From the NCBI GenBank assembly GCA_035559535.1, contig DATMBG010000033.1:61573-125572 (forward strand): 64,000 nt of DNA, read 5' to 3'. The position numbers were made by a program, and so were the translations under genes. The notes beneath the pieces are model-generated. The model had not been told where the DNA came from, ran no database searches, and was given only the letters and a program-made list of their open reading frames with translations. Of this stretch, positions 1 through 64,000 are shown piece after piece; the first letter of the stretch is position 1, and every line of letters begins with the position of its first letter. The stretch is from Candidatus Limnocylindrales bacterium (GTDB taxonomy: Bacteria; Moduliflexota; Moduliflexia; Moduliflexales; JAUQPW01).

Positions 1-484
1 CAGCCCTTTAAAGGTTAAAATTGATCTCCTTCGAGCAAAGAGAAAATAATGTACAGAATATACTCCGCAAAATGTCAAAGTCAATATAAAAAATGACCTG
101 CCCACCTGAGCTGATTTTTTCATTTGTTGAACAATACTCTCCTAAAACTGGAATAATTCAGATTTCCCCATTAAATTTAGTGTTAGTGTGATGAGCTATG
201 AACAATAGTGCAAAAAGGCAGCGATGGATTTTGGAAGAGCAACCTTGAAGTTGTTTGAGATATGGTCGGTTTGAGCAGAAATTCGAGGAAAACCTATTTA
301 TTAGGATGCTGTGTCTTTATTGCCGTAATAAACTCCTCAAGGCATTTGTTAACTTAGTATACAAATACTAGTATTAAACCGGTGATTAACAAACGTATCT
401 TTAGAGTTTGTCCCAGAAAACGAGATATCCTTGGAAATTTTCCATTTTAGGGCTTTACATTGTCCTCACATTATCAAAACTTAG

Positions 485-1495
485 TTGTTGTCTAGAAATT
501 TATCATTATTTATTAATGATAGTATTGATAATCACTATTATGATAATAACCAATCCTCTATTGTAGGACATTATCGCCTCAAAATTCTGAATTGGGCTCC
601 TGGTATCTGGCTTTACTATACCTTAAACTTGTCCAATTTTTGGGCTGTTATACGTGATACTCTGTCTCATTATCTACTTATCATTGTTATCTGTATGGGA
701 ATGATAGGGTTAATCTTACAGCAGTCTAAATATATGGAGAGAACCTTACTTTTATTTTGGTTCGTAAGCTCTATAGGATTTATTACCTATAGCTATCTAG
801 GTCAGATCCTCCCGAGAAATAAGGTACCTATCCCAAGTATAGTTCCTGGATACCATTTTTTATTTTATTTAAAAGCTCTAGAATCGATCTTATTTGGTTA
901 TGGAATGGTTACTATCAGTCGGTTTATCGTTGTTTTAATTAAGTCTCTGATACTATTTGTTAACAGATCGTTCTTTATAAGAATCCCGCTTAAACCGTGG
1001 TATGAAAAAACAGTTCTATGTTTGTTAATCCTAGTTGCTTTTGTAAAAGTTTATCCATCGTACCTATCTCGGGAAGATTTTACTGCATTCCGTATCTTGG
1101 CTCAACAGATGAGCCAAAAACAGGATATGAAAGCCTTTATTTGGATTCGAGAACATACTCAGCCAACGGATGTCTTTTTAGCTCCCGATGATTTAGCCCT
1201 GTTCCTGGTGGGAGCATCCGGGCGTAAAGTGATTGCTGTGGATGGCTTTTTTTCAAATCCTTATGTAGATTGGTCCTCTCGTGTTTTTGATAGAAATTTA
1301 ATGCTTAACTACTTAAAAAACGGGGATTTTGAAGGGTTTTGTATGTTAGCTCTTAAGCATCATGTCACGTATATGGTTACCTACAATGATCAATCTCAGT
1401 ACATAAATGACTCTACCTCATCTTTTCTACGCAAAGAATTTTCGAGTGATAAAACAAGCATTTATGGGGTTCTAGGATGTCCCAAAAATCCATAA
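485..1495 (+). CDS. Hypothetical polytopic membrane protein encoded in a markedly AT-rich segment
   Basis: 336-aa ORF in AT-rich DNA, where long ORFs are unlikely by chance. N-terminal half is hydrophobic (several predicted TM helices), C-terminal about 150 aa is soluble. No recognisable catalytic motif. Confidence 0.4.
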   Translation: MLSRNLSLFINDSIDNHYYDNNQSSIVGHYRLKILNWAPGIWLYYTLNLSNFWAVIRDTLSHYLLIIVICMGMIGLILQQSKYMERTLLLFWFVSSIGFITYSYLGQILPRNKVPIPSIVPGYHFLFYLKALESILFGYGMVTISRFIVVLIKSLILFVNRSFFIRIPLKPWYEKTVLCLLILVAFVKVYPSYLSREDFTAFRILAQQMSQKQDMKAFIWIREHTQPTDVFLAPDDLALFLVGASGRKVIAVDGFFSNPYVDWSSRVFDRNLMLNYLKNGDFEGFCMLALKHHVTYMVTYNDQSQYINDSTSSFLRKEFSSDKTSIYGVLGCPKNP

Positions 1496-2302
1496 ATTCT
1501 CCTTTTACTTAAAGACTACTTAAAACAGGATTTCTATGGTACTTTTTACCGGTAATGTATGGCTATATACAAACGATATTACTCGTACTAAAATCAAACG
1601 ATATACTATGGGGACATCGGGTTTGATATTTAATGGAAAGACTATAATATCTATCCCTCGAAAGTCATGAGAACGTTCACGTAGAATATACACCCTCTGC
1701 TGGTTTCTACCAAATGTTAGCGGGATATTATACAGGATCAGGAGGAACTGCAATTGATTATCTTTACAGGTATGGGGGAGATACCTGGTTTTACTATGCA
1801 ACTGTTTTGTCATCTACAGGTTTAATCGGGATGCCAGCCGCGCATCCTAACACCTTTCATAAGGTTTATTTTGCTTGGTTTGATGCACAAGGCTACCCAG
1901 AGATCTATTATACGAGTTGGTAACTATAACAAGTGCAATCATAAAATTTTTATTGACTTCCATAGATAGACTCCTTACCCTAATTCTTGAGTCTTAAGGC
2001 CTTTAAACAGGATTAACTTTTTACCAGGAGGTGCTTTTATGTGCTGGGAGTGGGAAGAAGAAATTTATAGAAATTGGCTAAAAAACCGAATTCAACAAGA
2101 ACAAAAACAGGATCAGATGGAAGAAAAAGAGGTTGAGGAGATTTCCGAGGTAAAGGAAAAACAGGTTCGTTCAGATGCTCCCATCTATAGATACTTAAAA
2201 TCCGATCTGGATACCAAAAATGAAAGTAGACGGAAATCCGTAAAAACCCATTAGCCTCTTAAAATCGGTTAGAACCACACCAGAAACCCGTTTTCTTAGA
2301 TT

Positions 2303-3238
2303 TTGGATAACTACCTGATTAATGAAAACGGGTTTCTCAATCCTTTTTCCAGTCCAAAAGAAGCTATGATTGTGGATGGTCACACCCATGTTTGGAGATA
2401 TCCCGAGCACTTAAGCGATGAATTTGTCTACGATGCTTCCCATGTCGGTGGGATTCCTGGAGGACAACAAGAAAAGATAAACCCCATTATGAATATAAAC
2501 CTGGACGATCACTGGAAGGCCATGGAGCCGGTAGACAAAGCCATTGTAGTGGCTTTTAAAAGTAATCATTTAAAGGTCCATGTGCCCAATGAATATGTGG
2601 CTCAGTACGTGCAAATACATCCAGATAAGCTTATCGGTTTTGCCTCGGTAGATCCCCACGATCCAGATCCTATAGCAGAGATAGAACATGCGGTTGAAGA
2701 TCTGGGTCTCAAGGGGCTTAAGCTCTCCCCTATTTATCAAAATGTCCCTCCAACGGATCCCGGCCTGCTCCGAATTTTTGGAAAAGCCGAAAAACTGGGA
2801 TTACCTGTTCTTATCCACCAAGGAGCTACTTTTCCCAGGCGGGTTAATCTCAAAAATGCCCTTCCAGTTCTCCTGGAAGACGTTGCACTTCAGTTTCCCG
2901 ACTTGAAGATGGTTATTGCCCACTTGGGTCATCCCTGGGAAGTAGATACCCTTGTTTTAATCCGAAAGCAGCCGAATCTCTATGCGGATATCTCAGCCCT
3001 TTATTATCGCCCCTGGCAGCTTTACAATTCCCTGATATTAGCCATGGAATACGGGGTGACCCACAAGTTAATATTTGGCTCCGATTATCCCTTCACTACC
3101 CCGGCCAGTACCATCCGGGCTCTCTATGAACTTAACAACCTGGTGGAGGGGACCCGATTGCCTAAAATACCCAAAGAAGTGCTGGATGGAATTATCTATC
3201 GGGATAGTCTGGCCCTTCTGAATCTTACTGTTCCATAA
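2303..3238 (+). CDS. Amidohydrolase-2 family metal-dependent hydrolase (TIM barrel)
   Basis: N-terminal metal-binding motif 'DGHTHVW' and overall amidohydrolase-like sequence. The ORF begins at a TTG; the first in-frame ATG (MIVDGHTHVW) is near 2366, so the start is uncertain. Confidence 0.65.
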   Translation: MDNYLINENGFLNPFSSPKEAMIVDGHTHVWRYPEHLSDEFVYDASHVGGIPGGQQEKINPIMNINLDDHWKAMEPVDKAIVVAFKSNHLKVHVPNEYVAQYVQIHPDKLIGFASVDPHDPDPIAEIEHAVEDLGLKGLKLSPIYQNVPPTDPGLLRIFGKAEKLGLPVLIHQGATFPRRVNLKNALPVLLEDVALQFPDLKMVIAHLGHPWEVDTLVLIRKQPNLYADISALYYRPWQLYNSLILAMEYGVTHKLIFGSDYPFTTPASTIRALYELNNLVEGTRLPKIPKEVLDGIIYRDSLALLNLTVP

Positions 3239-3296
3239 TTGGAAACCAGGAGTTAGGAACCAGCCTATACCGGCTTCTGATTTCTGAATAACCCAG

Positions 3297-4232
3297 ATGG
3301 CCCAAATGAAAAACCTTATCTATGAAGAGATTGAAGTTGGAGAGGACCTGGGTCCTTACCAGCATCCTTTAACCAAACAACTGGTTCAAAAATACTGTGC
3401 CGCCATAGATAGTACTTATCCCTGGCAGATCCTCGAGAACTCTACGCCCATCCCTGTTGTTCCCCCTACCCTGATAGGTAATCTTTCTTTTCGTCTACTT
3501 GAAACCAAATTTTATCGACAACCTGGAACCATCCATGCAAGTCAGGAGATGAAGTTTTTCCGTCCCATTCGCCTGGATCGTAAGCTTTTCTCCAGGGGAA
3601 GAATGTTGGATAAATATATAAAACGGGGTAAGCGATGGGTGGTCTATGAAGCTTATTTTTACCATGAAGACGAGCAGGACTTGGGATACAGTCGGATAAC
3701 CGAGGTTCTACCTGGCTTTGTCAGGGAGCCAGAAGAACATAGAAACCCTATCGAACCCAGGGACGCCCAGACGCCGAGACGCATGAATTTCGAGCTACCC
3801 TCCACGTCCCAGGGTATTTCGGCTCCGGGTACCGTTCTCGGACCCGTTATTCGAAAGATCACCCAGGAAAAAATGACCGCCTACTCCGAGGATAGCCAGA
3901 CCGCCCAACGAGGTATTTCCATTCATATCCACGAAGAAGTAGCCCGGAAAGCAGGTTTAAAAGGAACTGTGGCCCAGGGTCTTATGTTTGTGGATTACAT
4001 TTCGGAATTGATGGCCCAAACCTTCGGAATGGGTTGGATCCAGCATGGAGAGCTTTCTGTTAAATTTATTGCATCGGTTTATGCTGGTGATGAAATTACA
4101 GCCAGGGGAGTGGTTAAGGAACAAGTTATCGAAGGCACATATCCCCGGACCCTGGTTGAAGTCTGGTGCGAGAATCAGGCAGGACAAAAGGTAACCGTAG
4201 GAATTGCCAGTGCCATCAACCCTCAACCATGA
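3297..4232 (+). CDS. MaoC-like (hotdog fold) dehydratase / enoyl-CoA hydratase-like protein
   Basis: ATG start. C-terminal region 'YSEDSQ...IHIHEEVARKAGLKGTVAQGLMFVDY...' matches the MaoC dehydratase pattern. Lies next to an acyl-CoA synthetase gene. Confidence 0.6.
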   Translation: MAQMKNLIYEEIEVGEDLGPYQHPLTKQLVQKYCAAIDSTYPWQILENSTPIPVVPPTLIGNLSFRLLETKFYRQPGTIHASQEMKFFRPIRLDRKLFSRGRMLDKYIKRGKRWVVYEAYFYHEDEQDLGYSRITEVLPGFVREPEEHRNPIEPRDAQTPRRMNFELPSTSQGISAPGTVLGPVIRKITQEKMTAYSEDSQTAQRGISIHIHEEVARKAGLKGTVAQGLMFVDYISELMAQTFGMGWIQHGELSVKFIASVYAGDEITARGVVKEQVIEGTYPRTLVEVWCENQAGQKVTVGIASAINPQP

Positions 4233-4280
4233 ACAATCCCTAGGTAAGAATTCTTCACCCCTTACCTCTTTCGCTTTTGT

Positions 4281-6500
4281 ATGGTTACAGATCTAAATCC
4301 CATGTTTAATCCCAGCTCTGTGGCGATTATAGGAGCTTCCGATGATCCTCTGAAGATAGGATATCGGCCCGTCCAAAATTGTCTTAAATTCGGCTTTAAG
4401 GGGAAGCTTTTTCCCATTAATCCCAAATATACAACGGTCGCTGGAGTGCCCTGTTATCCCCATCTTAACGAAATCAAAGAGGAGATTGATCTGGTCGTCA
4501 TTTCGGTTCCGGTTAATCAGGTCCTGAAGGCTTTAGAAGACTGTATAAACAAAGGGGTCAAAGCCGTAGTAATTTACAGCTCGGGCTTCTCAGAGATAGG
4601 AGAGGCTGGAAAACGGATTCAGGATCAGATGCGAGAACTTATCCGGACCGGTGGTTTGAGAGTTTGCGGCCCGAATTGCCAGGGAATTGCAAACCTTTAC
4701 ACAGGTCTGAATGTATCCTTTTCTACATGTTTCCTTCGCTATGGGGCTAAACCGGGTCCTTTGGGATTGGTTACCCAGAGTGGGATGGTAGGTGGCATTA
4801 TTTACCCCCTAGGACTTGAACATAACCTGGGGTTCAGTTATTGGATCAGTATTGGCAATGAAGTCGATTTGGATTTTGCCGATTGTGTAACCTATCTGGC
4901 TCAGGATGAAAATACCCGGGTCATCCTGGGTTATCTGGAAAATATGGGAGATGGTCGTAAATTACAGAGAGCCGTCCAGATAGCCCATCAACAAGAAAAA
5001 CCTGTCATAATAGTTTTAGCCGGAAGGACTGAGGTAGGGGCCCGGGCAGCTCTTTCCCATACAGGGTCTCTGGCCGGAGATGCCCGACTCACAGATGCAG
5101 TTTTGAAACAGATGGGAATTCTGCGGGTTTACGACCTTCAAGAACTTATGGATAGTGCCAACTTATTGGCCCGATCCATAGGAGGGAAAAGTAAGGCAGC
5201 AAGGTTGACAGATTGTAATTCTGCTTTAATCCCCCACCACCCCAAGTCTCATCGACCAAAACTTCCGAAGGGGAGACGGGTTGGGATTATAACGAACTCC
5301 GGAGGAACCGGTGTAATGATGGCAGATACCTGTGTGGATTTGGGATTGGAAGTACCCTCCTTCTCGGAAGATCTCCAAGAGAAAATTGCCCAGATTATTC
5401 CGGTTTTCGGATCTCCCCGTAACCCTATCGATATGTCTTTAGCGATGCTGGATCAACCGGAAGTACTTCCTCGCATTGTCCGACTCCTAGATCAAGAAGG
5501 ACCCGTAGACACCATCGTTGCTTTCCTGGGTATGATGGGGGGAACTTACCCCCTGGATAAAATTGTACCGGATCTCATCCACCTATCCCAAACAACCACA
5601 AAACCTTTCCTTGTGACCTGGATGGTCGGAGTTCAAGATGCCTTCCAAAATTTGCAAACCGCCGGGGTTATAATTTATAGAGATCCTACCCAATGCCTTA
5701 AAAGCCTGGCCACTCTGGTCCGGTATGTAGACCGGATTCAAGAATCTAAAGGAAATGGAGGAAAATGGGAGGGTAAGAGAACAGAAACCCGTCCAGCTAC
5801 TCCCCTACCTGCTCATCTGCCTGCCCATTCATCGATTTTGGATGAACATACCAGCAAGAATTTACTGGCCGGTTATGGAATTCCATCGTGCCGGGAGAAA
5901 TTAACTTCTTCGGAAGAAGAAGCGGTGCTTGCAGCTCAAGAGCTGGGTTATCCCGTGGTGCTCAAGGTTTGCTCCGCTGAGATTCCTCATAAAAGCGAAC
6001 TTGGTCTGGTAAAGATCTCTCTTTCCAACCCCGATGAGGTAAGAAAGGCTTATCGAAATCTCATGGTTACCCTGGAACAGAAAGCTCCCCGGGCTAAACT
6101 TCAGGGAATCCTGGTTCAAGAAATGGTTACAGAAGGTATCGAAATGGCTTTAGGTATCGTCCAAGATCCCCGCTTCGGTCCGGTCATCTTGTGTGGATTG
6201 GGTGGGATCTTCATGGAAATTCTTAAAGACGTCAGTTGGCGAATGGCCCCTGTAAGCCCTGCCCAGGCCAGATCTATGCTCCAGGAACTTCAAGGCTATC
6301 CCCTCCTCCTCGGAGCTCGGGGGAGGCCTCCGGCCGATCTGGAAGCCCTCATAGATACTATGGTTCGATTATCTCAACTGGCTATGGAATTATCAGAAGA
6401 AGTTAAAGAAATTGATCTAAATCCCCTCATGGTTTTAAACCGGGGAAAAGGCGTAAAAGCCGTAGATGCTTTGATGATCCTTAAACCTCATCAGATCTGA
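4281..6500 (+). CDS. NDP-forming acyl-CoA synthetase (acetyl-CoA synthetase ADP-forming type), fused alpha/beta domains
   Basis: 739 aa. N-terminal CoA-binding domain (VAIIGASDDPLKIGY), succinyl-CoA-ligase-like flavodoxin domain (GIITNSGGTGVMMADTC) and C-terminal ATP-grasp domain (GYPVVLKV...HKSELGLVK). Confidence 0.75.
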   Translation: MVTDLNPMFNPSSVAIIGASDDPLKIGYRPVQNCLKFGFKGKLFPINPKYTTVAGVPCYPHLNEIKEEIDLVVISVPVNQVLKALEDCINKGVKAVVIYSSGFSEIGEAGKRIQDQMRELIRTGGLRVCGPNCQGIANLYTGLNVSFSTCFLRYGAKPGPLGLVTQSGMVGGIIYPLGLEHNLGFSYWISIGNEVDLDFADCVTYLAQDENTRVILGYLENMGDGRKLQRAVQIAHQQEKPVIIVLAGRTEVGARAALSHTGSLAGDARLTDAVLKQMGILRVYDLQELMDSANLLARSIGGKSKAARLTDCNSALIPHHPKSHRPKLPKGRRVGIITNSGGTGVMMADTCVDLGLEVPSFSEDLQEKIAQIIPVFGSPRNPIDMSLAMLDQPEVLPRIVRLLDQEGPVDTIVAFLGMMGGTYPLDKIVPDLIHLSQTTTKPFLVTWMVGVQDAFQNLQTAGVIIYRDPTQCLKSLATLVRYVDRIQESKGNGGKWEGKRTETRPATPLPAHLPAHSSILDEHTSKNLLAGYGIPSCREKLTSSEEEAVLAAQELGYPVVLKVCSAEIPHKSELGLVKISLSNPDEVRKAYRNLMVTLEQKAPRAKLQGILVQEMVTEGIEMALGIVQDPRFGPVILCGLGGIFMEILKDVSWRMAPVSPAQARSMLQELQGYPLLLGARGRPPADLEALIDTMVRLSQLAMELSEEVKEIDLNPLMVLNRGKGVKAVDALMILKPHQI

Positions 6501-6662
6501 TCTTTACCTCTGTAGTGGGTCAAACGTCTCGTTTGACAATCTCGTTTGACAATATGGTAAAGAAATTAAATGGAAAGTAATCTTTAAGTCTGAATGAAGC
6601 ACTCGTTGACAAGGATTAATAGGTATCGGTAATCCGTTGACGAAGACTTTATTTCGGTTATA

Positions 6663-8426
6663 ATGAAAGAATCACTTGTAACTCTCAGTGGGATCCTCTT
6701 TTTCATTTTTTCCCTGACCGCTCTTTCCCTGACTGCCGACTTAACCACCTCTATACAGCCTGAGGCTCTCATAAACCATATTCGATATCTGGCCTCGGAA
6801 GACCTCAAGGGACGGTATCCTGGAACTCCAGGATCTCAAAAGGCTGTCGAGTATATCAAAGAAAAGTTTAAGGAATATGGACTCTCTCCCATTCCCTTGC
6901 CCTATATGGGGGTTAGTTTGAAATCTGTCCCTGTTTATGAGCAACCCTTTTCTATAACGATTCGGGATTTAAAAACGTTTCATCTGAATTTTAAGAAAAA
7001 GCCTTTGATTTCTCTCCATAGGGTTGAAGAAAAAAAATTTAAGAAATTCACCCCCTCCCCCCATGCAGGGAGGGTGAGGGAGGGGCTGAATCAGGCAGAT
7101 AGAATAGAAAATGATGAGCGGTTTGAACGGCCGACTTTGTCATCTCCGATTCCTTTAATTTTTTCTCCGGAAGGGACCTACCAGTTGGATCCGGTTTTTG
7201 CCGGATATGGATTAATAACTTCTGGTTATGATGCCTACCAGGGCTTAACAGTTCAAAACAAGGCCGTCATCATATTGGATGAAGTCCCGGACTTTCTTAG
7301 AAGTTATTTGAGAACCCGGGGGACCCTTCCCCTTCTCTTTGAGAAGATAAAAACGGCGCAAGAGCATGGTGCTAAAGCCCTCATCTTGTATGTAGAAGCT
7401 AATTTAAATGTTTTTGCGCCCTACCTCCTATATCCGTCCCGGCTTCCAGAGCCTATGGCCCAGGAAATTAACAAAGCTCGAAAGCAGGAAAATTTCATTT
7501 CCCTGGAAATGGAGATATCCAAGATGTTGAGTAGTGTTAAGAAACCTCCCTTTGAGGTTAAGATCCCTGTAGTACTGATTCCCTACTATCCGGCGGATAC
7601 CCCTGTATGGCTGGATGGGAAAACCACTTTCTCAGAGCTTAAAGAGTCCTTAGAACAAGCCTTCTCTTCCAACGGTCAAGATGTCACTTCCTCCTGGAAA
7701 GTGGATTTCTTAGAAAACTGGACCCTTGACCTGGAGATAAGATATAAGACTCAAGAGATTAAGACGACCAATGTTCTGGGATTTCTTCCAGGTCAAGATA
7801 TCCAGAGCTGTAAAGGGATCCTGTTGAAATGCGCCTATGAAGTCGTCATTCTAGGAGGCCATTATGATCATTTGGGAACCAATTCTGAAGGGAAAGTTTT
7901 TTACGGGGCCGATGATAATGCATCGGGGATAGCAGCACTTCTGGAAATTGCTAAAGCCCTTTCCAACAGAAAACATGAACTCAAACGGAGCGCGTTATTT
8001 ATAGCTTTTGGAGCTGAAGAATGGGGACTATTGGGATCCCAGTTTTATGTGGATCACCCGGTTGTTCCCCTGGATCGGGTGATAGCCATGCTAAATCTGG
8101 ATTCTATCGGCAAAGGTAAGCCTATGGAAATCCACCTGGTAGGCTCTTCCGTTTATCCTGAGCTGGCTTCCATAAGTCGAAAATACATGGCCCAGCTCGG
8201 ATTGAAGGAAGGCCCAAACCTGGATCATTTTGCCTTTGAGTATGGAACCGATCATTATCCTTTTCATCTAAAAGGAGTTCCTGCTATGGAATATTATGCC
8301 TCCAATTTTAACGAACTTCATACCCTTCAAGATACTCCGGCACGCATACAACCGGATAAAGTCGCTCAGGTCGCTAAAGTGGTTTTCCTGACCGCTTTTG
8401 ACTTGCTAACCACGGGGAGAAATTAA
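6663..8426 (+). CDS. Secreted M28-family zinc peptidase (aminopeptidase-like)
   Basis: N-terminal signal peptide. M28 motifs 'GGHYDHLGT', 'GADDNASGIAALLEIAKAL', 'FGAEEWGLLGSQ'. Contains an in-frame GC-rich hairpin-like insert at about 7049-7088. Confidence 0.75.
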   Translation: MKESLVTLSGILFFIFSLTALSLTADLTTSIQPEALINHIRYLASEDLKGRYPGTPGSQKAVEYIKEKFKEYGLSPIPLPYMGVSLKSVPVYEQPFSITIRDLKTFHLNFKKKPLISLHRVEEKKFKKFTPSPHAGRVREGLNQADRIENDERFERPTLSSPIPLIFSPEGTYQLDPVFAGYGLITSGYDAYQGLTVQNKAVIILDEVPDFLRSYLRTRGTLPLLFEKIKTAQEHGAKALILYVEANLNVFAPYLLYPSRLPEPMAQEINKARKQENFISLEMEISKMLSSVKKPPFEVKIPVVLIPYYPADTPVWLDGKTTFSELKESLEQAFSSNGQDVTSSWKVDFLENWTLDLEIRYKTQEIKTTNVLGFLPGQDIQSCKGILLKCAYEVVILGGHYDHLGTNSEGKVFYGADDNASGIAALLEIAKALSNRKHELKRSALFIAFGAEEWGLLGSQFYVDHPVVPLDRVIAMLNLDSIGKGKPMEIHLVGSSVYPELASISRKYMAQLGLKEGPNLDHFAFEYGTDHYPFHLKGVPAMEYYASNFNELHTLQDTPARIQPDKVAQVAKVVFLTAFDLLTTGRN

Positions 8427-8472
8427 AGAAGAAGGGAAGCATAGGAGCTTACCCTTTCTCTGATTATCTCAC

Positions 8473-10161
8473 TTGCTCAAAATTTTGACTACCTGCCGGG
8501 TCTCTTATATCTGGCCGGTCCTTGCGCTTGCGGCTTTTGGCCTACTCCTTCATGAGTATACTTACAAAGATTTTCTCATGGATGATGCCTTTATTTCCTT
8601 TCGTTATGCGGAGAATTTGGTAACCGGGCATGGACTTGTTTTCAATCGAATCGGAGATCCCGTAGAAGGATATACCAATTTTCTTTGGACACTCCTTTTC
8701 GCCGGAGTTCTTTACCTAAAGCTGGATCCGGTCATCACCGCAAAAGTCTTTGGGAGTTTATTGAGTCTCCTGGGATTAGGGCTTACTTATCGAATAGCCC
8801 GTACCATTAATGGAAAAACGGGAGAATGGGAAGGTGGGGAAGTTGGAGAATTTGAGAATCGGAGAGAAGGGGAATCGGAGAAAGGAGGAATAGAAAATCT
8901 ATGGGCAGTTTGGCCTCTTCTCTTTCTTGCTACTTCAGGATCCTTTGCTGCCTGGGCCATGGGAGGTCTGGAGACCCACCTGGTTACGGCTTTGAATCTT
9001 CTGGCTCTACAAAGTTATTTCACGGCCCATTTTCTTACTTCCGCCATCTTTTTTACTCTGGCCTCCCTTACACGCCCTGACGCCATCCTTCTGTGGGGAG
9101 CTGTTTTCTTTATGCACCTGTTTGGCCGGGTGAAGGAGAGAAGGAAAGAAAAGGAGAAGGGAAGAATAACTTCTGATTATCTTTTCCTCCTCCTCCCTTT
9201 GGGAGGATTCAGCCTGTTTTGGATATGGCGCTGGCAGTATTACGGATCCTTGTTTCCCAATACCTTCTACATGAAAACAGGTGGTGGATGGCATCAAATA
9301 CTGGCAGGAGTTTTCTATCTACTGGATTATATCCTCTCCCAGGGTGGATTTTTTCCTTTCCTTCTTTTCTACTTTTTTAAATGGAATTATGACGCCTTTG
9401 ATCATCGGGTTATTCTATCTCAAATAGGCCTTTACACCACCTTTATTATCTTATCTGGAGGGGATTGGATGCCGCTTCATCGGTTCCTGGTTCCCCTGCT
9501 TCCCCTGCTGGCTATCTTAAACACCGCAGCCTTTAAAGGCATTTATAGGAGGCTGATTCTTTTCCTGGAAAAGATGAATCCTCCATCCAAACCGGGAAAT
9601 TGGGAAAATGGAAGAGCGAAACATGATTTATTTTCCTGTTCTTTTACTCCCTCGTCCTCCCGCTCTGCTGCCCTCCTGCTCTTTATCCTGATGGGGTTCT
9701 CCTTGATATTTCCTTTGTTGGAAACTTTAACCGAGCATCCCAGGATAATGGAAGATAGTAAGGGAGTTCAGGCCCTCGTAGAGTTTGGAAAGTGGTTGGG
9801 GAAGCAGGTTTCACCTTTTTCGCTGATAGCCGTTAACCCGGTCGGGGCTATACCCTATTATTCCCGGTTAAACACTTTAGATATGACCGGATTAACCGAT
9901 TCCCATATTGCCCATCTTAAAATGGGAGGTTTACACCAAAAATACGATAGTGCTTATATTCTTAGCTATCATCCTGATTTTATTATTCTGATAGGGCGAT
10001 ATGATCCTGAAACCCGGGTCTACCAGGCTACCTGGGTGGGGGAGGAGGATTTATTTCATAATCCAGAATTTCAGTCTGAGTACCAACCGATCCATCAACC
10101 GGTTTTCAAATATAAAAAGGAGTATAGAATCGTCCTTTTTCAGCGCAAACCCTCGGGGTAG
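8473..10161 (+). CDS. GT-C-type polytopic membrane glycosyltransferase-like protein
   Basis: 562 aa, many TM helices. Acidic first-loop motif 'DDAFISFRYAENL' of the kind used by lipid-linked-sugar glycosyltransferases. TTG start in track; N-terminus uncertain. Carries an octamer-periodic purine-rich insert at 8815-8895. Confidence 0.5.
   Translation: MLKILTTCRVSYIWPVLALAAFGLLLHEYTYKDFLMDDAFISFRYAENLVTGHGLVFNRIGDPVEGYTNFLWTLLFAGVLYLKLDPVITAKVFGSLLSLLGLGLTYRIARTINGKTGEWEGGEVGEFENRREGESEKGGIENLWAVWPLLFLATSGSFAAWAMGGLETHLVTALNLLALQSYFTAHFLTSAIFFTLASLTRPDAILLWGAVFFMHLFGRVKERRKEKEKGRITSDYLFLLLPLGGFSLFWIWRWQYYGSLFPNTFYMKTGGGWHQILAGVFYLLDYILSQGGFFPFLLFYFFKWNYDAFDHRVILSQIGLYTTFIILSGGDWMPLHRFLVPLLPLLAILNTAAFKGIYRRLILFLEKMNPPSKPGNWENGRAKHDLFSCSFTPSSSRSAALLLFILMGFSLIFPLLETLTEHPRIMEDSKGVQALVEFGKWLGKQVSPFSLIAVNPVGAIPYYSRLNTLDMTGLTDSHIAHLKMGGLHQKYDSAYILSYHPDFIILIGRYDPETRVYQATWVGEEDLFHNPEFQSEYQPIHQPVFKYKKEYRIVLFQRKPSG
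8815..8895 (+). repeat. Octamer-periodic purine-rich repeat inside a CDS, translated as a G/E/W-rich loop
   Basis: ggagaatg/ggaaggtg/gggaagtt/ggagaatt/tgagaatc/ggagagaa/ggggaatc/ggagaaag read directly; encodes GEWEGGEVGEFENRREGESEKGG. Confidence 0.6.
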
Positions 10162-10212
10162 CTTTAGAGGATTGCCTTGTTTTCAAAGGAAGTCAGGCAA
10201 ACTTCTGAGTTT

Positions 10213-10240
10213 GTAGGGGCGACCGGCCGGTCGCCCCTAC
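10213..10240. repeat. 28-bp perfect palindrome, REP-like (GTAGGGGCGACCGGCCGGTCGCCCCTAC), between convergent genes
   Basis: Self-complementary 28-mer read directly. Lies between the stop of the GT-C gene (10161, +) and the stop of the glsB-like gene (10284, -). Member of a five-copy family. Confidence 0.85.
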
Positions 10241-10283
10241 AAAAGCTACCCCCTTTTATCCCTTCTGATACGGCTCGTTGATA

Positions 10284-10553
10284 CTAGCGTACCGTACCAC
10301 GCCGGAACATATTAACAATGGCCAGCAGAATAATGGCCCCCAGGAGGGAAACCAGTAATCCCCCCAGACTAAAATTGTTTTGATTGATTGTACCTACCCC
10401 AAATATAGGGGAGAGGAGCAATCCCCCCAGAAAAGCTCCTACAATACCTACCACAATATTAAGGAAAATACCTTGTTGTGCGTCTGTACGCATAATCAGA
10501 CTGGCTATCCAACCAATGAGACCACCCACAATGAGCCAAATAATAAAGTTCAT
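10284..10553 (-). CDS. GlsB/YeaQ/YmgE family small membrane protein (transglycosylase-associated protein family)
   Basis: 89 aa, glycine-rich TM helices 'IIWLIVGGLIGWIASLIM...GIVGAFLGGLL' typical of this family. ATG preceded by GGAGGA Shine-Dalgarno. Confidence 0.8.
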   Translation of the reverse strand: MNFIIWLIVGGLIGWIASLIMRTDAQQGIFLNIVVGIVGAFLGGLLLSPIFGVGTINQNNFSLGGLLVSLLGAIILLAIVNMFRRGTVR

Positions 10554-10995
10554 ACTATCAATTCCTCCATGACTAGTTAATATAGGGTTTGACTTAAACT
10601 CCTGTTTTAACGGCTATTTCACTAAGTGGCAAAAGATATGCCAATCCCGGCTTACAAAGAACAAGGACTCGGATCTTATTACTTAGCCCTCTATACGGGA
10701 CATTATCGGAGTTCTCCAGGGAGATCAAAAAGAACAGGGGGGGTATAAGTTTACCCCGCTTAGGGGAAATCTCTGGAGGAATAGCCAGGTATTTTAAAAC
10801 TAAAAGGTAATCTTATTTTTTAATAAGAACTTATAACCAAAAATTTTAGGAGACAGGTGAATAAAAAAGATTTTTCTTGAAAATAGATTATTTTCTGCTA
10901 TTCTTTTTTTATCTTATGGTTGATAAAGACCCCTATCAGGGATAAGGGAATTTGATCCCGAAGGGCAGACTTTAAATAGCTTTTATTTTAAACAC

Positions 10996-11943
10996 GTGAT
11001 AACCCAAAAATCTGAAGAAAAAGTTCTTTCTATTTCTGCATCGAAGGACTCCCTATGGCAAAGGCTAAGAGCTTACTTTCAACGGGATACGGTGGTTGGT
11101 TATCTTTTTATAAGCCCGGCCTTGCTTCTCCTTTTGACCTTAGTCGCTTATCCCTTCTGTATCGCCCTTTATTTTAGTGTAAGCAATACCATGGTAGGAG
11201 TTCCCGGTTCTTTCGTAGGATTCCGAAATTTTATCAATCTTCTCCACAACGATATTTTCTTACAAACCTTACAAAATTCCTTTATTTTTACCAGTGTTTC
11301 GGTTTTTTTTAAAACCATACTGGGTCTTACGCTGGCCTTATTATTAAACCAACAGCTATGGTTTAAAAAGTTCATTCGGGGCGCTGTTCTCCTTCCTTTT
11401 GTAATTCCAACTGCTTTAAGTACCCTGGGATGGTGGTGGATGTTTGATTCCCTCTATAGTGTGGTGAATTGGACCCTTTATCATCTGGGTTTACTGGGAT
11501 CACCTTCTGAGCTTAACTGGTTAGGCACCCCCCACTTAGCCATGGCAGCCGTGATTATTGTAAATGTATGGAGAGGTTTACCCTTCTTTGCCATCTCTAT
11601 TCTGGCAGGCCTTGTAGCTATTCCAAGGGAGTTGTACGAAGCAGCAGAAACCGATGGAGCGGGCAAAGTGAGTAAGTTTTTCTACATTACCCTTCCTCTC
11701 CTCAGACCGGTCTTAGTCATTGTGGTCCTATTTTCAACCATCTTCACTCTAAGTGATTTTAATATTGTCTATGTGTTAACCCGTGGAGGACCTATCAATT
11801 CCACCCACCTTTTTGCTACCCTTGCAAATCAGGTAGGTCTGGTTTCCGGAAATATTGGAGAAGGAGCAGCGATCTCCCTCTTTTTATTCCCTATTTTGGT
11901 CATAATTGTCTATTTTCAATTAAAAATGATCCGAAAAGAGTAA
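10996..11943 (+). CDS. ABC transporter permease (carbohydrate-type, MalF/UgpA-like)
   Basis: Six-TM permease with the EAA-loop signature 'YEAAETDGAGKVSKFFYITLPLLRP'. GTG start in track; start uncertain. Confidence 0.8.
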   Translation: MITQKSEEKVLSISASKDSLWQRLRAYFQRDTVVGYLFISPALLLLLTLVAYPFCIALYFSVSNTMVGVPGSFVGFRNFINLLHNDIFLQTLQNSFIFTSVSVFFKTILGLTLALLLNQQLWFKKFIRGAVLLPFVIPTALSTLGWWWMFDSLYSVVNWTLYHLGLLGSPSELNWLGTPHLAMAAVIIVNVWRGLPFFAISILAGLVAIPRELYEAAETDGAGKVSKFFYITLPLLRPVLVIVVLFSTIFTLSDFNIVYVLTRGGPINSTHLFATLANQVGLVSGNIGEGAAISLFLFPILVIIVYFQLKMIRKE

Positions 11944-12015
11944 TCTTATCCGTCGCCCCTTGTTAGGGGTTAAGCTTGTAGGTTAACCCGGCTATCTAAC
12001 AACAGACGACGGACG

Positions 12016-12864
12016 ATGAGCCCCAGACAGATGAAATCTTTAAAACAATTTTTCGGGTCTCACTTACCCTTAATTCCCTTTTTAATCTTTGCCCTTTTCC
12101 CTTTTTACTTCATGCTTGTAACCTCTTTTAAGGATGATGGAGAGCTTTACGATCTGAACTCCATTCCATTCTGGATATACAAGGGGGTGGTTTTGAGCCA
12201 TTATCGATTTCTTTTAGCCGAGACTCCCTTCTTAACCTGGATCAGTAACAGTCTAACGGCCAGTGTACTGAGTACTATTATCTCGGTTATTATCAGCATC
12301 CTAGCTGCTTACAGCCTGGCCAGATTAAATTTTCGGGGAGCCCATAGTTTTGGGATTGCTATTTTTATTACCTACCTGGTTCCTCCGGCTCTATTATTTC
12401 TCCCACTCTCTCAGGTCGTTCATAAACTGGGACTCTCCGATTCCATCTGGGCCCTGATACTCACCTATCCCACCTTTCTGGTTCCCTTTTGTACCTGGTT
12501 ACTTTTAGGGTATTTTAAAACCGTTCCTCGGGAAATAGAGGAATGTGCCATGGTAGACGGAGCAACCCGGTTCCAAACTTTGACAAAAATAGTTTTACCG
12601 GTAGCCACGCCGGGGATTATCTGCGCCACCCTGTTCTCGTTTACCCTTTCCTGGAATGAATTTTTGTATGCCCTTACCTTTATCTCTTCCACCGCCCAGA
12701 AAACGGCTACTGTGGGGATTACAGGAGATCTCATCCGGGGAGATATTTACTACTGGGGGTCTTTGATGGCCGGAGCCGTACTGGGCTCGGTACCTATTGT
12801 AATTGCCTATGTATTCTTCCTGGATTATTACGTCTCGGGCTTGACAGCAGGTGCCATTAAGTGA
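12016..12864 (+). CDS. ABC transporter permease (carbohydrate-type, MalG/UgpE-like)
   Basis: ATG start. EAA-loop region 'EECAMVDGATRFQTLTKIVLPVATPG'. Second permease of the pair. Confidence 0.8.
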   Translation: MSPRQMKSLKQFFGSHLPLIPFLIFALFPFYFMLVTSFKDDGELYDLNSIPFWIYKGVVLSHYRFLLAETPFLTWISNSLTASVLSTIISVIISILAAYSLARLNFRGAHSFGIAIFITYLVPPALLFLPLSQVVHKLGLSDSIWALILTYPTFLVPFCTWLLLGYFKTVPREIEECAMVDGATRFQTLTKIVLPVATPGIICATLFSFTLSWNEFLYALTFISSTAQKTATVGITGDLIRGDIYYWGSLMAGAVLGSVPIVIAYVFFLDYYVSGLTAGAIK

Positions 12865-12876
12865 TATTAAGTAGTA

Positions 12877-12941
12877 AGTACTGAGTGCTGAGTCCTGAGT
12901 GCTGAGTAAATACTAAAACCCAGTGTTCAGCACTCAGTACT
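12877..12941 (+). terminator. Long stem-loop (15-bp perfect arms) immediately after the permease operon
   Basis: Arms AGTACTGAGTGCTGA (12877-12891) and TCAGCACTCAGTACT (12927-12941), followed by a T-rich tract (ttattattg). Sits between the permease stop (12864) and the hslO start (12955). Confidence 0.45.
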
Positions 12942-12954
12942 TATTATTGAAAAT

Positions 12955-13833
12955 ATGCCAGATACACTTGTAAGAGCCATCGGAGCTTATGCGAATATTC
13001 GCTGTATAGCTGCTGTCACTACTGATCTAGTGGAAGAAGCGCGTGCCCGGCATGATACCTATCCTACTGCAACGGTAGCTTTGGGAAGGGCTCTGACCGG
13101 AGGAATTCTCCTGGGTGGTCTATTGCAGGGGGAGGAGCGAATTAACCTTCAGATCAATGGAAGAGGGCCTCTTCGTAGTATTGTCGTGGATGCTGATGCC
13201 TTTGGCCACGTTCGGGGTTTTGTCCGCCACCCCCATATCCAGGTCCCCCTCCGTGAAGGAAAAATTAGCGTAAAAGAAGCCATCGGTGCAGGGACCCTTC
13301 AAGTTTTAAAAATCCAGGCCAATCAGAAAGAACCTTATCGAGGGATTATACCTTTAGTTTCTGGAGAAATCGCTAAAGACTTGACTTCTTACCTGGTTAA
13401 CTCCGAACAAATTCCCTCGGCGGTTGCCTTAGGCGTTTATATCGAGGGTAATAACCGGGTAACCGCTTCGGGAGGATTTATCGTCCAGGCACTGCCAGGA
13501 GCTCAAGATAAAGATATTTCCATTGTGGAAGAGAATATCTCGGCACTTCCCCCTTGTAGCGAGATGATCTTAAACGGAATGGGCCCCCGGGATATCATTA
13601 TGCAGGTCATGAACGGGATTATGATTAAATTCCTGGAGGAAAAAGAAATTTCCTTCCAGTGCCGTTGTAGTAAAGAGCGGGTCGTTCGGATTATGATTGC
13701 CCTGGGAGCCGCAGAAATTCGGGATATCCTGGCAAAGGAGGGAGAAGCGAAAGCCCTCTGCGAGTTTTGTAAGAGAGATTATGTGGTTACCGGAGATGAG
13801 CTCAGACAACTTTTGGAAGAAATTGAATCGTAG
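12955..13833 (+). CDS. hslO: Redox-regulated chaperone Hsp33
   Basis: Hsp33 N-terminal domain and the C-terminal zinc-binding redox switch CxC...CxxC ('CRCSKE...CEFCKRDY'). Confidence 0.85.
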   Translation: MPDTLVRAIGAYANIRCIAAVTTDLVEEARARHDTYPTATVALGRALTGGILLGGLLQGEERINLQINGRGPLRSIVVDADAFGHVRGFVRHPHIQVPLREGKISVKEAIGAGTLQVLKIQANQKEPYRGIIPLVSGEIAKDLTSYLVNSEQIPSAVALGVYIEGNNRVTASGGFIVQALPGAQDKDISIVEENISALPPCSEMILNGMGPRDIIMQVMNGIMIKFLEEKEISFQCRCSKERVVRIMIALGAAEIRDILAKEGEAKALCEFCKRDYVVTGDELRQLLEEIES

Positions 13834-13880
13834 AGCGAAACGTGGTTTCGCCCTACGATCTAAGTTTTTACCCATAGACT

Positions 13881-14260
13881 TTAATATCTCCTATACTGCT
13901 CCTGCATCCTTAGGTCAAAAGCCTTATGTCTGGGATTTTTCTTAAATCCTCGATATTCCGCCTGGCAAGTATAACAAACGGTCATCCACGGAGAAAAGTA
14001 ATAAATGATAGCATCCAGAAGGGTGATTCCCATCAAAATTAAAAGACCCAGCAGGCTGCTACTATAATAGCTGCTTAAAATAATCCCTATAAAAACTATT
14101 ACAGCCCCCAGTTTCCGATTGAACGCCTTCCGAATATAAAATTTATCCCGCCCACATAGAGCACAAGAATCGACAATCCCGGTAGATAAGGATTCAGAAA
14201 CCCGTATAGGAATCTCTTTCAAGCATTTAGGGCAAACCAGATTGGATATGCTTTGAGAAA
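13881..14260 (-). CDS. Small zinc-ribbon / membrane protein (hypothetical)
   Basis: Cys pairs CPKC...CALC then two TM helices and C-terminal CYTC. The track ORF extends to 14330 but would translate through the REP-like palindrome at 14275-14302, so the true start is probably downstream of the palindrome (exact codon not determined). Confidence 0.4.
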
Positions 14261-14274
14261 GAGGTACGGTCAAG

Positions 14275-14302
14275 GTAGGGGCGTACGGCCGTACGCCCGT
14301 AC
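14275..14302. repeat. 28-bp REP-like palindrome (GTAGGGGCGTACGGCCGTACGCCCGTAC)
   Basis: Read directly; lies 25 bp 3' of the stop of the 14327-15175 (-) gene. Confidence 0.85.
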
Positions 14303-14326
14303 AGAATTTACAGGGAAAAGTAATTT

Positions 14327-15175
14327 TCATACCGGTATTTTGGTTACAAACAAAAGAAATCTTGCCAGGAGTTCTCCGGCCAGAACGAAGAGCATGGTCA
14401 CGTACAACATGCCGGTTGCAGATTGGGTTGAGCGAATTTTGACTGTTTCCCAGATCATATAACTACAAGCTAATGGAGCCAAAAGTCCAAAGAGGAGTCG
14501 AAACCAGAAAAAGACCCCGTAACCCTTCAAATTTAAGAGAATCTCTAGGAGCTGACGACCCGTTTCTCCTTCGGTCCAATAAAGCCCCAAGGTTAAAAGA
14601 ATTAAAACAAGTCGGAGGATCAGGGAACCGATAAACAGAAGAGAAAGTGATCTTAAAGGATCAATGGAGAGATCTGGAGTCACCAAATACCAGTGACCCA
14701 GAACCATGGCAAAACTGGCTGAGCCCAGCAGAAGGGCAGAGGTTAGAAAATTCCCCGGGAAGAGGAGATTTTCCCACCATAAACCTAACCCCAACTGATT
14801 ACGATAAACCATTGCCAGACAGATCAAGACCAGGATACCTGCCAGAACTGAAGCTCCCAATAGTTTCCGGCTCAAAGAGGGCCGTTCGGGAGTCAGGACA
14901 AAGAAACAAAGTAAAACGAGAAGGGTGTAAACCACCAAGAGAAGAAGAGTCCTTCCCGTCCAGTTGGTAAAAAGAATCGCTCCATATCCAGAAAGAAGTT
15001 CTTGCCAGGTTACAAGGGGATAGGACCAGAGAAAGAAAGCTATCCCCAACAAAAATAAGCTGGTTAGGCTGGTAAATCTAAAATATCCCCTCCCGGTTTC
15101 ATGGAGAGGAACAGCCAACAACGTTATCATGCTACCGATAGAAAGCTGAGTAAGAAGCAAAAAAATGAGAATCAT
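14327..15175 (-). CDS. Hypothetical polytopic integral membrane protein
   Basis: 282 aa, ATG start, about 8 hydrophobic helices, no identifiable catalytic motif. Confidence 0.5.
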   Translation of the reverse strand: MILIFLLLTQLSIGSMITLLAVPLHETGRGYFRFTSLTSLFLLGIAFFLWSYPLVTWQELLSGYGAILFTNWTGRTLLLLVVYTLLVLLCFFVLTPERPSLSRKLLGASVLAGILVLICLAMVYRNQLGLGLWWENLLFPGNFLTSALLLGSASFAMVLGHWYLVTPDLSIDPLRSLSLLFIGSLILRLVLILLTLGLYWTEGETGRQLLEILLNLKGYGVFFWFRLLFGLLAPLACSYMIWETVKIRSTQSATGMLYVTMLFVLAGELLARFLLFVTKIPV

Positions 15176-15590
15176 GCTGGATAGTTTAATCGAATAAAAC
15201 CTGCCCTGACAAGACCTTTTTTTATTACTTCCCTTTTACGCCTTCCTTCCTTATTTGTTGGATTCCGAAACAAAAAATTTTTTTCTTAAAAGACAGGGTT
15301 TTTTCATCCTTCCGATTCCTGAATCAAGTATGCCAACTTTATTTCTCCAAATTATGAATAAACTGTAAGTTATAAAAATTTATTTTTCTTTATAAAAAAT
15401 TTCATTTTTTTTGTAGACAAAAAAAAGGGTTTATGTATTTACTGTCAAAGGTCTGAAAATCCTGTATTATTTGACTTTTTAAAGCTCTTATCGGGTAAAT
15501 TGAAAAATAGTGGAGGTAAATTTTGATGGATTTATGTAGAGGGGCAAGAGGAGGGAGCTGGTTTAGGATTTAAACTTGAAAGGAGGTAAG

Positions 15591-16703
15591 ATGTATCCAT
15601 TAACGATAGATAAATCTATCTGGCTTCAGATTCTCTCTTTCTGTAGATATAGGAGAATCTCAGTCCTGGTTCTCTCACTGGGAATTATGGGTTGTGCTTC
15701 GGTTAGACCCCTGAATCAGGGAGATGGGACCCTGGCTCGATCTACGGAAAGAGAGAAAGACTTAGAGACATTAAATACCTCTCCGACCTCGCTTCCAGGT
15801 AACTCTTATCTTTCCATATCCAAGCCTTCTGAGTATGAACTCTTTCTGAGATTTAATCCCTCTGATCAGGAGAAACTTACCCAGGAAGAGGAACTCACTG
15901 AAATCTGGGAATCCGGATTAAGTCCAGATACCCTTAAATTCCTGGAAGCTTCGATGCAGGTTGATTCTTCGGAAATTCTTTCTACCCAGGCCCAACCCTT
16001 TCATCTTTACAGAATGAACCCTAACCCTTCGGCTTTCTCTGTAGTTAGTCATCCTATCTATCCATCCCCCTCTCCCAGGATACCTATTCGCCCTACGCCC
16101 TTCATCTCGGAGGACAGTGAATCGGCCCTGCAGGTATCCCCCTTCTTCGTCCCCCCTGTGGATAATGCTTATATTATCCGCGGACTTAATCCAAGATGTT
16201 GGTACGGTCGAGGACATTGTGGAGTAGATATGGCTACGGCCAAAGGAAAAGGGGATAATGTACGGGCTGTGGAAGATGGTATCGTGTTAGATGCGGGAGT
16301 TCGAAAACGCTATGGCTACTATGCCATCGTCTTACATAAAGGAGGTATTGCCTCCTTGTATTCCCATACTTTAAAAGATCCTGATCTAAAACCCTGTCAG
16401 CAAGTAAAGAAACAGGAGGTGATTGCAAAAGTTGGAGAAAGTGGTAATGCCAGATCGCCTCATCTTCATTTTGAGATGATCGATCTGGATAAAGGATGGC
16501 AAGGAAAAACAGACCTGAATAGTTTCATAGCTCAGATTTGTAATAGCCACAAAAACAAAATAGCTGCTATCCGAGAGAATCTTGAAGGACTTCTATTCCG
16601 AAAAGATCTCAAAATAGATCCTCTGGAGTATATTCCCAATATCGCCAAAAACCCCTCCAGATTCCGAATAGGATCTCCCAGGATGCATGCCAAGGGGAGA
16701 TAG
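15591..16703 (+). CDS. M23-family metallopeptidase, probable lipoprotein
   Basis: ATG at 15591 preceded by AGGAGG. Lipobox-like 'LSLGIMGCAS'. M23 motifs 'HCGVDMA' and 'ESGNARSPHLHFE'. Confidence 0.75.
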   Translation: MYPLTIDKSIWLQILSFCRYRRISVLVLSLGIMGCASVRPLNQGDGTLARSTEREKDLETLNTSPTSLPGNSYLSISKPSEYELFLRFNPSDQEKLTQEEELTEIWESGLSPDTLKFLEASMQVDSSEILSTQAQPFHLYRMNPNPSAFSVVSHPIYPSPSPRIPIRPTPFISEDSESALQVSPFFVPPVDNAYIIRGLNPRCWYGRGHCGVDMATAKGKGDNVRAVEDGIVLDAGVRKRYGYYAIVLHKGGIASLYSHTLKDPDLKPCQQVKKQEVIAKVGESGNARSPHLHFEMIDLDKGWQGKTDLNSFIAQICNSHKNKIAAIRENLEGLLFRKDLKIDPLEYIPNIAKNPSRFRIGSPRMHAKGR

Positions 16704-16740
16704 AACCTATTCTTCTGGCAGAAGAGTGGACATGTGGAAC

Positions 16741-16768
16741 GTAGGGGCGTACGGCCGTACGCCCCTAC
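16741..16768. repeat. 28-bp REP-like palindrome (GTAGGGGCGTACGGCCGTACGCCCCTAC) between convergent genes
   Basis: Perfect palindrome read directly, between the M23 gene stop (16703, +) and the cca stop (16791, -). Confidence 0.85.
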
Positions 16769-16790
16769 TCCCTTTTTATTTATCCTGCAT

Positions 16791-18074
16791 TTAAGCCTTT
16801 TCTTCTCTAGGGTAGGTCTGTTTGACCAACTCTAGAGCCTCTTCACGCGTGGAGATTCTTCCTTCTAATTGAGCTTCTTCTACAAAGTTCAAGATTTCGC
16901 GAAAGATCGGACCTGGAACATATCCCATGGCAATGAGATCTTCCCCCCGTAATAAAGGGGGTGGGTTTAAAGCTTCTTTCCCTAAAAGAGCCAATTGGTC
17001 CTTACAAAATTCCCAATTTTCCAAACTTCTTTTACTTGAAATACTGTCCAGTCTGTGCAACTCCAGAAGATCCTGAAAATGTTCCCCTCGTAAAAAACGT
17101 TTGAGAGTACTCGGTCTCATGTTTTTTACATTCAGAAACTTGAGATGATCCCGGACCAACTGAAAGATTGTATCTTTCTCTTTATTTGAGAACTTCAATC
17201 TCTGGCAAATTTCCAGAGCAAGCTTCGCCCCAACCTCTGCATGACCATGAAATCGAATTCGGTCTTTGATTTTAAAAGTCACAGGTTTACCCACATCATG
17301 AAGAAGCACCCCCATAGCTAGCTCAGGAGTTGGATTTTGAAGATTTTCTAGCATCTTTAACGTGTGGGTCCAAACATCCCCTTCGGGATGAAATTCAGGA
17401 GGTTGAGGGACTCCCTTCATCCGTGAAACTTCGGGAAGAATATGGACCAGTAAGCCACTGTCTTGAAGAAGTTGAATCCCCATTGCCGCATTCCCTTCGG
17501 TCAGGATTTTTACCAGTTCATCCCGAATCCTCTCAGGACTTACCTCCTTGATTTTATAAGCAAGTTTTTGAACGGCGCAGAAGGTTTTTTCTTCGATCTG
17601 ATACCGATAGCGAGCCGCTAGTCGTACACTTCGTATCATACGTAGTTTATCTTCTTCGAATCGATCTTGAGGATCTCCAATAGCCCGAATAAGCTTCATC
17701 TGTATATCTTTTAAGCCGCCCACATAATCTATTACACGCTGTTCCCTTAAATCATACAACAGTCCGTTGATGGTAAAATCACGCCTTAACACATCTTCCT
17801 CTGCGTTTTTCCCCCGGAAGGTAGCGACCTCATAACTTTCATGGTTTAGAAGAACCTTCACAACACCAAACTGGGCCCCCACGGAAACTGTCCGTTTAAA
17901 TAACTGCATGATCTGCTCAGGAGTTGCAGTGGTAGCAACATCGTAGTCCTTAGGCTTAAGCCCCAGGATAAGATCTCTTACGCACCCCCCGGCCAGATAG
18001 GCTACAAAACCAGCGTCTGTCAGTTTTTTTACAATGAATTGGACGTGATCGGGTATCTCCATAAAGATCTTCAT
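16791..18074 (-). CDS. cca: CCA-adding tRNA nucleotidyltransferase with HD domain
   Basis: Pol-beta nucleotidyltransferase motif 'GGCVRDLILGLKPKDYDVATTATPEQ' and an HD-domain region 'HDVGK...FHGHAEVGA'. Start taken at the MKIFMEIP ATG; the ORF extends to 18110. Confidence 0.8.
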   Translation of the reverse strand: MKIFMEIPDHVQFIVKKLTDAGFVAYLAGGCVRDLILGLKPKDYDVATTATPEQIMQLFKRTVSVGAQFGVVKVLLNHESYEVATFRGKNAEEDVLRRDFTINGLLYDLREQRVIDYVGGLKDIQMKLIRAIGDPQDRFEEDKLRMIRSVRLAARYRYQIEEKTFCAVQKLAYKIKEVSPERIRDELVKILTEGNAAMGIQLLQDSGLLVHILPEVSRMKGVPQPPEFHPEGDVWTHTLKMLENLQNPTPELAMGVLLHDVGKPVTFKIKDRIRFHGHAEVGAKLALEICQRLKFSNKEKDTIFQLVRDHLKFLNVKNMRPSTLKRFLRGEHFQDLLELHRLDSISSKRSLENWEFCKDQLALLGKEALNPPPLLRGEDLIAMGYVPGPIFREILNFVEEAQLEGRISTREEALELVKQTYPREEKA

Positions 18075-18250
18075 ACTCTCAGGCAAAGTTATAAGCCGGT
18101 TTATTGTCAAAACATAGGTCTATTAAAACCCACAAAAAATCTTGACAATTTAATAATAATATTGCACTTCTGTAAGTATAAAAGATGTTTGTTAGACCTT
18201 CTTAATTTACACCCAAAATACTTTGCTTGAAAGCCTGGAGAGCATCACCT

Positions 18251-19624
18251 ATGAGAAGAGTATTAAAGTCCTCAGTTTTGAGTTTAGTACTGTGGGTAAT
18301 TTGTCTCTCTCTCTTTGTTAAAGTCCTAGAAGTAGAAGGTGCAGAAACACTCACCGTAACCAAAGAGGCGGAACTAAAATCTGCTCCACAAGCTGGAAGT
18401 AAACCAAAAACTGTTATTTTACGTAATACCAAGGTTGAATGGACGGGTAATCGAAAAGGTCCCTGGCTTGAAGTGAGATTACCCAGCGGCTTACAGGGAT
18501 GGATTCAGGAGAATTCGGTCTCGACTCCTAAATCTGTCATCCCGTCGACTCCGGCCAGAACACAACCCCCTCCAGAATCTGTAACCCCCTCTGACATTGA
18601 GGCCCCTAAACAACCGACTCCTGTAGACAACTTAGAGGAGTTAAAGAAAAAATACGAAGCGGAATTGGATCAATTTAAGCAGCTTTTACTTGAACGGCAA
18701 AATGAAATAAAAGCTAAAGATACCGAATTAAAATCCAAGGATGATACGATAGCTCAATTAAACCAGGAAATAGAAGCCCTTAAAACCCAACTTACCCGGT
18801 CTAATGAAGCAGGAAAAGGGGTTCAAGGAACCCTGGAGGAGGCTCAAAACAAGATAAAAGATTTGGAAAATCAATTATCCCAGATTCAAAAAACCTTATC
18901 CGATAAAACTAAAGAGGTTGAGACTTTATCGGCTCAAAATGCAAGTTTAAAACAACAGATAGCCGAAGGAGCATCCGGATCCAGTTGGTCTCTTTATTTA
19001 ATCCCTATTCTTTTGGGTCTCTTGATCGGACTGGCTGTTTACACTTTTCGATATCGTGTTCCCCGAGAAGCCATCCCAAAATCTGGAGCTCCATTCCAGG
19101 AGTTTGAAGGCCAGACCGAAAAAATAAAACCTTCTCTTACTCCAGATAAAATTCAGGGTCCAATGGATCAAAGTTCCTGGAAAGAGCTGGCTCAGACGAC
19201 AGGTGCTTTAGAAAAAGAGGAGCCGGCTAAAACTGTAAAGGGAGAAGTCGCCCCAACCTCTTACGAGAAAGAGGATCCCCGTACCCGGCGGATTCCATCT
19301 GAACCGGAGCCCAAAGCAGAACCTGTGCTCACCCGGGGTGGTGCAACCCAGAGTTTAAGCCCCTCTGATTCAGAAACAGAAGAACCTCAAGCCTTATCTG
19401 GAGAGCGATTCGATATACGTCTTACTAAAGTGGGTGATAGAAAAGATAAAGTGCTTCAAATGCTCTTTAAAGTTAAAGGTCTTGTTCGAAGCCCTGAAGA
19501 GTTGATCAATTCGGTGCCCTGTACCATTGCCAGAAACGTTGAAAAGTTCAATGCGGAGAAATTCCGCCACTACATGAACCGGGTTGGAGCGACCATCGAG
19601 CTGGTTAAATCGGAAGAAGAGTAA
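18251..19624 (+). CDS. Membrane-anchored protein: signal/SH3b domain, long coiled coil, TM helix, and C-terminal ribosomal L7/L12 C-terminal-domain-like module
   Basis: ATG at 18251 (MRRVLKSSVLSL...). SH3b-like 'VEWTGNRKGPWLEVRLPSGLQGWIQE'. Heptad-rich coiled coil (aa about 130-240). TM 'YLIPILLGLLIGLAVY'. C-terminal 'RFDIRLTKVGDRKDKVLQMLFKVKGLVRSPEELINSVPCTIARNVEKFNAEKFRHYMNRVGATIELV' aligns by eye to the L7/L12 C-terminal domain. Confidence 0.6.
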   Translation: MRRVLKSSVLSLVLWVICLSLFVKVLEVEGAETLTVTKEAELKSAPQAGSKPKTVILRNTKVEWTGNRKGPWLEVRLPSGLQGWIQENSVSTPKSVIPSTPARTQPPPESVTPSDIEAPKQPTPVDNLEELKKKYEAELDQFKQLLLERQNEIKAKDTELKSKDDTIAQLNQEIEALKTQLTRSNEAGKGVQGTLEEAQNKIKDLENQLSQIQKTLSDKTKEVETLSAQNASLKQQIAEGASGSSWSLYLIPILLGLLIGLAVYTFRYRVPREAIPKSGAPFQEFEGQTEKIKPSLTPDKIQGPMDQSSWKELAQTTGALEKEEPAKTVKGEVAPTSYEKEDPRTRRIPSEPEPKAEPVLTRGGATQSLSPSDSETEEPQALSGERFDIRLTKVGDRKDKVLQMLFKVKGLVRSPEELINSVPCTIARNVEKFNAEKFRHYMNRVGATIELVKSEEE

Positions 19625-19629
19625 AGGTC

Positions 19630-20100
19630 TTATTGGGATAACCTCTTCAACCAATAAGATACCCTGGGGTCTTTTCCGCCTAATCGAAGATAAATATCAT
19701 AGTGATTTTTGGCCAGCGTTGCATTCTTAAGATTTTTATCGTATAAAACTCCTAGTTTATAGTGAGCTTCCATAAGATTCGGATCAATTTGAATGGCCTT
19801 TTCATAATTTTCTGCAGCAAGTTGATAATTACCTTGATGCACCTCTAAATCACCCAAACGCAAATAAGCGGTGGCATTCTTAGGATCTATCTGGATCGCC
19901 TCCAGGTAGTAAGTTCGGGCTTGATCTTTATCCGTTATGTAGAGTAGATCTCCTTGCTTAACCAGATCTCGAGATTTATCTCCATTGGCCGGAAGGATCC
20001 TGATTTCTGAAGTAGAGGAGCCAGGTGGTTCCAGCTTGCGTTTGACCTTGATTTTGTCTTCCCCGGTAATAACAATTTCCGGAAGCTTCAAACCCGGAGG
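19630..20100 (-). CDS. TPR-repeat protein
   Basis: Three or more TPR units ('AYLRLGDLEVHQGNYQLAAENYEKAIQIDPN', 'AHYKLGVLYDKNLKNATLAKNHYDIYLRL'). The track ORF runs to 20310 but its N-terminal part would translate through two REP-like palindromes, so the start is uncertain and 20100 is approximate. Confidence 0.5.
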   Translation of the reverse strand, partial: PPGLKLPEIVITGEDKIKVKRKLEPPGSSTSEIRILPANGDKSRDLVKQGDLLYITDKDQARTYYLEAIQIDPKNATAYLRLGDLEVHQGNYQLAAENYEKAIQIDPNLMEAHYKLGVLYDKNLKNATLAKNHYDIYLRLGGKDPRVSYWLKRLSQ

Positions 20101-20126
20101 TGCAGCAGGCTCAGCGGCAGAACTAA

Positions 20127-20154
20127 GTACGGGCACACGGCCGTGTGCCCCTAC
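20127..20154. repeat. 28-bp REP-like palindrome (GTACGGGCACACGGCCGTGTGCCCCTAC)
   Basis: Read directly; arms carry compensatory changes relative to other copies. Confidence 0.85.
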
Positions 20155-20264
20155 TCCAAGAAAAGAAAGCAAAATTAAAATAAAGGCGACAATCTGGCTT
20201 GATTGAAGGAACTTAAAGCCAGCCCTCCAATCGACGTAAGGTTTATTTTCAGAGATTAATCTTG

Positions 20265-20292
20265 GTACGGGCACACGGCCGTGTGCCCGTAC
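20265..20292. repeat. 28-bp REP-like palindrome (GTACGGGCACACGGCCGTGTGCCCGTAC)
   Basis: Read directly; 15 bp 3' of the stop of the 20307-22154 (-) gene. Confidence 0.85.
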
Positions 20293-20306
20293 TTGTTTTA
20301 GTCCGT

Positions 20307-22154
20307 TCATTTACTCCTCCATACCTCAAAGATCCTCTCCAGACCAGCCCCTCCAAACAGAGTATTTGAGATGGTTAAGGTAGTCCCTCTGGGATCTTTG
20401 AGGGTATATTCATCGTAGAAACGACCTTTTTTAACAGAAATTTCAGTATCCGGACCAAATTCGAGGGAATGCCTGTAAGTAACTCCCTGAAGTTGAGCAG
20501 TAGCAACGGCCAGCAGCCGTCGGGTTGTTACAACAATCCAGAAATAGGCATCCCGTGCACGGGTTTTATCTACATTCCTGAACCGAAACCGGGTAGAAGT
20601 TTCCCGGATGGCCAGAATCCCCTCCGTTGGATCTAATTCCCTAAAAATATATCGGAGAATTTCAAAGGGAGGGGTCGAGATCAGATCGTGCTTGGGAAGT
20701 TTGGCTTTCAATTTATCGATTAGGTGCTTTTCTCCTTCTTTTTTCATACCCAGAAGGTCGCAAAGATTATAATAATAAGCCTCATCTTCCTTTGTAAAGG
20801 GTATCTGCCAAAGTAAAACATCCAGTACTTCCAGGAGGGCCTGCTGTTTAAAGATGGGTACATCTAAAACTTTAACCAATTCCTTGAGGTCTGTGGGACG
20901 TTCCCGCTCGACCAAAATATCTGCAAACTCTGCTTCTGAGAAAGGGACCAAAGGATATGCCAAAGCCCGAGCCCAGATATACTCCTTTAAAGATTCTGAC
21001 CATTTGTTACACGCTGTGGCTGCCTGAACCATCAGTTTCAAGATGGCAGCTTCCCGTTTCTTGTTAATTTGCTGAACACTTACCACATCCAACTCTCCAG
21101 AGGGCAACGCTTTTTTCTCTAATTCATTTCGATATTTTGAAGAAACGCCCAACCGTTCTTCCAGATTACGCAGCCGCTCCATTTTTTTTGTAAGATTCAT
21201 CTCATCGGCTTGCGCAACTTTCTCTACCTGTCTGAGGAGTCGGGCTTTATCTCCTTTCTCAGAAACAACGGTTAAATCATAAGAGGCCGGCTTCTTAGCC
21301 AACAGGGAACGTAAAAGGCTTACTTTTAGTGAATCGTTCAATTCGGTATTCTTTAGAATGTAGGCCAAGAGGGTCTCGTACTCCTGGGAAGTCACCAAAC
21401 CATCCGCTACCGCCATGTTAATCATTTCACCTGCAATGCTATACTCGATGATAGCAGACTTAGGTTTTACCCCCCTTCGACTATAAAGCAGGATGGCTTC
21501 TTCCCCTACAACGGTCATGATCATGGATAAAAAATAACGAACAATGCTTTCCTGACTAACCGTGATAAGGACCTGTCGTCCCCAGTACCAAGGATTAGAA
21601 TAGTTGTAGGCGGCCCATAGGGCCTTCCCAATATCATAAAGATATTTATGCTTTTTGAAAAATTTAAAAGCGCTATGGCTGGTAACTTGATTGTAAAAGT
21701 TTTTATATTTGAGAATATTCTCGATATTGAAATCTTTGATTTTATTAAACGGAAAGGTCTCCAGATTCGCCCGAATACGTTCGCTGATCCGATAATTAAG
21801 TTCTGCAAGATCATGAAGAGAAGCTTGAAACTCGGGTCGATCTTTCAGGGGATAATAGAGCCTGGCAATCTCTCGAACAAGTTCATAGGCAAGTTGATAA
21901 ATCATGCGTGGATTAATGTCCGTACTCACAACCACATTCCACCAAATCTTGCTTCGATACTCTTTAATTAACTCATAAGCCTTGAGATCGGTCTCGGTTG
22001 GATTATCTACTTGGATGATAGGTACTTCTTGAAGTTCTTCTACATCTTTCTTTACCTCTTCAATAATCTGTTTTTTTTGCTTTTCGCGTACAAAGAGTAA
22101 AACGAACACAAGAAGGCTTAATAAGCTTATGAGAAAAATGGTTACCCAATCCAT
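20307..22154 (-). CDS. Hypothetical membrane-anchored protein (single N-terminal TM, large soluble domain)
   Basis: 615 aa, ATG start, N-terminal TM 'IFLISLLSLLVFVLLF'. No recognised motif. Immediately downstream of the large GT-C/TPR gene on the same strand. Confidence 0.55.
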   Translation of the reverse strand: MDWVTIFLISLLSLLVFVLLFVREKQKKQIIEEVKKDVEELQEVPIIQVDNPTETDLKAYELIKEYRSKIWWNVVVSTDINPRMIYQLAYELVREIARLYYPLKDRPEFQASLHDLAELNYRISERIRANLETFPFNKIKDFNIENILKYKNFYNQVTSHSAFKFFKKHKYLYDIGKALWAAYNYSNPWYWGRQVLITVSQESIVRYFLSMIMTVVGEEAILLYSRRGVKPKSAIIEYSIAGEMINMAVADGLVTSQEYETLLAYILKNTELNDSLKVSLLRSLLAKKPASYDLTVVSEKGDKARLLRQVEKVAQADEMNLTKKMERLRNLEERLGVSSKYRNELEKKALPSGELDVVSVQQINKKREAAILKLMVQAATACNKWSESLKEYIWARALAYPLVPFSEAEFADILVERERPTDLKELVKVLDVPIFKQQALLEVLDVLLWQIPFTKEDEAYYYNLCDLLGMKKEGEKHLIDKLKAKLPKHDLISTPPFEILRYIFRELDPTEGILAIRETSTRFRFRNVDKTRARDAYFWIVVTTRRLLAVATAQLQGVTYRHSLEFGPDTEISVKKGRFYDEYTLKDPRGTTLTISNTLFGGAGLERIFEVWRSK

Positions 22155-22163
22155 TCCTGGGAG

Positions 22164-22225
22164 CCAGGAGTCCGGGGTCAGGGGTCAGAAACCAGAAGCT
22201 CTGGCCTCTGACCCCGGACTCCTGG
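22164..22225 (-). promoter_or_regulatory. Long GC-rich stem-loop (18-bp perfect arms) between two co-directional genes, abutting the downstream start codon
   Basis: Arms CCAGGAGTCCGGGGTCAG (22164-22181) and CTGACCCCGGACTCCTGG (22208-22225). Lies after the stop of the 22241-25735 gene and ends 9 nt before the ATG at 22154. Confidence 0.4.
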
Positions 22226-22240
22226 CTTCTGACTGAGGAC

Positions 22241-25200
22241 TCATTTCTGTATTTCTATTTCTCCAATTTTCATCTTCTCTTGACCTCCAGCTTTGAGTCT
22301 TCGGCCGGTATTTTTAGGATCCCACACACCTATCCAGATTTCATAAGTTCCAGGTACCAGATAAGGAGGAATCTGAACCTGATACCGTTCTTTGACCACT
22401 TCTCCAGGAAGCCAGGTATCCGTGGGGTGTAAGTTTTGAAGAGGGAAGTGATCCTGCTGGAAGAAGTCTACAAGGGATATTCCCAGCTTTTGTTTAACTT
22501 TACGGATCAGATCAGAAGAAATGAACTTCTTCTTTGAAAAGTGAACAAAAATCGCATAATTCTTATCCATTTTAGCCAAGGCCTTCCAGTAATAGGTAAT
22601 GGGAAAGGTCTCGGAAGGTCTAAATTGGTTCTTAGGTAAGTCATATCCTATAAAAGCCAGTTGATTATCAAAATTGATCTGAACAGGGATCTGAGGTTGA
22701 AGTAATTCCCGGATCTGGATGAAATATTTATAAAGAGGAACCTCTTGTGGGATAGGCTCATGTTTTACTTCCTCATAAAGAGAAGAAAGCGACAGTGTAG
22801 ATTCAAAATCTTCTCCTACTCTGCCGGAATCCTGTAAAGATAGAATTTCTCGCCCGACTTCATGTTGTAAAACCTTTAGAGCTTCTTCCCATTCTTTTAA
22901 TTTAACCCAACCTAAGATCATATAATAAGAGAGATGGGGGTAAGTGGGATCTAATGCAAATAAAGGTGAAAGTTGGGTCAGGGCCTGCTCCCAGTTCCCC
23001 TCCTTTGCATAAGAAACTCCCATCAGGTAAGGGATTTGAAAGGGAAGTAAGGGATAAACATCAATTTTATCTACCAGAAGGGTTCCTATGCCCGATGTTT
23101 CTACTCGAAATTCCAAAGAAGAGGTCTCTGGGTTTACGAAACTGAGACTAAAGTTTTGATAGGTATCGGAAGCGGTAAAATCCTCTCTAAGCAGGGAGCG
23201 CCGCCCCAGGATTCCATATCGGCCACTTCGAACATCTAACATGGCAAGTAAAGGGGTTGCCGGAACTGCTTCTGAAGGGGGTAGATGATCTTTGATCTTG
23301 AGTCTATATCTAACCTGATAGGCTCCGGCCGGAAAATCTTGAAAAGGTCCATACGTTAAAAAACCTTTACCCGTAGAGATGGTTGAAGTTTTTAAAATCT
23401 CAAAGGATTGGATATCGGACTGGCTGTTTGGAACATCTGAAGTAGTTAGAATCGCGGAGTTTATCGATTCCCCCGAGATGGGAGTATCCGGTCTGGATGA
23501 AACCGCTCGACCACCGGAAGCTTCTGAATCCAGAACCACCCCTCCGGTAGTCCTTCGGAGATTCTCGGCTTCAAAACTCTGAATTAATAAACTCTGAAGA
23601 AACTTTAGCGAGGAATCGGAGGTAAGAGCGGCGCCATCTACTTCTTCTCCTCCACTTTTCCCTATAGACCTGTTAAAGTTTGCTACGTAAGTTGGAATGA
23701 GTTTCTTTGCTTTTTCCAGTACGATCCGGGACCTGGTAAACCGGCCTACCTGTTGATAGGCCTCACTAAGGGCGATATACAGAGCTAAATTTTCCGGTTC
23801 CTGCTCCACAGCCTGTTCCAGATAGAAAAGAGCTTTGTCGGTATTTCCGTTTTTTTGATAAGCCAGGCCTATTTTACCTGGATTCAAAGAAATCTGGACC
23901 AGACATCCCAAATAGCGGGTATCATCCTTGACCTTATCCAGCGAAAACAGGTAAGGAAGTCTTTCGGTAGGATTTGCATAGGCGAATCGAGGGATAAAAC
24001 CCGAGTAAGAGGTTATGTTAATGGGATAAAGATAGGCCTTGAAAAACGGAAAAGCTGTTTTTAACGGGAAAATAATCTCTTTCCTTTCATCCCCCTCTAA
24101 GTGGAAAGTACGCCGTACACCGGCTACTTCCAGGTCAACCGTATTTTGAAAAGGTCCATTCTCCAGGATAACCAGCAAATCGTCTTGCTTTTCATTCACC
24201 TTTAACACCGCTTCCAGCTTTGCTTCACCACGTACCCAGAAATTTTTACTGCTACGCCCCATATAGTTATCGTTCAGAAGATAAAGATCATAGGAAGGGC
24301 TATCCCCGGAGAAGTTTTGAATCATATGACGATTGGTATTGATGGGGAGAGAATTAATTTCTGTCAACTCTACAGGGAGTATTCGATAAGGGAATCGGAA
24401 GGCATGTTGCGCAGGATTATTGGAACTATAAAAGGGATTAATGAGAATTTGAGCTAAAAATAAAAAACCCACCAGCCAGGTTATCAAGATGGTTCCAAAC
24501 CCCCCTGGAATTTGGGTTGTCAAAAAGAGAAAAGCCGGATAGATATTTAAGAAAAATCGATTTCCGATCGCTCCACTCCCTCCATGATAGTTAGAGGGGG
24601 CCCACAGGATGTAGATGAGAATGTGGATAACGATGGTTCCAAGCAGGACAAATCGCAAAGAGGAACGCGGGTTTAATAGAAAACAGAAAAGCGCAACTAA
24701 AGCCGGAAAATAGTAAGGGAAAATCCCGGTGAACCGTCCAAATAGATAATAAAATAAATTATATAAAAAGACTTTAGGATTAAAATAAAAGGATTCTTCA
24801 AAATAAACATCATGGGTTTGTTTAGTCCCTAGATTATCAAATCCAGCTCCGGCTGACTCCAGGGGGAAATGCCAGTAAAAAGTTTTACGATCTCCGGCAT
24901 AGGCATTCCATTGACTCATGAACAGAAATTGAATCCCCGAAAGAATTCCCAGAATCAGTAGAAAAACAAGACCAACGCTTAAAACATATTTGTACCGCTG
25001 CCAAAAATAGTGGATTCTGGCTACAAATCCCTTCTTGGAAGTCAGATAAATTTCGCTTCGCGGTAAGATAACACTGGTTAAGAGGGGTAAAATAAAGATT
25101 CCATTGTGGGGTTTGGAAAAAGTTGCAAGACCTATCAAAAGAGCACTCAAGTATTTTCTACCTGGAGTTTTTCCAAAGGCCTGACCATAGTTTGCTAGAG

Positions 25201-25735
25201 GGGTTTCGTAGAATAGTACAAAGAGTCCGGAGGTTATCAAGAACATTTGAAAGATTTCGGGAGTGGACCAAAAGGTATAAATAAAGCCGGCAGTTACCAG
25301 GAAAAAGGTCAGGGAGAAGAGAAGCGCCAGTTGTTCTGAGTTATATTTTTTTAAATAAAGATATCCCAGCGTAATCATGGAAACCAGCAGGAGGGTATTA
25401 AAAATTAAAAATCCTCTTAATCCAAACAAATAGACAAAGGGAGCTAAAAAAAGCGGATAAATAAAAGGTTTCCCATAATATATTTTCTCTTCTCCATTTT
25501 GAACTACCCGGGTTAGAAAAACTCCCTGGGGACCTCCATGCCAGTCCTTGTAAAACCGAATCAGATCCCCCTGTGTATACTCCAGATCGCGATCAAAAGC
25601 TAAACTTTGGGCCATTATATAATAAACGGCCTCATCCCCAAACAGGTAAGTTACTACACTTTGGTACTTAATAGATAAAGACACTGCCAGTAAAAAGATG
25701 AGTAATCCTATGAGTAGTAGCTGATTAAATTTCAA
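22241..25735 (-). CDS. Large GT-C-type membrane glycosyltransferase (ArnT/PMT-like) fused to TPR repeats and a C-terminal soluble domain
   Basis: 1164 aa. N-terminal region has 10 or more TM helices with first-loop acidic motif 'GDEAVYYIMAQSL'. Central TPR units ('ALFYLEQAVEQEPENLALYIALSEAYQQVGRF', 'WEQALTQLSPLFALDPTYP'). TTG start in track. Confidence 0.6.
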   Translation of the reverse strand: MKFNQLLLIGLLIFLLAVSLSIKYQSVVTYLFGDEAVYYIMAQSLAFDRDLEYTQGDLIRFYKDWHGGPQGVFLTRVVQNGEEKIYYGKPFIYPLFLAPFVYLFGLRGFLIFNTLLLVSMITLGYLYLKKYNSEQLALLFSLTFFLVTAGFIYTFWSTPEIFQMFLITSGLFVLFYETPLANYGQAFGKTPGRKYLSALLIGLATFSKPHNGIFILPLLTSVILPRSEIYLTSKKGFVARIHYFWQRYKYVLSVGLVFLLILGILSGIQFLFMSQWNAYAGDRKTFYWHFPLESAGAGFDNLGTKQTHDVYFEESFYFNPKVFLYNLFYYLFGRFTGIFPYYFPALVALFCFLLNPRSSLRFVLLGTIVIHILIYILWAPSNYHGGSGAIGNRFFLNIYPAFLFLTTQIPGGFGTILITWLVGFLFLAQILINPFYSSNNPAQHAFRFPYRILPVELTEINSLPINTNRHMIQNFSGDSPSYDLYLLNDNYMGRSSKNFWVRGEAKLEAVLKVNEKQDDLLVILENGPFQNTVDLEVAGVRRTFHLEGDERKEIIFPLKTAFPFFKAYLYPINITSYSGFIPRFAYANPTERLPYLFSLDKVKDDTRYLGCLVQISLNPGKIGLAYQKNGNTDKALFYLEQAVEQEPENLALYIALSEAYQQVGRFTRSRIVLEKAKKLIPTYVANFNRSIGKSGGEEVDGAALTSDSSLKFLQSLLIQSFEAENLRRTTGGVVLDSEASGGRAVSSRPDTPISGESINSAILTTSDVPNSQSDIQSFEILKTSTISTGKGFLTYGPFQDFPAGAYQVRYRLKIKDHLPPSEAVPATPLLAMLDVRSGRYGILGRRSLLREDFTASDTYQNFSLSFVNPETSSLEFRVETSGIGTLLVDKIDVYPLLPFQIPYLMGVSYAKEGNWEQALTQLSPLFALDPTYPHLSYYMILGWVKLKEWEEALKVLQHEVGREILSLQDSGRVGEDFESTLSLSSLYEEVKHEPIPQEVPLYKYFIQIRELLQPQIPVQINFDNQLAFIGYDLPKNQFRPSETFPITYYWKALAKMDKNYAIFVHFSKKKFISSDLIRKVKQKLGISLVDFFQQDHFPLQNLHPTDTWLPGEVVKERYQVQIPPYLVPGTYEIWIGVWDPKNTGRRLKAGGQEKMKIGEIEIQK

Positions 25736-26388
25736 GATCCTCTCCCAGAGGCCAGGTGATAGGTACTGAACCGTAAATAATGTAAAGACTTACACCTTCC
25801 TCCTTCTAACTTAACCATCCCCATTTCCCTTCAAGACCTTAGGGTTTATCCTCTTTAACCTGCTATTTACGATTCATATTCTACTTAACATAATATCTTA
25901 GCTCAAAAATGAGCGTCAAGAAAAAAGGGAACCTTATCGATTCACCAGATGGGTAATTCCCTTCCTTGTCTTCAGAATTTCCTTTAACTTTTAAGGACAG
26001 AGTCGGATTTTTTACAATTCCCGAATTTCTCAAAACCCTTTGTAAGTATAAAGGTTATCGCCTTATACCCATTCGCTAAAATTGCGGTCTTAAGGGATCC
26101 GTACACGGGTTATCGGATCATCCTGGGGTGGGCATCAATTTGTGAAAATTCTCCCTTTTAAATTTTCTTCTTGACTTCTCCTTTTATTCGCCTATCTTAT
26201 AAATTAAGTTCTTCGATTGTTTTCAAACCCCTCGTTCATAGGACGCAGGGTGAACTTAAGGTTTGACCCTTCCTGGAGACTTCCTACAGGAAGTATTTCA
26301 GATAAAGCCTGAGCAGAGTAATCCGTTAAACTGAAAACCCTGGATTGAGCGGGCCAAGTTTTGCCTTGGCCTCAGGAGGTAGAAGGAT

Positions 26389-26820
26389 ATGCAAAAGCCC
26401 CGAAACGCTTTGGATGATTGTTTGAGGATCCTAGCCGGCTCCAGTAGCATAGCCGGAATTTACGTACTCTACAGGCTCTTTGAATTAACCGGATCTACCC
26501 TTACCACCCAAGATATTCGTTTACTCCTCACCCTGAGTATGACCATACTTATTTTAGCGGTAGCCCTCATTTTCGCTTACCTGGTTCTCTTTCTATATGA
26601 ACGGCTCCTCTATGTTTTCCAACAATTTAAAAAGATAAAAAATCCTGATGGGCTTACCCCGCAGACTGAGAGATTAAGCCATTTGGAGTTAACGATGATT
26701 TCCGCTCTGGAAAGAATAGAAAACCGACTGGCTTTACTGGAGGGTAGAATAGGAGAAGAACATGTTTTTCCTGTAAGTTACGAAATAGATCCTCGTGAAC
26801 TGAAATCCAGCAACTTTTAA
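26389..26820 (+). CDS. Hypothetical small membrane protein
   Basis: 143 aa, ATG preceded by GGAGG, two predicted TM helices then a coiled-coil-like C-terminus. Confidence 0.45.
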   Translation: MQKPRNALDDCLRILAGSSSIAGIYVLYRLFELTGSTLTTQDIRLLLTLSMTILILAVALIFAYLVLFLYERLLYVFQQFKKIKNPDGLTPQTERLSHLELTMISALERIENRLALLEGRIGEEHVFPVSYEIDPRELKSSNF

Positions 26821-26995
26821 GGATTTTTCATGGAAGAGTCCCAAGACCCAGATTGTCCTTCCTTCAGGGGAGAGGGTAACCCCGGGGATCCAGAAAGTTT
26901 AGTATGGCCCTCTTTGTCTAAACTCTCCGTTGTAGGGCAAAACGCTATTTCGTCCAACAATGGCGAAATAGTATTTGCCTTACAACCGGGGATTT

Positions 26996-28114
26996 TTACA
27001 AATAATCTTCAAGGACCCCGCACAACTGTTCAATAGAAGCCCGACGTGCATTATAACCCATCAAGCCGATCCTCCAGATCTTTGACTTCAACTCTCCAAA
27101 GCCGGCTCCAATTTCAATTTGATGCTTTTTAAGCAGATCCGCGCGAACACTCAAAGGATCGATATGTTGAGGGGGCATCACTGAAGTGAGCATCGGAAGC
27201 CGATATCCCTCTTGAGCAAATAACGTACATCCCATCTTCTGCAGTCTTAATTTTAGCAAATCTCCGGCCTCTTGATGCCGTTTAAACCGCTGTTCCAACC
27301 CTTCTTCCATGATGATTCTCAAAGCTTCACGCAGTCCATAAATATAGGTCGTGGGGAGAGTATGATGATAAATTCGCTTTTCCCCCCAATAATCGATGAG
27401 TAAATCGATACTTAAATAGAAACTGCTGACGGGGGTTTTGCGACGCCTGATGACTTCCAAGGCCTTGGCACTGAAAGTTATGGGGGCCAGACCCGAAACC
27501 ATTCCAATACATTTTTGTGAACAGCTAAAGGCAACGTCAATATGATGATGATCGACCCTCACCGGAAGTCCCCCTAGAGAAGTCACGCAGTCCACCACGA
27601 AAAGGGTATCTGTTTTGGCAACAGCAGTCCCTATCTCTTCCAGAGGTTGTTGAACTCCGGTTGAAGTCTCTGCATGGACAATGGCAACGGCCTTTGCCTC
27701 CGGATGTTGATGGAGAGTTTCGATAACCTGTTGGGGGTCCACGATTTTCCCAACCTCTCCACGTACTTCTATCACTTTAGCTCCCAGGCGCTCGGCAACC
27801 TGTTTGATCCGTTCCCCAAAATATCCTTTGATTCCTACAATAAGGGTGTCACCTGGCTCCAGAATGTTAACCAGACAGGCTTCCATTCCTGCACTCCCTG
27901 TTCCGGAAATAGGGAATGTTATGGGATTTTTAGTTTCAAAAACAACCCGAAGCATCTCCTGGATTTCATCCATGATTGGAAATAAATCGGGGTCGGCATA
28001 ACCAATGACCGGAGCACAAATAGCTTGAAAAATGCGCGGATGAATATTTGCCGGACCCGGGCCGAGTAGAAGCCGGGGGGATGGAAGAAACTCAGAATAA
28101 AGGTTCTCTTTCAC
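26996..28114 (-). CDS. Class V pyridoxal-phosphate aminotransferase (alanine-glyoxylate / serine-pyruvate aminotransferase-like)
   Basis: 372 aa. GTG start preceded by AAGGAGGAG. 'GPGPANIHPRI', 'ISGTGSAGMEA', and a PLP-lysine region 'FSCSQKCIG'. Confidence 0.8.
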   Translation of the reverse strand: MKENLYSEFLPSPRLLLGPGPANIHPRIFQAICAPVIGYADPDLFPIMDEIQEMLRVVFETKNPITFPISGTGSAGMEACLVNILEPGDTLIVGIKGYFGERIKQVAERLGAKVIEVRGEVGKIVDPQQVIETLHQHPEAKAVAIVHAETSTGVQQPLEEIGTAVAKTDTLFVVDCVTSLGGLPVRVDHHHIDVAFSCSQKCIGMVSGLAPITFSAKALEVIRRRKTPVSSFYLSIDLLIDYWGEKRIYHHTLPTTYIYGLREALRIIMEEGLEQRFKRHQEAGDLLKLRLQKMGCTLFAQEGYRLPMLTSVMPPQHIDPLSVRADLLKKHQIEIGAGFGELKSKIWRIGLMGYNARRASIEQLCGVLEDYL

Positions 28115-28311
28115 GTATCTCCTCCTTGTTAGGTCCTATAGAAAAATTGGGTTTTAAATAAACGAGTCCTTAACTCAGTTCAATAACCTTTGAAATGGTA
28201 ATATACACTCACTCCCTCAGTAAAGCAAGCCATATACTACGAAGCCGACCGGTTAACTGAATTGCTGAGTCAGTATGAAATTTTGAAATCTGACAGAGGA
28301 AAAAGAACACC

Positions 28312-29319
28312 TTATCCGTTGGATGGTAAAGGTTCCAGGGTAAAGGTGGCTCGTTCCATAACGGTCCCGTTGTAGAGGTAGTGAACCGTCCAGACCCCAA
28401 ATTTTCTGGCAGCCGGATATCCGGCTATGGTGGTGTAACAATACCAATAGCTATAAGCATAAGACCGATCGTGATTAATTCTACAACTTGAATAGAGTTC
28501 CCCCTTAGGGGTATACCATCTCCACTCTGAAACATCTCCTGCTTGTACGTTTAAAACCCTTACCCAAAAGGTTACATAGGAGTCTGTTGCATAAAACTTG
28601 TTCCCTGAGGGTGGGATAGAACCATTCTGGGGGATTTGATTGGTAAGCACGGTTTTCACCACTTTAAAAGCCCCACCTTGATAAGGTTCCTGATTTTCCC
28701 AGTAACTCACAGACCTGTTGGAGCTACAGGGACCTGCATAGGGATTAATGAGATTAATGGCAGAATCCGTTACAATAAAATGGAGATGGGGTGTATCGGA
28801 ATCTCCAGAACTCCCGACCTCTCCTATTTTCTGTCCTTTCTTAACACGATCACCTGTTTTGACTAAAATAGAACCTTTTTTCATATGATGATATACAGTC
28901 CGAAGACCATTGGCATGGTGAATAAATACATGGTTGGAGTTTTCATAGGGACAGTTACGCTGACAATGATCGTAATATCCATCGACCGCCTCGGTTACAA
29001 CTCCGGAGTCGGCGGCTAGGACATCAACACCTCGATCCATGGCTTCCCATCCCTCGATGACAAAATCTGTCCCATTGTGCCCATCATACGTCATGGAACC
29101 ACAGTTCCAATCTTTGACACTTCCCGGCGCCGGATCGTCATCCATATAATTCGTTATGAAACAGGTTTTCCCTAATTCACAGTTCAGAGGAAAGATAAAC
29201 TGACCGGCACTCCAGGCCGGGGAAGGAAAGAAAGAAAGATTCTGTATCTCCCCAAAAAGAACCGTTATCCCCATAACACTTACGACAAAAAAACATCTTA
29301 AAAACCGATATATTCTCAT
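28312..29319 (-). CDS. Secreted M23-family metallopeptidase
   Basis: ATG at 29319 preceded by GGAGGG. Signal peptide. M23 motifs 'HNGTDF' and 'GSSGDSDTPHLHF'. Confidence 0.75.
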   Translation of the reverse strand: MRIYRFLRCFFVVSVMGITVLFGEIQNLSFFPSPAWSAGQFIFPLNCELGKTCFITNYMDDDPAPGSVKDWNCGSMTYDGHNGTDFVIEGWEAMDRGVDVLAADSGVVTEAVDGYYDHCQRNCPYENSNHVFIHHANGLRTVYHHMKKGSILVKTGDRVKKGQKIGEVGSSGDSDTPHLHFIVTDSAINLINPYAGPCSSNRSVSYWENQEPYQGGAFKVVKTVLTNQIPQNGSIPPSGNKFYATDSYVTFWVRVLNVQAGDVSEWRWYTPKGELYSSCRINHDRSYAYSYWYCYTTIAGYPAARKFGVWTVHYLYNGTVMERATFTLEPLPSNG

Positions 29320-29538
29320 CTTCAACCCTCCGATTTTTACCCACCGTTTCTAACCCATACCATTGCTTCTTTAACTTCTCGATTTTTGCTTCCCATTTTT
29401 ATTCAATTTTGATGCCCCTATAGAACCTTTAGAGGATTTTACCGATCCGAACTGTCTTAATTGAAGGAATGAGGGACTGTCAAGGGAAAAGTCATGGTTT
29501 TTTTTCTCGGTAAAGGGGGAATTGTATCGGAGGAGGTA

Positions 29539-29615
29539 GGGGAGGGAACTTCGCTTTAAAGTTCCTTCCCCTGCAAAGAGGGGAAAGGTTAGTAGGTTAG
29601 ACGTCTCGTTTGACA
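29539..29615 (-). promoter_or_regulatory. Cluster of overlapping stem-loops plus a conserved 15-mer in the leader region upstream of the M23 peptidase gene
   Basis: Hairpin GGGGAGGGAACTT/AAGTTCCTTCCCC (29539-29571) overlaps an alternative hairpin TCCCCT/AGGGGA (29567-29582). Followed by ACGTCTCGTTTGACA (29601-29615), which also occurs at 6524-6538. Confidence 0.35.
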
Positions 29616-29736
29616 TTAAGGGGGCCCTCTCAGGGATCTCACTCTTATCCTGGTGCATATGGGGACCGGGGGTGAAGGGAGAGAGGCCAGGAGTGAGGGC
29701 CGCTCAAACGTTAAACAAAACTAAGTAAACAATGTA

Positions 29737-30054
29737 CTATTCTAAATCTTTAGGTTCCGATTTGTGGCCCTTTACAATAATTGGAGTTTTCAAGGCGGGA
29801 AATGAACGATCTAATTCATTCAATTCTTTCTGGAGTTTCTCAATCTCTTCATTAAGATAAATAATCCGGTTGATATATTCCTTAACAGAGGGATGTAGAA
29901 GGGGATTTTCGAAGGTTTTTTTGAGAAGATTATAATAAAGTTGACCGAGTTTAATAAAAATTTTCTCTTTTTTACGCCCTACATTTGCTAACTTCTGACG
30001 ATACCAGACAATTTGGATAGCTTTATAGATACTCTCTTTAAGTTTCACAATCAA
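29737..30054 (-). CDS. Hypothetical protein (coiled-coil-like)
   Basis: 105-aa ORF 6 bp downstream of the MBL-fold gene on the same strand; no motif recognised. Confidence 0.4.
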   Translation of the reverse strand: MIVKLKESIYKAIQIVWYRQKLANVGRKKEKIFIKLGQLYYNLLKKTFENPLLHPSVKEYINRIIYLNEEIEKLQKELNELDRSFPALKTPIIVKGHKSEPKDLE

Positions 30055-30060
30055 CTAAAG

Positions 30061-30972
30061 CTATAGGATGATCTCCAGACCTTCATAAGCTATGCGAGAA
30101 TTTGGAAAATGGAGTTGAACTTGTTTTTCCATCTCAGAAAGGAAACTATCGGAGTGGGAAGGGTCGTGATGAAACAAAATATACTGTTTGACTCCTGCAG
30201 CTTTAGAGAGTAAGACTCCCTCTCGCCATGTGCTGTGGCCCCATCCAATTTTTGAGCGTTTTTGATTGGCCGGATCACCCAGATACTCTTCGGGAGTATA
30301 TTGAGAATCGTAAATAAAGATATCTGCATTCTTAGCGAGGGCTAAAACATGGGGGTCGAGATCTCCTCCGTAATAATGTTCTGTATCCGTTGCATAAACA
30401 ACCACCTTATCTCCTTTAGCATTTTCGATTCTATAACCCAAAGCTCCATTAGGATGATTAAGCCTTCCAGGAATGATACGATTCTCTCCGATTTTTATGG
30501 GATTATCTTGAATTTCATGGAAATTGACCGTAGCACCCATCTGATCTAAAGATACGGGAAAGTATTGATATTCCATCTGTCCTCTAAGGGTATTTTCTAA
30601 TTTCTCAAAAACCCTTTTGGCTCCGTAAAGGTTAAACGTATTGCTCAGTTCAGGTTCTTCCTCATCTCCAGATGATTTTAAGGCAGGGAAATGAGACTTC
30701 CCCTTCACAAAGGCAGGAGCAAAGAAAGGAAATCCCTGGATATGATCCCAGTGGGTATGACTAAAAAAGATATGACCGACCTTGCCACCTTTGTCAAAAC
30801 CTTCCTCCATTAAACTAAGCCCCAGCAACCGAATGCCTGTCCCAGCATCAAAGATAAGAAGTTGGTTATCATCGGTCCTCACTTCCACACAGGACGTATT
30901 TCCACCCACTTTAACCGTCTGAGGACCTGGGGTGGGAATTGAACCCCGGACCCCCCAGAATTTCACTTTCAT
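30061..30972 (-). CDS. MBL-fold metallo-hydrolase
   Basis: Metallo-beta-lactamase motif 'HFFSHTHWDHIQG' and N-terminal 'WGVRGSIPTPG'. Confidence 0.7.
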   Translation of the reverse strand: MKVKFWGVRGSIPTPGPQTVKVGGNTSCVEVRTDDNQLLIFDAGTGIRLLGLSLMEEGFDKGGKVGHIFFSHTHWDHIQGFPFFAPAFVKGKSHFPALKSSGDEEEPELSNTFNLYGAKRVFEKLENTLRGQMEYQYFPVSLDQMGATVNFHEIQDNPIKIGENRIIPGRLNHPNGALGYRIENAKGDKVVVYATDTEHYYGGDLDPHVLALAKNADIFIYDSQYTPEEYLGDPANQKRSKIGWGHSTWREGVLLSKAAGVKQYILFHHDPSHSDSFLSEMEKQVQLHFPNSRIAYEGLEIIL

Positions 30973-31216
30973 TGCTCTACCCTCTCTCGAAACACAAATA
31001 CTTTCAACCTGAATTCTAAAAAGAATCTTCCCTTTTTAAAGAAATTCTCTGCCTTACTTGCAGGCAATCTTTATACCACTTAAAAGGATACCTTTAAGCT
31101 CCCCCCCTGAAGATTTTTAAATCTTCTCCCGCGAGATCTGTTAAATCTTACCAGGTTAAATTTTTACATCCAAATTTTATTTCAATTAATTTATATTTTA
31201 TTTTAACTTATAAGGA

Positions 31217-31513
31217 TTATACGCGAGGTAGTTTAGAACGTTCATCTGAAATGTCATCGGGAAAATAAATTTTGATCTGCTCTTGATCTGATCCCTCTTT
31301 CTCAACGCGAAGATCTAGTCGATGTCCACAGGGTAAGATAAATATGTACCTTTTATCCACCCCCCCATCTTCGTATTGTCTCCCGATCGAAACCTTTTCT
31401 GGAGAAATACTGTCCGGGCTCTCGTAGGGTGGATCACCGAAACTGACTCTAAAGCGTTGATTACAAACTCCACACCTTCCCAGATAAATACGTTCTTTAA
31501 TGGGTTCGTTCAT
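31217..31513 (-). CDS. Hypothetical small Cys/His-containing protein
   Basis: 98 aa, ATG preceded by AGGAG; 'CGVCNQ...CGH' suggests a metal-binding knuckle. Confidence 0.4.
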   Translation of the reverse strand: MNEPIKERIYLGRCGVCNQRFRVSFGDPPYESPDSISPEKVSIGRQYEDGGVDKRYIFILPCGHRLDLRVEKEGSDQEQIKIYFPDDISDERSKLPRV

Positions 31514-31735
31514 CTCTAGATCTCCTGCTTGTCGGCCATTTTAGGACTTCCCTTATGGGATATTGAATTCCCCCTTCCCTCCTAACATGGTCTGAAGAAT
31601 AAACCTCCTGTAAAATAACTGTAAAATAAACCTTTTTAATTGTCAACCCTATTTTAGTAACTTGCCTTCCAAACCAAAAAATCTTGGCCTTTCCCTTGAC
31701 AATCCCTTACATAAAAGGTAAAACTTACAGCATAC

Positions 31736-34330
31736 ATGAAAAGGAAAGTTTATGCTTTACAGGTCAGTAAAATGTTAACCTCCCTTTTTTGGGTTCTAAC
31801 AGCCGGAGCCTCCATAGGATTTTATGTCTGGATGCGGGTTAATCCGCTTGTTTTTCTAGATCAAGGAAACCTCCAGACCTATTTATATTTCAACTTCTTC
31901 CATCTTAAACTTCTCTGGTATTTAGCAGGGTGCATGTCAGGGTTAACCGTTTTTTGGCTCTTATATGCCCGGACTCTGAACCTGGCAACCGGTATAGATT
32001 TCCCCATCTGTCTGTATGCAGACGCCAAAACTTACCTGCCTTGCTATTTACTTCTTCTGAACTGGCTTAGCTTCCGCTACGTCCTTTATAAACCCGGTTA
32101 CCTTCTTCCCACCATCATTCTTATTTTTATCTTAATCCGCAAATATCGATTCTTAAGGATGATCCTCGCTCCTTTAACTTTATTTCGCTTATTCCCTGTT
32201 TCCAGGTCTCCACACTTCCGCCGGGGGATTATACCTGTTCTTATTTTTATCCTTTCTACCGGATTTTACCTGAGCCTGTCCACAAAACTTCTCTCGCCCC
32301 TCCATGTTCTGGTTGGAGATGAGCCCTCATATCTTATGATTACCGACAGCCTTTCCAAAGATGGAGATGTAAGGTTAAACAATAATTATCGAGAAAAGGC
32401 CTATTTACGTTTTTTTCCAGGTGAATATCCTCGATTTGGTAACATCGGTAAAGATGGTGGGATCTATCCTAGACACGGCATCGGACTTCCCCTTCTGCTC
32501 GTTCCGTTTTATCGCTTAGGAGATCGATTCGATCATATGGTTTTTTTTCCCAGAGCCTGTATGAATTTACTCACGGCTCTCCTGGTTACAAATTTTTATT
32601 TGCTGGCCTATGAGATGACCCGGAATCTTCCGGCTTCCTTGCTAACCACCTTTATTTTTGGGTTTACCACGCCGGTCCTTTTTTACTCTTACCAGATCTA
32701 TCCGGAAGTCCCTGCCGGATTGATTTTGTTATATGCTTTCCGAAAATGGCGCTTGTTTTATAGAAGACCCTTGCTATACCCGCTTTGCATAGGCGGGGCC
32801 ATTTCTCTTCTACCCTGGTTTGGAGTGAAGTACCTTATTTTATCCCTGGTACTGTTTCTTTTAGCCGGGTTCAGTTTGATACGATATCGGACTCATTTTT
32901 CTTATTTATCTGTTCTCCTTTTTTTATTTCCTATTATCCTGTCGGGGGTACTTCATGCCTGGTTTACCTATTCCATGTACAAAACCATATCTCCAACCGC
33001 CATGTATGGACAGGCCTCTCCGATTCCAGGACAAAAGCCGGGGTCTTATTCAGTCCTGGGGGATTTAAAATTTAAATTAAAACGAGGTCTTATGGGAATT
33101 CCTGGGGTTTTCCTGGATCAAAGGATCGGTCTTCTTTTTCATAGCCCCCTTTACTTCTTTTCGCTGGCCGGTATTCTAGCCCTATGGAGAAAGAAAGCCT
33201 ATCGACCTCAGATGTTCGCTTTACTTTTTATCTTTCTGAGCTACATCTTTTTTTATACCTCCCAACCGACAGCAGGATGGGGCGGATACAGTGTCATGAA
33301 TCGCCCGGTCATAGCCGTTATCTGGTGTTTAGGTATTTTGATGCTCTTTGGTTTGAAATCCTTCCGGGGGCCCCTGGCAACAGCCCTTCGAAACGGTTTC
33401 TTCGTTTTTAGTTTTCTTTTGGTTGGCCTCTATTTAAAAGAGCCTTTACTGCTTTATCACCAGATGGCTTATCGTTATCAAGAACTTCGAAGTAACCTCC
33501 TCTATACCTATAGTAGTGCCTTTCTAGATCTGACTTCCCTGTTTCCTGCCATGATGGGTACAGATAAAAATCCTAAAGTAACCCTCTTCTGGGCAGGTGT
33601 TACGCTAACTTTGCTGGCACTTTGTTACTATGAATCGAAAAAAAGAGTATGGGAGTATGGGAGTGTGGGAGTGTGGGAGTATGGAGGCAGGGAGGTAGGG
33701 AGGTATGGAAGTATAAGAAATAGAACTCCCATACCCCCATACCCCCATACCCCCATCCTCCTACTCTTGCCCATAGTGTTAGGCTTTCTTTTCCTGATGG
33801 GAGGTTGGATTTCAGTTAAGGAGATTCTCCCCAAGACGCAAAATGCTACCGGCTATGAAATGTTTTTCACTTTACCCTGGACGGGAAAGGGTCTGATAGG
33901 TAAATATTATGATAATGAAGCCTGGGAAGGAGTTCCTCGGGTTATTCGACGAGACCCCTCACTCGACTTTTCTTTTATACAACATCTGGATATGTTCCGG
34001 GTCAAGGTAGGAAATTTTCCTCTCCCGGTGAATCTTTCTTCCTTTTCTGTGGACTGGTCTGGATATCTGATAGTCCCTTCGTCAGGAAATTATATCTTCC
34101 AGGTAATCACTTCCCCACGGGCTTTCTTTTATCTGTCTATAGATGGGGATCCCATGGTTGTAGATGGGAAAACTCCCAGGGAATTGACCCAGGGGGATCA
34201 CTCCATTCGGATTCGGTTGAAGGAACTACATCCTTCCAATTCCCAACTCATCCTGTATTGGATACGACCCGACGGTCAAAAAGAAATTATTCCGGCGGAA
34301 GCTTTCCGGCCTTATCAAGGAATAAACTAA
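31736..34330 (+). CDS. GT-C-type membrane glycosyltransferase (ArnT/PMT-like) with C-terminal PA14 domain
   Basis: 864 aa, ATG start. Many TM helices with first-loop motif 'GDEPSYLMITDSL' paralogous to the 1164-aa protein. C-terminal PA14-like region 'GKYYDNEAWEGVP...VDWSGYLIVPSSGNYIFQVITSPRAFFYLSIDGDPMVVDG'. Contains the repeat at 33645-33760. Confidence 0.6.
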   Translation: MKRKVYALQVSKMLTSLFWVLTAGASIGFYVWMRVNPLVFLDQGNLQTYLYFNFFHLKLLWYLAGCMSGLTVFWLLYARTLNLATGIDFPICLYADAKTYLPCYLLLLNWLSFRYVLYKPGYLLPTIILIFILIRKYRFLRMILAPLTLFRLFPVSRSPHFRRGIIPVLIFILSTGFYLSLSTKLLSPLHVLVGDEPSYLMITDSLSKDGDVRLNNNYREKAYLRFFPGEYPRFGNIGKDGGIYPRHGIGLPLLLVPFYRLGDRFDHMVFFPRACMNLLTALLVTNFYLLAYEMTRNLPASLLTTFIFGFTTPVLFYSYQIYPEVPAGLILLYAFRKWRLFYRRPLLYPLCIGGAISLLPWFGVKYLILSLVLFLLAGFSLIRYRTHFSYLSVLLFLFPIILSGVLHAWFTYSMYKTISPTAMYGQASPIPGQKPGSYSVLGDLKFKLKRGLMGIPGVFLDQRIGLLFHSPLYFFSLAGILALWRKKAYRPQMFALLFIFLSYIFFYTSQPTAGWGGYSVMNRPVIAVIWCLGILMLFGLKSFRGPLATALRNGFFVFSFLLVGLYLKEPLLLYHQMAYRYQELRSNLLYTYSSAFLDLTSLFPAMMGTDKNPKVTLFWAGVTLTLLALCYYESKKRVWEYGSVGVWEYGGREVGRYGSIRNRTPIPPYPHTPILLLLPIVLGFLFLMGGWISVKEILPKTQNATGYEMFFTLPWTGKGLIGKYYDNEAWEGVPRVIRRDPSLDFSFIQHLDMFRVKVGNFPLPVNLSSFSVDWSGYLIVPSSGNYIFQVITSPRAFFYLSIDGDPMVVDGKTPRELTQGDHSIRIRLKELHPSNSQLILYWIRPDGQKEIIPAEAFRPYQGIN
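33645..33760 (+). repeat. Imperfect octamer tandem repeat (about 9 x AGTRTGGG-like) followed by inverted CCCATACC units, inside the CDS
   Basis: gagtatgggagtatgggagtgtgggagtgtgggagtatggaggcagggaggtagggaggtatgg ... cccatacccccatacccccatacccccatcc read directly; translated in frame as VWEYGSVGVWEYGGREVGRYGS...PIPPYPHTP. Confidence 0.7.
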
Positions 34331-35514
34331 GAAAAGAAATTCTGGCGCTTCTTCAAATTATCCAGGGTCTTGATGATAAAGCTCATCATGACGAGCTGGA
34401 CTCCCGTCAGGAATAGAGTAGCTCCGGTGAGGATATAGGACCAGTGAACATGAATATGCTGGGTAGTTACATACTCATAAATGGTATTTTTATTCAAAAC
34501 GATACTACTTAAAATGGAAAGCCAGCCGATCAGACCTATTTTTTTCATGATCGTTGGTTTAAAAATATATCGGCTCCAGAAACTACGCTGATGAATCTCT
34601 TTTCGGTGCATGATGGACAAAATATAGTTCGAAAAGGCTCCAAAGGTCATGGTGTTGATACCTGTTATAAACAGAACCATAATGGTAAAGAGCCGATAAA
34701 TTTCCCAATCCTCTACTTCCCGCAATTTGATATAGTAAGTCACCGGCATAATTCCCAACAATACCCCTATGAAAATCATCAGTAATCCCATCATTCCGTA
34801 AAACTTGAGCGGGTTATAAAGGTTGGCGGTATGGAGGATGGTTGAGAGGAATCGGAGTCCATCTTGGATAACATGAAGTTTAGATTTTCCTATCCGTTCC
34901 TTGTATTCAATAGGAACTTCTACGACTTTCATTCCTTCATGCAAGGCATGGGTACTCATGGCAGGAGTTAAATCGAGCCCATCGGGTAAAGGATATAATC
35001 GGGTTAAAATAGATCGTTTGAAGACCCGCATCCCACTGGCTGAGTCTGTTATTTTATGCTCGACGATCCAGCTCAAAAGTCTGGCAAAAAACCTGTTACC
35101 GATCTGTCGAATGAAAGGCATACCGGTTTTCTTTTCAATCATTCGGGAGCCGATGACCATATCGGCGTTTGTTTCTCTTAAGACCCTGCAAAGGTCTAAG
35201 AAGGCCCGGGCGGGGTAAGTCCCATCGGCATCCAGGAATCCCATATACTCCCCTCGTGCTTTATCAAACCCAGTTTTCAGAGCAGATCCGTATCCTAAAT
35301 TTTTCCTATGATGGATAAGGACCACATCTGGATAACCCTGAACAATTTCACCTGTTCGATCCTGGGAGCCGTCGTTTACAATGATAATTTCTACCTCGGA
35401 GATGCCAATTTTTGTCTCTAGAATTTCCTTTTTAACCGCCAGAACTTCCAGAATCGTGGCTCCTATAGAATTTTCTTCATTATACGCTGGAATCACTATA
35501 GAAAGTGTGGGCAT
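34327..35514 (-). CDS. GT2-family polyprenyl-phosphate glycosyltransferase (DPM1/ArnC-like) with C-terminal TM helices
   Basis: ATG at 35514 preceded by GGGAGGAGG. 'LSIVIPAYNEE', 'VNDGSQDRT', 'FLDADGTYP' GT-A motifs. About 100-aa hydrophobic C-terminal segment. Confidence 0.8.
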   Translation of the reverse strand: MPTLSIVIPAYNEENSIGATILEVLAVKKEILETKIGISEVEIIIVNDGSQDRTGEIVQGYPDVVLIHHRKNLGYGSALKTGFDKARGEYMGFLDADGTYPARAFLDLCRVLRETNADMVIGSRMIEKKTGMPFIRQIGNRFFARLLSWIVEHKITDSASGMRVFKRSILTRLYPLPDGLDLTPAMSTHALHEGMKVVEVPIEYKERIGKSKLHVIQDGLRFLSTILHTANLYNPLKFYGMMGLLMIFIGVLLGIMPVTYYIKLREVEDWEIYRLFTIMVLFITGINTMTFGAFSNYILSIMHRKEIHQRSFWSRYIFKPTIMKKIGLIGWLSILSSIVLNKNTIYEYVTTQHIHVHWSYILTGATLFLTGVQLVMMSFIIKTLDNLKKRQNFFS

Positions 35515-35767
35515 ACGCTTCCCCTCCTCCCTTCTGCTTACCCATGAATCAAAAGTTTCTGTTTCTTTTGTGCAGTTTTTATACCAGCTTTGATAGGGAA
35601 TGCCCAAATTCGATTGCCCAAATTTTTAGTATTGTTTCCTTTATAAGTTCAACTAAGCTTAACAATTTTTATTGACATCTTTCTCATCCAGTGTAAAAAA
35701 TTAAAGTATAAATGTAAAACATTAACTTTACCTAAATATAGGTTTTCGTGACTTTTAGGAAAGTCTT

Positions 35768-36238
35768 ATGAAAAATTTAATAAAATCCTTCCTGTCCTTT
35801 CTTATAACAACGATTTTTTTCGGAGTGGCCACGAGCGAGGAAGTTACGGCACATGGGTATTGGAGTAGGTATTCTTATCCTCCTTGTCCTTCACCGCCTC
35901 CTTGGGGAATGATTCCTCCTTGCCCACCAGGGTTTGGAAGATTGGGATATTCCTGTCCTCCTCCATCTGCTCGATATCTTCGGCCCCCACGGTATTCCCC
36001 CTATGGGGAGTATTTTTCTAAACCAGGCCCCCCCAGGCCTCCTCTCTCCCCTTACGGATATTTTAATGAAGAGGGGGTTTGGGTTCCTTTTTCCAGTTCT
36101 CCAGGGTTTAAGGGTAAGGGTCTTAAAAGTGAGAAAAAAGGAGTTACCTCTTCTAAAAAATCCTCGAAAAAGAAATCATCTTCTGGTAAAGGCTCCAAAT
36201 CTTATAAAGGCTCCAAATCTTATCAGATAGCTCCCTAA
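35768..36238 (+). CDS. Secreted low-complexity protein (Pro/Tyr-rich core, Lys/Ser-rich tail)
   Basis: Signal peptide 'LSFLITTIFFGVATS'. Pro-rich repeats (PPCPSPPPWGMIPPCPPGFG...). C-terminal KKSSKKKSSSGKGSKSYKGSKSYQ encoded by a short tandem DNA repeat (ggctccaaatcttat x2). Confidence 0.5.
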   Translation: MKNLIKSFLSFLITTIFFGVATSEEVTAHGYWSRYSYPPCPSPPPWGMIPPCPPGFGRLGYSCPPPSARYLRPPRYSPYGEYFSKPGPPRPPLSPYGYFNEEGVWVPFSSSPGFKGKGLKSEKKGVTSSKKSSKKKSSSGKGSKSYKGSKSYQIAP

Positions 36239-37047
36239 GGTTCCTCTTCTTGCTGCTGTATTTCCCGAATTCTTCGCCAAAATTCAGAGGCTTCTGCGGC
36301 AATCCCACTCCAGTTTCGGACCTCTTCGTGAAAACCTTCTTTTAAAACCTCGAAAAACTCATCCCTTAACTCAGAATCGGTGGGATCTATATTTGAAAAA
36401 ATCTCATAGCCGGGTAATTCTTTGTAACGCCAGTAATTCAAATTGGGGATATAGAAGTGTTTAATCCAACCCAGTAGCATATCCATCCAGGATTCACAAT
36501 AATAGCGAAGATGAATGTGGGGTTTTCCTAAAAACCAATCGGCCTGTTGAATCATTTCATTTTCGTAAAACCGGCACTGGTTATGATCTTCAACATAAAC
36601 GATTACCCCATCCAACTCCGGATAATCCTCCATACGCAGGAAAACGAAGCTCACCCTATCATCCTCCTCATACAAGAACCGACCGTCAAAAAGACGAAAC
36701 TCAATTCCATAAAGATTAACCTGGGGGATTGAAAATAAATCCTCATGGATCTTTACTAATTTTTGTCTCAGAGGACCTGCAACGCGAAGTTCAAATCCCA
36801 GAGGGTCGACTTCCTGGGGTAAACTTTCGTAGACTCTGATGAGATTGGAACTCGAAGGAGGAGTGCTAAATAAAGAGCCACTTAGAAGAATATTTCCTTG
36901 GATCGTGTGATCGAAATGCCGGATAGGCGGGGGAACCTCAAAGTAGCCATGAGAAAGTTCTGCTAATTCCTCGAGTTTCCAGCACAGATTTTCACGAACA
37001 AATAACTCAGAGCATTGACCCGACCAACTGACGATGACAGATGGCAT
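36235..37047 (-). CDS. Hypothetical protein, third gene of the dual-ATPase cassette
   Basis: 270 aa, ATG start, 92 bp downstream of the 1006-aa gene on the same strand; no recognisable motif. Confidence 0.5.
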   Translation of the reverse strand: MPSVIVSWSGQCSELFVRENLCWKLEELAELSHGYFEVPPPIRHFDHTIQGNILLSGSLFSTPPSSSNLIRVYESLPQEVDPLGFELRVAGPLRQKLVKIHEDLFSIPQVNLYGIEFRLFDGRFLYEEDDRVSFVFLRMEDYPELDGVIVYVEDHNQCRFYENEMIQQADWFLGKPHIHLRYYCESWMDMLLGWIKHFYIPNLNYWRYKELPGYEIFSNIDPTDSELRDEFFEVLKEGFHEEVRNWSGIAAEASEFWRRIREIQQQEEEP

Positions 37048-37139
37048 ATATTTTGACTCCTTTCCAGGGTGAAAGTAACCGCATAGAGCTGTTCTATGTC
37101 CTGGGTCATTAAAAATAGGACAGCTTTATGGGATGGTTT

Positions 37140-40100
37140 CTATTGATTATGCATAGCCATTTCAATTTCGGTCTTCGTGACCAGTGGGCCTTGAAGCCTC
37201 TGAAGAGGAACGCTCCCCCCAATCAGCATATCTCCATGCCCGATCAGGTATTCTGCACCCGGCGTATCCAGGATAATGGTACTATTGGCGGCGCTGGTAA
37301 CTTTAAGAGCCACTTTAAGTTGGAGATTGGCTTTGATAATCGGCGTGACTATCCGAGCATCTGGCCGCTGGGTAGACAGAATCAGGTGAATGCCTGCGGC
37401 ACGGCCTTTTTGTCCGAGGCGCTGAATGGAGGTTTCCAATTCTGTCCGGGTATCTTTGTCTGCCATGAGATCTGCATATTCATCAATCATAATGACCTGA
37501 TGGCTTAAAGATCCGCCCAGTTGATTATAGGCGTGGATATCCGATACCCCCTTTTTTTCAAACGTACGATAACGCTCTTCCATCTCATCGACCAGTTGGT
37601 GCAGTTTTTCAAGGGCCGATTCGGTATCCATCAAGATAGATCCGGAAAGATGGGGGAGGGAGGCAAGGTCCATAAAACCCACCCGCTTAGGGTCAATCAA
37701 AATCAATCGAACTTCGGTAGGTTTTGCATTTAGAGCCAGGCCTACGGCACTGGCTTTCAGAAAAATGCTTTTGCCGCTTCCTGAGGTGCCCCCTATCAGC
37801 ATACCACTCATGGTGGGATCGCTGAGATTCGCCCAAACAATCGAGCCGTCAATAGACATACCCAGGGGAAATGCAACTTTAGAAGGAGGTCGGTTACGTT
37901 GTCCCTTTTGCCACACCTCTCCCAGGGTAAGGGGAACCCGGACTTTCCGAGGTATATCCACACTCACATAACCCGCCTGGGGCTGAATCAGAGGAGCAAC
38001 CTGTAAACCCAAAGCCACCTGCAGATTTTCGGCTTGATTGACCAGCTTCTTAACGGTAACACCTTGATCCAGCCTGGGTTTGATCTTATATCGGATAAAT
38101 CGCGGCCCGGCTATGTAACCTACAGGCTCAACGGGTAGCTTTAACGTATCCAAAGCCTGAATAAGGGCCCTCAAGCCTTGCTCCGCTTCCTGGGTCGTTT
38201 CTCTGGAATTGGGATCTGAAACAGAAGACCGGGAAGTCTCAGATTTTTCCCCAGGAGATGTTCCCAAGACTTCCTCGAAGCCTTGAAACCCTGAGTGCTT
38301 CTGACCATGGAGTTTCTCCCCTATAAACGTAGCAAACTCGTTCGCTGTGATCGATTTCACCCGATTATCGAAACCGACCAGGGTTACATCTCCTTCCTTA
38401 ACCGCATAACTGAGCAGGGCCAGGGCATACCATCGGGCGGCCTGCTCCGAATCTAAAATAATCACGTGACCCCCCAGATCTTTAAAAAGTTGAAGTTTCT
38501 CATTGGTTGCCTTCCACTGGGGAGGGGGTGGAATAGGACAGCGGGCATCTCGAATATAAAAAGCTTTCCCTGAGGGATGAGACTTTAAAAACTCAATCCC
38601 CTTCAGAAGACAGGCCCCTACCGCCATAGGATTCTGCTCCACATCGATCATAAAAATCACGGGAACCTCTGAGGAGGAAGAAACCCGGAGAGTACCTGTA
38701 AAGTCAATATACTTTTCTTTACCCTCCGGACGCTGTAAAGATTCAACTTGAAAGGAACCCGCCTGAAACGTTTCCGCAGTACGGGATTTTACAGATTGGC
38801 CTGACTTTCCGATTTTAGTGGGTCCATAGCTGAGATAAACCTCTAAAGCTCGTCTTAACCGGCCTCGATCGGGTTGATAACGATCAAAATCTTGTAAAAT
38901 CGTTCGATATTGATTTTCAAATTCTTCCTCGAGGGTTTGAGAAGGAGAAACTTCGACCGAAGGCCCTTGATCCAATATTTGCCTCAACCGCTTATTGGCC
39001 TCAGCAATGACCAACCGGGGGATATACAACTGTTTTCTAAAGGTTTTATATAATTCTTCCCGGTCAAAGGGAAAAAACGGGTTGGTTTGATCTTCTCCAA
39101 GTACCGAAGCCAGACGATTTTGGATAATTGCCATAGCCTGATCTGCCGTACAACCCCGCAGCTCAAATCGGTTCGTCTCAAGACGCGTGATAATATGCTG
39201 GTTTAACTTTAATCGGAATTTTCCCTCCCATTCTCCCCCCCGGAAGCAGACAATAGGCAACATGGCTTTGGCTTTATCTATCAGGAATTCCAACATCTTC
39301 CCCAGGGCATATATTTTCCCTTCGGTTTCTAAATTCTCTAAGCGGTCGAAACAAATGATCAGGGTTTGACGGTAACGAGCCAGCAAAAGGCCCAGGGAAA
39401 TTAGAATATCCCGTGCTTCTTGCTCAAGGAGGTTGGAACGACCGGTTTGGTCCTCCGATACTTGAAAGCGATCTGATACCTGGAGTAAAGCTGCATCGGC
39501 CTGATCCAGAACGTAACCTTTAAGCCAGTTTAAAGCCGCTACCCGCTTACTCGGAATCCGATATTGGAACAAAACCTTTAAAAAACTGGTGGAAATCTCC
39601 GGGTAGGCCCTACTCAACAGATCGAGGGCTTTATCTTCAACCTCTTTAAACCGATGGGGAATAATATATTTAAAAATCAAAGTCCCCAGCATATTCCTTT
39701 GTTTATCCCGCGTGGACCCATACTTCTGGACTACTTCCCGGTAAATTTCGTCTATAATCTTCTCCAGTTGTGTTACCGGAGAAGCTGCATGTATCGGATA
39801 ACAAAGATTAACGATGATTTCCCTCAGAAGATAGCGATAGGTCTGTTCCGGATCCTCGATGGGTTGAATGTAGGCGAAGGAGAGACCTGGTGTGCCCGGT
39901 TCCGACTGTATCTGTTCCGTATACTGAAGGATTTTACCGATCAGATGCGTTTTACCGCTGCCGACTTCTCCGAGTACTAGCGCTCCACAGTTGAGACCCG
40001 GGTTTTGGGATTTCTGTTTAATAAGCTGGCAAAGTCCCTTGAAAGCATGTTCATTAATGGAAGGAACATCCGGATAGACTCCTTCCCGGGGATCTCCAAC

Positions 40101-40160
40101 ACTGGAGGAAGTAAAGGGATTCCTCCATCTTAAAATTTCAAGTTTCTCCTCGGTCGTCAT
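37140..40160 (-). CDS. Soluble dual-NTPase: N-terminal P-loop NTPase (Walker A GEVGSGKTHL) fused to a C-terminal FtsK/SpoIIIE-type motor domain
   Basis: 1006 aa, no TM helices. N-terminal 'ALVLGEVGSGKTHLIGKI' with a distant acidic motif 'LIICFDRLE'. C-terminal FtsK-family motifs: Walker A 'GGTSGSGKS', Walker B 'VIMIDEYADLM', 'LILSTQRP', 'GHGDML'. Start overlaps the upstream gene stop (ATGA). Confidence 0.75.
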   Translation of the reverse strand: MTTEEKLEILRWRNPFTSSSVGDPREGVYPDVPSINEHAFKGLCQLIKQKSQNPGLNCGALVLGEVGSGKTHLIGKILQYTEQIQSEPGTPGLSFAYIQPIEDPEQTYRYLLREIIVNLCYPIHAASPVTQLEKIIDEIYREVVQKYGSTRDKQRNMLGTLIFKYIIPHRFKEVEDKALDLLSRAYPEISTSFLKVLFQYRIPSKRVAALNWLKGYVLDQADAALLQVSDRFQVSEDQTGRSNLLEQEARDILISLGLLLARYRQTLIICFDRLENLETEGKIYALGKMLEFLIDKAKAMLPIVCFRGGEWEGKFRLKLNQHIITRLETNRFELRGCTADQAMAIIQNRLASVLGEDQTNPFFPFDREELYKTFRKQLYIPRLVIAEANKRLRQILDQGPSVEVSPSQTLEEEFENQYRTILQDFDRYQPDRGRLRRALEVYLSYGPTKIGKSGQSVKSRTAETFQAGSFQVESLQRPEGKEKYIDFTGTLRVSSSSEVPVIFMIDVEQNPMAVGACLLKGIEFLKSHPSGKAFYIRDARCPIPPPPQWKATNEKLQLFKDLGGHVIILDSEQAARWYALALLSYAVKEGDVTLVGFDNRVKSITANEFATFIGEKLHGQKHSGFQGFEEVLGTSPGEKSETSRSSVSDPNSRETTQEAEQGLRALIQALDTLKLPVEPVGYIAGPRFIRYKIKPRLDQGVTVKKLVNQAENLQVALGLQVAPLIQPQAGYVSVDIPRKVRVPLTLGEVWQKGQRNRPPSKVAFPLGMSIDGSIVWANLSDPTMSGMLIGGTSGSGKSIFLKASAVGLALNAKPTEVRLILIDPKRVGFMDLASLPHLSGSILMDTESALEKLHQLVDEMEERYRTFEKKGVSDIHAYNQLGGSLSHQVIMIDEYADLMADKDTRTELETSIQRLGQKGRAAGIHLILSTQRPDARIVTPIIKANLQLKVALKVTSAANSTIILDTPGAEYLIGHGDMLIGGSVPLQRLQGPLVTKTEIEMAMHNQ

Positions 40161-40921
40161 CTTATTTCCTCACCTCTCCAACTTAAGGTTATATAAAGCA
40201 TCCCGCTCTCATCCATAAAAGAGTTTTTTATCTCCGCTTCGGTCATCGTTGAAGGATCTCCTCCATGGAGTTCTACGGCATAATCGGCCATCAACTCCGT
40301 AAGAACCCTATCAAACCGTTCCCGAGGCCAGCGAAGATACTCGCGAATTTGATGAATCGGAATAAAACTACGCCCCTTACCAACCCGGTAATAAGCTTGC
40401 TTAAAAGCCGTCCGATCATCTGTAGGGGCTTCTTTGTCTATCCCAGGTATCGGAACTTTATCAGAAATCTTGAGAGAAACCGAATGATCTTCTTTAAGAA
40501 TACAAACAACAAAACTTTTCTCCAGGAGATGGTTGAGGGCCTTGAGGTAATTTTTCTTGAGCACGGGAAGCTCTCGACCCAATTGTCTGGAAGATAAGCC
40601 CGGTTTTTGTCTGATTTTGTTTAGAATAAGTTCTTCCACCGATTTTCTGTAACCAATGTAGGTAGACCTCGCCGCCTGGTAAATTTGTAAACCATCGCCC
40701 AAATGGGAAGTCAATTTAATCAGGATCTCTGAATTTGTCGCCTCCCTGGAGAGACCCAAGTGTTTCCGCGAGGTGGAAGAAATTCCGTCTACAATTTGTT
40801 TAACCGTAAGGTAATCCCGGTTTTTCTTTTTTAATAAATCCAGAATTTCTTTTTCGATATGGGACGGAGTATAATTTTCCATGTCAGGTAAAAATTTTCC
40901 GTGAATTATTCTCTTTTTCAT
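40157..40921 (-). CDS. Hypothetical protein, first gene of the dual-ATPase cassette
   Basis: 254-aa ORF whose stop overlaps the start of the 1006-aa gene by 4 bp. No motif recognised; a possible helix-turn-helix is a guess only. Confidence 0.5.
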   Translation of the reverse strand: MKKRIIHGKFLPDMENYTPSHIEKEILDLLKKKNRDYLTVKQIVDGISSTSRKHLGLSREATNSEILIKLTSHLGDGLQIYQAARSTYIGYRKSVEELILNKIRQKPGLSSRQLGRELPVLKKNYLKALNHLLEKSFVVCILKEDHSVSLKISDKVPIPGIDKEAPTDDRTAFKQAYYRVGKGRSFIPIHQIREYLRWPRERFDRVLTELMADYAVELHGGDPSTMTEAEIKNSFMDESGMLYITLSWRGEEIR

Positions 40922-41112
40922 GGGATTAACGGTATCCCAACAGGGTTTAGAACCGTCTAGAATCTCAAAATAGCTTTGTATCTCTTTCAGGATAAAAAAG
41001 CAAGCAGATTCTTACGGGGTAAATTTTCCTAAAAATATTTTGACGTCCTGCAGGTTCAGGGTGTAAGATAGGAATTGCTTGTAATTACCGGAAACTTAGC
41101 AGGACGACCCCC

Positions 41113-41955
41113 ATGGAACATATATCCGATACGGCCCGTTGGGTTGCTGTATATCGTGCGATGGAGACGGAAAGGACGGATGCCCATTTTCGAGACCCCT
41201 ATGCACGTCTCTTAGCCGGGGAACAGGGGGAAAGGATCGTTCGAACTTTACCACGAGGTATGTCCAGCGCCTGGGCCGTAATTGTACGTACCTGTGTATT
41301 TGACGAAATGATCCTGTGGGCTGTTCAGACTCAACAGGTGGATACTGTTTTGAATCTCGCCTCAGGTCTCGATACCCGGCCTTACCGGCTCCCCTTACCC
41401 GCTTCATTAAGATGGATCGAAGTGGATTTACCCGATATCCTTACCTATAAGGAAAAAAAGCTGGTCGATATAAGGCCGGCCTGTTCTTTGGAAATTGTAA
41501 AGATGGACCTGATGGACGTCACCGCGCGGCGGGCTCTTTTCAACCAGATAGGTGCCCTCTCTCGACGTGTACTTGTGGTAAGTGAAGGTCTTAGCCCCTA
41601 TCTCACCTCCGATCAGATTGCTTCCCTGGCCCAGGATCTTTCCACCCAACCCACTTTCCGGTGGTGGTTACTGGATTTAATATCTCCCCTTGCGCTTCAA
41701 CGAATTCAGAAATTATGGAAGAAGCAACTTGGTACAGGTCGTATTGCCTTTCACTTCGCTCCGGTGGAAGGGGCTACTTTTTTCAATCCGTATGGCTGGA
41801 AGGTCCTGGAAGTTCGATCTTCGGTAGAAGAAGGTCGTCGCCTGAAACGAGAAATGCCCTTTGCATGGTTCTGGCGGTTTCTGGTTAAGATATTTAAGGA
41901 GAAACAAGAAATTTTTCGTAATACCTATACCTTTGTCCTTTTGGAACAAATATGA
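41113..41955 (+). CDS. Class I SAM-dependent methyltransferase (leucine carboxyl methyltransferase / TcmP-like family)
   Basis: ATG start. 'VDTVLNLASGLDTRPYRL' SAM-binding region and family-typical N-terminus 'ARWVAVYRAMETERTDAHFRDPYA'. Confidence 0.7.
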   Translation: MEHISDTARWVAVYRAMETERTDAHFRDPYARLLAGEQGERIVRTLPRGMSSAWAVIVRTCVFDEMILWAVQTQQVDTVLNLASGLDTRPYRLPLPASLRWIEVDLPDILTYKEKKLVDIRPACSLEIVKMDLMDVTARRALFNQIGALSRRVLVVSEGLSPYLTSDQIASLAQDLSTQPTFRWWLLDLISPLALQRIQKLWKKQLGTGRIAFHFAPVEGATFFNPYGWKVLEVRSSVEEGRRLKREMPFAWFWRFLVKIFKEKQEIFRNTYTFVLLEQI

Positions 41956-42803
41956 CGGCTCCCAACCTTTCCTTACAAAAGACTTTTATCCCCGGTATCG
42001 TACCTCCAACCAAGTATACGGGATTATCCTGGTGGTTTGCCTTCCAGGGAAATAATCTTCTGGTTTACCTGGAAGATTCTTCGGTCCGTATTCCCTGTGA
42101 GGTGGACTTTTCCCGATTAGGGGTAACCGCCATCCGGCAACATTATTTGGGTCTTCTAGAAGGGCGCCCCTGTTACTCAATTGAACTGGCTGAAGATACC
42201 AAACCGCCGGAAGGCATGGCTTTTCAAGGTTTACGTCAGTTATTCAATCGTTTGGAAGAAGACCTTTTCTGGATAGCCGGACGGGCTGTGCAGATCGTAG
42301 ACTGGGATCGAACCCATCAGTTTTGTGGAAAGTGTGGATCCAGAATGATAACCAGATCCAGGGAACGGGCCAAGGAATGTCTCCAATGTGGTTTAGTAAA
42401 CTATCCCCGCTTATCTCCGGCTATTATCGTTCTCGTTGAACGCGACTCTCAAATCCTGCTGGCCAGATCCCACCGTTTTCCACCGGGTATGTACAGTGTC
42501 ATTGCAGGCTTTGTAGACCCGGGCGAAACCCTGGAAGAAGCCGTGGTGCGAGAAGTCAAGGAAGAAACGGGAATTGATGTCAAAGATATCCATTACTTCG
42601 GCAGTCAACCCTGGCCATTTCCCCATTCCCTCATGATTGCATTTACGGCGGTTTATGCAGGGGGTGAGATCGTTGTAGAGGATGAAGAGATTGAAGCAGC
42701 AGGTTGGTTTACGGCCGACAACCTGCCCGCTTTACCTAATAAAATCAGTATTGCACGCAAGTTGATAGACTGGTTTTTGGCGAAGCAAGGCAAGGCTACC
42801 TGA
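41952..42803 (+). CDS. nudC: NAD+ diphosphatase (NADH pyrophosphatase), Nudix family
   Basis: Zinc ribbon 'CGKCGSRM...CLQCG' followed by Nudix box 'GFVDPGETLEEAVVREVKEETGI'. Start overlaps the upstream stop (ATGA). Confidence 0.8.
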   Translation: MTAPNLSLQKTFIPGIVPPTKYTGLSWWFAFQGNNLLVYLEDSSVRIPCEVDFSRLGVTAIRQHYLGLLEGRPCYSIELAEDTKPPEGMAFQGLRQLFNRLEEDLFWIAGRAVQIVDWDRTHQFCGKCGSRMITRSRERAKECLQCGLVNYPRLSPAIIVLVERDSQILLARSHRFPPGMYSVIAGFVDPGETLEEAVVREVKEETGIDVKDIHYFGSQPWPFPHSLMIAFTAVYAGGEIVVEDEEIEAAGWFTADNLPALPNKISIARKLIDWFLAKQGKAT

Positions 42804-42982
42804 CCGGGACCCCAAGGAACAGGGATCTTCCCGGGCTTTGAGCTCCAACACATAGCTCTCACCCTCATGGGGTCAAGTCTCACAGCAGGGGAAGATCCGT
42901 TTACCTGGTTTTAATCGACTGTATGGCCGACGAAAACTTTCGCTACCTTCCGCTTTGGGCAAGAAAAGAACCTGCTTTTCCC

Positions 42983-44350
42983 TTAGTATTTAACAAGTTC
43001 ATCGGCTCCAATATCAAAGGCCGGACCCTGAGGTCTGGGATTACCCTCAAAATCTATAGGAACTTCTGAACCTAGATTGTAACCACGATCGATGGCCAAA
43101 ACAGCCGTCGACTTTAGATGAAAATTATATCTCGGTGCATTCACAAACAGACTACCATCTGACGGCCAGGATAGAACAAGATTGTTGCTTTGCGTAACGA
43201 TGGTTCCATCCCTTAAATTCAAGGGCCTGTCTAAGATGTTGTTGATGTATTTTACGTTTAGGGCACTGACCCTCACATCCGGGGTAAACCCATTGTTGTA
43301 AAGGGTATTGTTATAAATTTTTCCATCTTTATTCTTGATCACGGAGATCCCTGCATCGGCGCAAATGGCAATCCTGTTGTTTCGGACGATACCTCCCACA
43401 TGTTCATAGGTCTCTCCGCCCCAGCTTGGGTTGCCGAATCCTCCATAGCTGATTCCCACAAGACCACAGCCGGTAATGAGATTCCCTTCTATGATGGTAT
43501 TTGCCGACCCACTCTTAAACTGGATGCAGGTACCTGCCAACCTTGCCCCCCAAATGTCATGGATGTAGTTGTACCGTACAACCCAATCTTTACAGGCATT
43601 GCAATCTATGCCCTGGAAGTTACTTCCCCGGAAGGGAGTTAGCTGATAGATTTCGTTATTCTGAATGGTTACCCGACTGGCATAAACGCCATTTACCGGA
43701 GCCGTACCCCCTCCCTTGATGGCACTGGTCTGGCTTTGGGAATTGGCCCGGGTATTATCAAACAGGATATTATTTCTGATGACAATATCTGTGCTCGGTG
43801 CGTCTATTTTGATACCATGATAAGCTCCTCCTGTAATTCTTAATCCCTCAATAATTACAAATCTGGCTCCTGTGAAGTAAAAAGCCTCTTCACTCCCATT
43901 CGCATCAATGGTCACACTTCCCAAACCATCCCTTGACATAATCCTCACAGGAGCCGCCTGGGTTCCGGATCGACTGGAGGGGAATCTAAGCCGATCGGTC
44001 AGAACATAGGTACCTGGCATCAGGATGATTCGTTGACCCGGACTTATATTAGCGATGGCATTGACGAGTTGAGAAACATTGCTTACCACCACATCCAAAG
44101 CATAGGCCCGGGTGCAGGAAAATAAAAGAATCCAAATGGTCAGGAAGATAAGGTAGATGGTTTGAGGAGTAGATCCCAAAAAGATCCTTTGAGTTATCCG
44201 GTAAGACTTATCTTCTGGAGGGTTTGCTAGCCAGGAGTATTCCAAGGATTTCTCTAAATTTAGGGGTTGTAAGGAACGCAGCCGATGAATCTTATTTAAC
44301 ATACCTTCCAAAACCCGACCCCTCTCGTATCCTCTGAAATAAGAAAACAC
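42983..44350 (-). CDS. Secreted right-handed parallel beta-helix protein (pectate-lyase-fold, possible polysaccharide-active enzyme)
   Basis: Repetitive beta-helix coil motifs ('IRNNILFDNT', 'IQNNEIYQ', 'IEGNLITGCG', 'VRNNRIAIC', 'IYNNTLYNN') after an N-terminal hydrophobic segment. True start may be the internal ATG near 44302. Confidence 0.6.
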   Translation of the reverse strand: MFSYFRGYERGRVLEGMLNKIHRLRSLQPLNLEKSLEYSWLANPPEDKSYRITQRIFLGSTPQTIYLIFLTIWILLFSCTRAYALDVVVSNVSQLVNAIANISPGQRIILMPGTYVLTDRLRFPSSRSGTQAAPVRIMSRDGLGSVTIDANGSEEAFYFTGARFVIIEGLRITGGAYHGIKIDAPSTDIVIRNNILFDNTRANSQSQTSAIKGGGTAPVNGVYASRVTIQNNEIYQLTPFRGSNFQGIDCNACKDWVVRYNYIHDIWGARLAGTCIQFKSGSANTIIEGNLITGCGLVGISYGGFGNPSWGGETYEHVGGIVRNNRIAICADAGISVIKNKDGKIYNNTLYNNGFTPDVRVSALNVKYINNILDRPLNLRDGTIVTQSNNLVLSWPSDGSLFVNAPRYNFHLKSTAVLAIDRGYNLGSEVPIDFEGNPRPQGPAFDIGADELVKY

Positions 44351-44562
44351 AAAATCCTATTCCAGGGCCCAGAAGAGTAAGGTTTGATCTAGACATAACC
44401 AAAGGGAAGTTGCCGCTTCCCCGATGATTTTTCATACCAATTTGTATTTCATACCGTAGAAGCCGGTTTGAAACCGATCCCTCCCTAAGGCCTGTATAGG
44501 GACCCCATAAAATACAAATTGGGACTGTTACTTTGTAAAGTTAAATTTGAATAACTATTCTA

Positions 44563-44674
44563 CCCTCACCCCTAACCCCCTCTCCCGAAGCTTCGGGAGA
44601 GGGGTTGAGAAGTTGACCTGGAGATTTGTCGGCTCCCTTCTCCCACGCTGTGGGAGAGGGGCCGGAGGTGAGGG
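44563..44674. repeat. Nested palindromic element: two tandem 26-27-bp hairpin units enclosed by an outer 8-bp inverted repeat
   Basis: Unit 1 CCCTCTCCCGAAGCTTCGGGAGAGGG (44578-44603). Unit 2 CCCTTCTCCCACGCTGTGGGAGAGGGG (44635-44661). Outer arms CCCTCACC (44563-44570) / GGTGAGGG (44667-44674). Confidence 0.6.
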
Positions 44675-45162
44675 CAGTGAATGACCCAAAATTAACCTTA
44701 CCAGGTACTCTTCACAAGATGAGCAGAGAAATAAACAGCAGGTAAGAAGGATAAGCCAGATCGCCTGTTTTTCCATTCAACCTCTTAAACAGGTTATCAC
44801 TTCGCTCTTTCGAGTCCTACCCAACATAGGGAAACTTGAGTACTCGATGATTACTTTTTAGTCAAGTGTTTTTTTACAAAAAAAATTTAGAGTCAAAATG
44901 GCACTTATTTTTTAAGAACTTAAAATTTTTCTGCCAATATGATCTTATTTCTAAATTTGTTTAAGATTAACCTAAAATTCTATAAGTTTGGTGAATGAGA
45001 AGGAATCGGCTGAAGAAGAGAAAGAGCAAGTTATTTTCTTTGACATTCTTCCTGAGAAGTTTTAAGATCCTCTCAGATTTAAATGACCCGCTTTTAAGGA
45101 TAAAATTCATCCAGGTATGTTGGCAAAACTTCCAACATCGGGTTAATTTAAGGAGGATTGCA

Positions 45163-46344
45163 ATGAAAATAATCAACTATCAAACTTACGTGGTAGGAAC
45201 TCCCTGGCGCAACTTAACGTATCTGGTAATCGAAACCGATGAAGGGATTCGGGGGGTCGGTGAGGCTCGAGTTTTAGGGAAAACCCACACGGTGCTTCAG
45301 TACTTGAAAGACGTCAAACGTCATTTTGTGGGACACGATGTTTATGACATTGAAGACCTTTACCGGAGATTTACATTATTGGATTTTGGATCTCCAGGTG
45401 AAGTTGTTATGACAGGCCTGGCTTTAGTTGAAATGGCGTGCTGGGATTGTATTGGTAAAAAAGCAAATCTTCCGGTCTACAAATTACTGGGCGGCAAGGT
45501 TCGAACCAAGATTCCCGCCTATGCCAACGGATGGTATACCGTTGAACGTACGCCAGAACAATTTGCCAAGGCAGCCGAAAAGGTGGTCAGTCGAGGCTAT
45601 CTGGGCATGAAATTTGATCCCTTTGGGAATGGAGATATGGAATTAACCCGGAAGGAGTATTTTCGATCCATAGAGTTGATTGAAGCAGTTCATTCGGTAG
45701 CAGGGGATTATGTACAAATTTTTATAGAAATGCATGGTCGGTTTTCTCCCCATCAGGCGATTGAGATCGCCAAAGAGATTGAACGATTTAACCCCGGCTG
45801 GATCGAAGAACCCTGCCGTCCAGAGGATTTAGGAGCATTGAAGATGGTTGCCCAACATACCTCGATCCCCATCGCTACCGGTGAACGCCTGTACCGCGCT
45901 GCGCAGTTCCGGGATCTTTTCCCCATGCGCTGTGTAAACATCATTCAACCGGATATTAATCAGTGTGGGGGTCTTTTAGAAGTAAAGAAGATCGCTTCGA
46001 CGGCCGAAACCTATTCTGTGATGGTTGCCCCTCATAATGTGGGAGGGATTATCTCGACGACGGCGGTCCTTCATCTGATGGCCGGATTACGCAATGGTAA
46101 AATCGTGGAACACTTTAATGACTTTGCCGATGTACAGGTCAAGCAGGCCGGACGTCCTTACCCTGAAGTTATAGATGGGCATTTTAGCCTACCCGAGGGG
46201 CCAGGTTGGGGAGTTGAATTAAACTATGACTTTTTAGAATCCCATAAGCCCAAAGAAATAGATGGCGTTATCCAAGATCCGGGCTTAAATATGTTTGTGA
46301 ATCCAGACTGGCATAAGCGAGCCCAGAACCAGAACACCGAATAA
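45163..46344 (+). CDS. Enolase-superfamily enzyme (mandelate racemase / muconate lactonizing enzyme family; sugar-acid dehydratase-like)
   Basis: ATG at 45163 preceded by AGGAGG. Capping domain 'KIINYQTYVVGTPWRN' and barrel domain with metal ligands ('IEMHGRF', 'IEEP', 'IIQPD'). The upstream part of the track ORF is probably not translated. Confidence 0.8.
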   Translation: MKIINYQTYVVGTPWRNLTYLVIETDEGIRGVGEARVLGKTHTVLQYLKDVKRHFVGHDVYDIEDLYRRFTLLDFGSPGEVVMTGLALVEMACWDCIGKKANLPVYKLLGGKVRTKIPAYANGWYTVERTPEQFAKAAEKVVSRGYLGMKFDPFGNGDMELTRKEYFRSIELIEAVHSVAGDYVQIFIEMHGRFSPHQAIEIAKEIERFNPGWIEEPCRPEDLGALKMVAQHTSIPIATGERLYRAAQFRDLFPMRCVNIIQPDINQCGGLLEVKKIASTAETYSVMVAPHNVGGIISTTAVLHLMAGLRNGKIVEHFNDFADVQVKQAGRPYPEVIDGHFSLPEGPGWGVELNYDFLESHKPKEIDGVIQDPGLNMFVNPDWHKRAQNQNTE

Positions 46345-46407
46345 CAACCTATGAACCTGGAGCAATGGACCATGACCTGGGTCATGGTCCATTGTCTATA
46401 GCAGAGT

Positions 46408-46716
46408 ATGATCTACGTCATTGCCACCATTCAACTACTCGAAGGAAAACGGGAAGCCTTTCTTGAAGAATTTCGTAAAATAGTTCCCCAAGTTAGAGCA
46501 GAAAAAGGATGTCTGGAATATGGACCTGCCATCGATGTAAAGACAACCCTTGCTGCTCAAGGACCCATTCGGGATAACGTGGTAGTCATCATGGAAAAAT
46601 GGGAAGATATCCCATTTCTGCAAGCGCACCTCAACGCACCCCATGTACTGGAATATCGTAGGAAAGTCAAAGACTGGGTGGTCAGTTCCAGTCTGCAGAT
46701 TCTTCAGCCCGCCTAA
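46408..46716 (+). CDS. Antibiotic-biosynthesis-monooxygenase (ABM) domain protein (YgiN-like quinol monooxygenase family)
   Basis: 102 aa with ABM-like pattern (IYVIATIQLLEGKREAFLEEF...VVVIMEKWEDIPFLQAHLNAPHV). Confidence 0.6.
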   Translation: MIYVIATIQLLEGKREAFLEEFRKIVPQVRAEKGCLEYGPAIDVKTTLAAQGPIRDNVVVIMEKWEDIPFLQAHLNAPHVLEYRRKVKDWVVSSSLQILQPA

Positions 46717-46792
46717 AAAATGGTTTTGCAGAATTTTTAACTACCCAAAGAGATTTTATCAGACTGATTCTTCCGACAGAAGGGAGACAAAA

Positions 46793-47569
46793 ATGGGCTC
46801 ACAAAGTATGGAAGATCTCAATCATTACTACGAAATTTTAGACTTAAAACCTGGAGCCTCTCCAGAAGAGGTGAAACAGGCTTACAAAGATCTGGTCAGC
46901 GTCTGGCATCCAGATCGTTTTCATCATAACCCCCGGCTCCAACAAAAAGCCCAGGAAAAACTAAAGGAAATCAACCAGGCTTACGAAGAAATTGAAGCTT
47001 ATCGAAGAAGCAAACAAACTACGTCTTCTTCCGGTTATAACCAACCTAAAGTTCGGCTTCGGAGCAAGCCTACAACCCTCTCCAACGATGAAATTGTCCG
47101 GATGATTGAAGAACGAGGGTTTAACCACCCCTACGATCTCTGGGAATATGATCTGGCCCATCGAGTCAGAGGAGATTTTCAACATGAATATGTATCCTTG
47201 ATCCTAAACGGCGACAAAGTGGTCGTAGATCAGGTTACGGGTCTTATGTGGCAACAATCAGGTTCCTCAAACTTATTAACCTGGGAGAAGGCCAGAGATT
47301 ATATCGATCAACTGAATAAAAAGCATTATGCAGGTTATCTAGACTGGCGTCTACCTACGGTGGAAGAGCTGGCTTCCCTGATGGAATTTAAAGAAAAAAA
47401 TGGAAATCTCTACATAGACCCCGCATTCGATCCGACACAAATCTGGTGCTGGAGTGCCGATTTCGTGAAGGGTGCTTCGGCTGCCTGGGGAGTTTACTTC
47501 GCCCTGGGTTTTGTGTCCAATGGTCTTCTGACCAATCCCCTCTACGTCCGTGCAGTTCGCTCACTGTAG
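46793..47569 (+). CDS. J-domain protein with C-terminal DUF1566-like (Lcl C-terminal) domain
   Basis: ATG at 46793 preceded by AGGGAG. J domain 'YYEILDLKPGASPEEVKQAYKDLVSVWHPDRF'. C-terminal 'DWRLPTVEELASLM' characteristic of DUF1566. Confidence 0.6.
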   Translation: MGSQSMEDLNHYYEILDLKPGASPEEVKQAYKDLVSVWHPDRFHHNPRLQQKAQEKLKEINQAYEEIEAYRRSKQTTSSSGYNQPKVRLRSKPTTLSNDEIVRMIEERGFNHPYDLWEYDLAHRVRGDFQHEYVSLILNGDKVVVDQVTGLMWQQSGSSNLLTWEKARDYIDQLNKKHYAGYLDWRLPTVEELASLMEFKEKNGNLYIDPAFDPTQIWCWSADFVKGASAAWGVYFALGFVSNGLLTNPLYVRAVRSL

Positions 47570-47590
47570 CTATGGAGGAAACAGGACGGA

Positions 47591-47815
47591 ATGCGCAGTT
47601 TACTCAATTTTTTAGGCCATCTAAAATTAGATTGGAAAAGTTTCATTTATGGTCTAACTTTTGGAGTAATCATAGGGATTCTCCTTTTCACCGGATCTTC
47701 CAATCGTTATGAGATCAGTAATTCTTCTCGACAGGTGATTAAATTTGATAAGTTAACGGGGAATGCCTGGTTGCTCAGTGGAAATACCTGGAAAAAAATC
47801 CGGCATGAGGAGTAG
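47591..47815 (+). CDS. Hypothetical small membrane protein
   Basis: 74-aa ORF with one hydrophobic helix (FIYGLTFGVIIGILLF); weak support. Confidence 0.3.
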   Translation: MRSLLNFLGHLKLDWKSFIYGLTFGVIIGILLFTGSSNRYEISNSSRQVIKFDKLTGNAWLLSGNTWKKIRHEE

Positions 47816-47845
47816 ATCCTTCAGGAATTTTCTACTACTCCCTGG

Positions 47846-48634
47846 CTAGTCGGTAAATACCACCTCAACCGTTCCGAACAAACCAAAATCCCCGACTACC
47901 CGATCCCCGGGTTTTATCCGGACAGGTCGGAGGCAGGTTCCTGTGGTAACGATCTGGCCGGCTTTGAGTTCTTCACCCCGGGTTATTAGCTCATTGGCCA
48001 GCCAGGTAAGGGCAATTCGCGGATCGCCCAAAACATTGGCTCCAGATCCCTGGTCGGTATGCAGGCTGTTCAGGATGAGCGAAACGGGATGGGTCGAAAG
48101 CTCTGTGCTTCGCCAATCGGCAGTAGTTTCATTTCCCAACACAAAGAAACAGGCGCAGGCATTGTCGGCAATAAGTTGTGGCGCTCCAACCCGATCAAAA
48201 TCCTTGAATCGGGAGTCGGGTATCTCAATGGCCGGATGAAGGCTTGCCACACCAGACATAATTTCTTCCACGGTGTAATCCCGACCCCGAGGGGGAAAAT
48301 CGCGGGCCAGGCGAAAGGCAAATTCCAGCTCTGCCACACGCATTCTGTTGGTACCTAAAGGCCACGTAGCCGGACTTGTACTTATCTTTCCCGCCAACAA
48401 TCTCCCTGCTAACGGTCTGTCTACACCGATATGCGCCTGTCCGGCTTGACTGGTTGCCGCTATCTTCCAACCCAAAACAGGCCGGCCGGAACAGGTCACC
48501 AGGGCTGTTTGAATGGCGTATCCTTCCTCCAGGGTTCGAGGGCGGCAGGCTTCAGGTAGATTCTCGATTTTTAGACCTTCCTGCCAGGCATTCCAAAGCA
48601 TTTGGGCTGCCAGATGTACCTGTATAGGATCCAT
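47846..48634 (-). CDS. 2-keto-4-pentenoate hydratase / 4-oxalocrotonate decarboxylase family protein
   Basis: 262 aa; family-typical N-terminus 'AAQMLWNAWQEGLKIENLP...EEGYAIQ' and 'GWKIAATS'. Confidence 0.65.
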   Translation of the reverse strand: MDPIQVHLAAQMLWNAWQEGLKIENLPEACRPRTLEEGYAIQTALVTCSGRPVLGWKIAATSQAGQAHIGVDRPLAGRLLAGKISTSPATWPLGTNRMRVAELEFAFRLARDFPPRGRDYTVEEIMSGVASLHPAIEIPDSRFKDFDRVGAPQLIADNACACFFVLGNETTADWRSTELSTHPVSLILNSLHTDQGSGANVLGDPRIALTWLANELITRGEELKAGQIVTTGTCLRPVRIKPGDRVVGDFGLFGTVEVVFTD

Positions 48635-48702
48635 AGCTTACCTCAGTTCCCGTTTTCCCTTTGCATAAGGGATTCTGGTTAAACAGATTTTTAGGGATGA
48701 AA

Positions 48703-49572
48703 TCAAGGACGGGCTTTTTTCACAGGGACCAGCTTAAAGTTATACTCAACAGTATAAAAAGGAGCCACTACTCCCCACCTCTTAGCTTCTTCCACCGAGT
48801 CGTTTAATACAAAGTCTGCAACCAGGGAATTCTTCACAGCAAACACGGCGTCAGAATCCAGATAAGGGTCCCCTTCCACAAAAATGTGGGTCACCACCGT
48901 TTCATAGCCTTCCGCTGAGACGATAAAATGGATATGCGCAGGGCGATAAGGGTGCCGTCTAAACTCCGCCAGCATTTCCCCGACCGGGCCATCATGGGGA
49001 ATAGGATAGCTAGATGGTTTGATGGTACGAAACCAATATTCTCCCCTGGTATTTGTGAGAAATCTACCCCGCATACTTATTTCCTGGCTTGGATCTTGAA
49101 TATCGTACAAACCCTGAGCTGAGGCATGCCAGACATCTAATAGCGCGTTTGCAATGGGTTTTCCATCCAGATCGGTCACCTGCCCCCGCACTACGACCGG
49201 TTCTCCTTCCTCCTTGAGGGCTATGTTGGCACCTAACTCCAGGTTTGGAGCCTTTGCTCGATAAAACGGACCCAGGATAGTACTTTCCGTTGCTCCCGCA
49301 GGCTTACGATGATTAATGGCATCCACCAAAATGCTGACCCCTAAGGTATCTGACAGGAGAATAAATTCCTGGCGACGATCGTCGCACCGGTGTCCTACGC
49401 GGGTTAGAAATTGGATGGTATAGGACCATTCTTCTTCGGTGAGCTCCACCTCCCGGATAAAATTGTGCAGATTTCGGATAAGGCTATTCATGATTTGCTG
49501 AAGACGTGGGTTATCGGTCTTGATTTGTTGAAGTACAGCCTCGGTTACGTTATCTTCTGTCAGGTTACGCAT
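48703..49572 (-). CDS. Intradiol ring-cleavage dioxygenase (catechol / hydroxyquinol 1,2-dioxygenase family)
   Basis: 'GPFYRAKAPNLELG', 'YWFRTIKPSSYPIPHDGPVGEML', 'RPAHIHF'. Start taken at the internal ATG (MRNLTEDN) because the longer ORF would overlap the upstream SDR gene by 47 bp. Confidence 0.75.
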   Translation of the reverse strand: MRNLTEDNVTEAVLQQIKTDNPRLQQIMNSLIRNLHNFIREVELTEEEWSYTIQFLTRVGHRCDDRRQEFILLSDTLGVSILVDAINHRKPAGATESTILGPFYRAKAPNLELGANIALKEEGEPVVVRGQVTDLDGKPIANALLDVWHASAQGLYDIQDPSQEISMRGRFLTNTRGEYWFRTIKPSSYPIPHDGPVGEMLAEFRRHPYRPAHIHFIVSAEGYETVVTHIFVEGDPYLDSDAVFAVKNSLVADFVLNDSVEEAKRWGVVAPFYTVEYNFKLVPVKKARP

Positions 49573-49702
49573 GTTTATTACATTTCCCCCTAAAGTCGAA
49601 GTCCGCCGGGCTTGTATGGGGTATGGATTTTGATCCCGGGGGAGCTTCGATAGCTTAAAATCCTGGACTGATTGGGTTGAAACCACTTTATAACCGGAAA
49701 AC

Positions 49703-50491
49703 TTATTGAGACTCTGGATCGGGATAAAGCTTTGCCGTAAATCCCCCATCGATAATTAATTCAATACCGGTGACCCAGGCAGCAGCATCGGAGGCCAGGT
49801 AGAGGATTCCCTGGGCGATATCCTCTGGAGTCCCTAAACGGCCCAGGGGATAGAGGGGAATCAATTTCTCTTTAATTTCCTCCCAGGTCTGGCCCGGTTT
49901 GACCCGGGTTCGGGCCACATCTGTTTCGACCAGACTGGGTAGGACGGCATTGACCCGGATGCGGTATCGAGCAAAGTCCACCGCCATGGTTTTCGTTAAG
50001 GTGATAACGGCGGCCTTGGCTGCAGAATAAGAGGGAGCATCTGGAAGTCCTCCTCGGAGACCTGCGACGGAAGACACGTTAACGATGCTTCCTCCACCCT
50101 GTTTTATCATTTGGGGAATGACAGATCTGGAAGTTAAGAAAACTCCCTTTACGTTAATATCCATGATACGATCCCAGTTTTCCAGCGTAGATTCCATCAT
50201 CTTGGTCCGATCGACCGCTCCGGCATTGTTAACCAGAATATCCAGTCTCTCCCAGCGGGCCACCGTTTCCCTGACCATCCGTTGAGTATCTTCCTGTCGG
50301 GTCACATCTCCCGGAATGGCGATGGCTTCTCCTCCTTTTAAGGTAATCGCCGTCACCGCTTCTTCCAGCTTCTCTTTACGACGCCCACTTATAGCCACTT
50401 TAGCTCCCTCCTGGGCAAACAGTTCTGCCGTAGCTCTTCCGATTCCGGTACCTCCTCCGGTGATTAAGGCCACTTTATTTACCAACCTCAT
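49703..50491 (-). CDS. Short-chain dehydrogenase/reductase (SDR) family oxidoreductase
   Basis: 'KVALITGGGTGIGRA' Rossmann motif, 'NNAG', catalytic 'YSAAKAAV'. Start at MRLVNK preceded by GGAGGG. Confidence 0.8.
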   Translation of the reverse strand: MRLVNKVALITGGGTGIGRATAELFAQEGAKVAISGRRKEKLEEAVTAITLKGGEAIAIPGDVTRQEDTQRMVRETVARWERLDILVNNAGAVDRTKMMESTLENWDRIMDINVKGVFLTSRSVIPQMIKQGGGSIVNVSSVAGLRGGLPDAPSYSAAKAAVITLTKTMAVDFARYRIRVNAVLPSLVETDVARTRVKPGQTWEEIKEKLIPLYPLGRLGTPEDIAQGILYLASDAAAWVTGIELIIDGGFTAKLYPDPESQ

Positions 50492-50674
50492 GAATCCCTC
50501 CGTTTCCAAAAATAATTACCTAAATTTGTAACATTCCCCTCCTTATCCTCCCCGTGGGCGAGGAGGGAGTTCCATTTCCAGAAAACAATTACCCAACTGT
50601 GTAACCGCTACGCGCTACCCTTGTCACAAGCGAACAGAAAATAGTAAGTAGCAACTGGAGGGGATCGTTGTTAA

Positions 50675-51949
50675 TTACCTTTGCTCCCGACCCTCATCTG
50701 TCGCATACCAGTATTTGCCACTCATGACAACCGTCCACCATTGCTCCATGTCCTTTTTACTCATCTTCTTCCAATCGGGTACCTTTTGAACTAAGGCCGT
50801 ACCCAGGGTTTGCCCCAGGGTAACCAGTTTGTTACCTGCTGCACTTTGTTCGCTATCCCATCGGCTAAGAGCCGTATCTAAAGAGTTGTGGGTGGTTAAT
50901 GAATCGGCCAGTGTAATGGCATTAGTTATCGCTTTAACGACCCCACTCGCCGTGTGGGGGCGGGTAATGACCGAGGCATCTCCAATAAGACAAATACGAC
51001 CCTTACGATAGTAAGGTATGCCTACTTCAAAAATAGCCTGAATGAACGGTTGGGTGGTGGCACATATCACATTCCTGGCACAACCCGGCAGGTGGTGTCT
51101 GGCCAGGTTATGGACATACGCCACTTTCGCATCGGGGACCTTACCCGGCGGAAGTGAGGTTTTATGGACAAAACCCTGGCTATCGGTAAGCATAGCGGGT
51201 AGATCCTTATCCGCTACATTTTCATAGAGGACCCAGTTCAGTCGCCTCTTACCTACCTGGGTTTCTTCCTGACGACCTGGTACAATATACAGGACACAAT
51301 GACCTCTTTCATAGACGGCAAAGGTAAGGCGACCTTCAAATAATTCTATATCCGGTACAAGCTTCTCTTCTATGAGTCCACGCCAGGCAATATAGCCGGC
51401 GTAGTGTAAGGACTGTTCAGGAAACAACATACGACGCCCCAGCGAGTTATGACCATCTGCACAAACAACCAAATCAAAGAGAAATTCTTGACCGTTCCCC
51501 AGTCGCAGGGATACAGAATTTCCGTCTATCTCCTGCAGGGCGGTGACTTCACATCCTTGATGGTAAATATTGTCGGGTACCCGACTGCGTAAATTACGGT
51601 ATAACACATCCCAACTGGTCAAAACAACCGCTATGGGCTGCTCCCAGAGAATACGTCCGGAATCACATTCCTCCTTACCGGAGCGGATTACAAAGGGGCG
51701 CTTCGTACCGGGAAAGTGGGGCATATCCGGATCAACGAGGTTGCGCTCTACGAGGGTTTTAAACAACGACAAAGAAAGGGTAATCCCGGCACCCCGGTCC
51801 TTTAACTTCCCGGTAGATCTCTCGTAAACAGTTACCCAACAACCGGCCCGTGATAGTTCTATAGCAGCCGCACAACCGGCAATAGATCCTCCTATTACAG
51901 CAACTTTTAAACCTCTGGCCACACCTGGAGATGTTACCGTACTATTCAA
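50675..51949 (-). CDS. FAD-dependent monooxygenase (aromatic hydroxylase-like)
   Basis: N-terminal FAD-binding 'VAVIGGSIAGCAAAIEL' and 'GDASV' region. Confidence 0.7.
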   Translation of the reverse strand: MNSTVTSPGVARGLKVAVIGGSIAGCAAAIELSRAGCWVTVYERSTGKLKDRGAGITLSLSLFKTLVERNLVDPDMPHFPGTKRPFVIRSGKEECDSGRILWEQPIAVVLTSWDVLYRNLRSRVPDNIYHQGCEVTALQEIDGNSVSLRLGNGQEFLFDLVVCADGHNSLGRRMLFPEQSLHYAGYIAWRGLIEEKLVPDIELFEGRLTFAVYERGHCVLYIVPGRQEETQVGKRRLNWVLYENVADKDLPAMLTDSQGFVHKTSLPPGKVPDAKVAYVHNLARHHLPGCARNVICATTQPFIQAIFEVGIPYYRKGRICLIGDASVITRPHTASGVVKAITNAITLADSLTTHNSLDTALSRWDSEQSAAGNKLVTLGQTLGTALVQKVPDWKKMSKKDMEQWWTVVMSGKYWYATDEGREQR

Positions 51950-52046
51950 TATCTGAACCTCCTACTTTTACCCCTGAAATACCCGGAAAGTGCCTTAAAA
52001 AGTAGCTTACTGCCCCGAAGCCTAATGCAGATTTGACCATCTATTT

Positions 52047-53324
52047 TTACTGCCAGCCGGGGAATGGATAAATCAACTCCCCCGATTTGTATTCATCTGG
52101 ATATATCACCACCATTCTCCCAGATTTGGAAAATTCGCTGATATCTCGGCTTTCAATGTTCTGATATTGACCCCAAAGTACCCGACCTTTCTCCCACTCC
52201 CCGTTGGGGGCAAACTTCACCTTCCCTACAATGGTATTGAATTCATGGCTTCTTATATACTCCCCAACCGTTACCTGATCCAGACTTTGAGTTGCTTCAA
52301 TGGCCTGTCCTAATAATTCCACATACGCATAGGCCCAGGGTGGTAAATAATATCCCAGGGGATCCACCCCTTCTTGTCCGGCTCTGGCCTGATACTTCTT
52401 CAAGAATTCTTCAATCCCGGCAAACTTTAAAGTAGGTTCAGGTACCCAAAACCAGTAGGTCACAATGCCGTTGAGGGTTGGACCCAGGTTGGTCTGGATG
52501 GAGGTATACTGTAAACCCACCATACCCCCTCCGAAGATTTTAGGTTTTAAATTCACCTCCTTGGCTGCCTGGACAATCCCTGCCGATTCGGTAGGATAAG
52601 AAGCCACATAGACCATATCGGGATTAACGGCTTTGATGGATCGGAGGATTGAAGTAAAGTCTACGGTTCCCGGGGGATATTTCTTTTCATAGACGACCTT
52701 AAAGTTATACTTCTCGGCCAGTTTCTTTGTGCCGGAAAGATTATTGGCACCGTATTCACTATCTACATGCAGGAAGGCAATGGTTTGGGGTTTGGGTTCC
52801 TGACGGCTTGCAATGGCAAAGAAGCCTTCGCTCCAGTCTACATAAGGGTCTGGACCCGAGGGCATAATCTCAAAATGGTATTTATAGTTAAAGGCCTGAT
52901 TGGATCCCAGGCCCAGGAGACAGGGAAATACCATCTGATGTTCCATCACTATAGGCATGGCAGCCGCAATGAGGGGAGTTCCATAGGGAGAAACCACAAA
53001 ATCGACCTTATCCACGGTAATGAGTTTGGTATAGATGGCAGGAACATCGGCAGGTTTAGAATGATCATCGTAATACACCAATTCTACAGGTCTTCCCAGG
53101 AGTCCGCCCCTTGCATTGATATCTTCAGCCCATATTTTCATGGCCAGTACTGCCGCTTTTCCGGCTGAAGCTAACGATCCTGAAAGCCCCATGCTAAAGC
53201 CGATTTTAATGGGTTTCGGCTGGGCCATGGAAGAAGAAATATGAACCCAGCCAAAAACCAGAATTCCTATCCCTACTCCAAGCAAAATGCGCCTTGATAA
53301 CGGCAATTTTTCCTTCCAAATCAT
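52047..53324 (-). CDS. ABC transporter periplasmic substrate-binding protein (type I, LivK/branched-chain-amino-acid-like family)
   Basis: Signal peptide; 'IKIGFSMGLSGSLASAGKAAVLAMKIWAEDINARGGLLGRPVELVYYDDHSKP'. Confidence 0.75.
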   Translation of the reverse strand: MIWKEKLPLSRRILLGVGIGILVFGWVHISSSMAQPKPIKIGFSMGLSGSLASAGKAAVLAMKIWAEDINARGGLLGRPVELVYYDDHSKPADVPAIYTKLITVDKVDFVVSPYGTPLIAAAMPIVMEHQMVFPCLLGLGSNQAFNYKYHFEIMPSGPDPYVDWSEGFFAIASRQEPKPQTIAFLHVDSEYGANNLSGTKKLAEKYNFKVVYEKKYPPGTVDFTSILRSIKAVNPDMVYVASYPTESAGIVQAAKEVNLKPKIFGGGMVGLQYTSIQTNLGPTLNGIVTYWFWVPEPTLKFAGIEEFLKKYQARAGQEGVDPLGYYLPPWAYAYVELLGQAIEATQSLDQVTVGEYIRSHEFNTIVGKVKFAPNGEWEKGRVLWGQYQNIESRDISEFSKSGRMVVIYPDEYKSGELIYPFPGWQ

Positions 53325-53658
53325 AAGTTTCTCCTTTTATTTGAAATACCGATACTTTTGCGGAATTGAACCTTCATTCCCAGGCCGGTATATGGGAAAT
53401 CAAAATTCGGATTTGATCAGAAGCCCGAAATCCGCCAAAGTCCCAGCGCAAAAAACAGATTACTTGATTCCCTTTGCTTCGGCTCACATCGCTCCTGATA
53501 AGGACAGAACGTACACCGGGATCTCAGGGAATCGGAACTTTCCATTCAGATTTGCTAAAATTACATCTTGGCACTTCTTATAGAAAGCTGTCAATAAAAA
53601 GTTCTCGGGATTGGAAACTTATCTGAGGCAGGCGGGGCGCCCGGACTTTCCATAAAGC

Positions 53659-55695
53659 TCATCTAACTCCAATATTTATGAGCAGGTTTCCATATCGATC
53701 TACCTCCCCCCTACAATCTGGAGGGATAACCGTGGTAGCATGGGCTTCCAGGATAATAGCCGGTCCCTGGATTTGATTTCCCGGATTTAACTGGTCTCTA
53801 TGATAAAAAGAGGTAAGTAAGGGTATACAACCTCGGGTTTCTCCTGGAGCTTGGAAATAAACTTCCTTTTTCTTTAGTAAGGCCGGGGAAGGATCCGGGT
53901 CTGAAAGATTTCTGGATGGGATTTGCGGTTTTTCGGTAATATAGCGGGCGCGGATGCGGATATTGACAATTTCCATTTTTTCGGCCGGATTGCAGTGGCC
54001 GTAGAGGATTTCGTGGTAACTATGGAATTTTTTCACGTAATCTTTCTCCGTTTCCCGGGAGATGGGAATGGAAATTTCATAGGATTGACCCACGTAGCGC
54101 ATATCCAAAAATTTTTCCAGCAGAATATCCTTTTGAGGAATCCCATCCCGGGCTAAATCCGCTATTGCTTGACGGGCCAGTTGATCAAAGGGCGCTTCCA
54201 GTCCTCCCCCCAGAGCCGTTTCGCTATCCATCATAACGGTTCGTGAATAGTCTTTAACAACATCCGCAAGGACCATACCCAGGGCTGAAAGAACCCCTGG
54301 ATTAAGAGGGACCAGAACTTTAGGGATGGCAAGATCTCTGGCCAGATCACAGGCATGGAGAGAGCCGGCTCCTCCAAAGGAAACCAGGACAAAATCCCGA
54401 GGATCATAACCCTTTTCTACAGAGATGACCTTGATGGCCCTTTCCATATTGGAATTGGCTACGGCTAAGATACCTTGGGCCAGGGTAATTTGGTCCATCC
54501 GGTTAGCCCGGGCCATTTTTGAAAAAACCTCCCGGGTCTTTTCTAAATCCAATTTCATTTTTCCCCCCAGGAAATAATCAGGATCCAATTTTCCCAACAG
54601 GAGGTTGGCATCGGTCACCGTGATTTGATCCCCTTTGCCATAACAAACTGGACCCGGATCGGCCCCGGCGCTTTCGGGTCCAACCCGCAAAGCCCCCCCT
54701 TCATCGAAGTAGGCCAGAGAACCTCCTCCGGCTCCCACCGAATGGATGGCAAGGACCGGAACCCGGATAGGGTATCCGGAGATGGAAGCTTCAGAAGTAA
54801 TCTTTAATTCTCCAGGGCAAAGGGAGACGTCAGTAGAGGTTCCACCCATATCAAAGGTGATAATATGGGAATACCCGGCCAGATCGGCCATATATTTTGC
54901 ACCTACCACCCCTCCGGCCGGTCCAGAAAACACGGTGTGCACCGAGATTTCTTTGGCCATTTGAGAGGAAATGGTTCCGCCGTTGGATTGCATAATTTTA
55001 AATTCCCGGCAGGGAATTTTTGTTTCTAAACCGGATAAGTAACGATGCATCAGAGGAGAAACATAGGCATTAACCGTAGTGGTACTCATCCGCTCATACT
55101 CTCGGAACTCTGGAAGAATTTGATGAGAGGCCGAGACAAAAAACCCCTCCTGTCTTAACGCCTCTAGAATGCTTTGTTCATGGGCAGGATAGAGGAACGA
55201 AAAAAGCAAACATACCGAAACCGATTCGATCTGGTTGGCCTTCAATTGCCGAATAATTTCAGGAAGTTCCTGAAGATTGAGGGGCGAAATGACCTCTCCT
55301 TCGCTATTGACCCGTTCGGAAATCCCAAATCGTAGAGAAGCAGGCACTAAAGGCTTGGGTCTTTCCACAAAAATATCATAGATTCGTGGACGATTTTGTC
55401 TCCCGATCTCCAGAATGTCTTCAAATCCTCGGGTTGTAATGAGGGCCGTCCGGGCTCCTTTTTTTTCCAGAAGCGCATTGGTCGCAACGGTGGAGCCATG
55501 AATAAGCACAGAATCCTGAAACAGGCCCTCCCTTTGTAAAGAGAGTTCCTCGATTTCTTCGATAGTCTTGAGCCCCGCCAATACGGCCTGTTCTGGATGG
55601 GCAGGTGTTGAAAGAAGTTTAGCCGTGAAAATCTTCCCTTTTTCTACAAAAACAAAATCTGTAAAGGTCCCCCCAATATCAACACCGATTTTCAT
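53659..55695 (-). CDS. Hydantoinase A / oxoprolinase family protein (HyuA-like)
   Basis: ATG at 55695 (MKIGVDIGGTFTDFV) preceded by AGGAAGA. ASKHA-fold hydantoinase N- and C-domains. Confidence 0.8.
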   Translation of the reverse strand: MKIGVDIGGTFTDFVFVEKGKIFTAKLLSTPAHPEQAVLAGLKTIEEIEELSLQREGLFQDSVLIHGSTVATNALLEKKGARTALITTRGFEDILEIGRQNRPRIYDIFVERPKPLVPASLRFGISERVNSEGEVISPLNLQELPEIIRQLKANQIESVSVCLLFSFLYPAHEQSILEALRQEGFFVSASHQILPEFREYERMSTTTVNAYVSPLMHRYLSGLETKIPCREFKIMQSNGGTISSQMAKEISVHTVFSGPAGGVVGAKYMADLAGYSHIITFDMGGTSTDVSLCPGELKITSEASISGYPIRVPVLAIHSVGAGGGSLAYFDEGGALRVGPESAGADPGPVCYGKGDQITVTDANLLLGKLDPDYFLGGKMKLDLEKTREVFSKMARANRMDQITLAQGILAVANSNMERAIKVISVEKGYDPRDFVLVSFGGAGSLHACDLARDLAIPKVLVPLNPGVLSALGMVLADVVKDYSRTVMMDSETALGGGLEAPFDQLARQAIADLARDGIPQKDILLEKFLDMRYVGQSYEISIPISRETEKDYVKKFHSYHEILYGHCNPAEKMEIVNIRIRARYITEKPQIPSRNLSDPDPSPALLKKKEVYFQAPGETRGCIPLLTSFYHRDQLNPGNQIQGPAIILEAHATTVIPPDCRGEVDRYGNLLINIGVR

Positions 55696-55828
55696 TCTTC
55701 CTATTGGCCAAAGCCCTTTGTCCGTTGCAGGATGATGGGTCACGGTTTTTCATTCTACCTGGAGCTGTTTCTAACTTACCCATCCTCCTGTGCCGGTTAG
55801 GGAGTGATAACGGACAATGGGCGGCAGA

Positions 55829-56539
55829 TTATGTTAATAGCGAATAAAGCTCCCGAAGATCTTTAATACGTGGACAGGAATGATTACTGGTACCCAGGCG
55901 ATCAATGAGAACGGCCCTTATACCTACGCTTTGAGCTCCAAGAATATCATGATGGTAAGAATCTCCTATATGAATAGCCTCTTCTGGAGAAACCTCTAAT
56001 AAAGAGAGTGCCTTTTGAAAAATGAAGGGGCTGGGTTTTTCCCAGCCGACAACTGCCGATACCAGGGTGATATCCAGATGAGGCTCCAGTTCCAGGGCTG
56101 TACACAGGTCCAACAGCGCAGAGCTCCAGTTAGAGACAATACCCAGTTTATACCCTTCTGATTTTAATCGCTGTAAAACTTCCATAACCTCCGGAAAAAG
56201 CCGCCAGATGGCAGGGTTTCTAAAGGTCTCCAGCAGTTTTTCCGTAATCTCATCCAAGCACCGGTCGAATCCTACCTGCTGAAAAGTGGATTTGATCAGC
56301 AAGGCCCATCGCCGCCGGTCTTCTTCGTCTGAGTGTCGATACTCTGAATTCGCCTGAAGAAATGCTGCATCGAATTCCTTATAAACTTTTTTAGCCGCTT
56401 CTCGAACGTCTTCTATAGAGGCCGAACAACCATATTCCTTAGCCACGATATGATAAATTTCGGCTACCGACGGAGAGGTATACAGAAGTGTATTTCCGGC
56501 ATCGAAAAGTACTGCCTTATAAGACTTCATACCCTTCAA
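55829..56539 (-). CDS. HAD-superfamily hydrolase
   Basis: 'KAVLFDAGNTLLY' motif I variant, 'GIVSNW' motif III region, 'GDSYHHD' motif IV. Confidence 0.6.
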   Translation of the reverse strand: MKGMKSYKAVLFDAGNTLLYTSPSVAEIYHIVAKEYGCSASIEDVREAAKKVYKEFDAAFLQANSEYRHSDEEDRRRWALLIKSTFQQVGFDRCLDEITEKLLETFRNPAIWRLFPEVMEVLQRLKSEGYKLGIVSNWSSALLDLCTALELEPHLDITLVSAVVGWEKPSPFIFQKALSLLEVSPEEAIHIGDSYHHDILGAQSVGIRAVLIDRLGTSNHSCPRIKDLRELYSLLT

Positions 56540-56564
56540 TCTTTACTCAAGATCCCGTAATCAT

Positions 56565-57542
56565 CTAGATAGTAATAGGAGAAGGAGTGAAAGTTAAGAT
56601 AAAAAGAATTAAGGAGATCCATCCCAGGATTTTTCTCTTTCGATCTAAAGGTGTGTAGGGGTTAACAGGGGCCGGATGCCCGAGTCGAACCATCAAGAGG
56701 AGGATAAGAACCCATAAGAACCAGCCCGGCCAGCCTACAGTTTCTAAGAAGGAGAGCATGGGAGATTCCTCCACACCCCATATCTTCAAGATCATACCGT
56801 TTAATCCAAGAATTCCTAACAGGGTCAGGATCGGGATAATCACTTTAGGTAGTTTTTTATGCTTTTCTCTTCCGAACATGGCATAAATGATATGGCCACC
56901 GTCGAGTTGTCCTACGGGAATGAGATTGAGCGAAGTAACCAGAAGGCCGACCCATCCAGCAAGAGCCATAGGATGGAGGAAAATATCATAACCTTGGGGC
57001 AGATCCCCCAGGGCTAATTTACCTAGAAGAGAAAATAAGAGGGAAGAACCTAAGCTGATGAAACCGGAAGTATGAGCCGGAACTGGCTCAATTTTAGATA
57101 AATAGAGTCCGATCAGGGTAACCGGAATAGCCACCACTGCTCCGGCTAAGGGTCCGGCTACGCCTACATCGAAAAGAGCCCGTCGATCATAAAAGGGGGA
57201 ACGGATTTTAATTAAAGCCCCGAAAGTTCCTAAGAAAAAAAGGGGGGTTCCGTCTGGAAGATAGGGAGGTGCTGGAATAAAGTAAGGGAGCGTGGCCTTG
57301 ATCCCATGTTTTCTCGCCAGAAAATAATGACCGAATTCATGACTTAATAAAATAGCCAGCAGGGGAATCGAGTAAAAAAAACCATGGGCTGCTGTAGTGG
57401 TGAATACGGTCAGAATAAATAAGAGCACGTTGATCCATGGCCTGGGCCCTTTTTGGGCAGCTTCCAGGGTAACAGGAAAAGGACTTTCTCGCGCCGATTC
57501 TAAAAATCCATCTGAATTCAGGTCTAAGTCTCTTTCTCTCAT
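56565..57542 (-). CDS. M50-family (site-2-protease-like) membrane metalloprotease
   Basis: 'HEFGHYFLARKHGI' HExxH motif within a TM helix; polytopic membrane protein. Confidence 0.7.
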   Translation of the reverse strand: MRERDLDLNSDGFLESARESPFPVTLEAAQKGPRPWINVLLFILTVFTTTAAHGFFYSIPLLAILLSHEFGHYFLARKHGIKATLPYFIPAPPYLPDGTPLFFLGTFGALIKIRSPFYDRRALFDVGVAGPLAGAVVAIPVTLIGLYLSKIEPVPAHTSGFISLGSSLLFSLLGKLALGDLPQGYDIFLHPMALAGWVGLLVTSLNLIPVGQLDGGHIIYAMFGREKHKKLPKVIIPILTLLGILGLNGMILKIWGVEESPMLSFLETVGWPGWFLWVLILLLMVRLGHPAPVNPYTPLDRKRKILGWISLILFILTFTPSPITI

Positions 57543-58258
57543 GAAATTTACCTATTTTTTTCTTTGTTGAGTTTGCGGGAAATTAAAAAAAAAATTAAAA
57601 GGTTAAGTGCTATCTCTGTTTATCAACAGGTACTTCACTTTGACCTCGAGTCACTCGAAGAATACAGGGGATAGGCTCCTGTCTACACAGATTTATCATA
57701 CAATCTCGGGGAGTAGAATGCAAATTTTTTTGGTTGGAACAACTCTACGGACTGACAATAACAGAACATTTTCGCCTGTGTGCTTTGGTGAGTGAAGCAA
57801 GATAATCCCTTTAAGCCATAAGATGGCTTTGTCTCCCCGGTTTTGCTCTGGGCTTCAACTCGCCTCACTCCTCGCAAGGATATCTCGGGGTTGCGGACCG
57901 ACATGCGGGTACAGGCCAACCTCTTCTTCCCCTAAAAGAGGAGAGGAAGTGGGACTTAAAAGTCACATATGCGACCGGGATATCCCACTTCTCTGCCCCT
58001 TCCATTCCGGTTTTTCCTCTTTATTTCCCCCTCTTCCGGGTCAGAAGCCTCCTTGGAACTGGGACAAGAATATCTCATCCCGTATCTGGAAAAGGAAAAG
58101 AATTCCCTAAAAGAATCCCGGCTGTAAGAATGCAACTATTTAGTTCTCCATAACTTAACGAAAATACCCTTCATGTTGTGAAAAACTGGTATAAAAATTG
58201 CCTTTTTTAGTTCTTAGAAAAGATGAATTTTAATTTTTCAACGAGTCAGGAGGGGGTT

Positions 58259-58429
58259 ATGATACCAAAGACGTGTCAATACTGTGGTCATCCGATTGAT
58301 TCCTATTTAGACGACCTGGGTTGTTTAGAGTGTGGGGCTTCGTGCTGTCCGGCTTGTTCTTACAGTCCGGAGGATGTGGTTCATTGTGCGGAATGTGCCG
58401 AAGAAATTTTTGAGGTCCAGAGTCTCTAG
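58259..58429 (+). CDS. Small Cys-rich zinc-ribbon-like protein (hypothetical)
   Basis: ATG at 58259 preceded by AGGAGG. 'CQYCGH...CLECGASCCPAC...CAECAEE'. Confidence 0.4.
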   Translation: MIPKTCQYCGHPIDSYLDDLGCLECGASCCPACSYSPEDVVHCAECAEEIFEVQSL

Positions 58430-58521
58430 GGGTTAGGTTAGGGGGTTGGGTGTAGTCCGTTATCCGTTGTTTCCTGCTTTGACTCCTCCTAACGGACAAC
58501 AGGCAACCAACAACCAATCTG

Positions 58522-59337
58522 TCATTCATCTTCTTCCATTTCCGCGGAAATCCTGGTCTGCCTGCGGGGGTTTCCCCTACAGATCCCACGTTTACTACTT
58601 TTGATAAACTCTATCATGTAACGAACCTCGGGGGATAATTCTTGAGCTTCCAACATCGAGAGGGCCTGGTGGATATTTAAACCGGATCTGAAGAGGGTTT
58701 TAAAAGCCCGCTGGATCTCCCTTCGTACAGAAAGAGCATATCCGGCCCGTCTCAATCCAACGACATTAATCGCCTTAACGCAATTCCTTCCCTGGGCAAT
58801 GAGAAAAGGGGGGACATCCTTGGACAGAGCAGACCAGCCACTTATCATGGCAAGTTTTCCAATCCGGGTAAATTGATGGATAACCACCCCCCCGGAGATA
58901 AAGGCCTGGTCTTCAATCTGGACATAACCGGCTACCAGAGCATTGTTACATAAGATTACCTTGTTTCCAATGGTACAATTATGGGCAATATGAACCCCTC
59001 CCATGAAATAATTATCATGGCCGATATAGGTCATGGATCCTTTCTGAGTCCCCCGGTGAACGGTTACATTTTCCCGAAAAATATTCCGATGACCGATCTT
59101 TAGAAGACTTTCCTGATCTTTAAATCCCAGATCTTGGGGCTCATGGCCAATAATAGCTCCCATATGAATCTGGCAATCTTCCCCAATCTCCGTTGCCCCC
59201 AGAATATGGGCTCGTGCATAAATTTTTGTTCCTCTACCGATTTTAACATTTCCTTCAATAATGACGTAAGGGCCTATAAATACATCGGCTCCAATTTCAG
59301 CTTTAGGATCTATGATGGCTGTAGGATGAATAACCAT
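58522..59337 (-). CDS. lpxA: Acyl-ACP:UDP-N-acetylglucosamine O-acyltransferase
   Basis: Left-handed beta-helix hexapeptide repeats and LpxA N-terminus 'VIHPTAIIDPKAEIGADVFIGPYVIIEG'; C-terminal helical domain. Confidence 0.85.
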   Translation of the reverse strand: MVIHPTAIIDPKAEIGADVFIGPYVIIEGNVKIGRGTKIYARAHILGATEIGEDCQIHMGAIIGHEPQDLGFKDQESLLKIGHRNIFRENVTVHRGTQKGSMTYIGHDNYFMGGVHIAHNCTIGNKVILCNNALVAGYVQIEDQAFISGGVVIHQFTRIGKLAMISGWSALSKDVPPFLIAQGRNCVKAINVVGLRRAGYALSVRREIQRAFKTLFRSGLNIHQALSMLEAQELSPEVRYMIEFIKSSKRGICRGNPRRQTRISAEMEEDE

Positions 59338-59394
59338 ATTCAAAAATCAGAAGCGAAAGAAACCCTTTCCTTTTACCTTTCCAGCTTCCCTTTC

Positions 59395-59859
59395 TCAAGC
59401 ATACTGACGGGCCCAATTCAAAACCGAGGGAAGTTCTTCTTCAATCTCCCAAAGACATCTTCGATAATCCTCCAAAAGACCCCCATAGGGGTCCTGGACC
59501 CCTCCTTTTTTCAGGGTATTGTTGGAAAATTCGGTTAAAACAAAGGTCTTCTCAAGGGCTTCAGGAACTAATCGAACCACCTCCCATTTATGGTCTTCAT
59601 TCATGGTTAAAATAAGACTGGCTTCCTGGATAATCTCCCTGGAAAGAGGTCGGGCTCTATGACCGGAGATGTCTACCCCTTTCTCCAGAGCTGCCTGAAT
59701 AGCTTCCGGTGTACTGGTTGTATTGGGATAAGCCCAGGTTCCCGCAGAGATAACGCGAACGTTGGTGATACCCTCTTCAATTAACTTTTTCTTCAGAAGA
59801 CCTTCTGCCATAGGACTTCGACAGATATTTCCGGTACAGACAAACAGGATCGTTTTCAT
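59395..59859 (-). CDS. Low-molecular-weight protein-tyrosine phosphatase (arsenate-reductase-like fold)
   Basis: P-loop 'LFVCTGNICRSPMAEG' (CX5R) and a later Asp-Pro (DPY) motif. Confidence 0.8.
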   Translation of the reverse strand: MKTILFVCTGNICRSPMAEGLLKKKLIEEGITNVRVISAGTWAYPNTTSTPEAIQAALEKGVDISGHRARPLSREIIQEASLILTMNEDHKWEVVRLVPEALEKTFVLTEFSNNTLKKGGVQDPYGGLLEDYRRCLWEIEEELPSVLNWARQYA

Positions 59860-59861
59860 AT

Positions 59862-62800
59862 TTATCTTCTCTTTTTGAAAATTTGATCCAATATACCTTT
59901 AGAAATATCTTCCAGTACCTCCTCAGGTTTTTTCTGAGCAGGCAGTTTCTCCTGGGATTCCAAAGGAGGTTGTGGTTCCGGAGAAGGCTGCTGCTCTGAG
60001 GAGGTCTGCGACGCTACATCCTGTTCCGTGTTTTTTTCTTTCTTTTTAAAAATTTTATCCAATCCCAATTGGATTCCTTTCTGAAGGGCTATATTTGCTG
60101 CAAATTTAACTACACTGTTTTGAATACCGGCCAGATTAAATTCCGGCTCAAAAAGTGTTCCTTCAATAGGAATAGGGAAAGGAATCGTTACTTTTCCATC
60201 ACGTTCCGGAAAATATTTAACTAATTCTGGATAGTATTTAAAATCCTTGAAAAAACTGATCCGGCCCGTCAAATCCAGGGCCGTATTATTCAAACCCAGA
60301 TTTCCTGTAATCTCTAAATCCATGTTAAGATTTTGGGTGGGATCTCTTACCTGGATCATCAGATCCCCGGTACCGGCCTGTCCATCCCGAATGTTAAAGT
60401 GACCTTTAAACAGGGAAAATTCTGTATCCGGAGGAGCTTTCTTAAATTGCTCACTCAAGGCCAGGAATTCCTTAGCCTTTCCAATCTGACCTATCCACTC
60501 AAAGAGTGGAGCCAGCTCGTGAAAGATACTAAAAGCCGTGAATTTTCCATTTCGTATCTCCAGATCGCCACTTCCTGTAAGGGTTCTACTCAGTACCTGG
60601 GTGTCGAATCCTTTTCCCTGCAACTTCATGTTAACAAAAAGCAATCCGTAGATGACGTGTTTCAAGGAGGTTTTTTCGGCAAAAAGTTTACGGGCATTAA
60701 CTTGGGTCAGCCGGGTAGTAACTTCGTAAACCGCTGGGGTAGTGTTTAAATCTATTACCGCAGCTCCCTGATGGGTTCCGTCATAAAAATTGAAGACCAG
60801 GTTATTCAAGCGAATGACTTGGTCGGTCATCTGAGCCTGGGTAGTCAGTCGGGAGAAATCGAATTCTTTGGCTGTCCCCTGGTCTACAGTAATCGTTCCT
60901 TGGGCCTGTATTTTCCTGAGTAAGTCTTCCAGGGACCCGGACCCTGGAATTTTCTGCACAGGCTGAGGAGTTCGGGACCCGGTGGGTTTTTCTTCCTTCA
61001 TCTTAGGAAGGGGAGTTTCTTCTCCAGGGGCAGGTTTACGGGACCTGGAGGGTTTAGAGTCTTGGACAAGCTGAATCGGTTCCGGGGCCTGGTCTGCAAA
61101 TGGGGTAGCAGCAACAAAAAAAATGGGTAATTCACCCCTTTCAGAGTCTCTATACTCCCAGGTTTCCGGATTCTTCTTCCAGGAGGCTTTCTTTTCCAGA
61201 TCTTTTCCTTCCATCCATTCATCCAGATTCAGTTTAGAAGCATGGAGATCAAATTGAACCTTAGGAGCGTTCAGATCCCTGATATTTAGATTACCTGTAA
61301 AAACAGAGCTTCCCAACTGGCCTGTTAAATCTTTTACGGTTATTTCTCTTCCTGCTAAGACGGCAGAAGCCGAAAGATTTTCGATGGATTTGGGTAAATT
61401 GGGAAGGGCCAGCCGGACCTTTTTAAAATTAATGGTCCCGTTAATTCCCCGACCTTCTGCAATATCTTCCCATTTCCCCTTCAGGCTCACGTCCAGGTCG
61501 ATTTTTCCCTGATCATCGGGAGTCTCAGACTGGAGAATCCAGGGGTTAAAAGCAAAGGCATTGGATCGCAGGTGAAGATCCCATAACGACGAAGCATAAG
61601 ACTTCACTCCAGTTGGGTTAAAACCGGTTATAAAGCCTTTTATATCCAGAATCAAATCATTAATGTTGAGCCTAAGGGCTTCTATTTCAAATCGTTCCTT
61701 TTTGGCGATGACATCAAACTCCAATCGCCCGGGAATGCCGCTGGCTTTTTTAAACAGGATCCCATAGCTGGCTTCTCCTTTGTCTAAATTGACGGAACCT
61801 GTTAGACGAAGATTAGAGGGAGGACCTGCGGTTTTAACCTGGAGTCTGGTCGGACCTGTTAAATCAAGACCTTTAGGTAAAGAGGATTTGACCCGGGGTA
61901 ATTTCTGCAAAAGTTTTTGTATATCGAACTCATCGGTTACAATATCTAAATTAAGCTGAGGTTCGCGTTGGGGTGAAGCTCCGTTATAGGTTCTTGCTAT
62001 GATTCCTTTAACCCTCAACTGGAGATCCTCCAACAGAAGGGTCAAGTTTTTAAGGGTCACATCTCCTTTACTCAGGCCGGCTTCTAAAGCCAGATCTGAT
62101 TTAACCCCTTCCGGTTTTACAAAAAAATCCTTATAACGGATCTGGTTTTTTGTTAAATCTACGCCGCTTTTTATTTCCAGGGCCTGGGGAGACCCCTCCA
62201 CATGCACCTGGAGCTGGCCGGGGCCTGTTAAAATTAGATCGGCCAGGGACACGGTGGGAAGCAACTTATTTTGAAATTCCACCAGGTCAAAGGGGTTTGT
62301 ACTGAGGTCCAGGTTAAGTTTTGGATTTTGGAGATTTTCAATGGAACCATCTATACGTAGGGCTAAGTTCCCCAAATGAAGGGAAGAGTTGGAAAGGTTC
62401 AGTGAAGAAAGCCCAGTACGGTCATCCTTTTTGATCTCTACATTAAAATCCAGATTACCCGGGACTCCCACCTGTTTTTGGAAAACCTGACCATACTGAA
62501 GATAGCCTTTATCCAGATTGATATTTCCGACCAGGGTCAAATTTTCCGGTTTCCCTTTAGGTTTTATACTAAAGCTGGTCTTACCCGACAAAATGACTTC
62601 CTCAGGCAAGAAGCCAGAAGCTACGGGAATGGCTTTTAAAAGGGTAGCAACCTCAAAGGTATTACTATCGATTTGTAAATTTAAGTCCGGGTTCCCAGGA
62701 CTTCCGATAGTTCCGGTAGCTTTCAAAACCATGTCTTCCAGGGAGAAGGTGATATTGTCGATATTGAATTGGCCTGCGTCTAATCCTGCTTCAACCTTCA

Positions 62801-63950
62801 GATCTGATTTTATTTTAGCAGGCTTCGAGAAGAGATCTTTGTAACGAATCCCGTTATCGGTCAAGTCCAGATCTGTCATTACCTGGAGTTTATTTACGGG
62901 ACCTTCCACCTGGAGTTTCAACTCCGTCGGACCCGTCAAAGTTACATCGGTGGGAAGCAAAGACGTACTGGCCGGTGTCAGTTGTTGTTGGAGTTCATCG
63001 AGTTTAAATTTATTGGTTACTACCTCCAGATGAATGGAGGGAGATAGGGAATCAGATTTTGAACCGATTCCCGTAACCGAACCGGTAGCGTTGAGTACCA
63101 AAGGACCTAACCGAAGGGTCAGATTCTCCAGGTTGAACTCATCTTCTCTACGCTTTGAACTAAATGCTAAATTCGCGGGGACGTCAGGAGCTTTATGAAG
63201 GAGAGACTTATATCTCAGTTCGCTCTGGTCAAAGTTAACCGAACCCTCGGCCAGTAAGTCTTTGAGCTTTCCTTTAAGGGAGATCGTCAAATTCCCGGGC
63301 CCTGAGATTTTTATTCCCTCTACACGATCCGGACTTGAGGAGGCTTTAGAAGCAGATTTAGAATCAATCCCTGCCGTACGGGGGAAGAGTTCCATAAGTT
63401 TCTCGGGTAAAAAGGACTGGGAGGTTATTTTCAAATCTACAGCGGGCTCACCGGTTTTTAAATCTCCTACGGTTCCTGCCACGACCATTTGCACGTCGTT
63501 GATATTCACCGCCAGATTGGAAAGGGTTAAAGTATCTCCTCCAAAGTGACCTTCAAAGACGATCTGCCCCGGCACTCCTCGGGGTTTAGAAAAGATATTC
63601 TTGTATTGGATCTGACTTTCCTTGAGGTCAATAGTCCCTGTCAAGGTAAGATCCTGGAGAGAGCCTTGGGGTTGAAGGGCAATACTTGCGATCCCCTCCA
63701 GGTGAAGCGGAGGATGGCCATCGGTTCTTAATAAGGTAGGACGTGCTTCGGGGGGAAAGAGCGCAAAGAGTTTATTCCAGTCCAGATTTTCGAGTTTAAT
63801 AGACAGGTTTATTTGCGGTTTTGTCTTTACATTCTCAACCTCACCGGATATATCCATCATGATGGCTGCAGTTGTGACATTGGAATGAACAACCTTTAAA
63901 TCTCCTTCCCGAAGGTTTATCGACAGGGCCCCATCAACGGCTGCGTTCAC
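59862..63950 (-). CDS. Giant AsmA/TamB-like envelope protein; N-terminus may extend beyond the window
   Basis: 1362 or more aa, internally repetitive beta-rich segments ('LTGPTELKLQVEGPVNKL', 'LTGPGQLQVHVEGSPQAL', 'LTGPTRLQVKTAGPPSNL'). Synteny with lpxA. Stop overlaps the start of the phosphatase gene. Confidence 0.5.
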   Translation of the reverse strand: MNAAVDGALSINLREGDLKVVHSNVTTAAIMMDISGEVENVKTKPQINLSIKLENLDWNKLFALFPPEARPTLLRTDGHPPLHLEGIASIALQPQGSLQDLTLTGTIDLKESQIQYKNIFSKPRGVPGQIVFEGHFGGDTLTLSNLAVNINDVQMVVAGTVGDLKTGEPAVDLKITSQSFLPEKLMELFPRTAGIDSKSASKASSSPDRVEGIKISGPGNLTISLKGKLKDLLAEGSVNFDQSELRYKSLLHKAPDVPANLAFSSKRREDEFNLENLTLRLGPLVLNATGSVTGIGSKSDSLSPSIHLEVVTNKFKLDELQQQLTPASTSLLPTDVTLTGPTELKLQVEGPVNKLQVMTDLDLTDNGIRYKDLFSKPAKIKSDLKVEAGLDAGQFNIDNITFSLEDMVLKATGTIGSPGNPDLNLQIDSNTFEVATLLKAIPVASGFLPEEVILSGKTSFSIKPKGKPENLTLVGNINLDKGYLQYGQVFQKQVGVPGNLDFNVEIKKDDRTGLSSLNLSNSSLHLGNLALRIDGSIENLQNPKLNLDLSTNPFDLVEFQNKLLPTVSLADLILTGPGQLQVHVEGSPQALEIKSGVDLTKNQIRYKDFFVKPEGVKSDLALEAGLSKGDVTLKNLTLLLEDLQLRVKGIIARTYNGASPQREPQLNLDIVTDEFDIQKLLQKLPRVKSSLPKGLDLTGPTRLQVKTAGPPSNLRLTGSVNLDKGEASYGILFKKASGIPGRLEFDVIAKKERFEIEALRLNINDLILDIKGFITGFNPTGVKSYASSLWDLHLRSNAFAFNPWILQSETPDDQGKIDLDVSLKGKWEDIAEGRGINGTINFKKVRLALPNLPKSIENLSASAVLAGREITVKDLTGQLGSSVFTGNLNIRDLNAPKVQFDLHASKLNLDEWMEGKDLEKKASWKKNPETWEYRDSERGELPIFFVAATPFADQAPEPIQLVQDSKPSRSRKPAPGEETPLPKMKEEKPTGSRTPQPVQKIPGSGSLEDLLRKIQAQGTITVDQGTAKEFDFSRLTTQAQMTDQVIRLNNLVFNFYDGTHQGAAVIDLNTTPAVYEVTTRLTQVNARKLFAEKTSLKHVIYGLLFVNMKLQGKGFDTQVLSRTLTGSGDLEIRNGKFTAFSIFHELAPLFEWIGQIGKAKEFLALSEQFKKAPPDTEFSLFKGHFNIRDGQAGTGDLMIQVRDPTQNLNMDLEITGNLGLNNTALDLTGRISFFKDFKYYPELVKYFPERDGKVTIPFPIPIEGTLFEPEFNLAGIQNSVVKFAANIALQKGIQLGLDKIFKKKEKNTEQDVASQTSSEQQPSPEPQPPLESQEKLPAQKKPEEVLEDISKGILDQIFKKRR

Positions 63951-64000
63951 TCCCTTTAACGGAGAAGTAAAGATTTCCGGGTCTTTCCATAAAAAGTCCG

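Follow-up and report, generated by a model that had tools for sequence, protein, structure and literature searches.

The nearest described counterparts of the palindromes analysed here belong to TnpA_REP subclass 2.4, whose 'double foot' REPs have the form GT[AG]G...C[TC]AC and are found as in-frame insertions in tnpA_REP, and whose proteins, about 194 aa long, carry the motifs NH[IFV]H, WQ and YIxNNP (Quentin et al. 2018, BMC Genomics 19:475, PMC6006769). The published motif that REP-associated tyrosine transposases (RAYTs) recognize is the GTAG foot (PMC6006769), and RAYT group 4, to which subclass 2.4 corresponds, has been reported with only modest repeat counts. The dissemination of REPs is still described as unresolved (PMC8266576). 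In the GTAG REP superfamily, intragenic copies and copies whose GTAG provides a TAG stop codon have been described (Di Nocera et al. 2013, BMC Genomics 14:522, PMC3733652), and REPs affect 3' ends in other bacteria (PMC3733652). The REP-REPIN-RAYT systems of E. coli and Pseudomonas (groups 2 and 3) also combine a hairpin bearing a GTAG-type foot with a single-copy Y1-HUH enzyme; their REPs are largely extragenic and species-specific, often form REPINs or BIMEs and flank the RAYT gene, whereas the elements described below are single 28-bp units, often located in genes and within the RAYT gene itself, with a sequence common to many phyla.

Two further families resemble the present elements in part. 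The Rickettsia palindromic elements (RPE), which Ogata is said to have described in 2000, are reportedly palindromes of about 100-150 bp that lie in frame in protein genes and are tolerated there, so that both they and the present elements are small palindromes inserting in frame into protein genes. The cyanobacterial small dispersed repeats (SDR), attributed to Elhai in 2008, are reportedly mobile, 21-27 nt long and subject to mirrored stem changes, and are said to occur in only one cyanobacterial subgroup. To our knowledge, RPE have no known enzyme and SDR no link to one; neither is known to have the GTAG...CTAC feet present here.

We analysed a 64,000-nucleotide stretch of DNA, hereafter the window, for which an earlier note had listed five 28-bp palindromes. 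All five were found at the positions given in it (Table 1), each matching GTASGGGCRNNCGGCCGNNYGCCCSTAC with 0 mismatches, and the same pattern yielded 5 matches in the window versus 0 in 100 dinucleotide-preserving shuffles. In the consensus proposed in the note, position 20 has to be corrected from C/G to C/T, to complement G/A. On either strand a copy opens with 5'-GTA(G/C), continues through a G+C-rich stem, the GGCC loop and the complementary stem, and closes with (G/C)TAC-3', amounting to a 12-bp stem and a 4-nt loop, with GGGC/GCCC adjoining every foot as in the G+C-rich stem of a double-foot REP. Folded as DNA, the five hairpins range from -8.7 to -14.2 kcal/mol (z -2.2 to -4.9), the latter energy being that of copy 1. 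The feet in the window are GTAG in 6 of 10 and GTAC in 4 of 10 cases, GTAC lying outside the published GT[AG]G foot; in 143 copies elsewhere the shares are about 93% and 7%, respectively.

Table 1. Putative REP copies, a related older element and the two host genes in the window (positions are those of the window).
Feature	Position	Strand	Sequence	Symmetry	Location or description
Putative REP copy 1	10213..10240		GTAGGGGCGACCGGCCGGTCGCCCCTAC	perfect palindrome	intergenic spacer separating convergent ORFs 8473-10161(+) and 10284-10553(-)
Older related double-foot element	13830..13856		GTAGAGCGAAACGTGGTTTCGCCCTAC	27 nt, one A/C stem mismatch	between convergent genes
Host gene 1	13881..14330	-			149-aa zinc-ribbon/membrane protein with copy 2
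Putative REP copy 2	14275..14302	-	GTAGGGGCGTACGGCCGTACGCCCGTAC	G/G mismatch at 4/25	in ORF 13881-14330(-)
Putative REP copy 3	16741..16768		GTAGGGGCGTACGGCCGTACGCCCCTAC	perfect palindrome	intergenic, between convergent ORFs 15576-16703(+) and 16791-18110(-)
Host gene 2	19630..20310	-			226-aa TPR protein with copies 4 and 5
Putative REP copy 4	20127..20154	-	GTACGGGCACACGGCCGTGTGCCCCTAC	C/C mismatch at 4/25	in TPR ORF 19630-20310(-)
Putative REP copy 5	20265..20292	-	GTACGGGCACACGGCCGTGTGCCCGTAC	perfect palindrome, GTAC feet	in ORF 19630-20310(-)

The earlier note described every copy as a perfect palindrome with mirrored arm changes. Perfect symmetry is confined to copies 1, 3 and 5, with positions 4 and 25 mismatched in copies 2 and 4; the mirroring itself is borne out at the inner variable positions 9-11/18-20 in 5 of 5 window copies and in the 143 copies elsewhere. 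In the latter set, Watson-Crick pairing is kept at the three free pairs in 137/143 (9/20), 136/143 (10/19) and 141/143 (11/18) copies, about 96%, with three to four pair types at each; G-T pairs account for several of the exceptions, among them 5 of the 6 at pair 9/20. These substitutions are real, as the note had observed, but they do not amount to proof of site-by-site selection. A sixth, related element, outside the five-copy list, keeps its A/C mismatch unrepaired in three lineages, so that it may be the source copy or the copying mechanism that fixes the stem symmetry. This element supplies, with its TAG, the stop codon of ORF 12955-13833(+), named as an Hsp33-family gene from the Pfam HSP33 annotation of its orthologue. 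The same site is occupied in the related contigs L202 and L206, so that the element predates the split of the three lineages.

The placement of the copies, given as just 3' of stop codons and never clearly within coding sequence, turned out otherwise for three of the five. Copies 1 and 3 do lie between convergent genes as claimed, the latter between an M23 peptidase gene and a CCA-adding enzyme gene. Copies 2, 4 and 5 are in-frame coding insertions: copy 2 reads TGVRPYAPT between the two CxxC knuckles of host gene 1, copy 4 reads VGAHGRVPVL directly after the predicted membrane helix of host gene 2, and copy 5 reads VRAHGRVPV at codons 7-15 of the same gene. We judge these three copies to be coding because both ORFs start in an ATGA overlap, the same starts are called in relatives and homologues without the insert exist. 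Host gene 1 overlaps in this way the stop of ORF 14327-15175(-); its homologues are 144-146 aa long with 57-89% identity (BLASTP), and relatives show synteny and the same start. Five aligned homologues lack the copy 2 insert and have at that point K-T/A-Y/L plus one residue, KTYY in the closest relative. Host gene 2 overlaps ORF 20307-22154(-), has GGAGG upstream of its ATG, and corresponds in relatives to a 213-aa orthologue with the same start.

The reported distance of 15-25 bp from a stop codon is roughly right for copies 2 and 5 (24 and 14 nt), yet it marks the start of the next gene and not a 3' position, because both copies lie at the very beginning of a downstream gene, within its first codons, and that gene is translationally coupled. 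The three host insertions are copies in frame inside conserved proteins, which the note had counted against its own reading; they are no valid argument against REPs, because GTAG REPs inside genes are on record (PMC3733652, PMC6006769). The extragenic location by which REPs are classically recognized does not apply to these three of five window copies; elsewhere, long stop-free spans hold 37% of 94 copies, compared with 76% of random positions. REPs classically also reach high copy numbers across a genome; the 64 kb analysed here hold five copies plus the one older relative. Evidently, the host proteins tolerate the three coding insertions, and all insertion events seen in genes keep the reading frame.

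Relatives with empty sites were obtained via homologues of the 149-aa protein; a metagenome scan with the CCA-adding enzyme returned only relatives of 50-56% identity, which are useless for this purpose. With a conserved protein as query, relatives stood at 93, 86, 71, 69 and 61% identity, followed by a drop to 42%. L202-L205 (about 92% DNA identity) and the outgroup L206 (82-87% across blocks) are without all five copies, showing that all five entered this lineage after its split from the ~92%-identical relatives. At the four readable sites, the 28-mer stands in for 4-14 nt of older sequence, and target duplication is absent. At the copy 1 site the ~92%-identical relatives have about 14 nt (CCGGTTGAATACCT) instead (net +18 nt here), at the copy 2 site L202-L205 and L206 have G(T/C)AATAAGTCTTAC (net +15 nt), at the copy 4 site the relatives have exactly 7 nt (CTTTTAT; net +21 nt, changing IKV to VGAHGRVPVL), and at the copy 5 site they have 8 nt (ATAAGAAG) against G plus 28 nt here (net +21 nt). 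The copy 3 site is rearranged: there, or close by, the relatives have another 28-bp double-foot element (GTAAGGGCGACGCATGGGTCGCCCTTAC), and their spacer is about 100 nt longer. No consistent microhomology was seen at the junctions. IS200/IS605 elements are recognized by clean insertion next to a fixed target tetra- or pentanucleotide without base loss, a pattern from which the four base-replacing junctions differ. ATAAG or ATAAAAG occurs in 3 of the 4 replaced segments; we discarded ATAAG as a target motif, since it was noticed post hoc and four cases are too few for a motif.

The earlier note advised looking for an associated REP-associated tyrosine transposase. Searches of the 64-kb window and of about 20 kb from each relative detected none (tblastn; hmmsearch with a 120-sequence HMM, no hit at E <= 10), but the same 28-mer lies inside RAYT genes elsewhere. 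At four loci (L016, L023, L054 and L096) it forms an in-frame part of a Y1/HUH transposase gene, with a fragment of such a gene at L107, and the four proteins show the RAYT signature NH[ILFV]H, WQ and YIxxNP. Three of them score 28.9, 26.1 and 23.2 bits with Pfam Y1_Tnp (cut-off 23) and the fourth 17.6; with NCBIfam REP_Tyr_transpos they reach E 5e-17 and 62-65 bits, below the 80-bit equivalog cut-off. In an all-against-all clustering of 3476 ORFs from 120 loci, the only ORF cluster with all members overlapping the palindrome is the Y1_Tnp/REP-associated tyrosine transposase family; no other recurrent neighbour was found in this set, the larger clusters lying kilobases away and looking like common families. 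VGAxGRxPL, the frame-1 translation of the 28-mer, is encoded by 92 of the best 120 RAYT homologues (NH[IFLVM]H, WQ in 120/120, YIxxNP; median 202 aa); their ranking favours peptide carriers, because the search profile itself contained the REP peptide. Of 95 such peptides, 86 are located between HUH and WQ. The 28-mer of copy 3, in the exact window variant GCGTAC, recurs inside the RAYT gene of another organism (L225-L227).

We therefore regard the palindromes as very probably double-foot GTAG-type REPs, i.e., 28-nt non-autonomous hairpins partnered in other genomes with RAYT/TnpA_REP Y1-HUH enzymes of subclass 2.4 (Bertels group 4). The label 'REP-like' given earlier suits the GTAG foot, the G+C-rich stem, the sharp 28-bp edges and the RAYT tie in other genomes, though not the supposed extragenic placement. 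With no RAYT in the window, the assignment is based on the element itself and on what other genomes show, and because the relatives' loci also lack one, an enzyme in this genome is an assumption. The GTAC feet, the base-replacing junctions and the modest repeat counts reported for group 4 likewise count against this reading. By analogy with the family, such an enzyme would bind the hairpin folded in single-stranded DNA, cut it at the feet and rejoin it elsewhere. This is a known kind of element in a new occurrence, and no new system. It resembles subclass 2.4 in its patchy distribution across many phyla, including Cyanobacteria and Chloroflexi, and in similar enzyme motifs and length, and differs in the window without a RAYT and in the four GTAC feet; beyond Quentin et al. 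2018 go the junctions with replaced target bases and a single 28-mer, in three main variants, that is near-unchanged across many phyla. With the GTAG REP superfamily (PMC3733652) it shares the GTAG tag, a short stem-loop, sub-families differing by complementary stem changes, a preference for convergent or co-directional spacers, some copies in genes and in frame, and a GTAG supplying a TAG stop, as at 13830; the tag of that superfamily is unpaired and at one end, whereas here it is paired and at both.

A tiny element spreading independently of RAYTs, either by way of an RNA intermediate (the route proposed for cyanobacterial SDRs) or as a hairpin oligonucleotide ligated at breaks during end-joining repair, a process that deletes a few target bases, would suit the messy junctions, with 4-14 nt lost and neither duplication nor consistent microhomology, and the window without a RAYT; a 750-bp indel abutting one side of a REP between near-identical viral contigs also points that way. 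We consider it unlikely, given that the 28-mer is embedded in RAYT genes at 4 of 120 loci and that 92 of the 120 best homologues contain it, that no other gene family recurs beside it and that its foot is the published RAYT recognition motif (PMC6006769). Only 18 viral stretches hold the motif, and we accordingly see no sign of a phage vector.

Within the RAYT-partnered reading, the junctions lead us to suggest, tentatively, that double-foot REPs might spread by cut-and-swap: the enzyme or later repair would remove a short target segment, often AT-rich or mini-palindromic, and install the 28-nt hairpin, with new copies preferring sites within a few kb of the donor. Neighbouring copies sharing a variant, five events within 10 kb and an older REP apparently exchanged for a new one at copy 3 all support this. 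If true, the five before/after pairs are a natural record of the REP dissemination step. The window and its ~92%-identical relatives free of these copies offer five dated insertion events with readable junctions, and this junction set, together with the clustering within 10 kb, is worth keeping; comparing these metagenome lineages across their whole genomes would yield a junction catalogue for a biochemically unstudied RAYT subclass.

Host regulatory hairpins under selection, such as intrinsic terminators or RNA-stabilising 3' hairpins of upstream genes, which a placement behind stop codons had suggested, are a much less probable explanation. Copy 3 is followed on the plus strand by a T-rich tract, TCCCTTTTTATTTAT, and scores as terminator-like, and the older element at 13830, conserved in three lineages, resembles a terminator when read on the minus strand (hairpin -7.4 kcal/mol, z -5.0); REPs in other bacteria do affect 3' ends, as noted above. 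Against this, relatives with the same genes and gene order lack all five copies, three copies lie within coding sequence, copy 1 has no T tract on either strand, the identical sequence sits among unrelated neighbours in many phyla, and scanning the entire window against Rfam at gathering thresholds gave no match. Any effect on expression at copy 3 or at 13830 would be secondary.

More than 120 stretches contain this 28-mer, with unrelated flanks and edges that are sharp at 28 bp; they come from Chloroflexota, Cyanobacteria, Deltaproteobacteria, Nitrospirae, Planctomycetota, Latescibacterota, Binatia, Patescibacteria and others, and the motif is also present in cultured cyanobacteria and long-read chromosomes. 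Its three main DNA variants, the commonest across phyla being that of copy 1 (44 copies), are matched by three main peptide variants (H/A, N/S and T/S). Where predicted proteins from Chloroflexota, Cyanobacteria or any of many uncultured phyla contain VGAxGRxPL or RGxRPxAPT, these peptides can be annotated as translated REP copies. A full-text literature search for the 20-22-nt core string returned no paper containing it, and GTAGGGGC is absent from the text-form supplements of Di Nocera et al. 2013 (PMC3733652). CRISPR arrays, MITEs with terminal inverted repeats and target duplication, and integron attC sites were set aside on anatomical grounds, the copies showing neither regular spacing nor duplication nor conserved flanks.

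The constant length of exactly 28 bp, kept even in subfamilies with other interiors, and the 11-bp arms around CGGCCG recall the 11-6-11 core of a tyrosine-recombinase site (dif) or a palindromic operator. That the palindrome is such a dimeric-protein binding or recombination site is nevertheless highly improbable: Xer/dif-type sites come one per replicon or with a nearby recombinase, whereas here five copies lie within 10 kb, three of them in genes and all absent from close relatives, no recombinase or regulator recurs near the 28-mer in 120 loci, and the G-T exceptions fit a folded single strand and not duplex recognition. An assembly or library artefact inserted into contigs can practically be dismissed, as the same copies appear in independent assemblies, all three coding copies keep frame, and the motif, varying with mirrored changes, is found in the cultured cyanobacteria and long-read chromosomes. 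Copy 5, for instance, recurs with identical sequence and gene call in the independent Logan assembly L121. What speaks for an artefact is that two Logan contigs end inside copies 1 and 3, which shows the 28-mer to be troublesome for assemblers.

A search of the window with the consensus proposed in the earlier note, with its position 20 corrected to Y, recovered all five claimed 28-mers at their claimed positions with zero mismatches, and 100 dinucleotide-preserving shuffles of the window gave no match. The observation is real, and reading the elements as REP-like is correct and can be sharpened, yet they had been partly mis-described. Folded as single-stranded DNA, each copy has a stem of 12 bp closed by a GGCC loop (-8.7 to -14.2 kcal/mol; z-scores -2.2 to -4.9), and all five show mirrored bases at the inner variable positions 9-11/18-20. 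Three copies (10213, 16741 and 20265) are perfect palindromes as described, whereas 14275 and 20127 carry mismatches, G/G and C/C, respectively, at positions 4/25. All five lie inside 10.1 kb of the 64-kb window, for which we roughly estimate a chance probability of ~0.003; neighbouring copies share a variant (14275 and 16741 have one in common, as do 20127 and 20265), and GTAC feet are enriched (4 of 10 versus ~7% elsewhere). No more copies, or half-copies with a partner, were found in the remaining 54 kb.

When hairpins bounded by GTA./.TAC were sought more broadly, the list of five, although each member is genuine, proved to lack a sixth related element of 27 nt at 13830-13856. This older element is common to all three lineages, i.e., the window, its ~92% identical relatives and an 82-87% identical relative, with an A/C stem mismatch unchanged in each, and its GTAG provides the TAG stop of an Hsp33-family gene. 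Mirrored arm variation had been taken to indicate selection; the variation stands, but selection at each site need not follow from it. Because the old copy retains its mismatch, the young copies may owe their perfect symmetry to recency or to how they are copied, not necessarily to per-site selection.

Contigs L202-L205 from relatives are syntenic with window 3823-24270 at ~92% nucleotide identity, and the outgroup contig L206 is 82-87% identical to the window across aligned blocks; none of the five young copies is present in any of them. Relatives without these copies include ENA ERZ27277014 k141_214684 (128 kb), ERZ23499679 scaffold_62 (110 kb) and JGI 3300039521 Ga0400900_000224. The five copies were gained recently, and the four readable junctions show no target duplication, with a few target bases lost. 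The reading frame is kept in all three coding insertions, two proteins thereby tolerating the element in frame. Homologues of the 149-aa protein hosting copy 14275 have 144-146 aa, with K-T/A-Y/L plus one residue at the position of the insert and KTYY in the closest relative; that this site was ancestrally empty is confirmed by L206 and three ~57%-identical proteins. Around 16741, the relatives carry another 28-bp double-foot element, GTAAGGGCGACGCATGGGTCGCCCTTAC (window strand; L202 7551-7578, also in L203-L205), whose feet are GTAA and whose loop is not palindromic, in an orthologous spacer ~100 nt longer, the extra sequence being CTTCC-rich short repeats missing from the window. It looks as if one REP had been swapped for another in this spacer, in one direction or the other.

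Placement of the five young REP copies and state of their sites in relatives
Copy	Placement	Context in the window	Relatives	Window	Net change (nt)
10213	intergenic	between convergent ORFs 8473-10161(+) and 10284-10553(-)	CCGGTTGAATACCT	TTT, 28-mer, A	+18
14275	coding, ORF 13881-14330(-)	read as TGVRPYAPT, between two CxxC knuckles	GTAATAAGTCTTAC	28-mer + one extra flank base	+15
16741	intergenic	between M23 peptidase ORF (+) and CCA-adding enzyme ORF (-)			
20127	coding, ORF 19630-20310(-)	read as VGAHGRVPVL, directly after hydrophobic helix	CTTTTAT (7 nt)	28-mer	+21
20265	coding, ORF 19630-20310(-), TPR protein	read as VRAHGRVPV, codons 7-15	ATAAGAAG (8 nt)	G + 28-mer	+21

The copies had been placed after stop codons and outside genes. 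This is true of two of them (10213 and 16741), but the other three are coding, and the placement reading is wrong. The start codon of each host ORF overlaps the end of the preceding gene in an ATGA, with GGAGG also lying upstream for the TPR protein, and gene callers chose identical starts in the relatives and in a separately assembled version of the same sequence.

An exact scan for GTASGGGC-NNN-CGGCCG-NNN-GCCCSTAC, with one genome per species, returned at least 120 stretches, where fewer than one chance match is expected (our estimate, under uniform base composition). Among the matches listed, the hosts include Anaerolineae, Dehalococcoidia, Chloroflexia, several cyanobacterial genera including cultured strains, Deltaproteobacteria, Nitrospirae, Planctomycetota including Scalindua, Latescibacterota, Binatia, Gemmatimonadota, Omnitrophota and Patescibacteria; the flanks of these stretches are unrelated, so the repeated unit ends sharply and measures 28 bp. 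Kindred elements with other interiors, GTAGGGGC-12 nt-GCCCCTAC, are also nearly always 28 bp. The three leading variants among the matches listed are GCGACC...GGTCGC (44 copies), GCGCAC...GTGCGC (29) and GCGAAC...GTTCGC (19). Covariation was counted at the six positions that the scan pattern leaves free: in the 143 copies listed, Watson-Crick pairing is kept at pair 9/20 in 137, at 10/19 in 136 and at 11/18 in 141, with 3-4 pair types each, and the exceptions include several G-T pairs (5 of 6 at pair 9/20). In the same copies, positions 4 and 25 are G or C and vary independently. Long stop-free spans hold 37% of the 94 testable copies versus 76% of random positions, so the 28-mer is depleted from genes, not excluded. 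In viral contigs, the 28-mer was found in just 18 stretches. In Dapis (L033 5117) and Planktothrix (L117 889), both genera of cyanobacteria, one REP variant occupies apparently the same site, with the palindrome extended by TCTA/AGAT and a conserved right flank (AGATGGyGTATAAT...).

In other genomes, the exact 28-mer is linked to RAYT genes. When the ORFs of the 120 loci listed were clustered all against all, the sole cluster in which every member overlaps the palindrome comprised L016, L023, L054 and L096 (sources: Anaerolineaceae, Syntrophaceae, an unclassified MAG and Chloroflexi); a fragment of this family adjoins the copy in a fifth locus, L107. Three of the four proteins score above the gathering cut-off of Pfam Y1_Tnp, and NCBIfam 'REP-associated tyrosine transposase' matches them with E ~5e-17, below its equivalog cut-off. 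The proteins carry the motifs YDYSxxGAYFVT, PNH[IL]HGIV, VWQRNYYE and YIxNNP, and the 28-mer lies in frame inside all four genes, directly after the HUH motif. L096 has three copies in tandem, the stop codon of L016 is the TAG of the element, and degenerate copies flank the RAYT genes. A profile of the four proteins retrieved at least 8000 homologues, some called RayT by their sources. The peptide VGAxGRxPL occurs in 92 of the best 120 of these, a ranking biased towards its carriers by a query profile that included the peptide; of 95 occurrences of the peptide, 86 fall in the interval from HUH to WQ. Its variants H/A, N/S and T/S parallel the three DNA variants, and the DNA behind VGAYGRTPL in one homologue is the exact sequence of window copy 16741. 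Neither the window nor the relatives' loci yielded a RAYT.

TnpA_REP subclass 2.4 (Quentin et al. 2018, PMC6006769), equivalent to RAYT group 4 of Bertels et al., has the signature NH[IFV]H, WQ and YIxNNP in ~194 aa, and some of its REP families are of the 'double foot' type, with GT[AG]G as the 5' foot and C[TC]AC as the 3' foot (PMC6006769). Cyanobacteria, Chlorobia and Caldilineae commonly carry group 4, for which flanking-repeat counts are modest (Bertels et al. 2017). In the GTAG superfamily, sub-families are set apart by complementary stem changes, intragenic REPs are read in frame and GTAG is a source of TAG stops (Di Nocera et al. 2013). Because their features match these descriptions, the window elements belong to an already described kind; what they add is a handful of natural before/after junctions, expandable genome-wide. 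In keeping with the distribution of that kind, NCBI labels a protein that shares the 90% cluster and the length of the window's 149-aa ORF 'Candidatus Limnocylindrales bacterium' (Chloroflexota).

By analogy with the enzyme family, a Y1-HUH enzyme would bind the folded single strand, with cleavage at the feet followed by rejoining. The IS200/IS605 model predicts clean insertion, whereas target bases are replaced at the window junctions; how REPs spread is described as unresolved (PMC8266576). Between viral contigs that are 96-97% identical (L207 3458 versus L220 4072-4824 and L214), one indel of ~750 bp ends exactly at a REP and a smaller indel lies at its opposite side, the ~750-bp segment encoding a secreted-looking protein. 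These indels suggest that sequence next to REP edges is easily deleted, so loss of target bases in the window could be secondary to insertion.

Two independent Logan contigs of run SRR7882662, L228 (window 10214-16770) and L121 (window 16743-29631), terminate within REP copies 10213 and 16741, sharing the 28-mer alone; such assembler breaks hint at further copies or at coverage drop-outs at hairpins. Other repeats in the window include a 37-nt imperfect inverted repeat at 12864-12954 with heptamer-like units (AGTACTG AGTGCTG AGTCCTG), located in the spacer that separates ORFs 12016-12864 and 12955-13833, and a 28-35-nt inverted repeat at 22162-22234 (AGCCAGGAGTCCGGGGTCAGGGGTCAGA / TCTGGCCTCTGACCCCGGACTCCTGGCT; 28-nt arms 93% complementary), between ORFs 20307-22154(-) and 22241-25735(-). 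Two strong palindromes at 44572-44609 and 46363-46394 are unrelated to the REP family, one being a 38-bp near-perfect palindrome (CTAACCCCCTCTCCCGAAG/CTTCGGGAGAGGGGTTGAG) and the other a perfect 15-nt inverted repeat directly after ORF 44995-46344. The lineage of the window is poorly represented; relatives of a conserved 739-aa acyl-CoA synthetase are 93, 86, 71, 69 and 61% identical, then none above 42%. The G+C content of the window is ~43-45%.

Follow-up and report, generated by a model that had tools for sequence, protein, structure and literature searches.

The window, by which we mean the whole stretch of 64,000 nucleotides analysed here, contains two large membrane proteins named in the databases only for their accessory domains, a candidate glycosyltransferase of family GT2, a smaller AftB-like protein, two M23 peptidases and several genes lying between or beside them. 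Along the window, these features and their principal motifs and domains are:

8473..10161, plus strand: 562-aa predicted AftB-like GT-C glycosyltransferase (annotated 'hypothetical'), outside both modules described below
8581-8586, plus strand: DD motif of the 562-aa protein, residues 37-38 (D37 and D38 invariant in 46 sequences)
15576..16703, plus strand: 375-aa second M23 peptidase (PF01551, E 8e-20, 71.3 bits)
19630..20310, minus strand: 226-aa TPR protein (TPR_11, E 1e-17), its start overlapping the stop of the 615-aa gene
20307..22154, minus strand: 615-aa protein with an N-terminal anchor; its gene follows the 1164-aa gene in the same direction after 86 nt
22241..25735, minus strand: 1164-aa predicted GT-C-fold glycosyltransferase (NCBI HWP47648, annotated 'tetratricopeptide repeat protein')
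25622..25639, minus strand: GDEAVY motif of the 1164-aa protein, residues 33-38, with putative catalytic Asp34
26389..26820, plus strand: 143-aa small membrane protein with a hydrophobic hairpin; its gene diverges from the 1164-aa gene and accompanies it in relatives
28312..29325, minus strand: 337-aa secreted M23 metallopeptidase (PF01551, E 8e-21, 74.5 bits)
30061..30972, minus strand: 303-aa MBL-fold hydrolase, RNase Z-like (Lactamase_B_2, E 3e-17), divergent from the 864-aa gene
31736..34330, plus strand: 864-aa predicted GT-C-fold glycosyltransferase with C-terminal PA14 domain (NCBI HWP47655, annotated 'PA14 domain-containing protein')
31736..32209, plus strand: N-terminal extension of the 864-aa protein, residues 1-158, about four hydrophobic helices before the GT-C core (AF2 helices, hydropathy)
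32315..32332, plus strand: GDEPSY motif of the 864-aa protein, residues 194-199, where the first loop helix (JM1) begins, with putative catalytic Asp195
34010..34300, plus strand: PA14 domain of the 864-aa protein, residues 759-855 (Pfam match), predicted to lie on the periplasmic side
34327..35607, minus strand: 426-aa candidate GT2 polyprenyl-phosphate sugar synthase, with a GT-A domain at about residues 34-260 and four C-terminal hydrophobic helices

Every gene named in the original prediction is a real open reading frame where it had been placed (ORF check). The view of this 16-kb interval as a single envelope-glycosylation neighbourhood had to be given up, since it resolves into two separable modules plus unrelated genes. 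One module consists of unk143, the 1164-aa and the 615-aa genes, the other of unk105, the MBL hydrolase, the 864-aa gene and the GT2, with or without an M23 gene. The two are adjacent only in close relatives, are rearranged by inversion in a relative at 83% identity, and lie on different long contigs of one metagenome in the 60% relatives. The interval also holds a class-V aminotransferase, the RNase Z-like hydrolase and small ORFs, and its genes, read from either strand, make up at least four transcription units. A CCA-adding enzyme, Hsp33 and ABC permeases are also interspersed among the genes of the window, and Rfam, tRNA and promoter/terminator scans of the window added nothing. Both large-protein families are concentrated in KSB3/Moduliflexota-like uncultured filamentous bacteria; one related locus (L007) carries three GT-C-like genes within 15 kb (a PA14-PMT protein, a 1212-aa protein and a DUF2298 protein), which indicates a high density of GT-C genes in the lineage.

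Three membrane proteins of the window had been proposed to be GT-C glycosyltransferases, and this proposal is borne out by predicted structure for the 864-aa and 1164-aa proteins and by a profile match to AftB for the 562-aa protein. Domain searches with all three recovered the accessory PA14 and TPR domains but returned no significant match to a GT-C family in Pfam or NCBIfam, PMT and PMT_2 being unmatched at E <= 0.01; the weak matches in these scans were to LA_3751/LA_3752 'putative glycosyltransferase' (33.8 bits vs 200) and to the AftB N-terminal domain. The first 20 structural matches of the 864-aa model are all GT-C-fold proteins, as are the first 11 of the 1164-aa model, for which matches to carbohydrate-binding modules (CBMs) follow from rank 12 on. 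In these models the multi-helix membrane domain of both proteins resembles that of solved GT-C enzymes, as expected of GT-C_A, and in both, TM1 and TM2 are predicted to be separated by two juxtamembrane helices, the first of which carries a conserved Asp at its tip. The AF2 helices after TM1 span residues 196-208 and 215-225 in the 864-aa protein and 33-47 and 55-64 in the 1164-aa protein, the first of each pair starting at the GDEPSY or GDEAVY motif. In GT-C_A enzymes the catalytic Asp lies at the tip of JM1 (PMC12041299), a position matched by the conserved D195 and D34, where the first loop helix begins. The common GDE(A/P)xY motif noticed earlier is real and conserved in both families: in the 1164 family D34 is invariant (48/48 sequences) and E35 and Y38 are at least 90% conserved, and in the 864 family G194, D195, E196, P197 and Y199 are at least 90% conserved across 22 sequences.

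The two proteins had also been called paralogous, a claim which stands at the level of family profiles and fails at that of single sequences. BLASTP aligns the motif region alone (E 8e-4), whereas hhalign, run on the alignments of both families, pairs 510 columns with 99.8% probability (E 3.9e-28), beginning at residue 191 of the 864-aa protein, so that common ancestry is recognizable from the profiles only. Together they form an unannotated clade with no representative in Pfam, in NCBIfam or among solved structures. When K/R-rich loops are counted by hand, they alternate in such a way that the conserved motifs and both C-terminal domains would lie on the periplasmic side. The enzymes that match best in structure use polyprenyl-monophosphate sugars (Dol-P-Man, Und-P-Ara4N). 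A donor linked to polyprenyl (pyro)phosphate, indirectly suggested by the adjacent GtrB-like GT2, would be expected for the window proteins.

The 864 family is small, with 22 cluster representatives among 5.8 billion, and a genome scan with the single protein found one relative only (89% identity). PMT and PMT_2 (PF02366, PF13231) were absent from all 22 relatives at E <= 1, and a profile search of PDB sequences with this family gave no matches. PA14 (PF07691) scores 41.2 bits in the window protein against a gathering cut-off of 24 and occurs in five family members out of 22, namely the ones nearest to it. Structure prediction, which supports the GT-C fold, is of low confidence in the PA14 portion (pLDDT 25-73), and the periplasmic location of this domain is suggested by the topology. 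The 1164 family, with 83 cluster representatives among the same 5.8 billion, is rare as well. Its window member is built of a GT-C core (residues 1-470) followed by a β-sandwich (472-616), TPRs (619-690), a second β-sandwich (719-895), further TPRs (897-1011) and a third β-sandwich (1016-1162). The TPR matches are strong, and a profile search of PDB sequences with the family returned TPR proteins only; PMT_2 is matched by only 5 of 48 relatives (best E 2e-7). Further motifs predicted to be periplasmic, WxxPE, SKxPN, GDRKTFY and GGxGxxGNRF, are invariant or nearly so in this family, and K208, R283, R334 and R393 count among its conserved basic residues. The architectures are indeed non-classical when set against ArnT and PMT, but fusions of GT-C with TPR and of PA14 with PMT already exist elsewhere, PMT+TPR and PA14+PMT proteins being present in the related loci themselves (L005, L007).

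The 562-aa protein has more than 900 relatives, many of them named 'arabinofuranosyltransferase' by JGI. Its family profile matches mycobacterial AftB (9dlf) with E 1e-26 over profile positions 10-271, and the segment DDAFISFRYA aligns with DDGLIVLRTV of AftB, so that by sequence comparison the protein is a homologue of AftB/GT89 that includes the DD catalytic motif. Orthology is another matter, the AftB equivalog model NF041481 scoring 20.9 bits vs a cut-off of 1050, and the ORFs scanned in the window include no UbiA-type or DprE-type gene of the decaprenyl-phospho-arabinose pathway. BLASTP of the 562-aa protein against the two large proteins found nothing, nor did a single sequence set against a family profile; profile-profile comparison alone gave a weak link, hhalign of the 562-aa and 1164 families reaching 91% probability (E 1e-6), with GGDxMPxxRF aligned to GGxGAxGNRFF.

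The 426-aa protein matches Glycos_transf_2 (PF00535) with E 2e-33, and its best NCBIfam matches are AglJ (3e-43), a Dol-P-hexose transferase (2e-26), PpgS and ArnC, all of them under the equivalog cut-offs. Its best solved relatives are GtrB (5ekp, E 4e-13, residues 34-332, including the TM helices), ArnC and the archaeal DPM synthase PfDPMS. These similarities support its membership in the polyprenyl-phosphate sugar synthase group and agree with the sugar-charging family foreseen in the original prediction. The gene is convergent with the 864-aa gene, with a 4-nt overlap, and the two are therefore not co-transcribed. Their adjacency is nevertheless kept in relatives at 89, 83 and 60% identity despite an inversion and altered flanks, and in four of seven lineages of the 864 family (at most 39% mutual identity) a GT2 lies within two genes, in three different orientations. 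This count takes in short GT2s that are homologous to that of the window (30-32% identity) or compatible in length, homology being confirmed for two of the lineages (E 4e-28 and 1e-22); in the remaining three there is no GT2 nearby. Loci of 864 relatives often contain polysaccharide genes (Wzx-type flippase, GT1, deacetylase, LPG_synthase_TM). No flippase family (GtrA, SMR, MATE, Wzx, PF03706) was matched among about 40 Pfam-scanned ORFs of the window, and some distant 864-family loci have LPG_synthase_TM or Wzx-type genes in place of GtrA/SMR/MATE. Synteny thus preserves the GT2/864 pair and separates it from the other module, in which no locus examined for the 1164 family has a GT2 neighbour; in Vecturithrix and Moduliflexus the 1164 homologue stands among unrelated genes, also without a GT2. 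The two-step logic of GT2 plus GT-C that had been read into the whole interval would apply to the 864-aa gene and its GT2; a flippase, the third component of such systems, was not found.

Among the neighbours, the 615-aa gene forms a pair with the 1164-aa gene that is kept in the 88% and 60% relatives. The protein has a single N-terminal hydrophobic helix, and the positive cluster that follows it suggests that the bulk is cytoplasmic; among 129 representative relatives some have EcsC, TerB/DUF533 or bPH domains, and we regard it as a probably mainly cytoplasmic, EcsC/TerB/bPH-like protein. Proteins of 647, 573 and 553 aa found beside relatives were considered as 615-aa homologues and rejected, as they gave no HMM matches. 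The 143-aa protein has no Pfam match and is found by tblastn at equal relative position in two related loci, with 90% identity in L002 and 70% in L007. The 226-aa protein was not found by tblastn in the related loci and does not stand beside the 615 homologue in L007. The first 60 codons of its gene contain two exact 20-nt palindromes. The 337-aa M23 peptidase has the metal-ligand motifs HxxxD and HxH (H83-NGT-D87, H180-L-H182), and its gene is next to that of the GT2 in the relatives at 83 and 60% identity, being displaced in the window by inversion. The 375-aa peptidase was absent from all related loci fetched and has no demonstrated link to the glycosylation genes. Nothing was found to connect the GT2 with the 615-aa protein, the 226-aa TPR protein, the upstream M23 peptidase or the upstream AftB-like gene. 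The 303-aa MBL hydrolase, with RNase Z matches in NCBIfam and PDB and conserved synteny in close relatives, is probably functionally unrelated to the glycosylation genes. A role as conserved partner of both GT-C families was considered for this hydrolase and discarded, the MBLs of the window and of Vecturithrix (where one precedes the 1164 homologue) being unrelated.

The original interpretation as a whole is thus only partly supported, and the reading we prefer, at a probability of roughly 0.55, is that of two independent modules, each built around one member of the unannotated GT-C_A clade. In the module at 30.0-35.6 kb, the GT2 would act at the cytoplasmic face of the inner membrane and charge undecaprenyl phosphate with a sugar taken from a nucleotide sugar, a step modelled on the action of GtrB, ArnC and DPM synthase. 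The lipid-linked sugar would then be flipped across the membrane and used in the periplasm by the 864-aa enzyme, with Asp195 of GDEPxY, at the tip of the first juxtamembrane helix, as the catalytic residue and the C-terminal PA14 domain holding an acceptor that contains carbohydrate, the likeliest being a glycan of the envelope or outside the cell, not lipid A. In the module at 19.6-26.8 kb, the 1164-aa paralogue would catalyse a transfer of this kind too, drawing on a polyprenyl-phosphate sugar that is produced elsewhere, possibly by the GT2 of the other module. The three CBM-like β-sandwiches and two TPR blocks of its periplasmic tail may bind a polysaccharide acceptor and partner proteins, and the 615-aa and 143-aa membrane proteins may be its lineage-specific partners. 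The AftB-like protein and both M23 peptidases would be separate envelope genes. Of this picture, fold, homology, conserved motifs, domain composition and conserved gene order are results of the analysis; donor type, membrane topology, acceptor class and the pairing of the enzymes are predictions. A bolder version, which we offer tentatively, is that the two large proteins constitute a new CAZy-level GT-C family, detectable only by fold, whose catalytic domain is permanently fused to CBMs (PA14, or the three CBM6/35-like β-sandwiches with their interleaved TPRs); such enzymes would attach to a polysaccharide, sheath or matrix polymer after its export and modify it there with Und-P-sugar supplied by a GtrB-like GT2 and a non-canonical flippase (e.g., the MprF-like LPG_synthase_TM of distant loci).

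The neighbourhood could also be coincidental, the GT-Cs, the GT2 and the M23 peptidases being independent envelope genes, with the GT2 serving another pathway and the donors coming from elsewhere. The separate contigs of the 60% relatives, the interspersed unrelated genes and use of both strands, the GT-C-dense lineage exemplified by L007 and the three of seven lineages without a nearby GT2 would all agree with this explanation. Yet the adjacency of GT2 and 864-aa gene outlasts inversion and flank replacement and is met again, in three orientations, in distant lineages whose GT2s are homologous, which is hard to explain by chance alone, and we consider coincidence a rather doubtful account. 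It is unlikely, in our opinion, that the acceptors are proteins, with the 1164-aa enzyme, and possibly the 864-aa enzyme, as bacterial analogues of TMTC/TMEM260/PMT whose TPRs select periplasmic or secreted proteins. GT-C plus TPR is the architecture of the TMTC1-4 O-mannosyltransferases (PMC7801869), TMEM260 has been reported as another protein-specific O-mannosyltransferase (PMC10214176), and the strongly matched TPRs are protein-binding modules. Against this, the best structural matches of the accessory domains are carbohydrate-binding modules and PA14, related 864-family loci contain polysaccharide-synthesis genes, and no candidate substrate protein is conserved beside either gene. That the GT-C-fold proteins are non-catalytic scaffolds or perform other chemistry (polymerase-, ligase- or PIG-U-like) is very improbable, given the invariant first-loop Asp, the four further motifs of the 1164 family and the fact that the AftB family, of characterised catalytic activity, has an equivalent GG…R motif.

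Among known systems, the pair of GT2 and 864-aa gene resembles the three-component GtrB/GtrA/Gtr* systems of Shigella and Salmonella O-antigen and the GT136 pentofuranose systems (PMC11127046), in which a GtrB-like GT2 with C-terminal TM helices likewise adjoins a GT-C and undecaprenyl phosphate is charged in the cytoplasm before periplasmic transfer to a glycan, as predicted here. Unlike these systems, the window locus has no GtrA, SMR or MATE flippase gene, its genes are convergent rather than arranged in an operon, and its 864-aa GT-C is two to three times larger, with four extra N-terminal helices, PA14 and no sequence similarity to Gtr* or GT136 enzymes; the setting, unlike that of Gtr systems, is neither prophage-borne nor an O-antigen locus. 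The ArnC/ArnT system (GT2 plus GT83), which transfers L-Ara4N from Und-P to lipid A, differs in its ArnA, ArnB and ArnD genes, which have no counterpart here, and ArnT lacks the large carbohydrate-binding and TPR tails of the window proteins, which in turn show no ArnT/PMT Pfam match. An Arn-type lipid A modification locus was accordingly rejected, the aminotransferase being of class V (PhnW/serine-glyoxylate-like) and not DegT/ArnB. The 562-aa family resembles the terminal β-1,2-arabinofuranosyltransferase AftB of mycobacteria (GT89; 9dlf/9dlh; PMC12041299) in its aligned catalytic DD, with the 1164 family as remote kin, but unlike AftB its window member has a differing C-terminal domain, a far lower equivalog score and no decaprenyl-phospho-arabinose genes in the window. 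With TMTC1-4 (PMC7801869) and PMT the large proteins have in common a GT-C domain followed by TPRs (TMTC, and the 1164-aa protein, where the hand-counted loops would put them in the periplasm) or by a carbohydrate-binding domain (MIR in PMT, PA14/CBM here); unlike TMTC1-4, TMEM260 (PMC10214176) and PMT, they are bacterial and show no sequence-level membership, and the TPR blocks of the 1164-aa protein are short and interleaved with three β-sandwiches.

What emerges is a new and so far unannotated family that belongs to a type of system already known. No new principle is involved, a two-step route through a lipid carrier being textbook knowledge. Cell-surface glycans, lipid A and proteins are all modified by GT-C enzymes, which shape antigenicity, antibiotic resistance and envelope integrity. 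The immediate consequence is a correction of annotation, as two large proteins named only for their accessory domains are predicted GT-C enzymes, which also illustrate how a GT-C catalytic domain can be joined to CBM-type modules. In addition, a GT2 that would provide the donor is repeatedly encoded near the 864-aa protein, and the two make up a small, testable enzyme pair from an uncultured lineage.

The ORF listing and the Pfam and NCBIfam scans recover every gene of the original prediction at its expected place among the window proteins (HWP47636-HWP47655), which derive from a 180-kb contig of a TPA metagenome-assembled genome labelled Candidatus Limnocylindrales.

Gene content of the interval, with two upstream genes (ORF listing and Pfam/NCBIfam scans)
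8473-10161, upstream of the interval, 562-aa membrane protein without a Pfam hit
15576-16703, upstream of the interval, second M23 peptidase
19630-20310, minus, 226-aa TPR protein
20307-22154, minus, 615-aa protein with a single N-terminal hydrophobic helix
22241-25735, minus, 1164-aa protein, TPR the sole hits
26389-26820, plus, 143-aa small membrane protein
26996-28114, minus, class-V aminotransferase
28312-29325, minus, 337-aa M23 peptidase
29737-30972, minus, 105-aa ORF and RNase Z-like MBL hydrolase
31736-34330, plus, 864-aa protein, PA14 the sole Pfam hit
34327-35607, minus, 426-aa GT2, convergent with the 864-aa gene

Current annotation of the three candidate GT-C proteins goes no further than 'PA14 domain-containing', 'tetratricopeptide repeat' or 'hypothetical', and Pfam and NCBIfam return no GT-C family match for any of them; relaxing the threshold to E <= 1 yields none for 22 relatives of the 864-aa protein either. 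Against PDB sequences, the 864-family profile retrieved nothing and the 1164-family profile TPR proteins only. The question is settled by structure prediction, since the top structural matches of the 1164-aa model (mean pLDDT 84, pTM 0.77) are the GT-C enzymes ALG12 (21.2), ArnT (18.3), PIG-M (17.9) and Pmt4 (15.9); the GT-C fold first proposed for the large membrane proteins is thus established by modelling rather than by domain databases. Links in sequence are faint but present: Pfam PMT_2 is matched by 5 of 48 relatives of the 1164-aa protein (best E 2e-7), and the window protein itself has a sub-threshold match to the Leptospira LA_3751/LA_3752 'putative glycosyltransferase' family. As modelled, the catalytic domains are of the GT-C_A type at the level of fold and belong to no named family.

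The paralogy proposed for the 864-aa and 1164-aa proteins stands at the level of profiles and not of single sequences. BLASTP aligns the motif region alone (E 8e-4), and hhalign of the two family alignments gives 99.8% probability and E 3.9e-28 over 510 columns; the aligned region takes in the entire membrane core and, for most members of the 864 family, also the first β-domain beyond. The shared GDE(A/P)xY motif is likewise conserved in both families, with D34 invariant and E35 and Y38 present in at least 90% of 48 sequences of the 1164 family, and G194, D195, E196, P197 and Y199 each in at least 90% of 22 sequences of the 864 family. In both predicted models the motif forms the start of the first post-TM1 helix, the position occupied by the essential Asp of GT-C_A enzymes, such as D62 of the AftB DD motif (PMC12041299). 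Further motifs conserved in the 1164 family (WxxPE, SKxPN, GDRKTFY, GRFxG and GGxGAxGNRFF) lie in loops that we infer to be periplasmic. Topology was derived from K/R counts in loops between predicted helices, not from a dedicated predictor; these are consistent with an N-in arrangement of 11 core helices in the 1164-aa protein and of the same 11 plus four extra N-terminal and two extra C-terminal helices in the 864-aa protein, which would put all conserved motifs and both C-terminal tails outside.

The PA14 domain reported in the 864-aa protein is significant (41.2 bits against a Pfam cut-off of 24) and occurs in 5 of the 22 family members, namely those nearest the window protein. The 1164-aa model divides as follows.

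Predicted structural domains of the 1164-aa protein
residues 1-470, GT-C core
residues 472-616, first β-sandwich
residues 619-690, first TPR block
residues 719-895 (23051-23581), middle β-sandwich
residues 897-1011, second TPR block
residues 1016-1162 (22250-22690), last β-sandwich

The last β-sandwich is a mobile module: P0104, a protein of canonical ArnT/PMT type, also carries it C-terminally (hhalign 98%, E 1.4e-13). The middle one is duplicated at the ends of 997-aa and 1046-aa proteins beside a Desulfarculus 864-family member. Within the 864-aa gene, an imperfect in-frame palindrome of ~125 nt (33645-33770; arms of 36 nt, 83% complementary) consists of octamer runs (GGGAGTRT)n … (ATACCCCC)n and codes for a disordered, K/R-rich loop that connects the final two helices (…VWEYGSVGVWEYGGREVGRYGS…TPIPPYPHTP). 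The 89% and 83% relatives carry variants of it; the 64% and 60% relatives lack it, as though a hairpin-forming repeat had recently been inserted in frame.

The family of the 562-aa protein is large, at 946 hits, many JGI-named 'arabinofuranosyltransferase'. Searched with its profile, mycobacterial AftB (9dlf) gives a match at E 1e-26 in which the invariant D37-D38 lies opposite the AftB DD motif; because the 562-aa protein scores far below the NCBIfam AftB equivalog cut-off, it is AftB-like and not AftB. By profile comparison its family is a distant relative of the 1164 family (hhalign 91%, E 1e-6), the alignment pairing GGDxMPxxRF with GGxGAxGNRFF. The gene lies 10 kb away amid unrelated genes, with an M28 peptidase, ABC permeases, Hsp33 and a CCA-adding enzyme between it and the second M23 gene. 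The gene also has a purine-rich insertion at 8825-8895 that adds GEWEGGEVGEFENRREGESEKGG to a loop, a further case, among this genome's membrane glycosyltransferases, of low-complexity sequence inserted in frame.

A single neighbourhood of ~16 kb, as originally envisaged, is not borne out: the interval is a mosaic across both strands and does not form an operon. In L002, a related locus of 83% identity, the gene order is 105-aa ORF-MBL-864-GT2-M23-aminotransferase-143-aa ORF-1164-615, which differs from the window by a single inversion of the block from the 105-aa ORF to GT2 (window 29737-35607, L002 7855-13760). In a 60% relative (L001), MBL-864-GT2-M23 lies mid-contig, followed by Bac_transf, WecG, GDSL and lyase genes, and in the same metagenome the 143-aa ORF-1164-615 group is on a separate 175-kb contig (L007), beside PA14+PMT and DUF2298 proteins. 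Vecturithrix and Moduliflexus each have a 1164 homologue (34-36% identity) among unrelated neighbours. From these gene orders, the interval comprises two separable modules.

The L007 contig is dense in GT-C-like genes, its 1164/615 pair being flanked by a 987-aa PA14+PMT+PMT_2 protein (3311-6274) and a 791-aa DUF2298 protein (15595-17970); as the former shows, the same lineage has PA14-GT-C fusions whose PMT domain is canonical. In L004, an 89% MAG, the flank past GT2 is different yet again, and the comparisons suggest that the borders of the 105-aa ORF-MBL-864-GT2 block have been rearranged repeatedly. Directly past GT2 in the window, four genes (35768-40921) encode 156-aa and 270-aa unknowns, a 1006-aa FtsK/AAA-type NTPase, whose last 300 residues match PADLOC SspH (E 4.5e-68) and mad8, and a 254-aa unknown; they are missing from that position in all relatives compared and are probably a defence-island insertion at a rearrangement breakpoint. 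Between the MBL and 864-aa genes, a 98-aa ORF (31217-31513) has a zinc-ribbon-like CxxC…CGH pattern, and L001-L003 have predicted ORFs of 98-99 aa in the equivalent position.

The assignment of GT2 to enzymes that charge polyprenyl phosphate was upheld. Its closest solved relatives are GtrB (sll0501, 4e-13), ArnC and the Pyrococcus DPM synthase, the GtrB alignment covering residues 34-332 and therefore extending into the TM helices; among NCBIfam families it scores best with AglJ (3e-43), dolichyl-phosphate hexose transferase, PpgS, PgfS and ArnC, all under equivalog cut-offs. On these relatives, GT2 belongs to the polyprenyl-phosphate sugar synthase group as a candidate enzyme.

The analysis demonstrates the fold, the homology, the motifs, the domains and the synteny; we infer the donor, the topology, the acceptor and the pairing of enzymes, in a scheme to which we give a probability of 0.55. 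On the cytoplasmic side, GT2 would load a sugar onto undecaprenyl phosphate, another protein would flip the charged lipid, and the 864-aa enzyme, with Asp195 as putative catalytic residue, would transfer the sugar in the periplasm to a carbohydrate-bearing acceptor positioned by PA14; the 1164-aa paralogue would perform the same kind of chemistry on an acceptor held by its CBM-like and TPR tail. The same three-component logic operates in Gtr-type O-antigen modification, ArnC/ArnT and DPM1/PMT (PMC11127046). Flippase-type families are absent from the ~40 window ORFs scanned.

Of seven 864-family lineages with mutual identity <= 39%, four (the window clade, the related loci L008 and L012, and the P0011 contig) have a short GT2 no more than two genes away, the L008 and L012 enzymes being 32% (E 4e-28) and 30% (E 1e-22) identical to the window GT2; it is convergent, divergent or co-directional with the 864-family gene. 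Independence of these genes within a GT-C-rich genome, which the three lineages without a nearby GT2 would fit better than the four with one, is considered unlikely. Other polysaccharide genes occur in several of these loci, and LPG_synthase_TM proteins in three. A protein rather than glycan acceptor, by analogy with TMTC or TMEM260 (PMC7801869, PMC10214176), appears more doubtful still. A non-transferase role, which the GT-C fold by itself would allow, is very improbable next to the conserved motif Asp.

The 615-aa protein has 129 representative relatives, sharing mostly the first 230-340 residues and in some cases bearing EcsC, TerB/DUF533 or bPH domains; a positive cluster past its single helix suggests that its bulk is cytoplasmic, and what ties it to glycosylation is solely that its place behind the 1164 gene is conserved. 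Beside the 615 homologue in L007, the 226-aa TPR protein has no conserved counterpart. A perfect 20-nt palindrome, GGGCACACGGCCGTGTGCCC, occurs in two exact copies 138 nt apart (20131-20150 and 20269-20288; chance expectation none), just downstream of the 615-aa stop and within the first 60 codons of the TPR ORF, each encoding AHGRVPV; possible readings are an erroneous annotated start of the TPR gene, or hairpins of a regulatory or REP-like kind. In the 337-aa M23 peptidase the metal ligands are intact, and its gene adjoins GT2 in close relatives only.

Where full-length 1164-aa homologues bear an organism name, it is one of candidate division KSB3/Moduliflexota. The window also holds the gene of a 1362-aa AsmA-family protein (59862-63950), a kind typical of outer-membrane bacteria; the Candidatus Limnocylindrales (Chloroflexota) label of the contig may be unreliable.

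The two-step logic is already well known, as are fusions of GT-C enzymes with TPR and with lectin-type domains. What is new here is a family-level member within a known kind of system, no surprise to the specialist, which is testable and useful for annotation.

Follow-up and report, generated by a model that had tools for sequence, protein, structure and literature searches.

Cyanobacterial STRR are short heptamer repeats that form intergenic arrays and hairpins. Contingency loci are the slipped-strand phase-variable genes of host-adapted pathogens (see PMC4679880); their tracts are long, perfect and usually located near the 5' end, with on and off alleles among strains. The palindromic elements of Rickettsia (RPE), a description attributed to Ogata et al. 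in 2000, are reportedly inserted in frame in protein genes. An RPE is a unique-sequence element with a conserved consensus and a clear presence or absence between orthologues.

The GGGAATC arrays of Xanthomonas comprise 70–75 convergent inverted pairs, are 89–93% intergenic and lie near the upstream ORF (Rehm et al. 2015, PMC4692102). The Xanthomonas/Nostoc arrays of GGGAATC and GGGGAYT have no known function, and phase variation was judged unlikely (PMC4692102). Prokaryotes possess long simple-sequence repeats with units of 5–11 nt (Mrazek et al. 2007, as summarised in PMC4679880); arrays of the heptamer TAACTGA occur across phyla (MacGregor 2015, PMC4679880). TAACTGA contains stops in all forward frames and is found upstream of start codons (PMC4679880).

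Here, we describe a G-rich octamer array with its inverted copy, located inside a membrane protein gene of a Candidatus Limnocylindrales MAG. The window, which is the whole stretch of DNA analysed, spans 64 kb. Like the arrays of Rehm et al., the repeat belongs to a dispersed set of 7–8-nt tandem units with a G3+ tract each, which are mostly intergenic just behind stop codons, often form convergent inverted pairs capable of stem-loops or cruciforms, and vary in length and sequence among close relatives while the site is kept (PMC4692102). Major differences can also be observed. The unit is the octamer GGGRGTRT rather than a heptamer, the hosts are uncultured MAG lineages with more than 10 phyla among the listed matches, and the window copy is intragenic and translated, which is rare in Xanthomonas (7–11%, mostly partial overlaps; PMC4692102). 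G-rich 7–8-nt arrays with inverted partners are hereby extended to an 8-nt unit in many uncultured lineages. As in the summarised account of TAACTGA and other long simple-sequence repeats, identical short units appear sporadically across distant phyla, mostly between genes, with occasional ORF arrays at the domain periphery (PMC4679880). In contrast to TAACTGA, the octamer is open in all frames, is located behind stop codons and pairs with the G-rich arm first (47 vs 3 arrays).

The locus resembles an RPE in being a palindromic segment of ~100–150 nt that adds an in-frame peptide to a permissive part of the protein and has scattered copies elsewhere. However, its copies share the 8-nt unit only, no clean empty site is seen, and local expansion explains the data equally well or better. 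Short tandem units, intergenic arrays and hairpins are common to the cyanobacterial STRR, but the units differ in length and in sequence, and the present host is not a cyanobacterium. With slipped-strand contingency loci it shares an in-ORF repeat whose unit length is not divisible by 3, a gene of the surface-glycan type and truncation by a one-unit change. In contrast to contingency tracts, the window copy has imperfect units and lies towards the 3' end of the ORF, and every known allele is 'on'. From a motif scan, it is predicted to be quadruplex-capable. Our preferred reading, to which we assign a probability of roughly 0.6, is that the element is a tolerated, translated G-rich simple-sequence hairpin and a copy of a dispersed octamer family.

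Host protein and repeat anatomy

The host gene (31736–34330, plus strand) is an ORF of 864 aa next to a GT2 glycosyltransferase gene. The product is a polytopic membrane protein in which a GT-C-fold core is followed by one last membrane helix and, at the C-terminus, by a PA14 domain (34010–34300, plus strand; aa 759–855), which matches PF07691 with an E-value of 1.9e-10 and 41.2 bits against a cut-off of 24. PDB profile searches match it to PA14 in anthrax protective antigen and in Vip4. Sequence-only searches with Pfam and PDB profiles detected PA14 alone and no GT-C, so the GT-C assignment comes from the match of the structure model. The AlphaFold2 model has a pLDDT of 80–95 over most of aa ~160–640. 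Its best Foldseek PDB matches are EmbA/B/C, ALG12, STT3, ArnT, ALG9, PimE and AftB (E 3e-5 to 1e-2, probability 0.98–1.00) as well as DPY19; the TM-scores of these GT-C matches are modest, 0.2–0.5. An earlier note, made from the DNA sequence, had named the host GT-C/PA14, and the model and the PF07691 match support both halves of that name. The motif G194-D195-E196-P197 hardly varies among 22 homologues and may lie in the equivalent of the first outward-facing acidic-motif loop of GT-C proteins.

The whole element (33643–33768) constitutes a palindromic segment of ~126 nt that is translated in frame. Its left arm (33645–33714, plus strand) consists of ~9 imperfect 8-nt units of GAGTATGG, GAGTGTGG and AGGYAGGG. 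They are arranged as GAGTATGG x2, GAGTGTGG x2, GAGTATGG, AGGCAGGG, AGGTAGGG, AGGTATGG and AAGTAT, and encode the peptide VWEYGSVGVWEYGGREVGRYGS. Tandem Repeats Finder reports two arrays of period 8 in this arm, one of 5.0 copies at 33645–33684 (93% matches) and one of 8.6 copies at 33646–33714 (85% matches). The units of the latter, GGGAGTAT / GGGAGTGT, run head to tail and contain a run of at least three G each. A spacer, AAGAAATAGA (33715–33724, plus strand), forms the hairpin tip. The right arm (33725–33768, plus strand) is the inverted copy, ACT(CCCATACC)x3 CCCATCCTCCTACTCTT, with the peptide TPIPPYPHTPILLL. It contains 3.6 perfect copies of CCCATACC (33728–33756, 100% matches), while no more than two adjacent units are identical on the left. 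The right arm is the exact complement of GGGTATGG, the left-arm unit of the orthologue L001.

The repeat search found inverted pairs I1–I7 between the arms and listed the left arm as repeat family D1. Arms of 43 nt (33670–33712 and 33725–33767) are 77% complementary and 12 nt apart; arms of 36 nt (33645–33680 and 33725–33760) are 83% complementary. A two-unit probe has 9 matches in the 64-kb window, compared to 0.67 expected, a number that none of 100 shuffles attained; the 9 matches included no copy of the octamer unit outside this element, so that the probe revealed no second copy of the octamer unit elsewhere in the window. The suggestion that about nine octamers are followed by an inverted copy in frame is confirmed by Tandem Repeats Finder, the inverted-repeat search and translation.

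The in-frame peptide of the repeat region is KKRVWEYGSVGVWEYGGREVGRYGSIRNRTPIPPYPHTPI. The tract begins 74% into the ORF, at codon 637 (of 864), and encodes a linker (aa 637–674; 33644–33757, plus strand) between the membrane helices at ~aa 613–635 and 674–695. The pLDDT drops below 50 at residues 639–680, and the linker, a loop between the last two membrane helices, is probably disordered and putatively cytoplasmic. In-frame translation had been correctly noted before, but the position between the membrane domain and PA14 had not: the loop joins the penultimate and the last membrane helix, and PA14 begins ~85 residues further on. The odd Trp/Gly/Tyr-then-Pro-rich composition of the loop is explained as translated repeat DNA.

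The RNA of the repeat region is predicted to form a single long, bulged hairpin (-59.2 kcal/mol, z -3.6). The corresponding values are -57.5 kcal/mol and z -4.4 for the RNA of 33640–33770, and -23.9 kcal/mol and z -2.6 for the DNA fold of the repeat region. The RNA predictions beat shuffled sequence, as expected from the cruciform or hairpin potential claimed earlier. A regular-expression scan places canonical quadruplex motifs at 33651–33677 on the plus strand (G3N5) and at 33728–33754 on the minus strand; they are two of the six such motifs (G3+N1-7 x4) in the window. A quadruplex as the dominant mRNA structure was rejected, since the predicted energies favour the full-transcript hairpin (-57.5 kcal/mol) over the quadruplex (-13.6 kcal/mol, arm alone).

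A dispersed octamer family

A scan for GGRGTRTGGGRGTRTGGGRGT with one genome per species returned at least 120 places, while ~9–26 are expected by chance according to our own arithmetic. The record titles of the listed matches cover more than 10 phyla, Cyanobacteria included. A control for unit-specific enrichment was run on viral contigs rather than on the genome collection; there, the target unit (17 hits) was not above permuted units (26, 18 and 12), which lends no support to a unit-specific mechanism. The copies have the octamer unit in common and no conserved core, loop or terminal sequence, and their flanks differ. The octamer-bearing loci also contain 99 period-7 arrays of unrelated heptamers in ~0.9 Mb. 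The octamer strings yielded no paper in a literature search.

The sister genome JAUQPW01, the source of L001, carries the family at six or more loci. These include the in-gene copy L001, the intergenic hairpins L072, L100, L107 and L119, and the lone array L011, which is located 10 nt past a stop codon and upstream of the RNase P RNA. A 47-aa ORF (P0045, HWP46667.1) is composed of the same two repeat peptides. It bears the same organism label as the window protein (HWP47655.1), and the two accessions are 988 apart. Given the shared label and the nearby accession, the present MAG probably holds a further copy, on a 46-kb contig.

Octamer arrays usually begin 0–3 nt after a stop codon. At low-GC loci, 31 of 62 arrays have their start between -12 and +60 nt relative to the end of an ORF on the same strand, whereas 5 are inside long ORFs. 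The window copy, inside the ORF 31736–34330, is an exception to this intergenic habit. A downstream partner in the G-then-C order is present for 47 of 144 arrays, within 80 nt in 24 cases; only 3 arrays show the opposite order. The folded intergenic copies (L072, L107 and L119) are near-perfect hairpins of -77 to -114 kcal/mol (z -8 to -13), whereas the in-gene copies are degraded hairpins of -52 to -57.5 kcal/mol (z -2.6 to -5.4). If the hairpins act at gene 3' ends, the in-gene copies would constitute natural 'misplaced' controls.

Two further in-frame hairpins were found in unrelated genes of one Armatimonadota genome by reading ORFs around the DNA matches; the gene contexts in other genomes are raw ORFs rather than curated annotation. 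In L038, the hairpin separates an N6_Mtase from a Methylase_S domain; in L078, it is located upstream of an Acetyltransf_6 domain. Octamer arrays can be translated in at least three unrelated genes. A search with the idealised two-arm peptide recovered no long protein with an in-frame copy; all 37 matches were stand-alone ORFs of 44–105 aa. Such arrays yield spurious short 'hypothetical proteins', and can mislead domain-boundary and frameshift calls in MAGs. A role of the arrays as gene-cassette ends was considered and rejected: two of seven widely spaced pairs (L018 and L031) enclose an ORF of ~140–150 aa, and the others enclose ordinary genes or nothing.

In the preferred reading, (GGGRGTRT)n arrays often carry their own inverted copy downstream and may thereby form a long hairpin. 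Their usual setting is between genes, at or just after a stop codon, while the window copy is located in a gene and is translated. Because three units of 8 nt make 24 nt, an array is open in all three frames and always encodes the same periodic peptide of 8 residues; the G-rich arm gives (GSVGVWEY)n and the C-rich arm (PILPYSHT)n. In the GT-C/PA14 protein, the loop that joins the last two membrane helices may be under little sequence constraint, so that the array is tolerated. Turnover would proceed by replication slippage, probably also by template switching or conversion between the arms, and selection would remove frame-breaking variants. The repeat itself would have no dedicated function.

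A broader claim is that the octamer array and its inverted copy are one element type across more than 10 phyla, arranged with the G-rich arm first, abutting stop codons as a 3'-end structure and repeatedly captured in frame as new inter-helix or inter-domain linkers. We regard this as doubtful. If true, it would represent an unrecognised RPE-like source of protein linkers outside Rickettsia, with (GSVGVWEY)n and (PILPYSHT)n as the products.

A related explanation holds that an intergenic hairpin was caught in the fusion of a GT-C gene with a downstream 'membrane helix + PA14' gene, or that a pre-formed palindromic element was inserted in frame in the manner of an RPE. The habit of the arrays to follow same-strand stop codons (31 of 62 at low-GC loci) and the location of the hairpin exactly at the module boundary agree with this, as do the in-frame copies in inter-domain linkers of other proteins. 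In the sister genome, the L119 hairpin splits two tandem genes, each starting with a membrane helix followed by 'GLEGKYYANP', which resembles PA14 by eye. However, the fusion is already present in every orthologue down to 60% identity, even where the G-rich arm is lacking, and neither a split homologue nor a clean empty site was seen. In L006 and L005, octamer-like remnants of the right arm persist. The dispersed copies have only the octamer in common, and a target-site duplication is not evident by eye in the flanks. We therefore consider a trapped or inserted element unlikely.

Turnover and conservation of the loop

Five distinct alleles from six database entries were compared (P0001, P0023, P0002, P0003 and P0024/25), with P0023 and P0024 as protein sequence only. 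The frame is intact in all five. Lengths differ by 0, +6 or -6 nt and in no case by 8, and indels fall almost wholly within the linker and are all multiples of 3 nt. The linker is hypervariable. It is 58% identical between P0001 and P0023, where the rest of the protein is 94.5% identical, and 83% identical between P0003 and P0024 (rest 97.9%); across comparisons, the values are 50–66% for the linker and 84–94% for the remainder. Through unit turnover and multiple-of-3 indels, the loop diverges 4–8 times as much as the rest of the protein.

The 89%-identical orthologue L001 has the same total length as the window copy, but its units are homogenised differently, with (GGGTATGG)x5-6 on the left (~5.75 perfect units) and CCCTACTY on the right. 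Unit numbers are identical despite ~9% DNA divergence. Homogenisation of the units per lineage at constant total length indicates concerted evolution. The proposed slippage hotspot is thus supported on an evolutionary timescale.

In orthologues of 60–64% identity, the linker is 22–25 aa shorter and the G-rich arm is absent. At the corresponding place, the 63% orthologue L006 still has 3.6 copies of the C-rich octamer CTCCCATC, which indicates that the position is old. The 60% orthologue L005 retains CTTCCACG/CTTCCACA there, and the 64% orthologue has a weaker purine-to-pyrimidine hairpin (z -2.4). A metagenome scan for relatives returned two distant loci only, L006 and L007, the latter without the repeat region. 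Three diverged orthologues keep hairpin potential although both arms have changed sequence. It is possible that this long persistence reflects a structure or a Pro/His/Thr-rich peptide that is useful rather than tolerated.

A functional nucleic-acid structure in the coding region, be it a hairpin in the mRNA or a G-quadruplex in one of the two DNA strands, could account for the persistence. It might cause ribosome or polymerase pausing between the making of the last two membrane helices, or serve as an internal mRNA processing or stability point. Fold scores of z -2.6 to -5.4 retained in three orthologues with differing arm sequences point in this direction, as does the purine-rich then pyrimidine-rich tract found at this spot in all orthologues. 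So does the clustering of two of the six quadruplex motifs of the window in this element. Yet the in-gene stems, with one mismatch per unit, are far weaker than the intergenic copies, and the fold of the 60% orthologue L005 is not significant (z -0.5). The order of purines and pyrimidines also follows from the encoded peptide, which is rich in Lys/Arg/Glu/Gly and then in Pro/Ser/Leu. Nothing terminator-like or promoter-like was detected in a scan of 33000–34500, and the window gave no match to Rfam at gathering threshold or in a tRNA scan; the hairpin energy outweighs that of the quadruplex. A dedicated structural role appears improbable to us.

Surface-glycan genes are a class that is often phase-variable in pathogens, and the host gene is of this type and sits beside a GT2 glycosyltransferase. 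Slipped-strand mispairing that adds or removes one 8-nt unit would shift the frame, and a reversible, high-frequency switch of this kind would produce the GT-C core without the last helix and PA14. The frame argument made in the earlier note is sound: since 8 nt cannot be divided by 3, adding or deleting a single unit in either arm led, in simulation, to a stop at aa 656–691 (aa 656 or 659 for the left arm), which removes the last membrane helix together with PA14. At the hairpin tip, GTATAAGAAATAG, which covers the left-arm end and the spacer, contains TAA and TAG in both unused frames, and L001 offers 5–6 perfect GGGTATGG units for slippage. The switch itself finds no support. All five distinct alleles are in frame without any 8-nt difference among them, unit numbers are equal in the window and L001, and the protein search found no high-identity truncated ORF. 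The arrays in the window are imperfect (85% matches on the left), and the site is far from the 5' end. Since the octamer family is mostly intergenic, beside all kinds of genes, it is not specific to a contingency gene. The same negative conclusion was reached for the GGGAATC arrays (Rehm et al., PMC4692102). A contingency switch is accordingly improbable, and the annotation 'phase-variable glycosyltransferase' is unsupported for this gene.

A fold-back or chimeric join made in metagenome assembly is a negligible prospect: although inverted tandem repeats are hard to assemble and the hairpin of the related locus L100 is interrupted by a run of N, independent assemblies show the same architecture at one and the same codon (the window/NCBI MAG, the JGI/ENA variant P0023, L001 from GCA_030550175.1, and the JGI (L002) and Logan (L003) assemblies, which agree base for base). 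All of these assemblies have an intact frame and an intact downstream domain.

Other repeat arrays in the window

A second in-frame G-rich purine octamer array is located at 8822–8891 on the plus strand (GGGAGAAT, GGGAAGGT, GGGGAAGT ...), in a loop of the membrane protein encoded by the ORF 8473–10161. Its peptide is GEWEGGEVGEFENRREGESEKGG, and the protein has no Pfam family. A related octamer repeat had been noted in this gene; the array is real, but it lacks an inverted partner and its fold has a z of +0.9. The fold test found no hairpin in this array or in that of L004 (GGGGAAAT).

The window also contains two intergenic hairpins with tandem heptamer arms, both recovered as inverted pairs and by Tandem Repeats Finder. 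One (12864–12954, plus strand; pair I1) has the arms AGTRCTG / CAGYACT, is located between an ABC permease gene and hsp33, and has a predicted RNA fold of -41.8 kcal/mol (z -8.5). The other (22162–22234, minus strand; pairs I2/I3) has arms of the GGGGTCA type, lies between two minus-strand genes and folds at a predicted -55.5 kcal/mol (z -6.2).

The octamer element, its host protein and orthologues

The element (33643-33768) lies wholly in frame within a plus-strand ORF of 864 amino acids (31736-34330) and is translated as KKR-VWEYGSVGVWEYGGREVGRYGSIRNRTPIPPYPHTPI-LLLLPIVLGFLFLMGGW. Tandem Repeats Finder reports a left array at 33646-33714 (period 8, 8.6 copies, 85% matches), with a cleaner core at 33645-33684 (5.0 copies, 93%), and a perfect right array of CCCATACC x3.6 at 33728-33756. 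The arms are complementary over 43 nt at 77%, 12 nt apart, or over 36 nt at 83% in an alternative register. These arrays, arms and in-frame translation confirm the octamer tandem repeat and inverted copy that the earlier note described at 33645-33760. A two-unit probe matches the window 9 times, against 0.67 matches expected from shuffling. The units GGGAGTAT and GGGGGTAT are candidates for quadruplex formation.

A PA14 domain at aa 759-855 is the sole Pfam match of the host protein, and a sequence-profile search of the PDB likewise returned PA14 domains only. The AlphaFold2 model, built on 22 homologues, is confident over most of aa ~160-640, and its top Foldseek matches in the PDB are EmbA/B/C, ALG12, STT3, ArnT, ALG9, DPY19, PimE and AftB. 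The name 'GT-C/PA14' previously given to the gene is therefore valid at the level of the fold. The repeat peptide forms the loop joining the penultimate helix (~aa 613-635, followed by ESKKR) to the last helix (~aa 674-695), and the repeat-encoded residues 639-680 have a pLDDT below 50. The PA14 domain starts ~65 residues past the last membrane helix. Based on the flanking Lys/Arg residues and the expected outside location of PA14, the loop is predicted to be cytoplasmic.

A protein of identical sequence occurs in an NCBI MAG under the label Candidatus Limnocylindrales, and the protein search that found it also gave orthologues at 89, 83, 64 and 60% identity. An additional 63% orthologue (L006) is located on a metagenome contig, and cluster members contribute three extra database entries, two of them identical over the full alignment. 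The octamer hairpin occupies the same codon position in all three close orthologue groups, with varying unit sequences. In the 89% orthologue L001, the anchor-to-anchor distance of 336 nt equals that of the window; its left arm, (GGGTATGG)x5-6, is the exact complement of the window right arm, and its right arm is CCCTACTY. The 83% orthologues L002 and L003 show a net change of -6 nt relative to the window, while the database protein P0023 (93% identical overall) is longer than the window protein P0001 by 2 aa. Between P0001 and P0023 the linker is 58% identical and the remaining protein 94.5%; the corresponding values for the database proteins P0003 and P0024 are 83% and 97.9%. At the DNA level, the window and L001 share 83.7% identity in the repeat region and 90.6% in the rest of the gene.

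The G-rich arm is missing from the 60-64% orthologues, whose proteins are shorter by 22-25 aa. The 64% orthologue L004 contains an independent (GGGGAAAT)x4.8 array (6349-6386), translated in another loop (EWGSQRVGEIGKWGNGEMGNS), for which the fold test gave no hairpin. Separate loops of one protein have thus acquired distinct G-rich octamer arrays in separate lineages.

The octamer family in other genomes

Scanning one genome per species with the pattern GGRGTRTGGGRGTRTGGGRGT gave at least 120 matches, a lower bound, where the calculated chance expectation is ~9 at uniform base composition and at most ~26 for G+C-rich DNA. Record titles among the matches listed include Bacteroidota, Rhodothermales, Armatimonadota, Chloroflexota, Cyanobacteria, Planctomycetota, Verrucomicrobiota/Lentisphaerae, Acidobacteriota, Gemmatimonadota, Streptomyces and others. 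In viral contigs, on which the control for unit specificity was run, the octamer unit showed no enrichment over permuted units. The same listed loci contain 99 unrelated heptamer arrays, indicating that these genomes are generally rich in simple-sequence repeats. Armatimonadota and Puia genomes are examples with abundant octamer arrays.

We counted 144 octamer arrays among the 120 matches listed. An inverted partner follows in G-arm-then-C-arm order for 47 arrays (24 of them within 80 nt) and in the opposite order for 3; the G-rich-then-C-rich order is independent of strand and unnecessary for pairing. Gene contexts were taken from raw ORFs. In the listed loci below 52% G+C, 31 of 62 arrays start a few nucleotides past the stop codon that ends an ORF of at least 100 aa on the same strand, and only 5 of the 62 lie inside a long ORF. 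Half of these low-GC arrays start 0-3 nt past the stop; the Bacteroidota junction reads TAAGAAAGTATGGGAG.

The sister genome JAUQPW01 has at least 5 octamer loci besides L001. L011 consists of a single array, which lies 10 nt past a stop codon and upstream of the RNase P RNA, while L072, L100, L107 and L119 are intergenic hairpins. For the genome of the window's organism, the 64 kb of the window were examined directly. P0045 (HWP46667.1) is a 47-aa ORF composed of both repeat peptides; it shares its organism label with the window protein, and its accession is 988 away from that of the window protein, HWP47655.1. It is therefore probable that this MAG carries another copy, on a 46-kb contig. 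All 37 database matches to the two-arm repeat peptide (P0026-P0062) are 'hypothetical proteins' of 44-105 aa. They probably stem from spurious ORF calls across intergenic hairpins and would hence be an annotation artefact of the family.

Translated copies can be observed elsewhere. On the Armatimonadota chromosome OY970325.1, an octamer hairpin (L038, 3695-4169) is part of the reading frame of an N6 DNA methylase/specificity fusion, where it separates the N6_Mtase (aa 27-245) and Methylase_S (aa 369-462) domains; an extra C-rich array is located within the methylase domain. A second one (L078, 984-1047) precedes an Acetyltransf_6 domain, also in frame. In L018 (2127-2629) and L031 (1189-1834), G-rich and C-rich arrays flank a ~140-150-aa ORF starting M..VKHF(K/R)ELRVY, with an apparent resemblance to the 'four-helix-bundle / 23S rRNA intervening-sequence protein' family. 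The L018 ORF is inserted between histidine-kinase and LytTR response-regulator genes, and the C-rich array supplies the codons of its C-terminal tail. Because the length of three units is 24 nt, the periodic peptides (GSVGVWEY)n and (PILPYSHT)n result whichever frame is read, differing only in phase. The arrays also never contain stop codons, so that read-through is easily tolerated. The classical example of in-frame translation of palindromic DNA is that of the Rickettsia palindromic elements.

Comparable arrays have been described in Xanthomonas and Nostoc, with the units GGGAATC and GGGGAYT (Rehm et al. 2015, PMC4692102). They are dispersed and 89-93% intergenic, follow the upstream ORF at a mean distance of 28 nt, and include 70-75 arrays per genome that form convergent inverted pairs capable of stem-loops. 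Between close species the site is kept while length and sequence vary. The arrays form quadruplexes in vitro; the authors identified no function for them and considered phase variation unlikely (PMC4692102). Another short unit is common to distant phyla (MacGregor 2015, PMC4679880). For the Mrazek survey of 5-11-nt repeats we rely on the summary in that paper, which also places in-ORF arrays at the protein periphery (PMC4679880). Our literature search found no paper containing the octamer strings.

A proposed translated passenger repeat and its alternatives

As the simplest explanation of these findings together, we propose, with a probability of roughly 0.6, that the element is a member of the known G-rich 7-8-nt arrays with inverted partners and is translated in a permissive loop, with fast turnover and the frame kept. 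An octamer copy would happen to sit in such a loop and be translated; the arrays would turn over quickly by slippage, perhaps also by arm-to-arm template switching, while selection would keep the reading frame. However, octamer periodicity persists at this site down to the 63% orthologues, and this long persistence is the main observation that a mere passenger incompletely explains.

An origin by gene fusion that captured an intergenic hairpin, or by in-frame insertion, is unlikely. In L119 (78-4880) a near-perfect octamer hairpin (-114 kcal/mol) is located between two tandem genes; both open with a membrane helix and then the sequence GLEGKYYANP, which looks PA14-like on visual inspection. 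No clean empty site was seen among the orthologues compared, down to 60% identity, because L006 retains CTCCCATC x3.6 and the 60% orthologue L005 has CTTCCACG/CTTCCACA at the same site.

The earlier note proposed a phase-variation-like switch, in which an 8-nt unit change uncouples the PA14 domain. The mechanics are correct: in simulation, gaining or losing one unit of either arm leads to a stop at aa 656-691, and the hairpin tip GTATAAGAAATAG carries stop codons in both unused frames. A true switch by unit gain or loss is nevertheless doubtful. Comparison of unit number among relatives revealed no 8-nt length difference between the five distinct alleles (six database entries; three alleles known as protein sequence alone), all of which are in frame. 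The protein database search found no truncated high-identity ORF, the window arrays are imperfect, and the site is three-quarters of the way into the ORF.

Equally doubtful is a functional RNA or DNA structure inside the ORF. The RNA is predicted to fold as a single long hairpin with regular bulges (-59.2 kcal/mol, z -3.6; -57.5 kcal/mol, z -4.4 for 33640-33770), and the predicted DNA fold is weaker (-23.9 kcal/mol, z -2.6). In-gene copies (-52 to -57.5 kcal/mol) fold more weakly than the nearly perfect hairpins of L072, L107 and L119 (-77 to -114 kcal/mol, z -8 to -13). An assembly artefact is hardly conceivable; the independently assembled L002 and L003 match at every base.

Other repeats and genes in the window

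The ORF at 8473-10161, said to carry a related octamer repeat, encodes a 562-aa polytopic membrane protein that does contain a GGGAGAAT-type array in a loop (GEWEGGEVGEFENRREGESEKGG), but the array forms no hairpin in the fold test. The protein matched no Pfam family; its N-terminus (DDAFISFRYAENL) appears to resemble arabinofuranosyltransferase-like GT-C proteins.

An intergenic hairpin at 12864-12954 (predicted RNA fold -41.8 kcal/mol, z -8.5) separates hsp33 from an ABC-transporter permease gene. It consists of tandem AGTACTG/AGTGCTG heptamers plus their complement and shares the array-plus-inverted-array design of the octamer element, in another unit. A hairpin of GGGGTCA-type heptamers (-55.5 kcal/mol, z -6.2, predicted RNA fold) lies at 22162-22234 between two minus-strand genes, encoding a bPH-domain protein and a TPR protein. 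A near-perfect palindrome of 28-30 nt (GTACGGGCACACGGCCGTGTGCCCGTAC) occurs twice close to the start of ORF 19630-20310, at 20126-20155 and 20265-20292, the copies being 140 nt apart. They look REP-like and may have relatives in the short CGTACGCC/CGTACGGC arrays at 14282 and 16740. Two adjoining G/C-rich hairpins (CCCCTCTCCCGAAGCTTCGGGAGAGGGG, CCCTTCTCCCACGCTGTGGGAGAGGGG) at 44560-44677 occupy part of the 640 intergenic nt that separate divergent genes.

The window encodes an AsmA-family protein at 59862-63950, and an outer-membrane beta-barrel protein adjoins the orthologue in L004 (3884-4504). Together they suggest that the organism is diderm, an odd fit with the Chloroflexota label (Candidatus Limnocylindrales).
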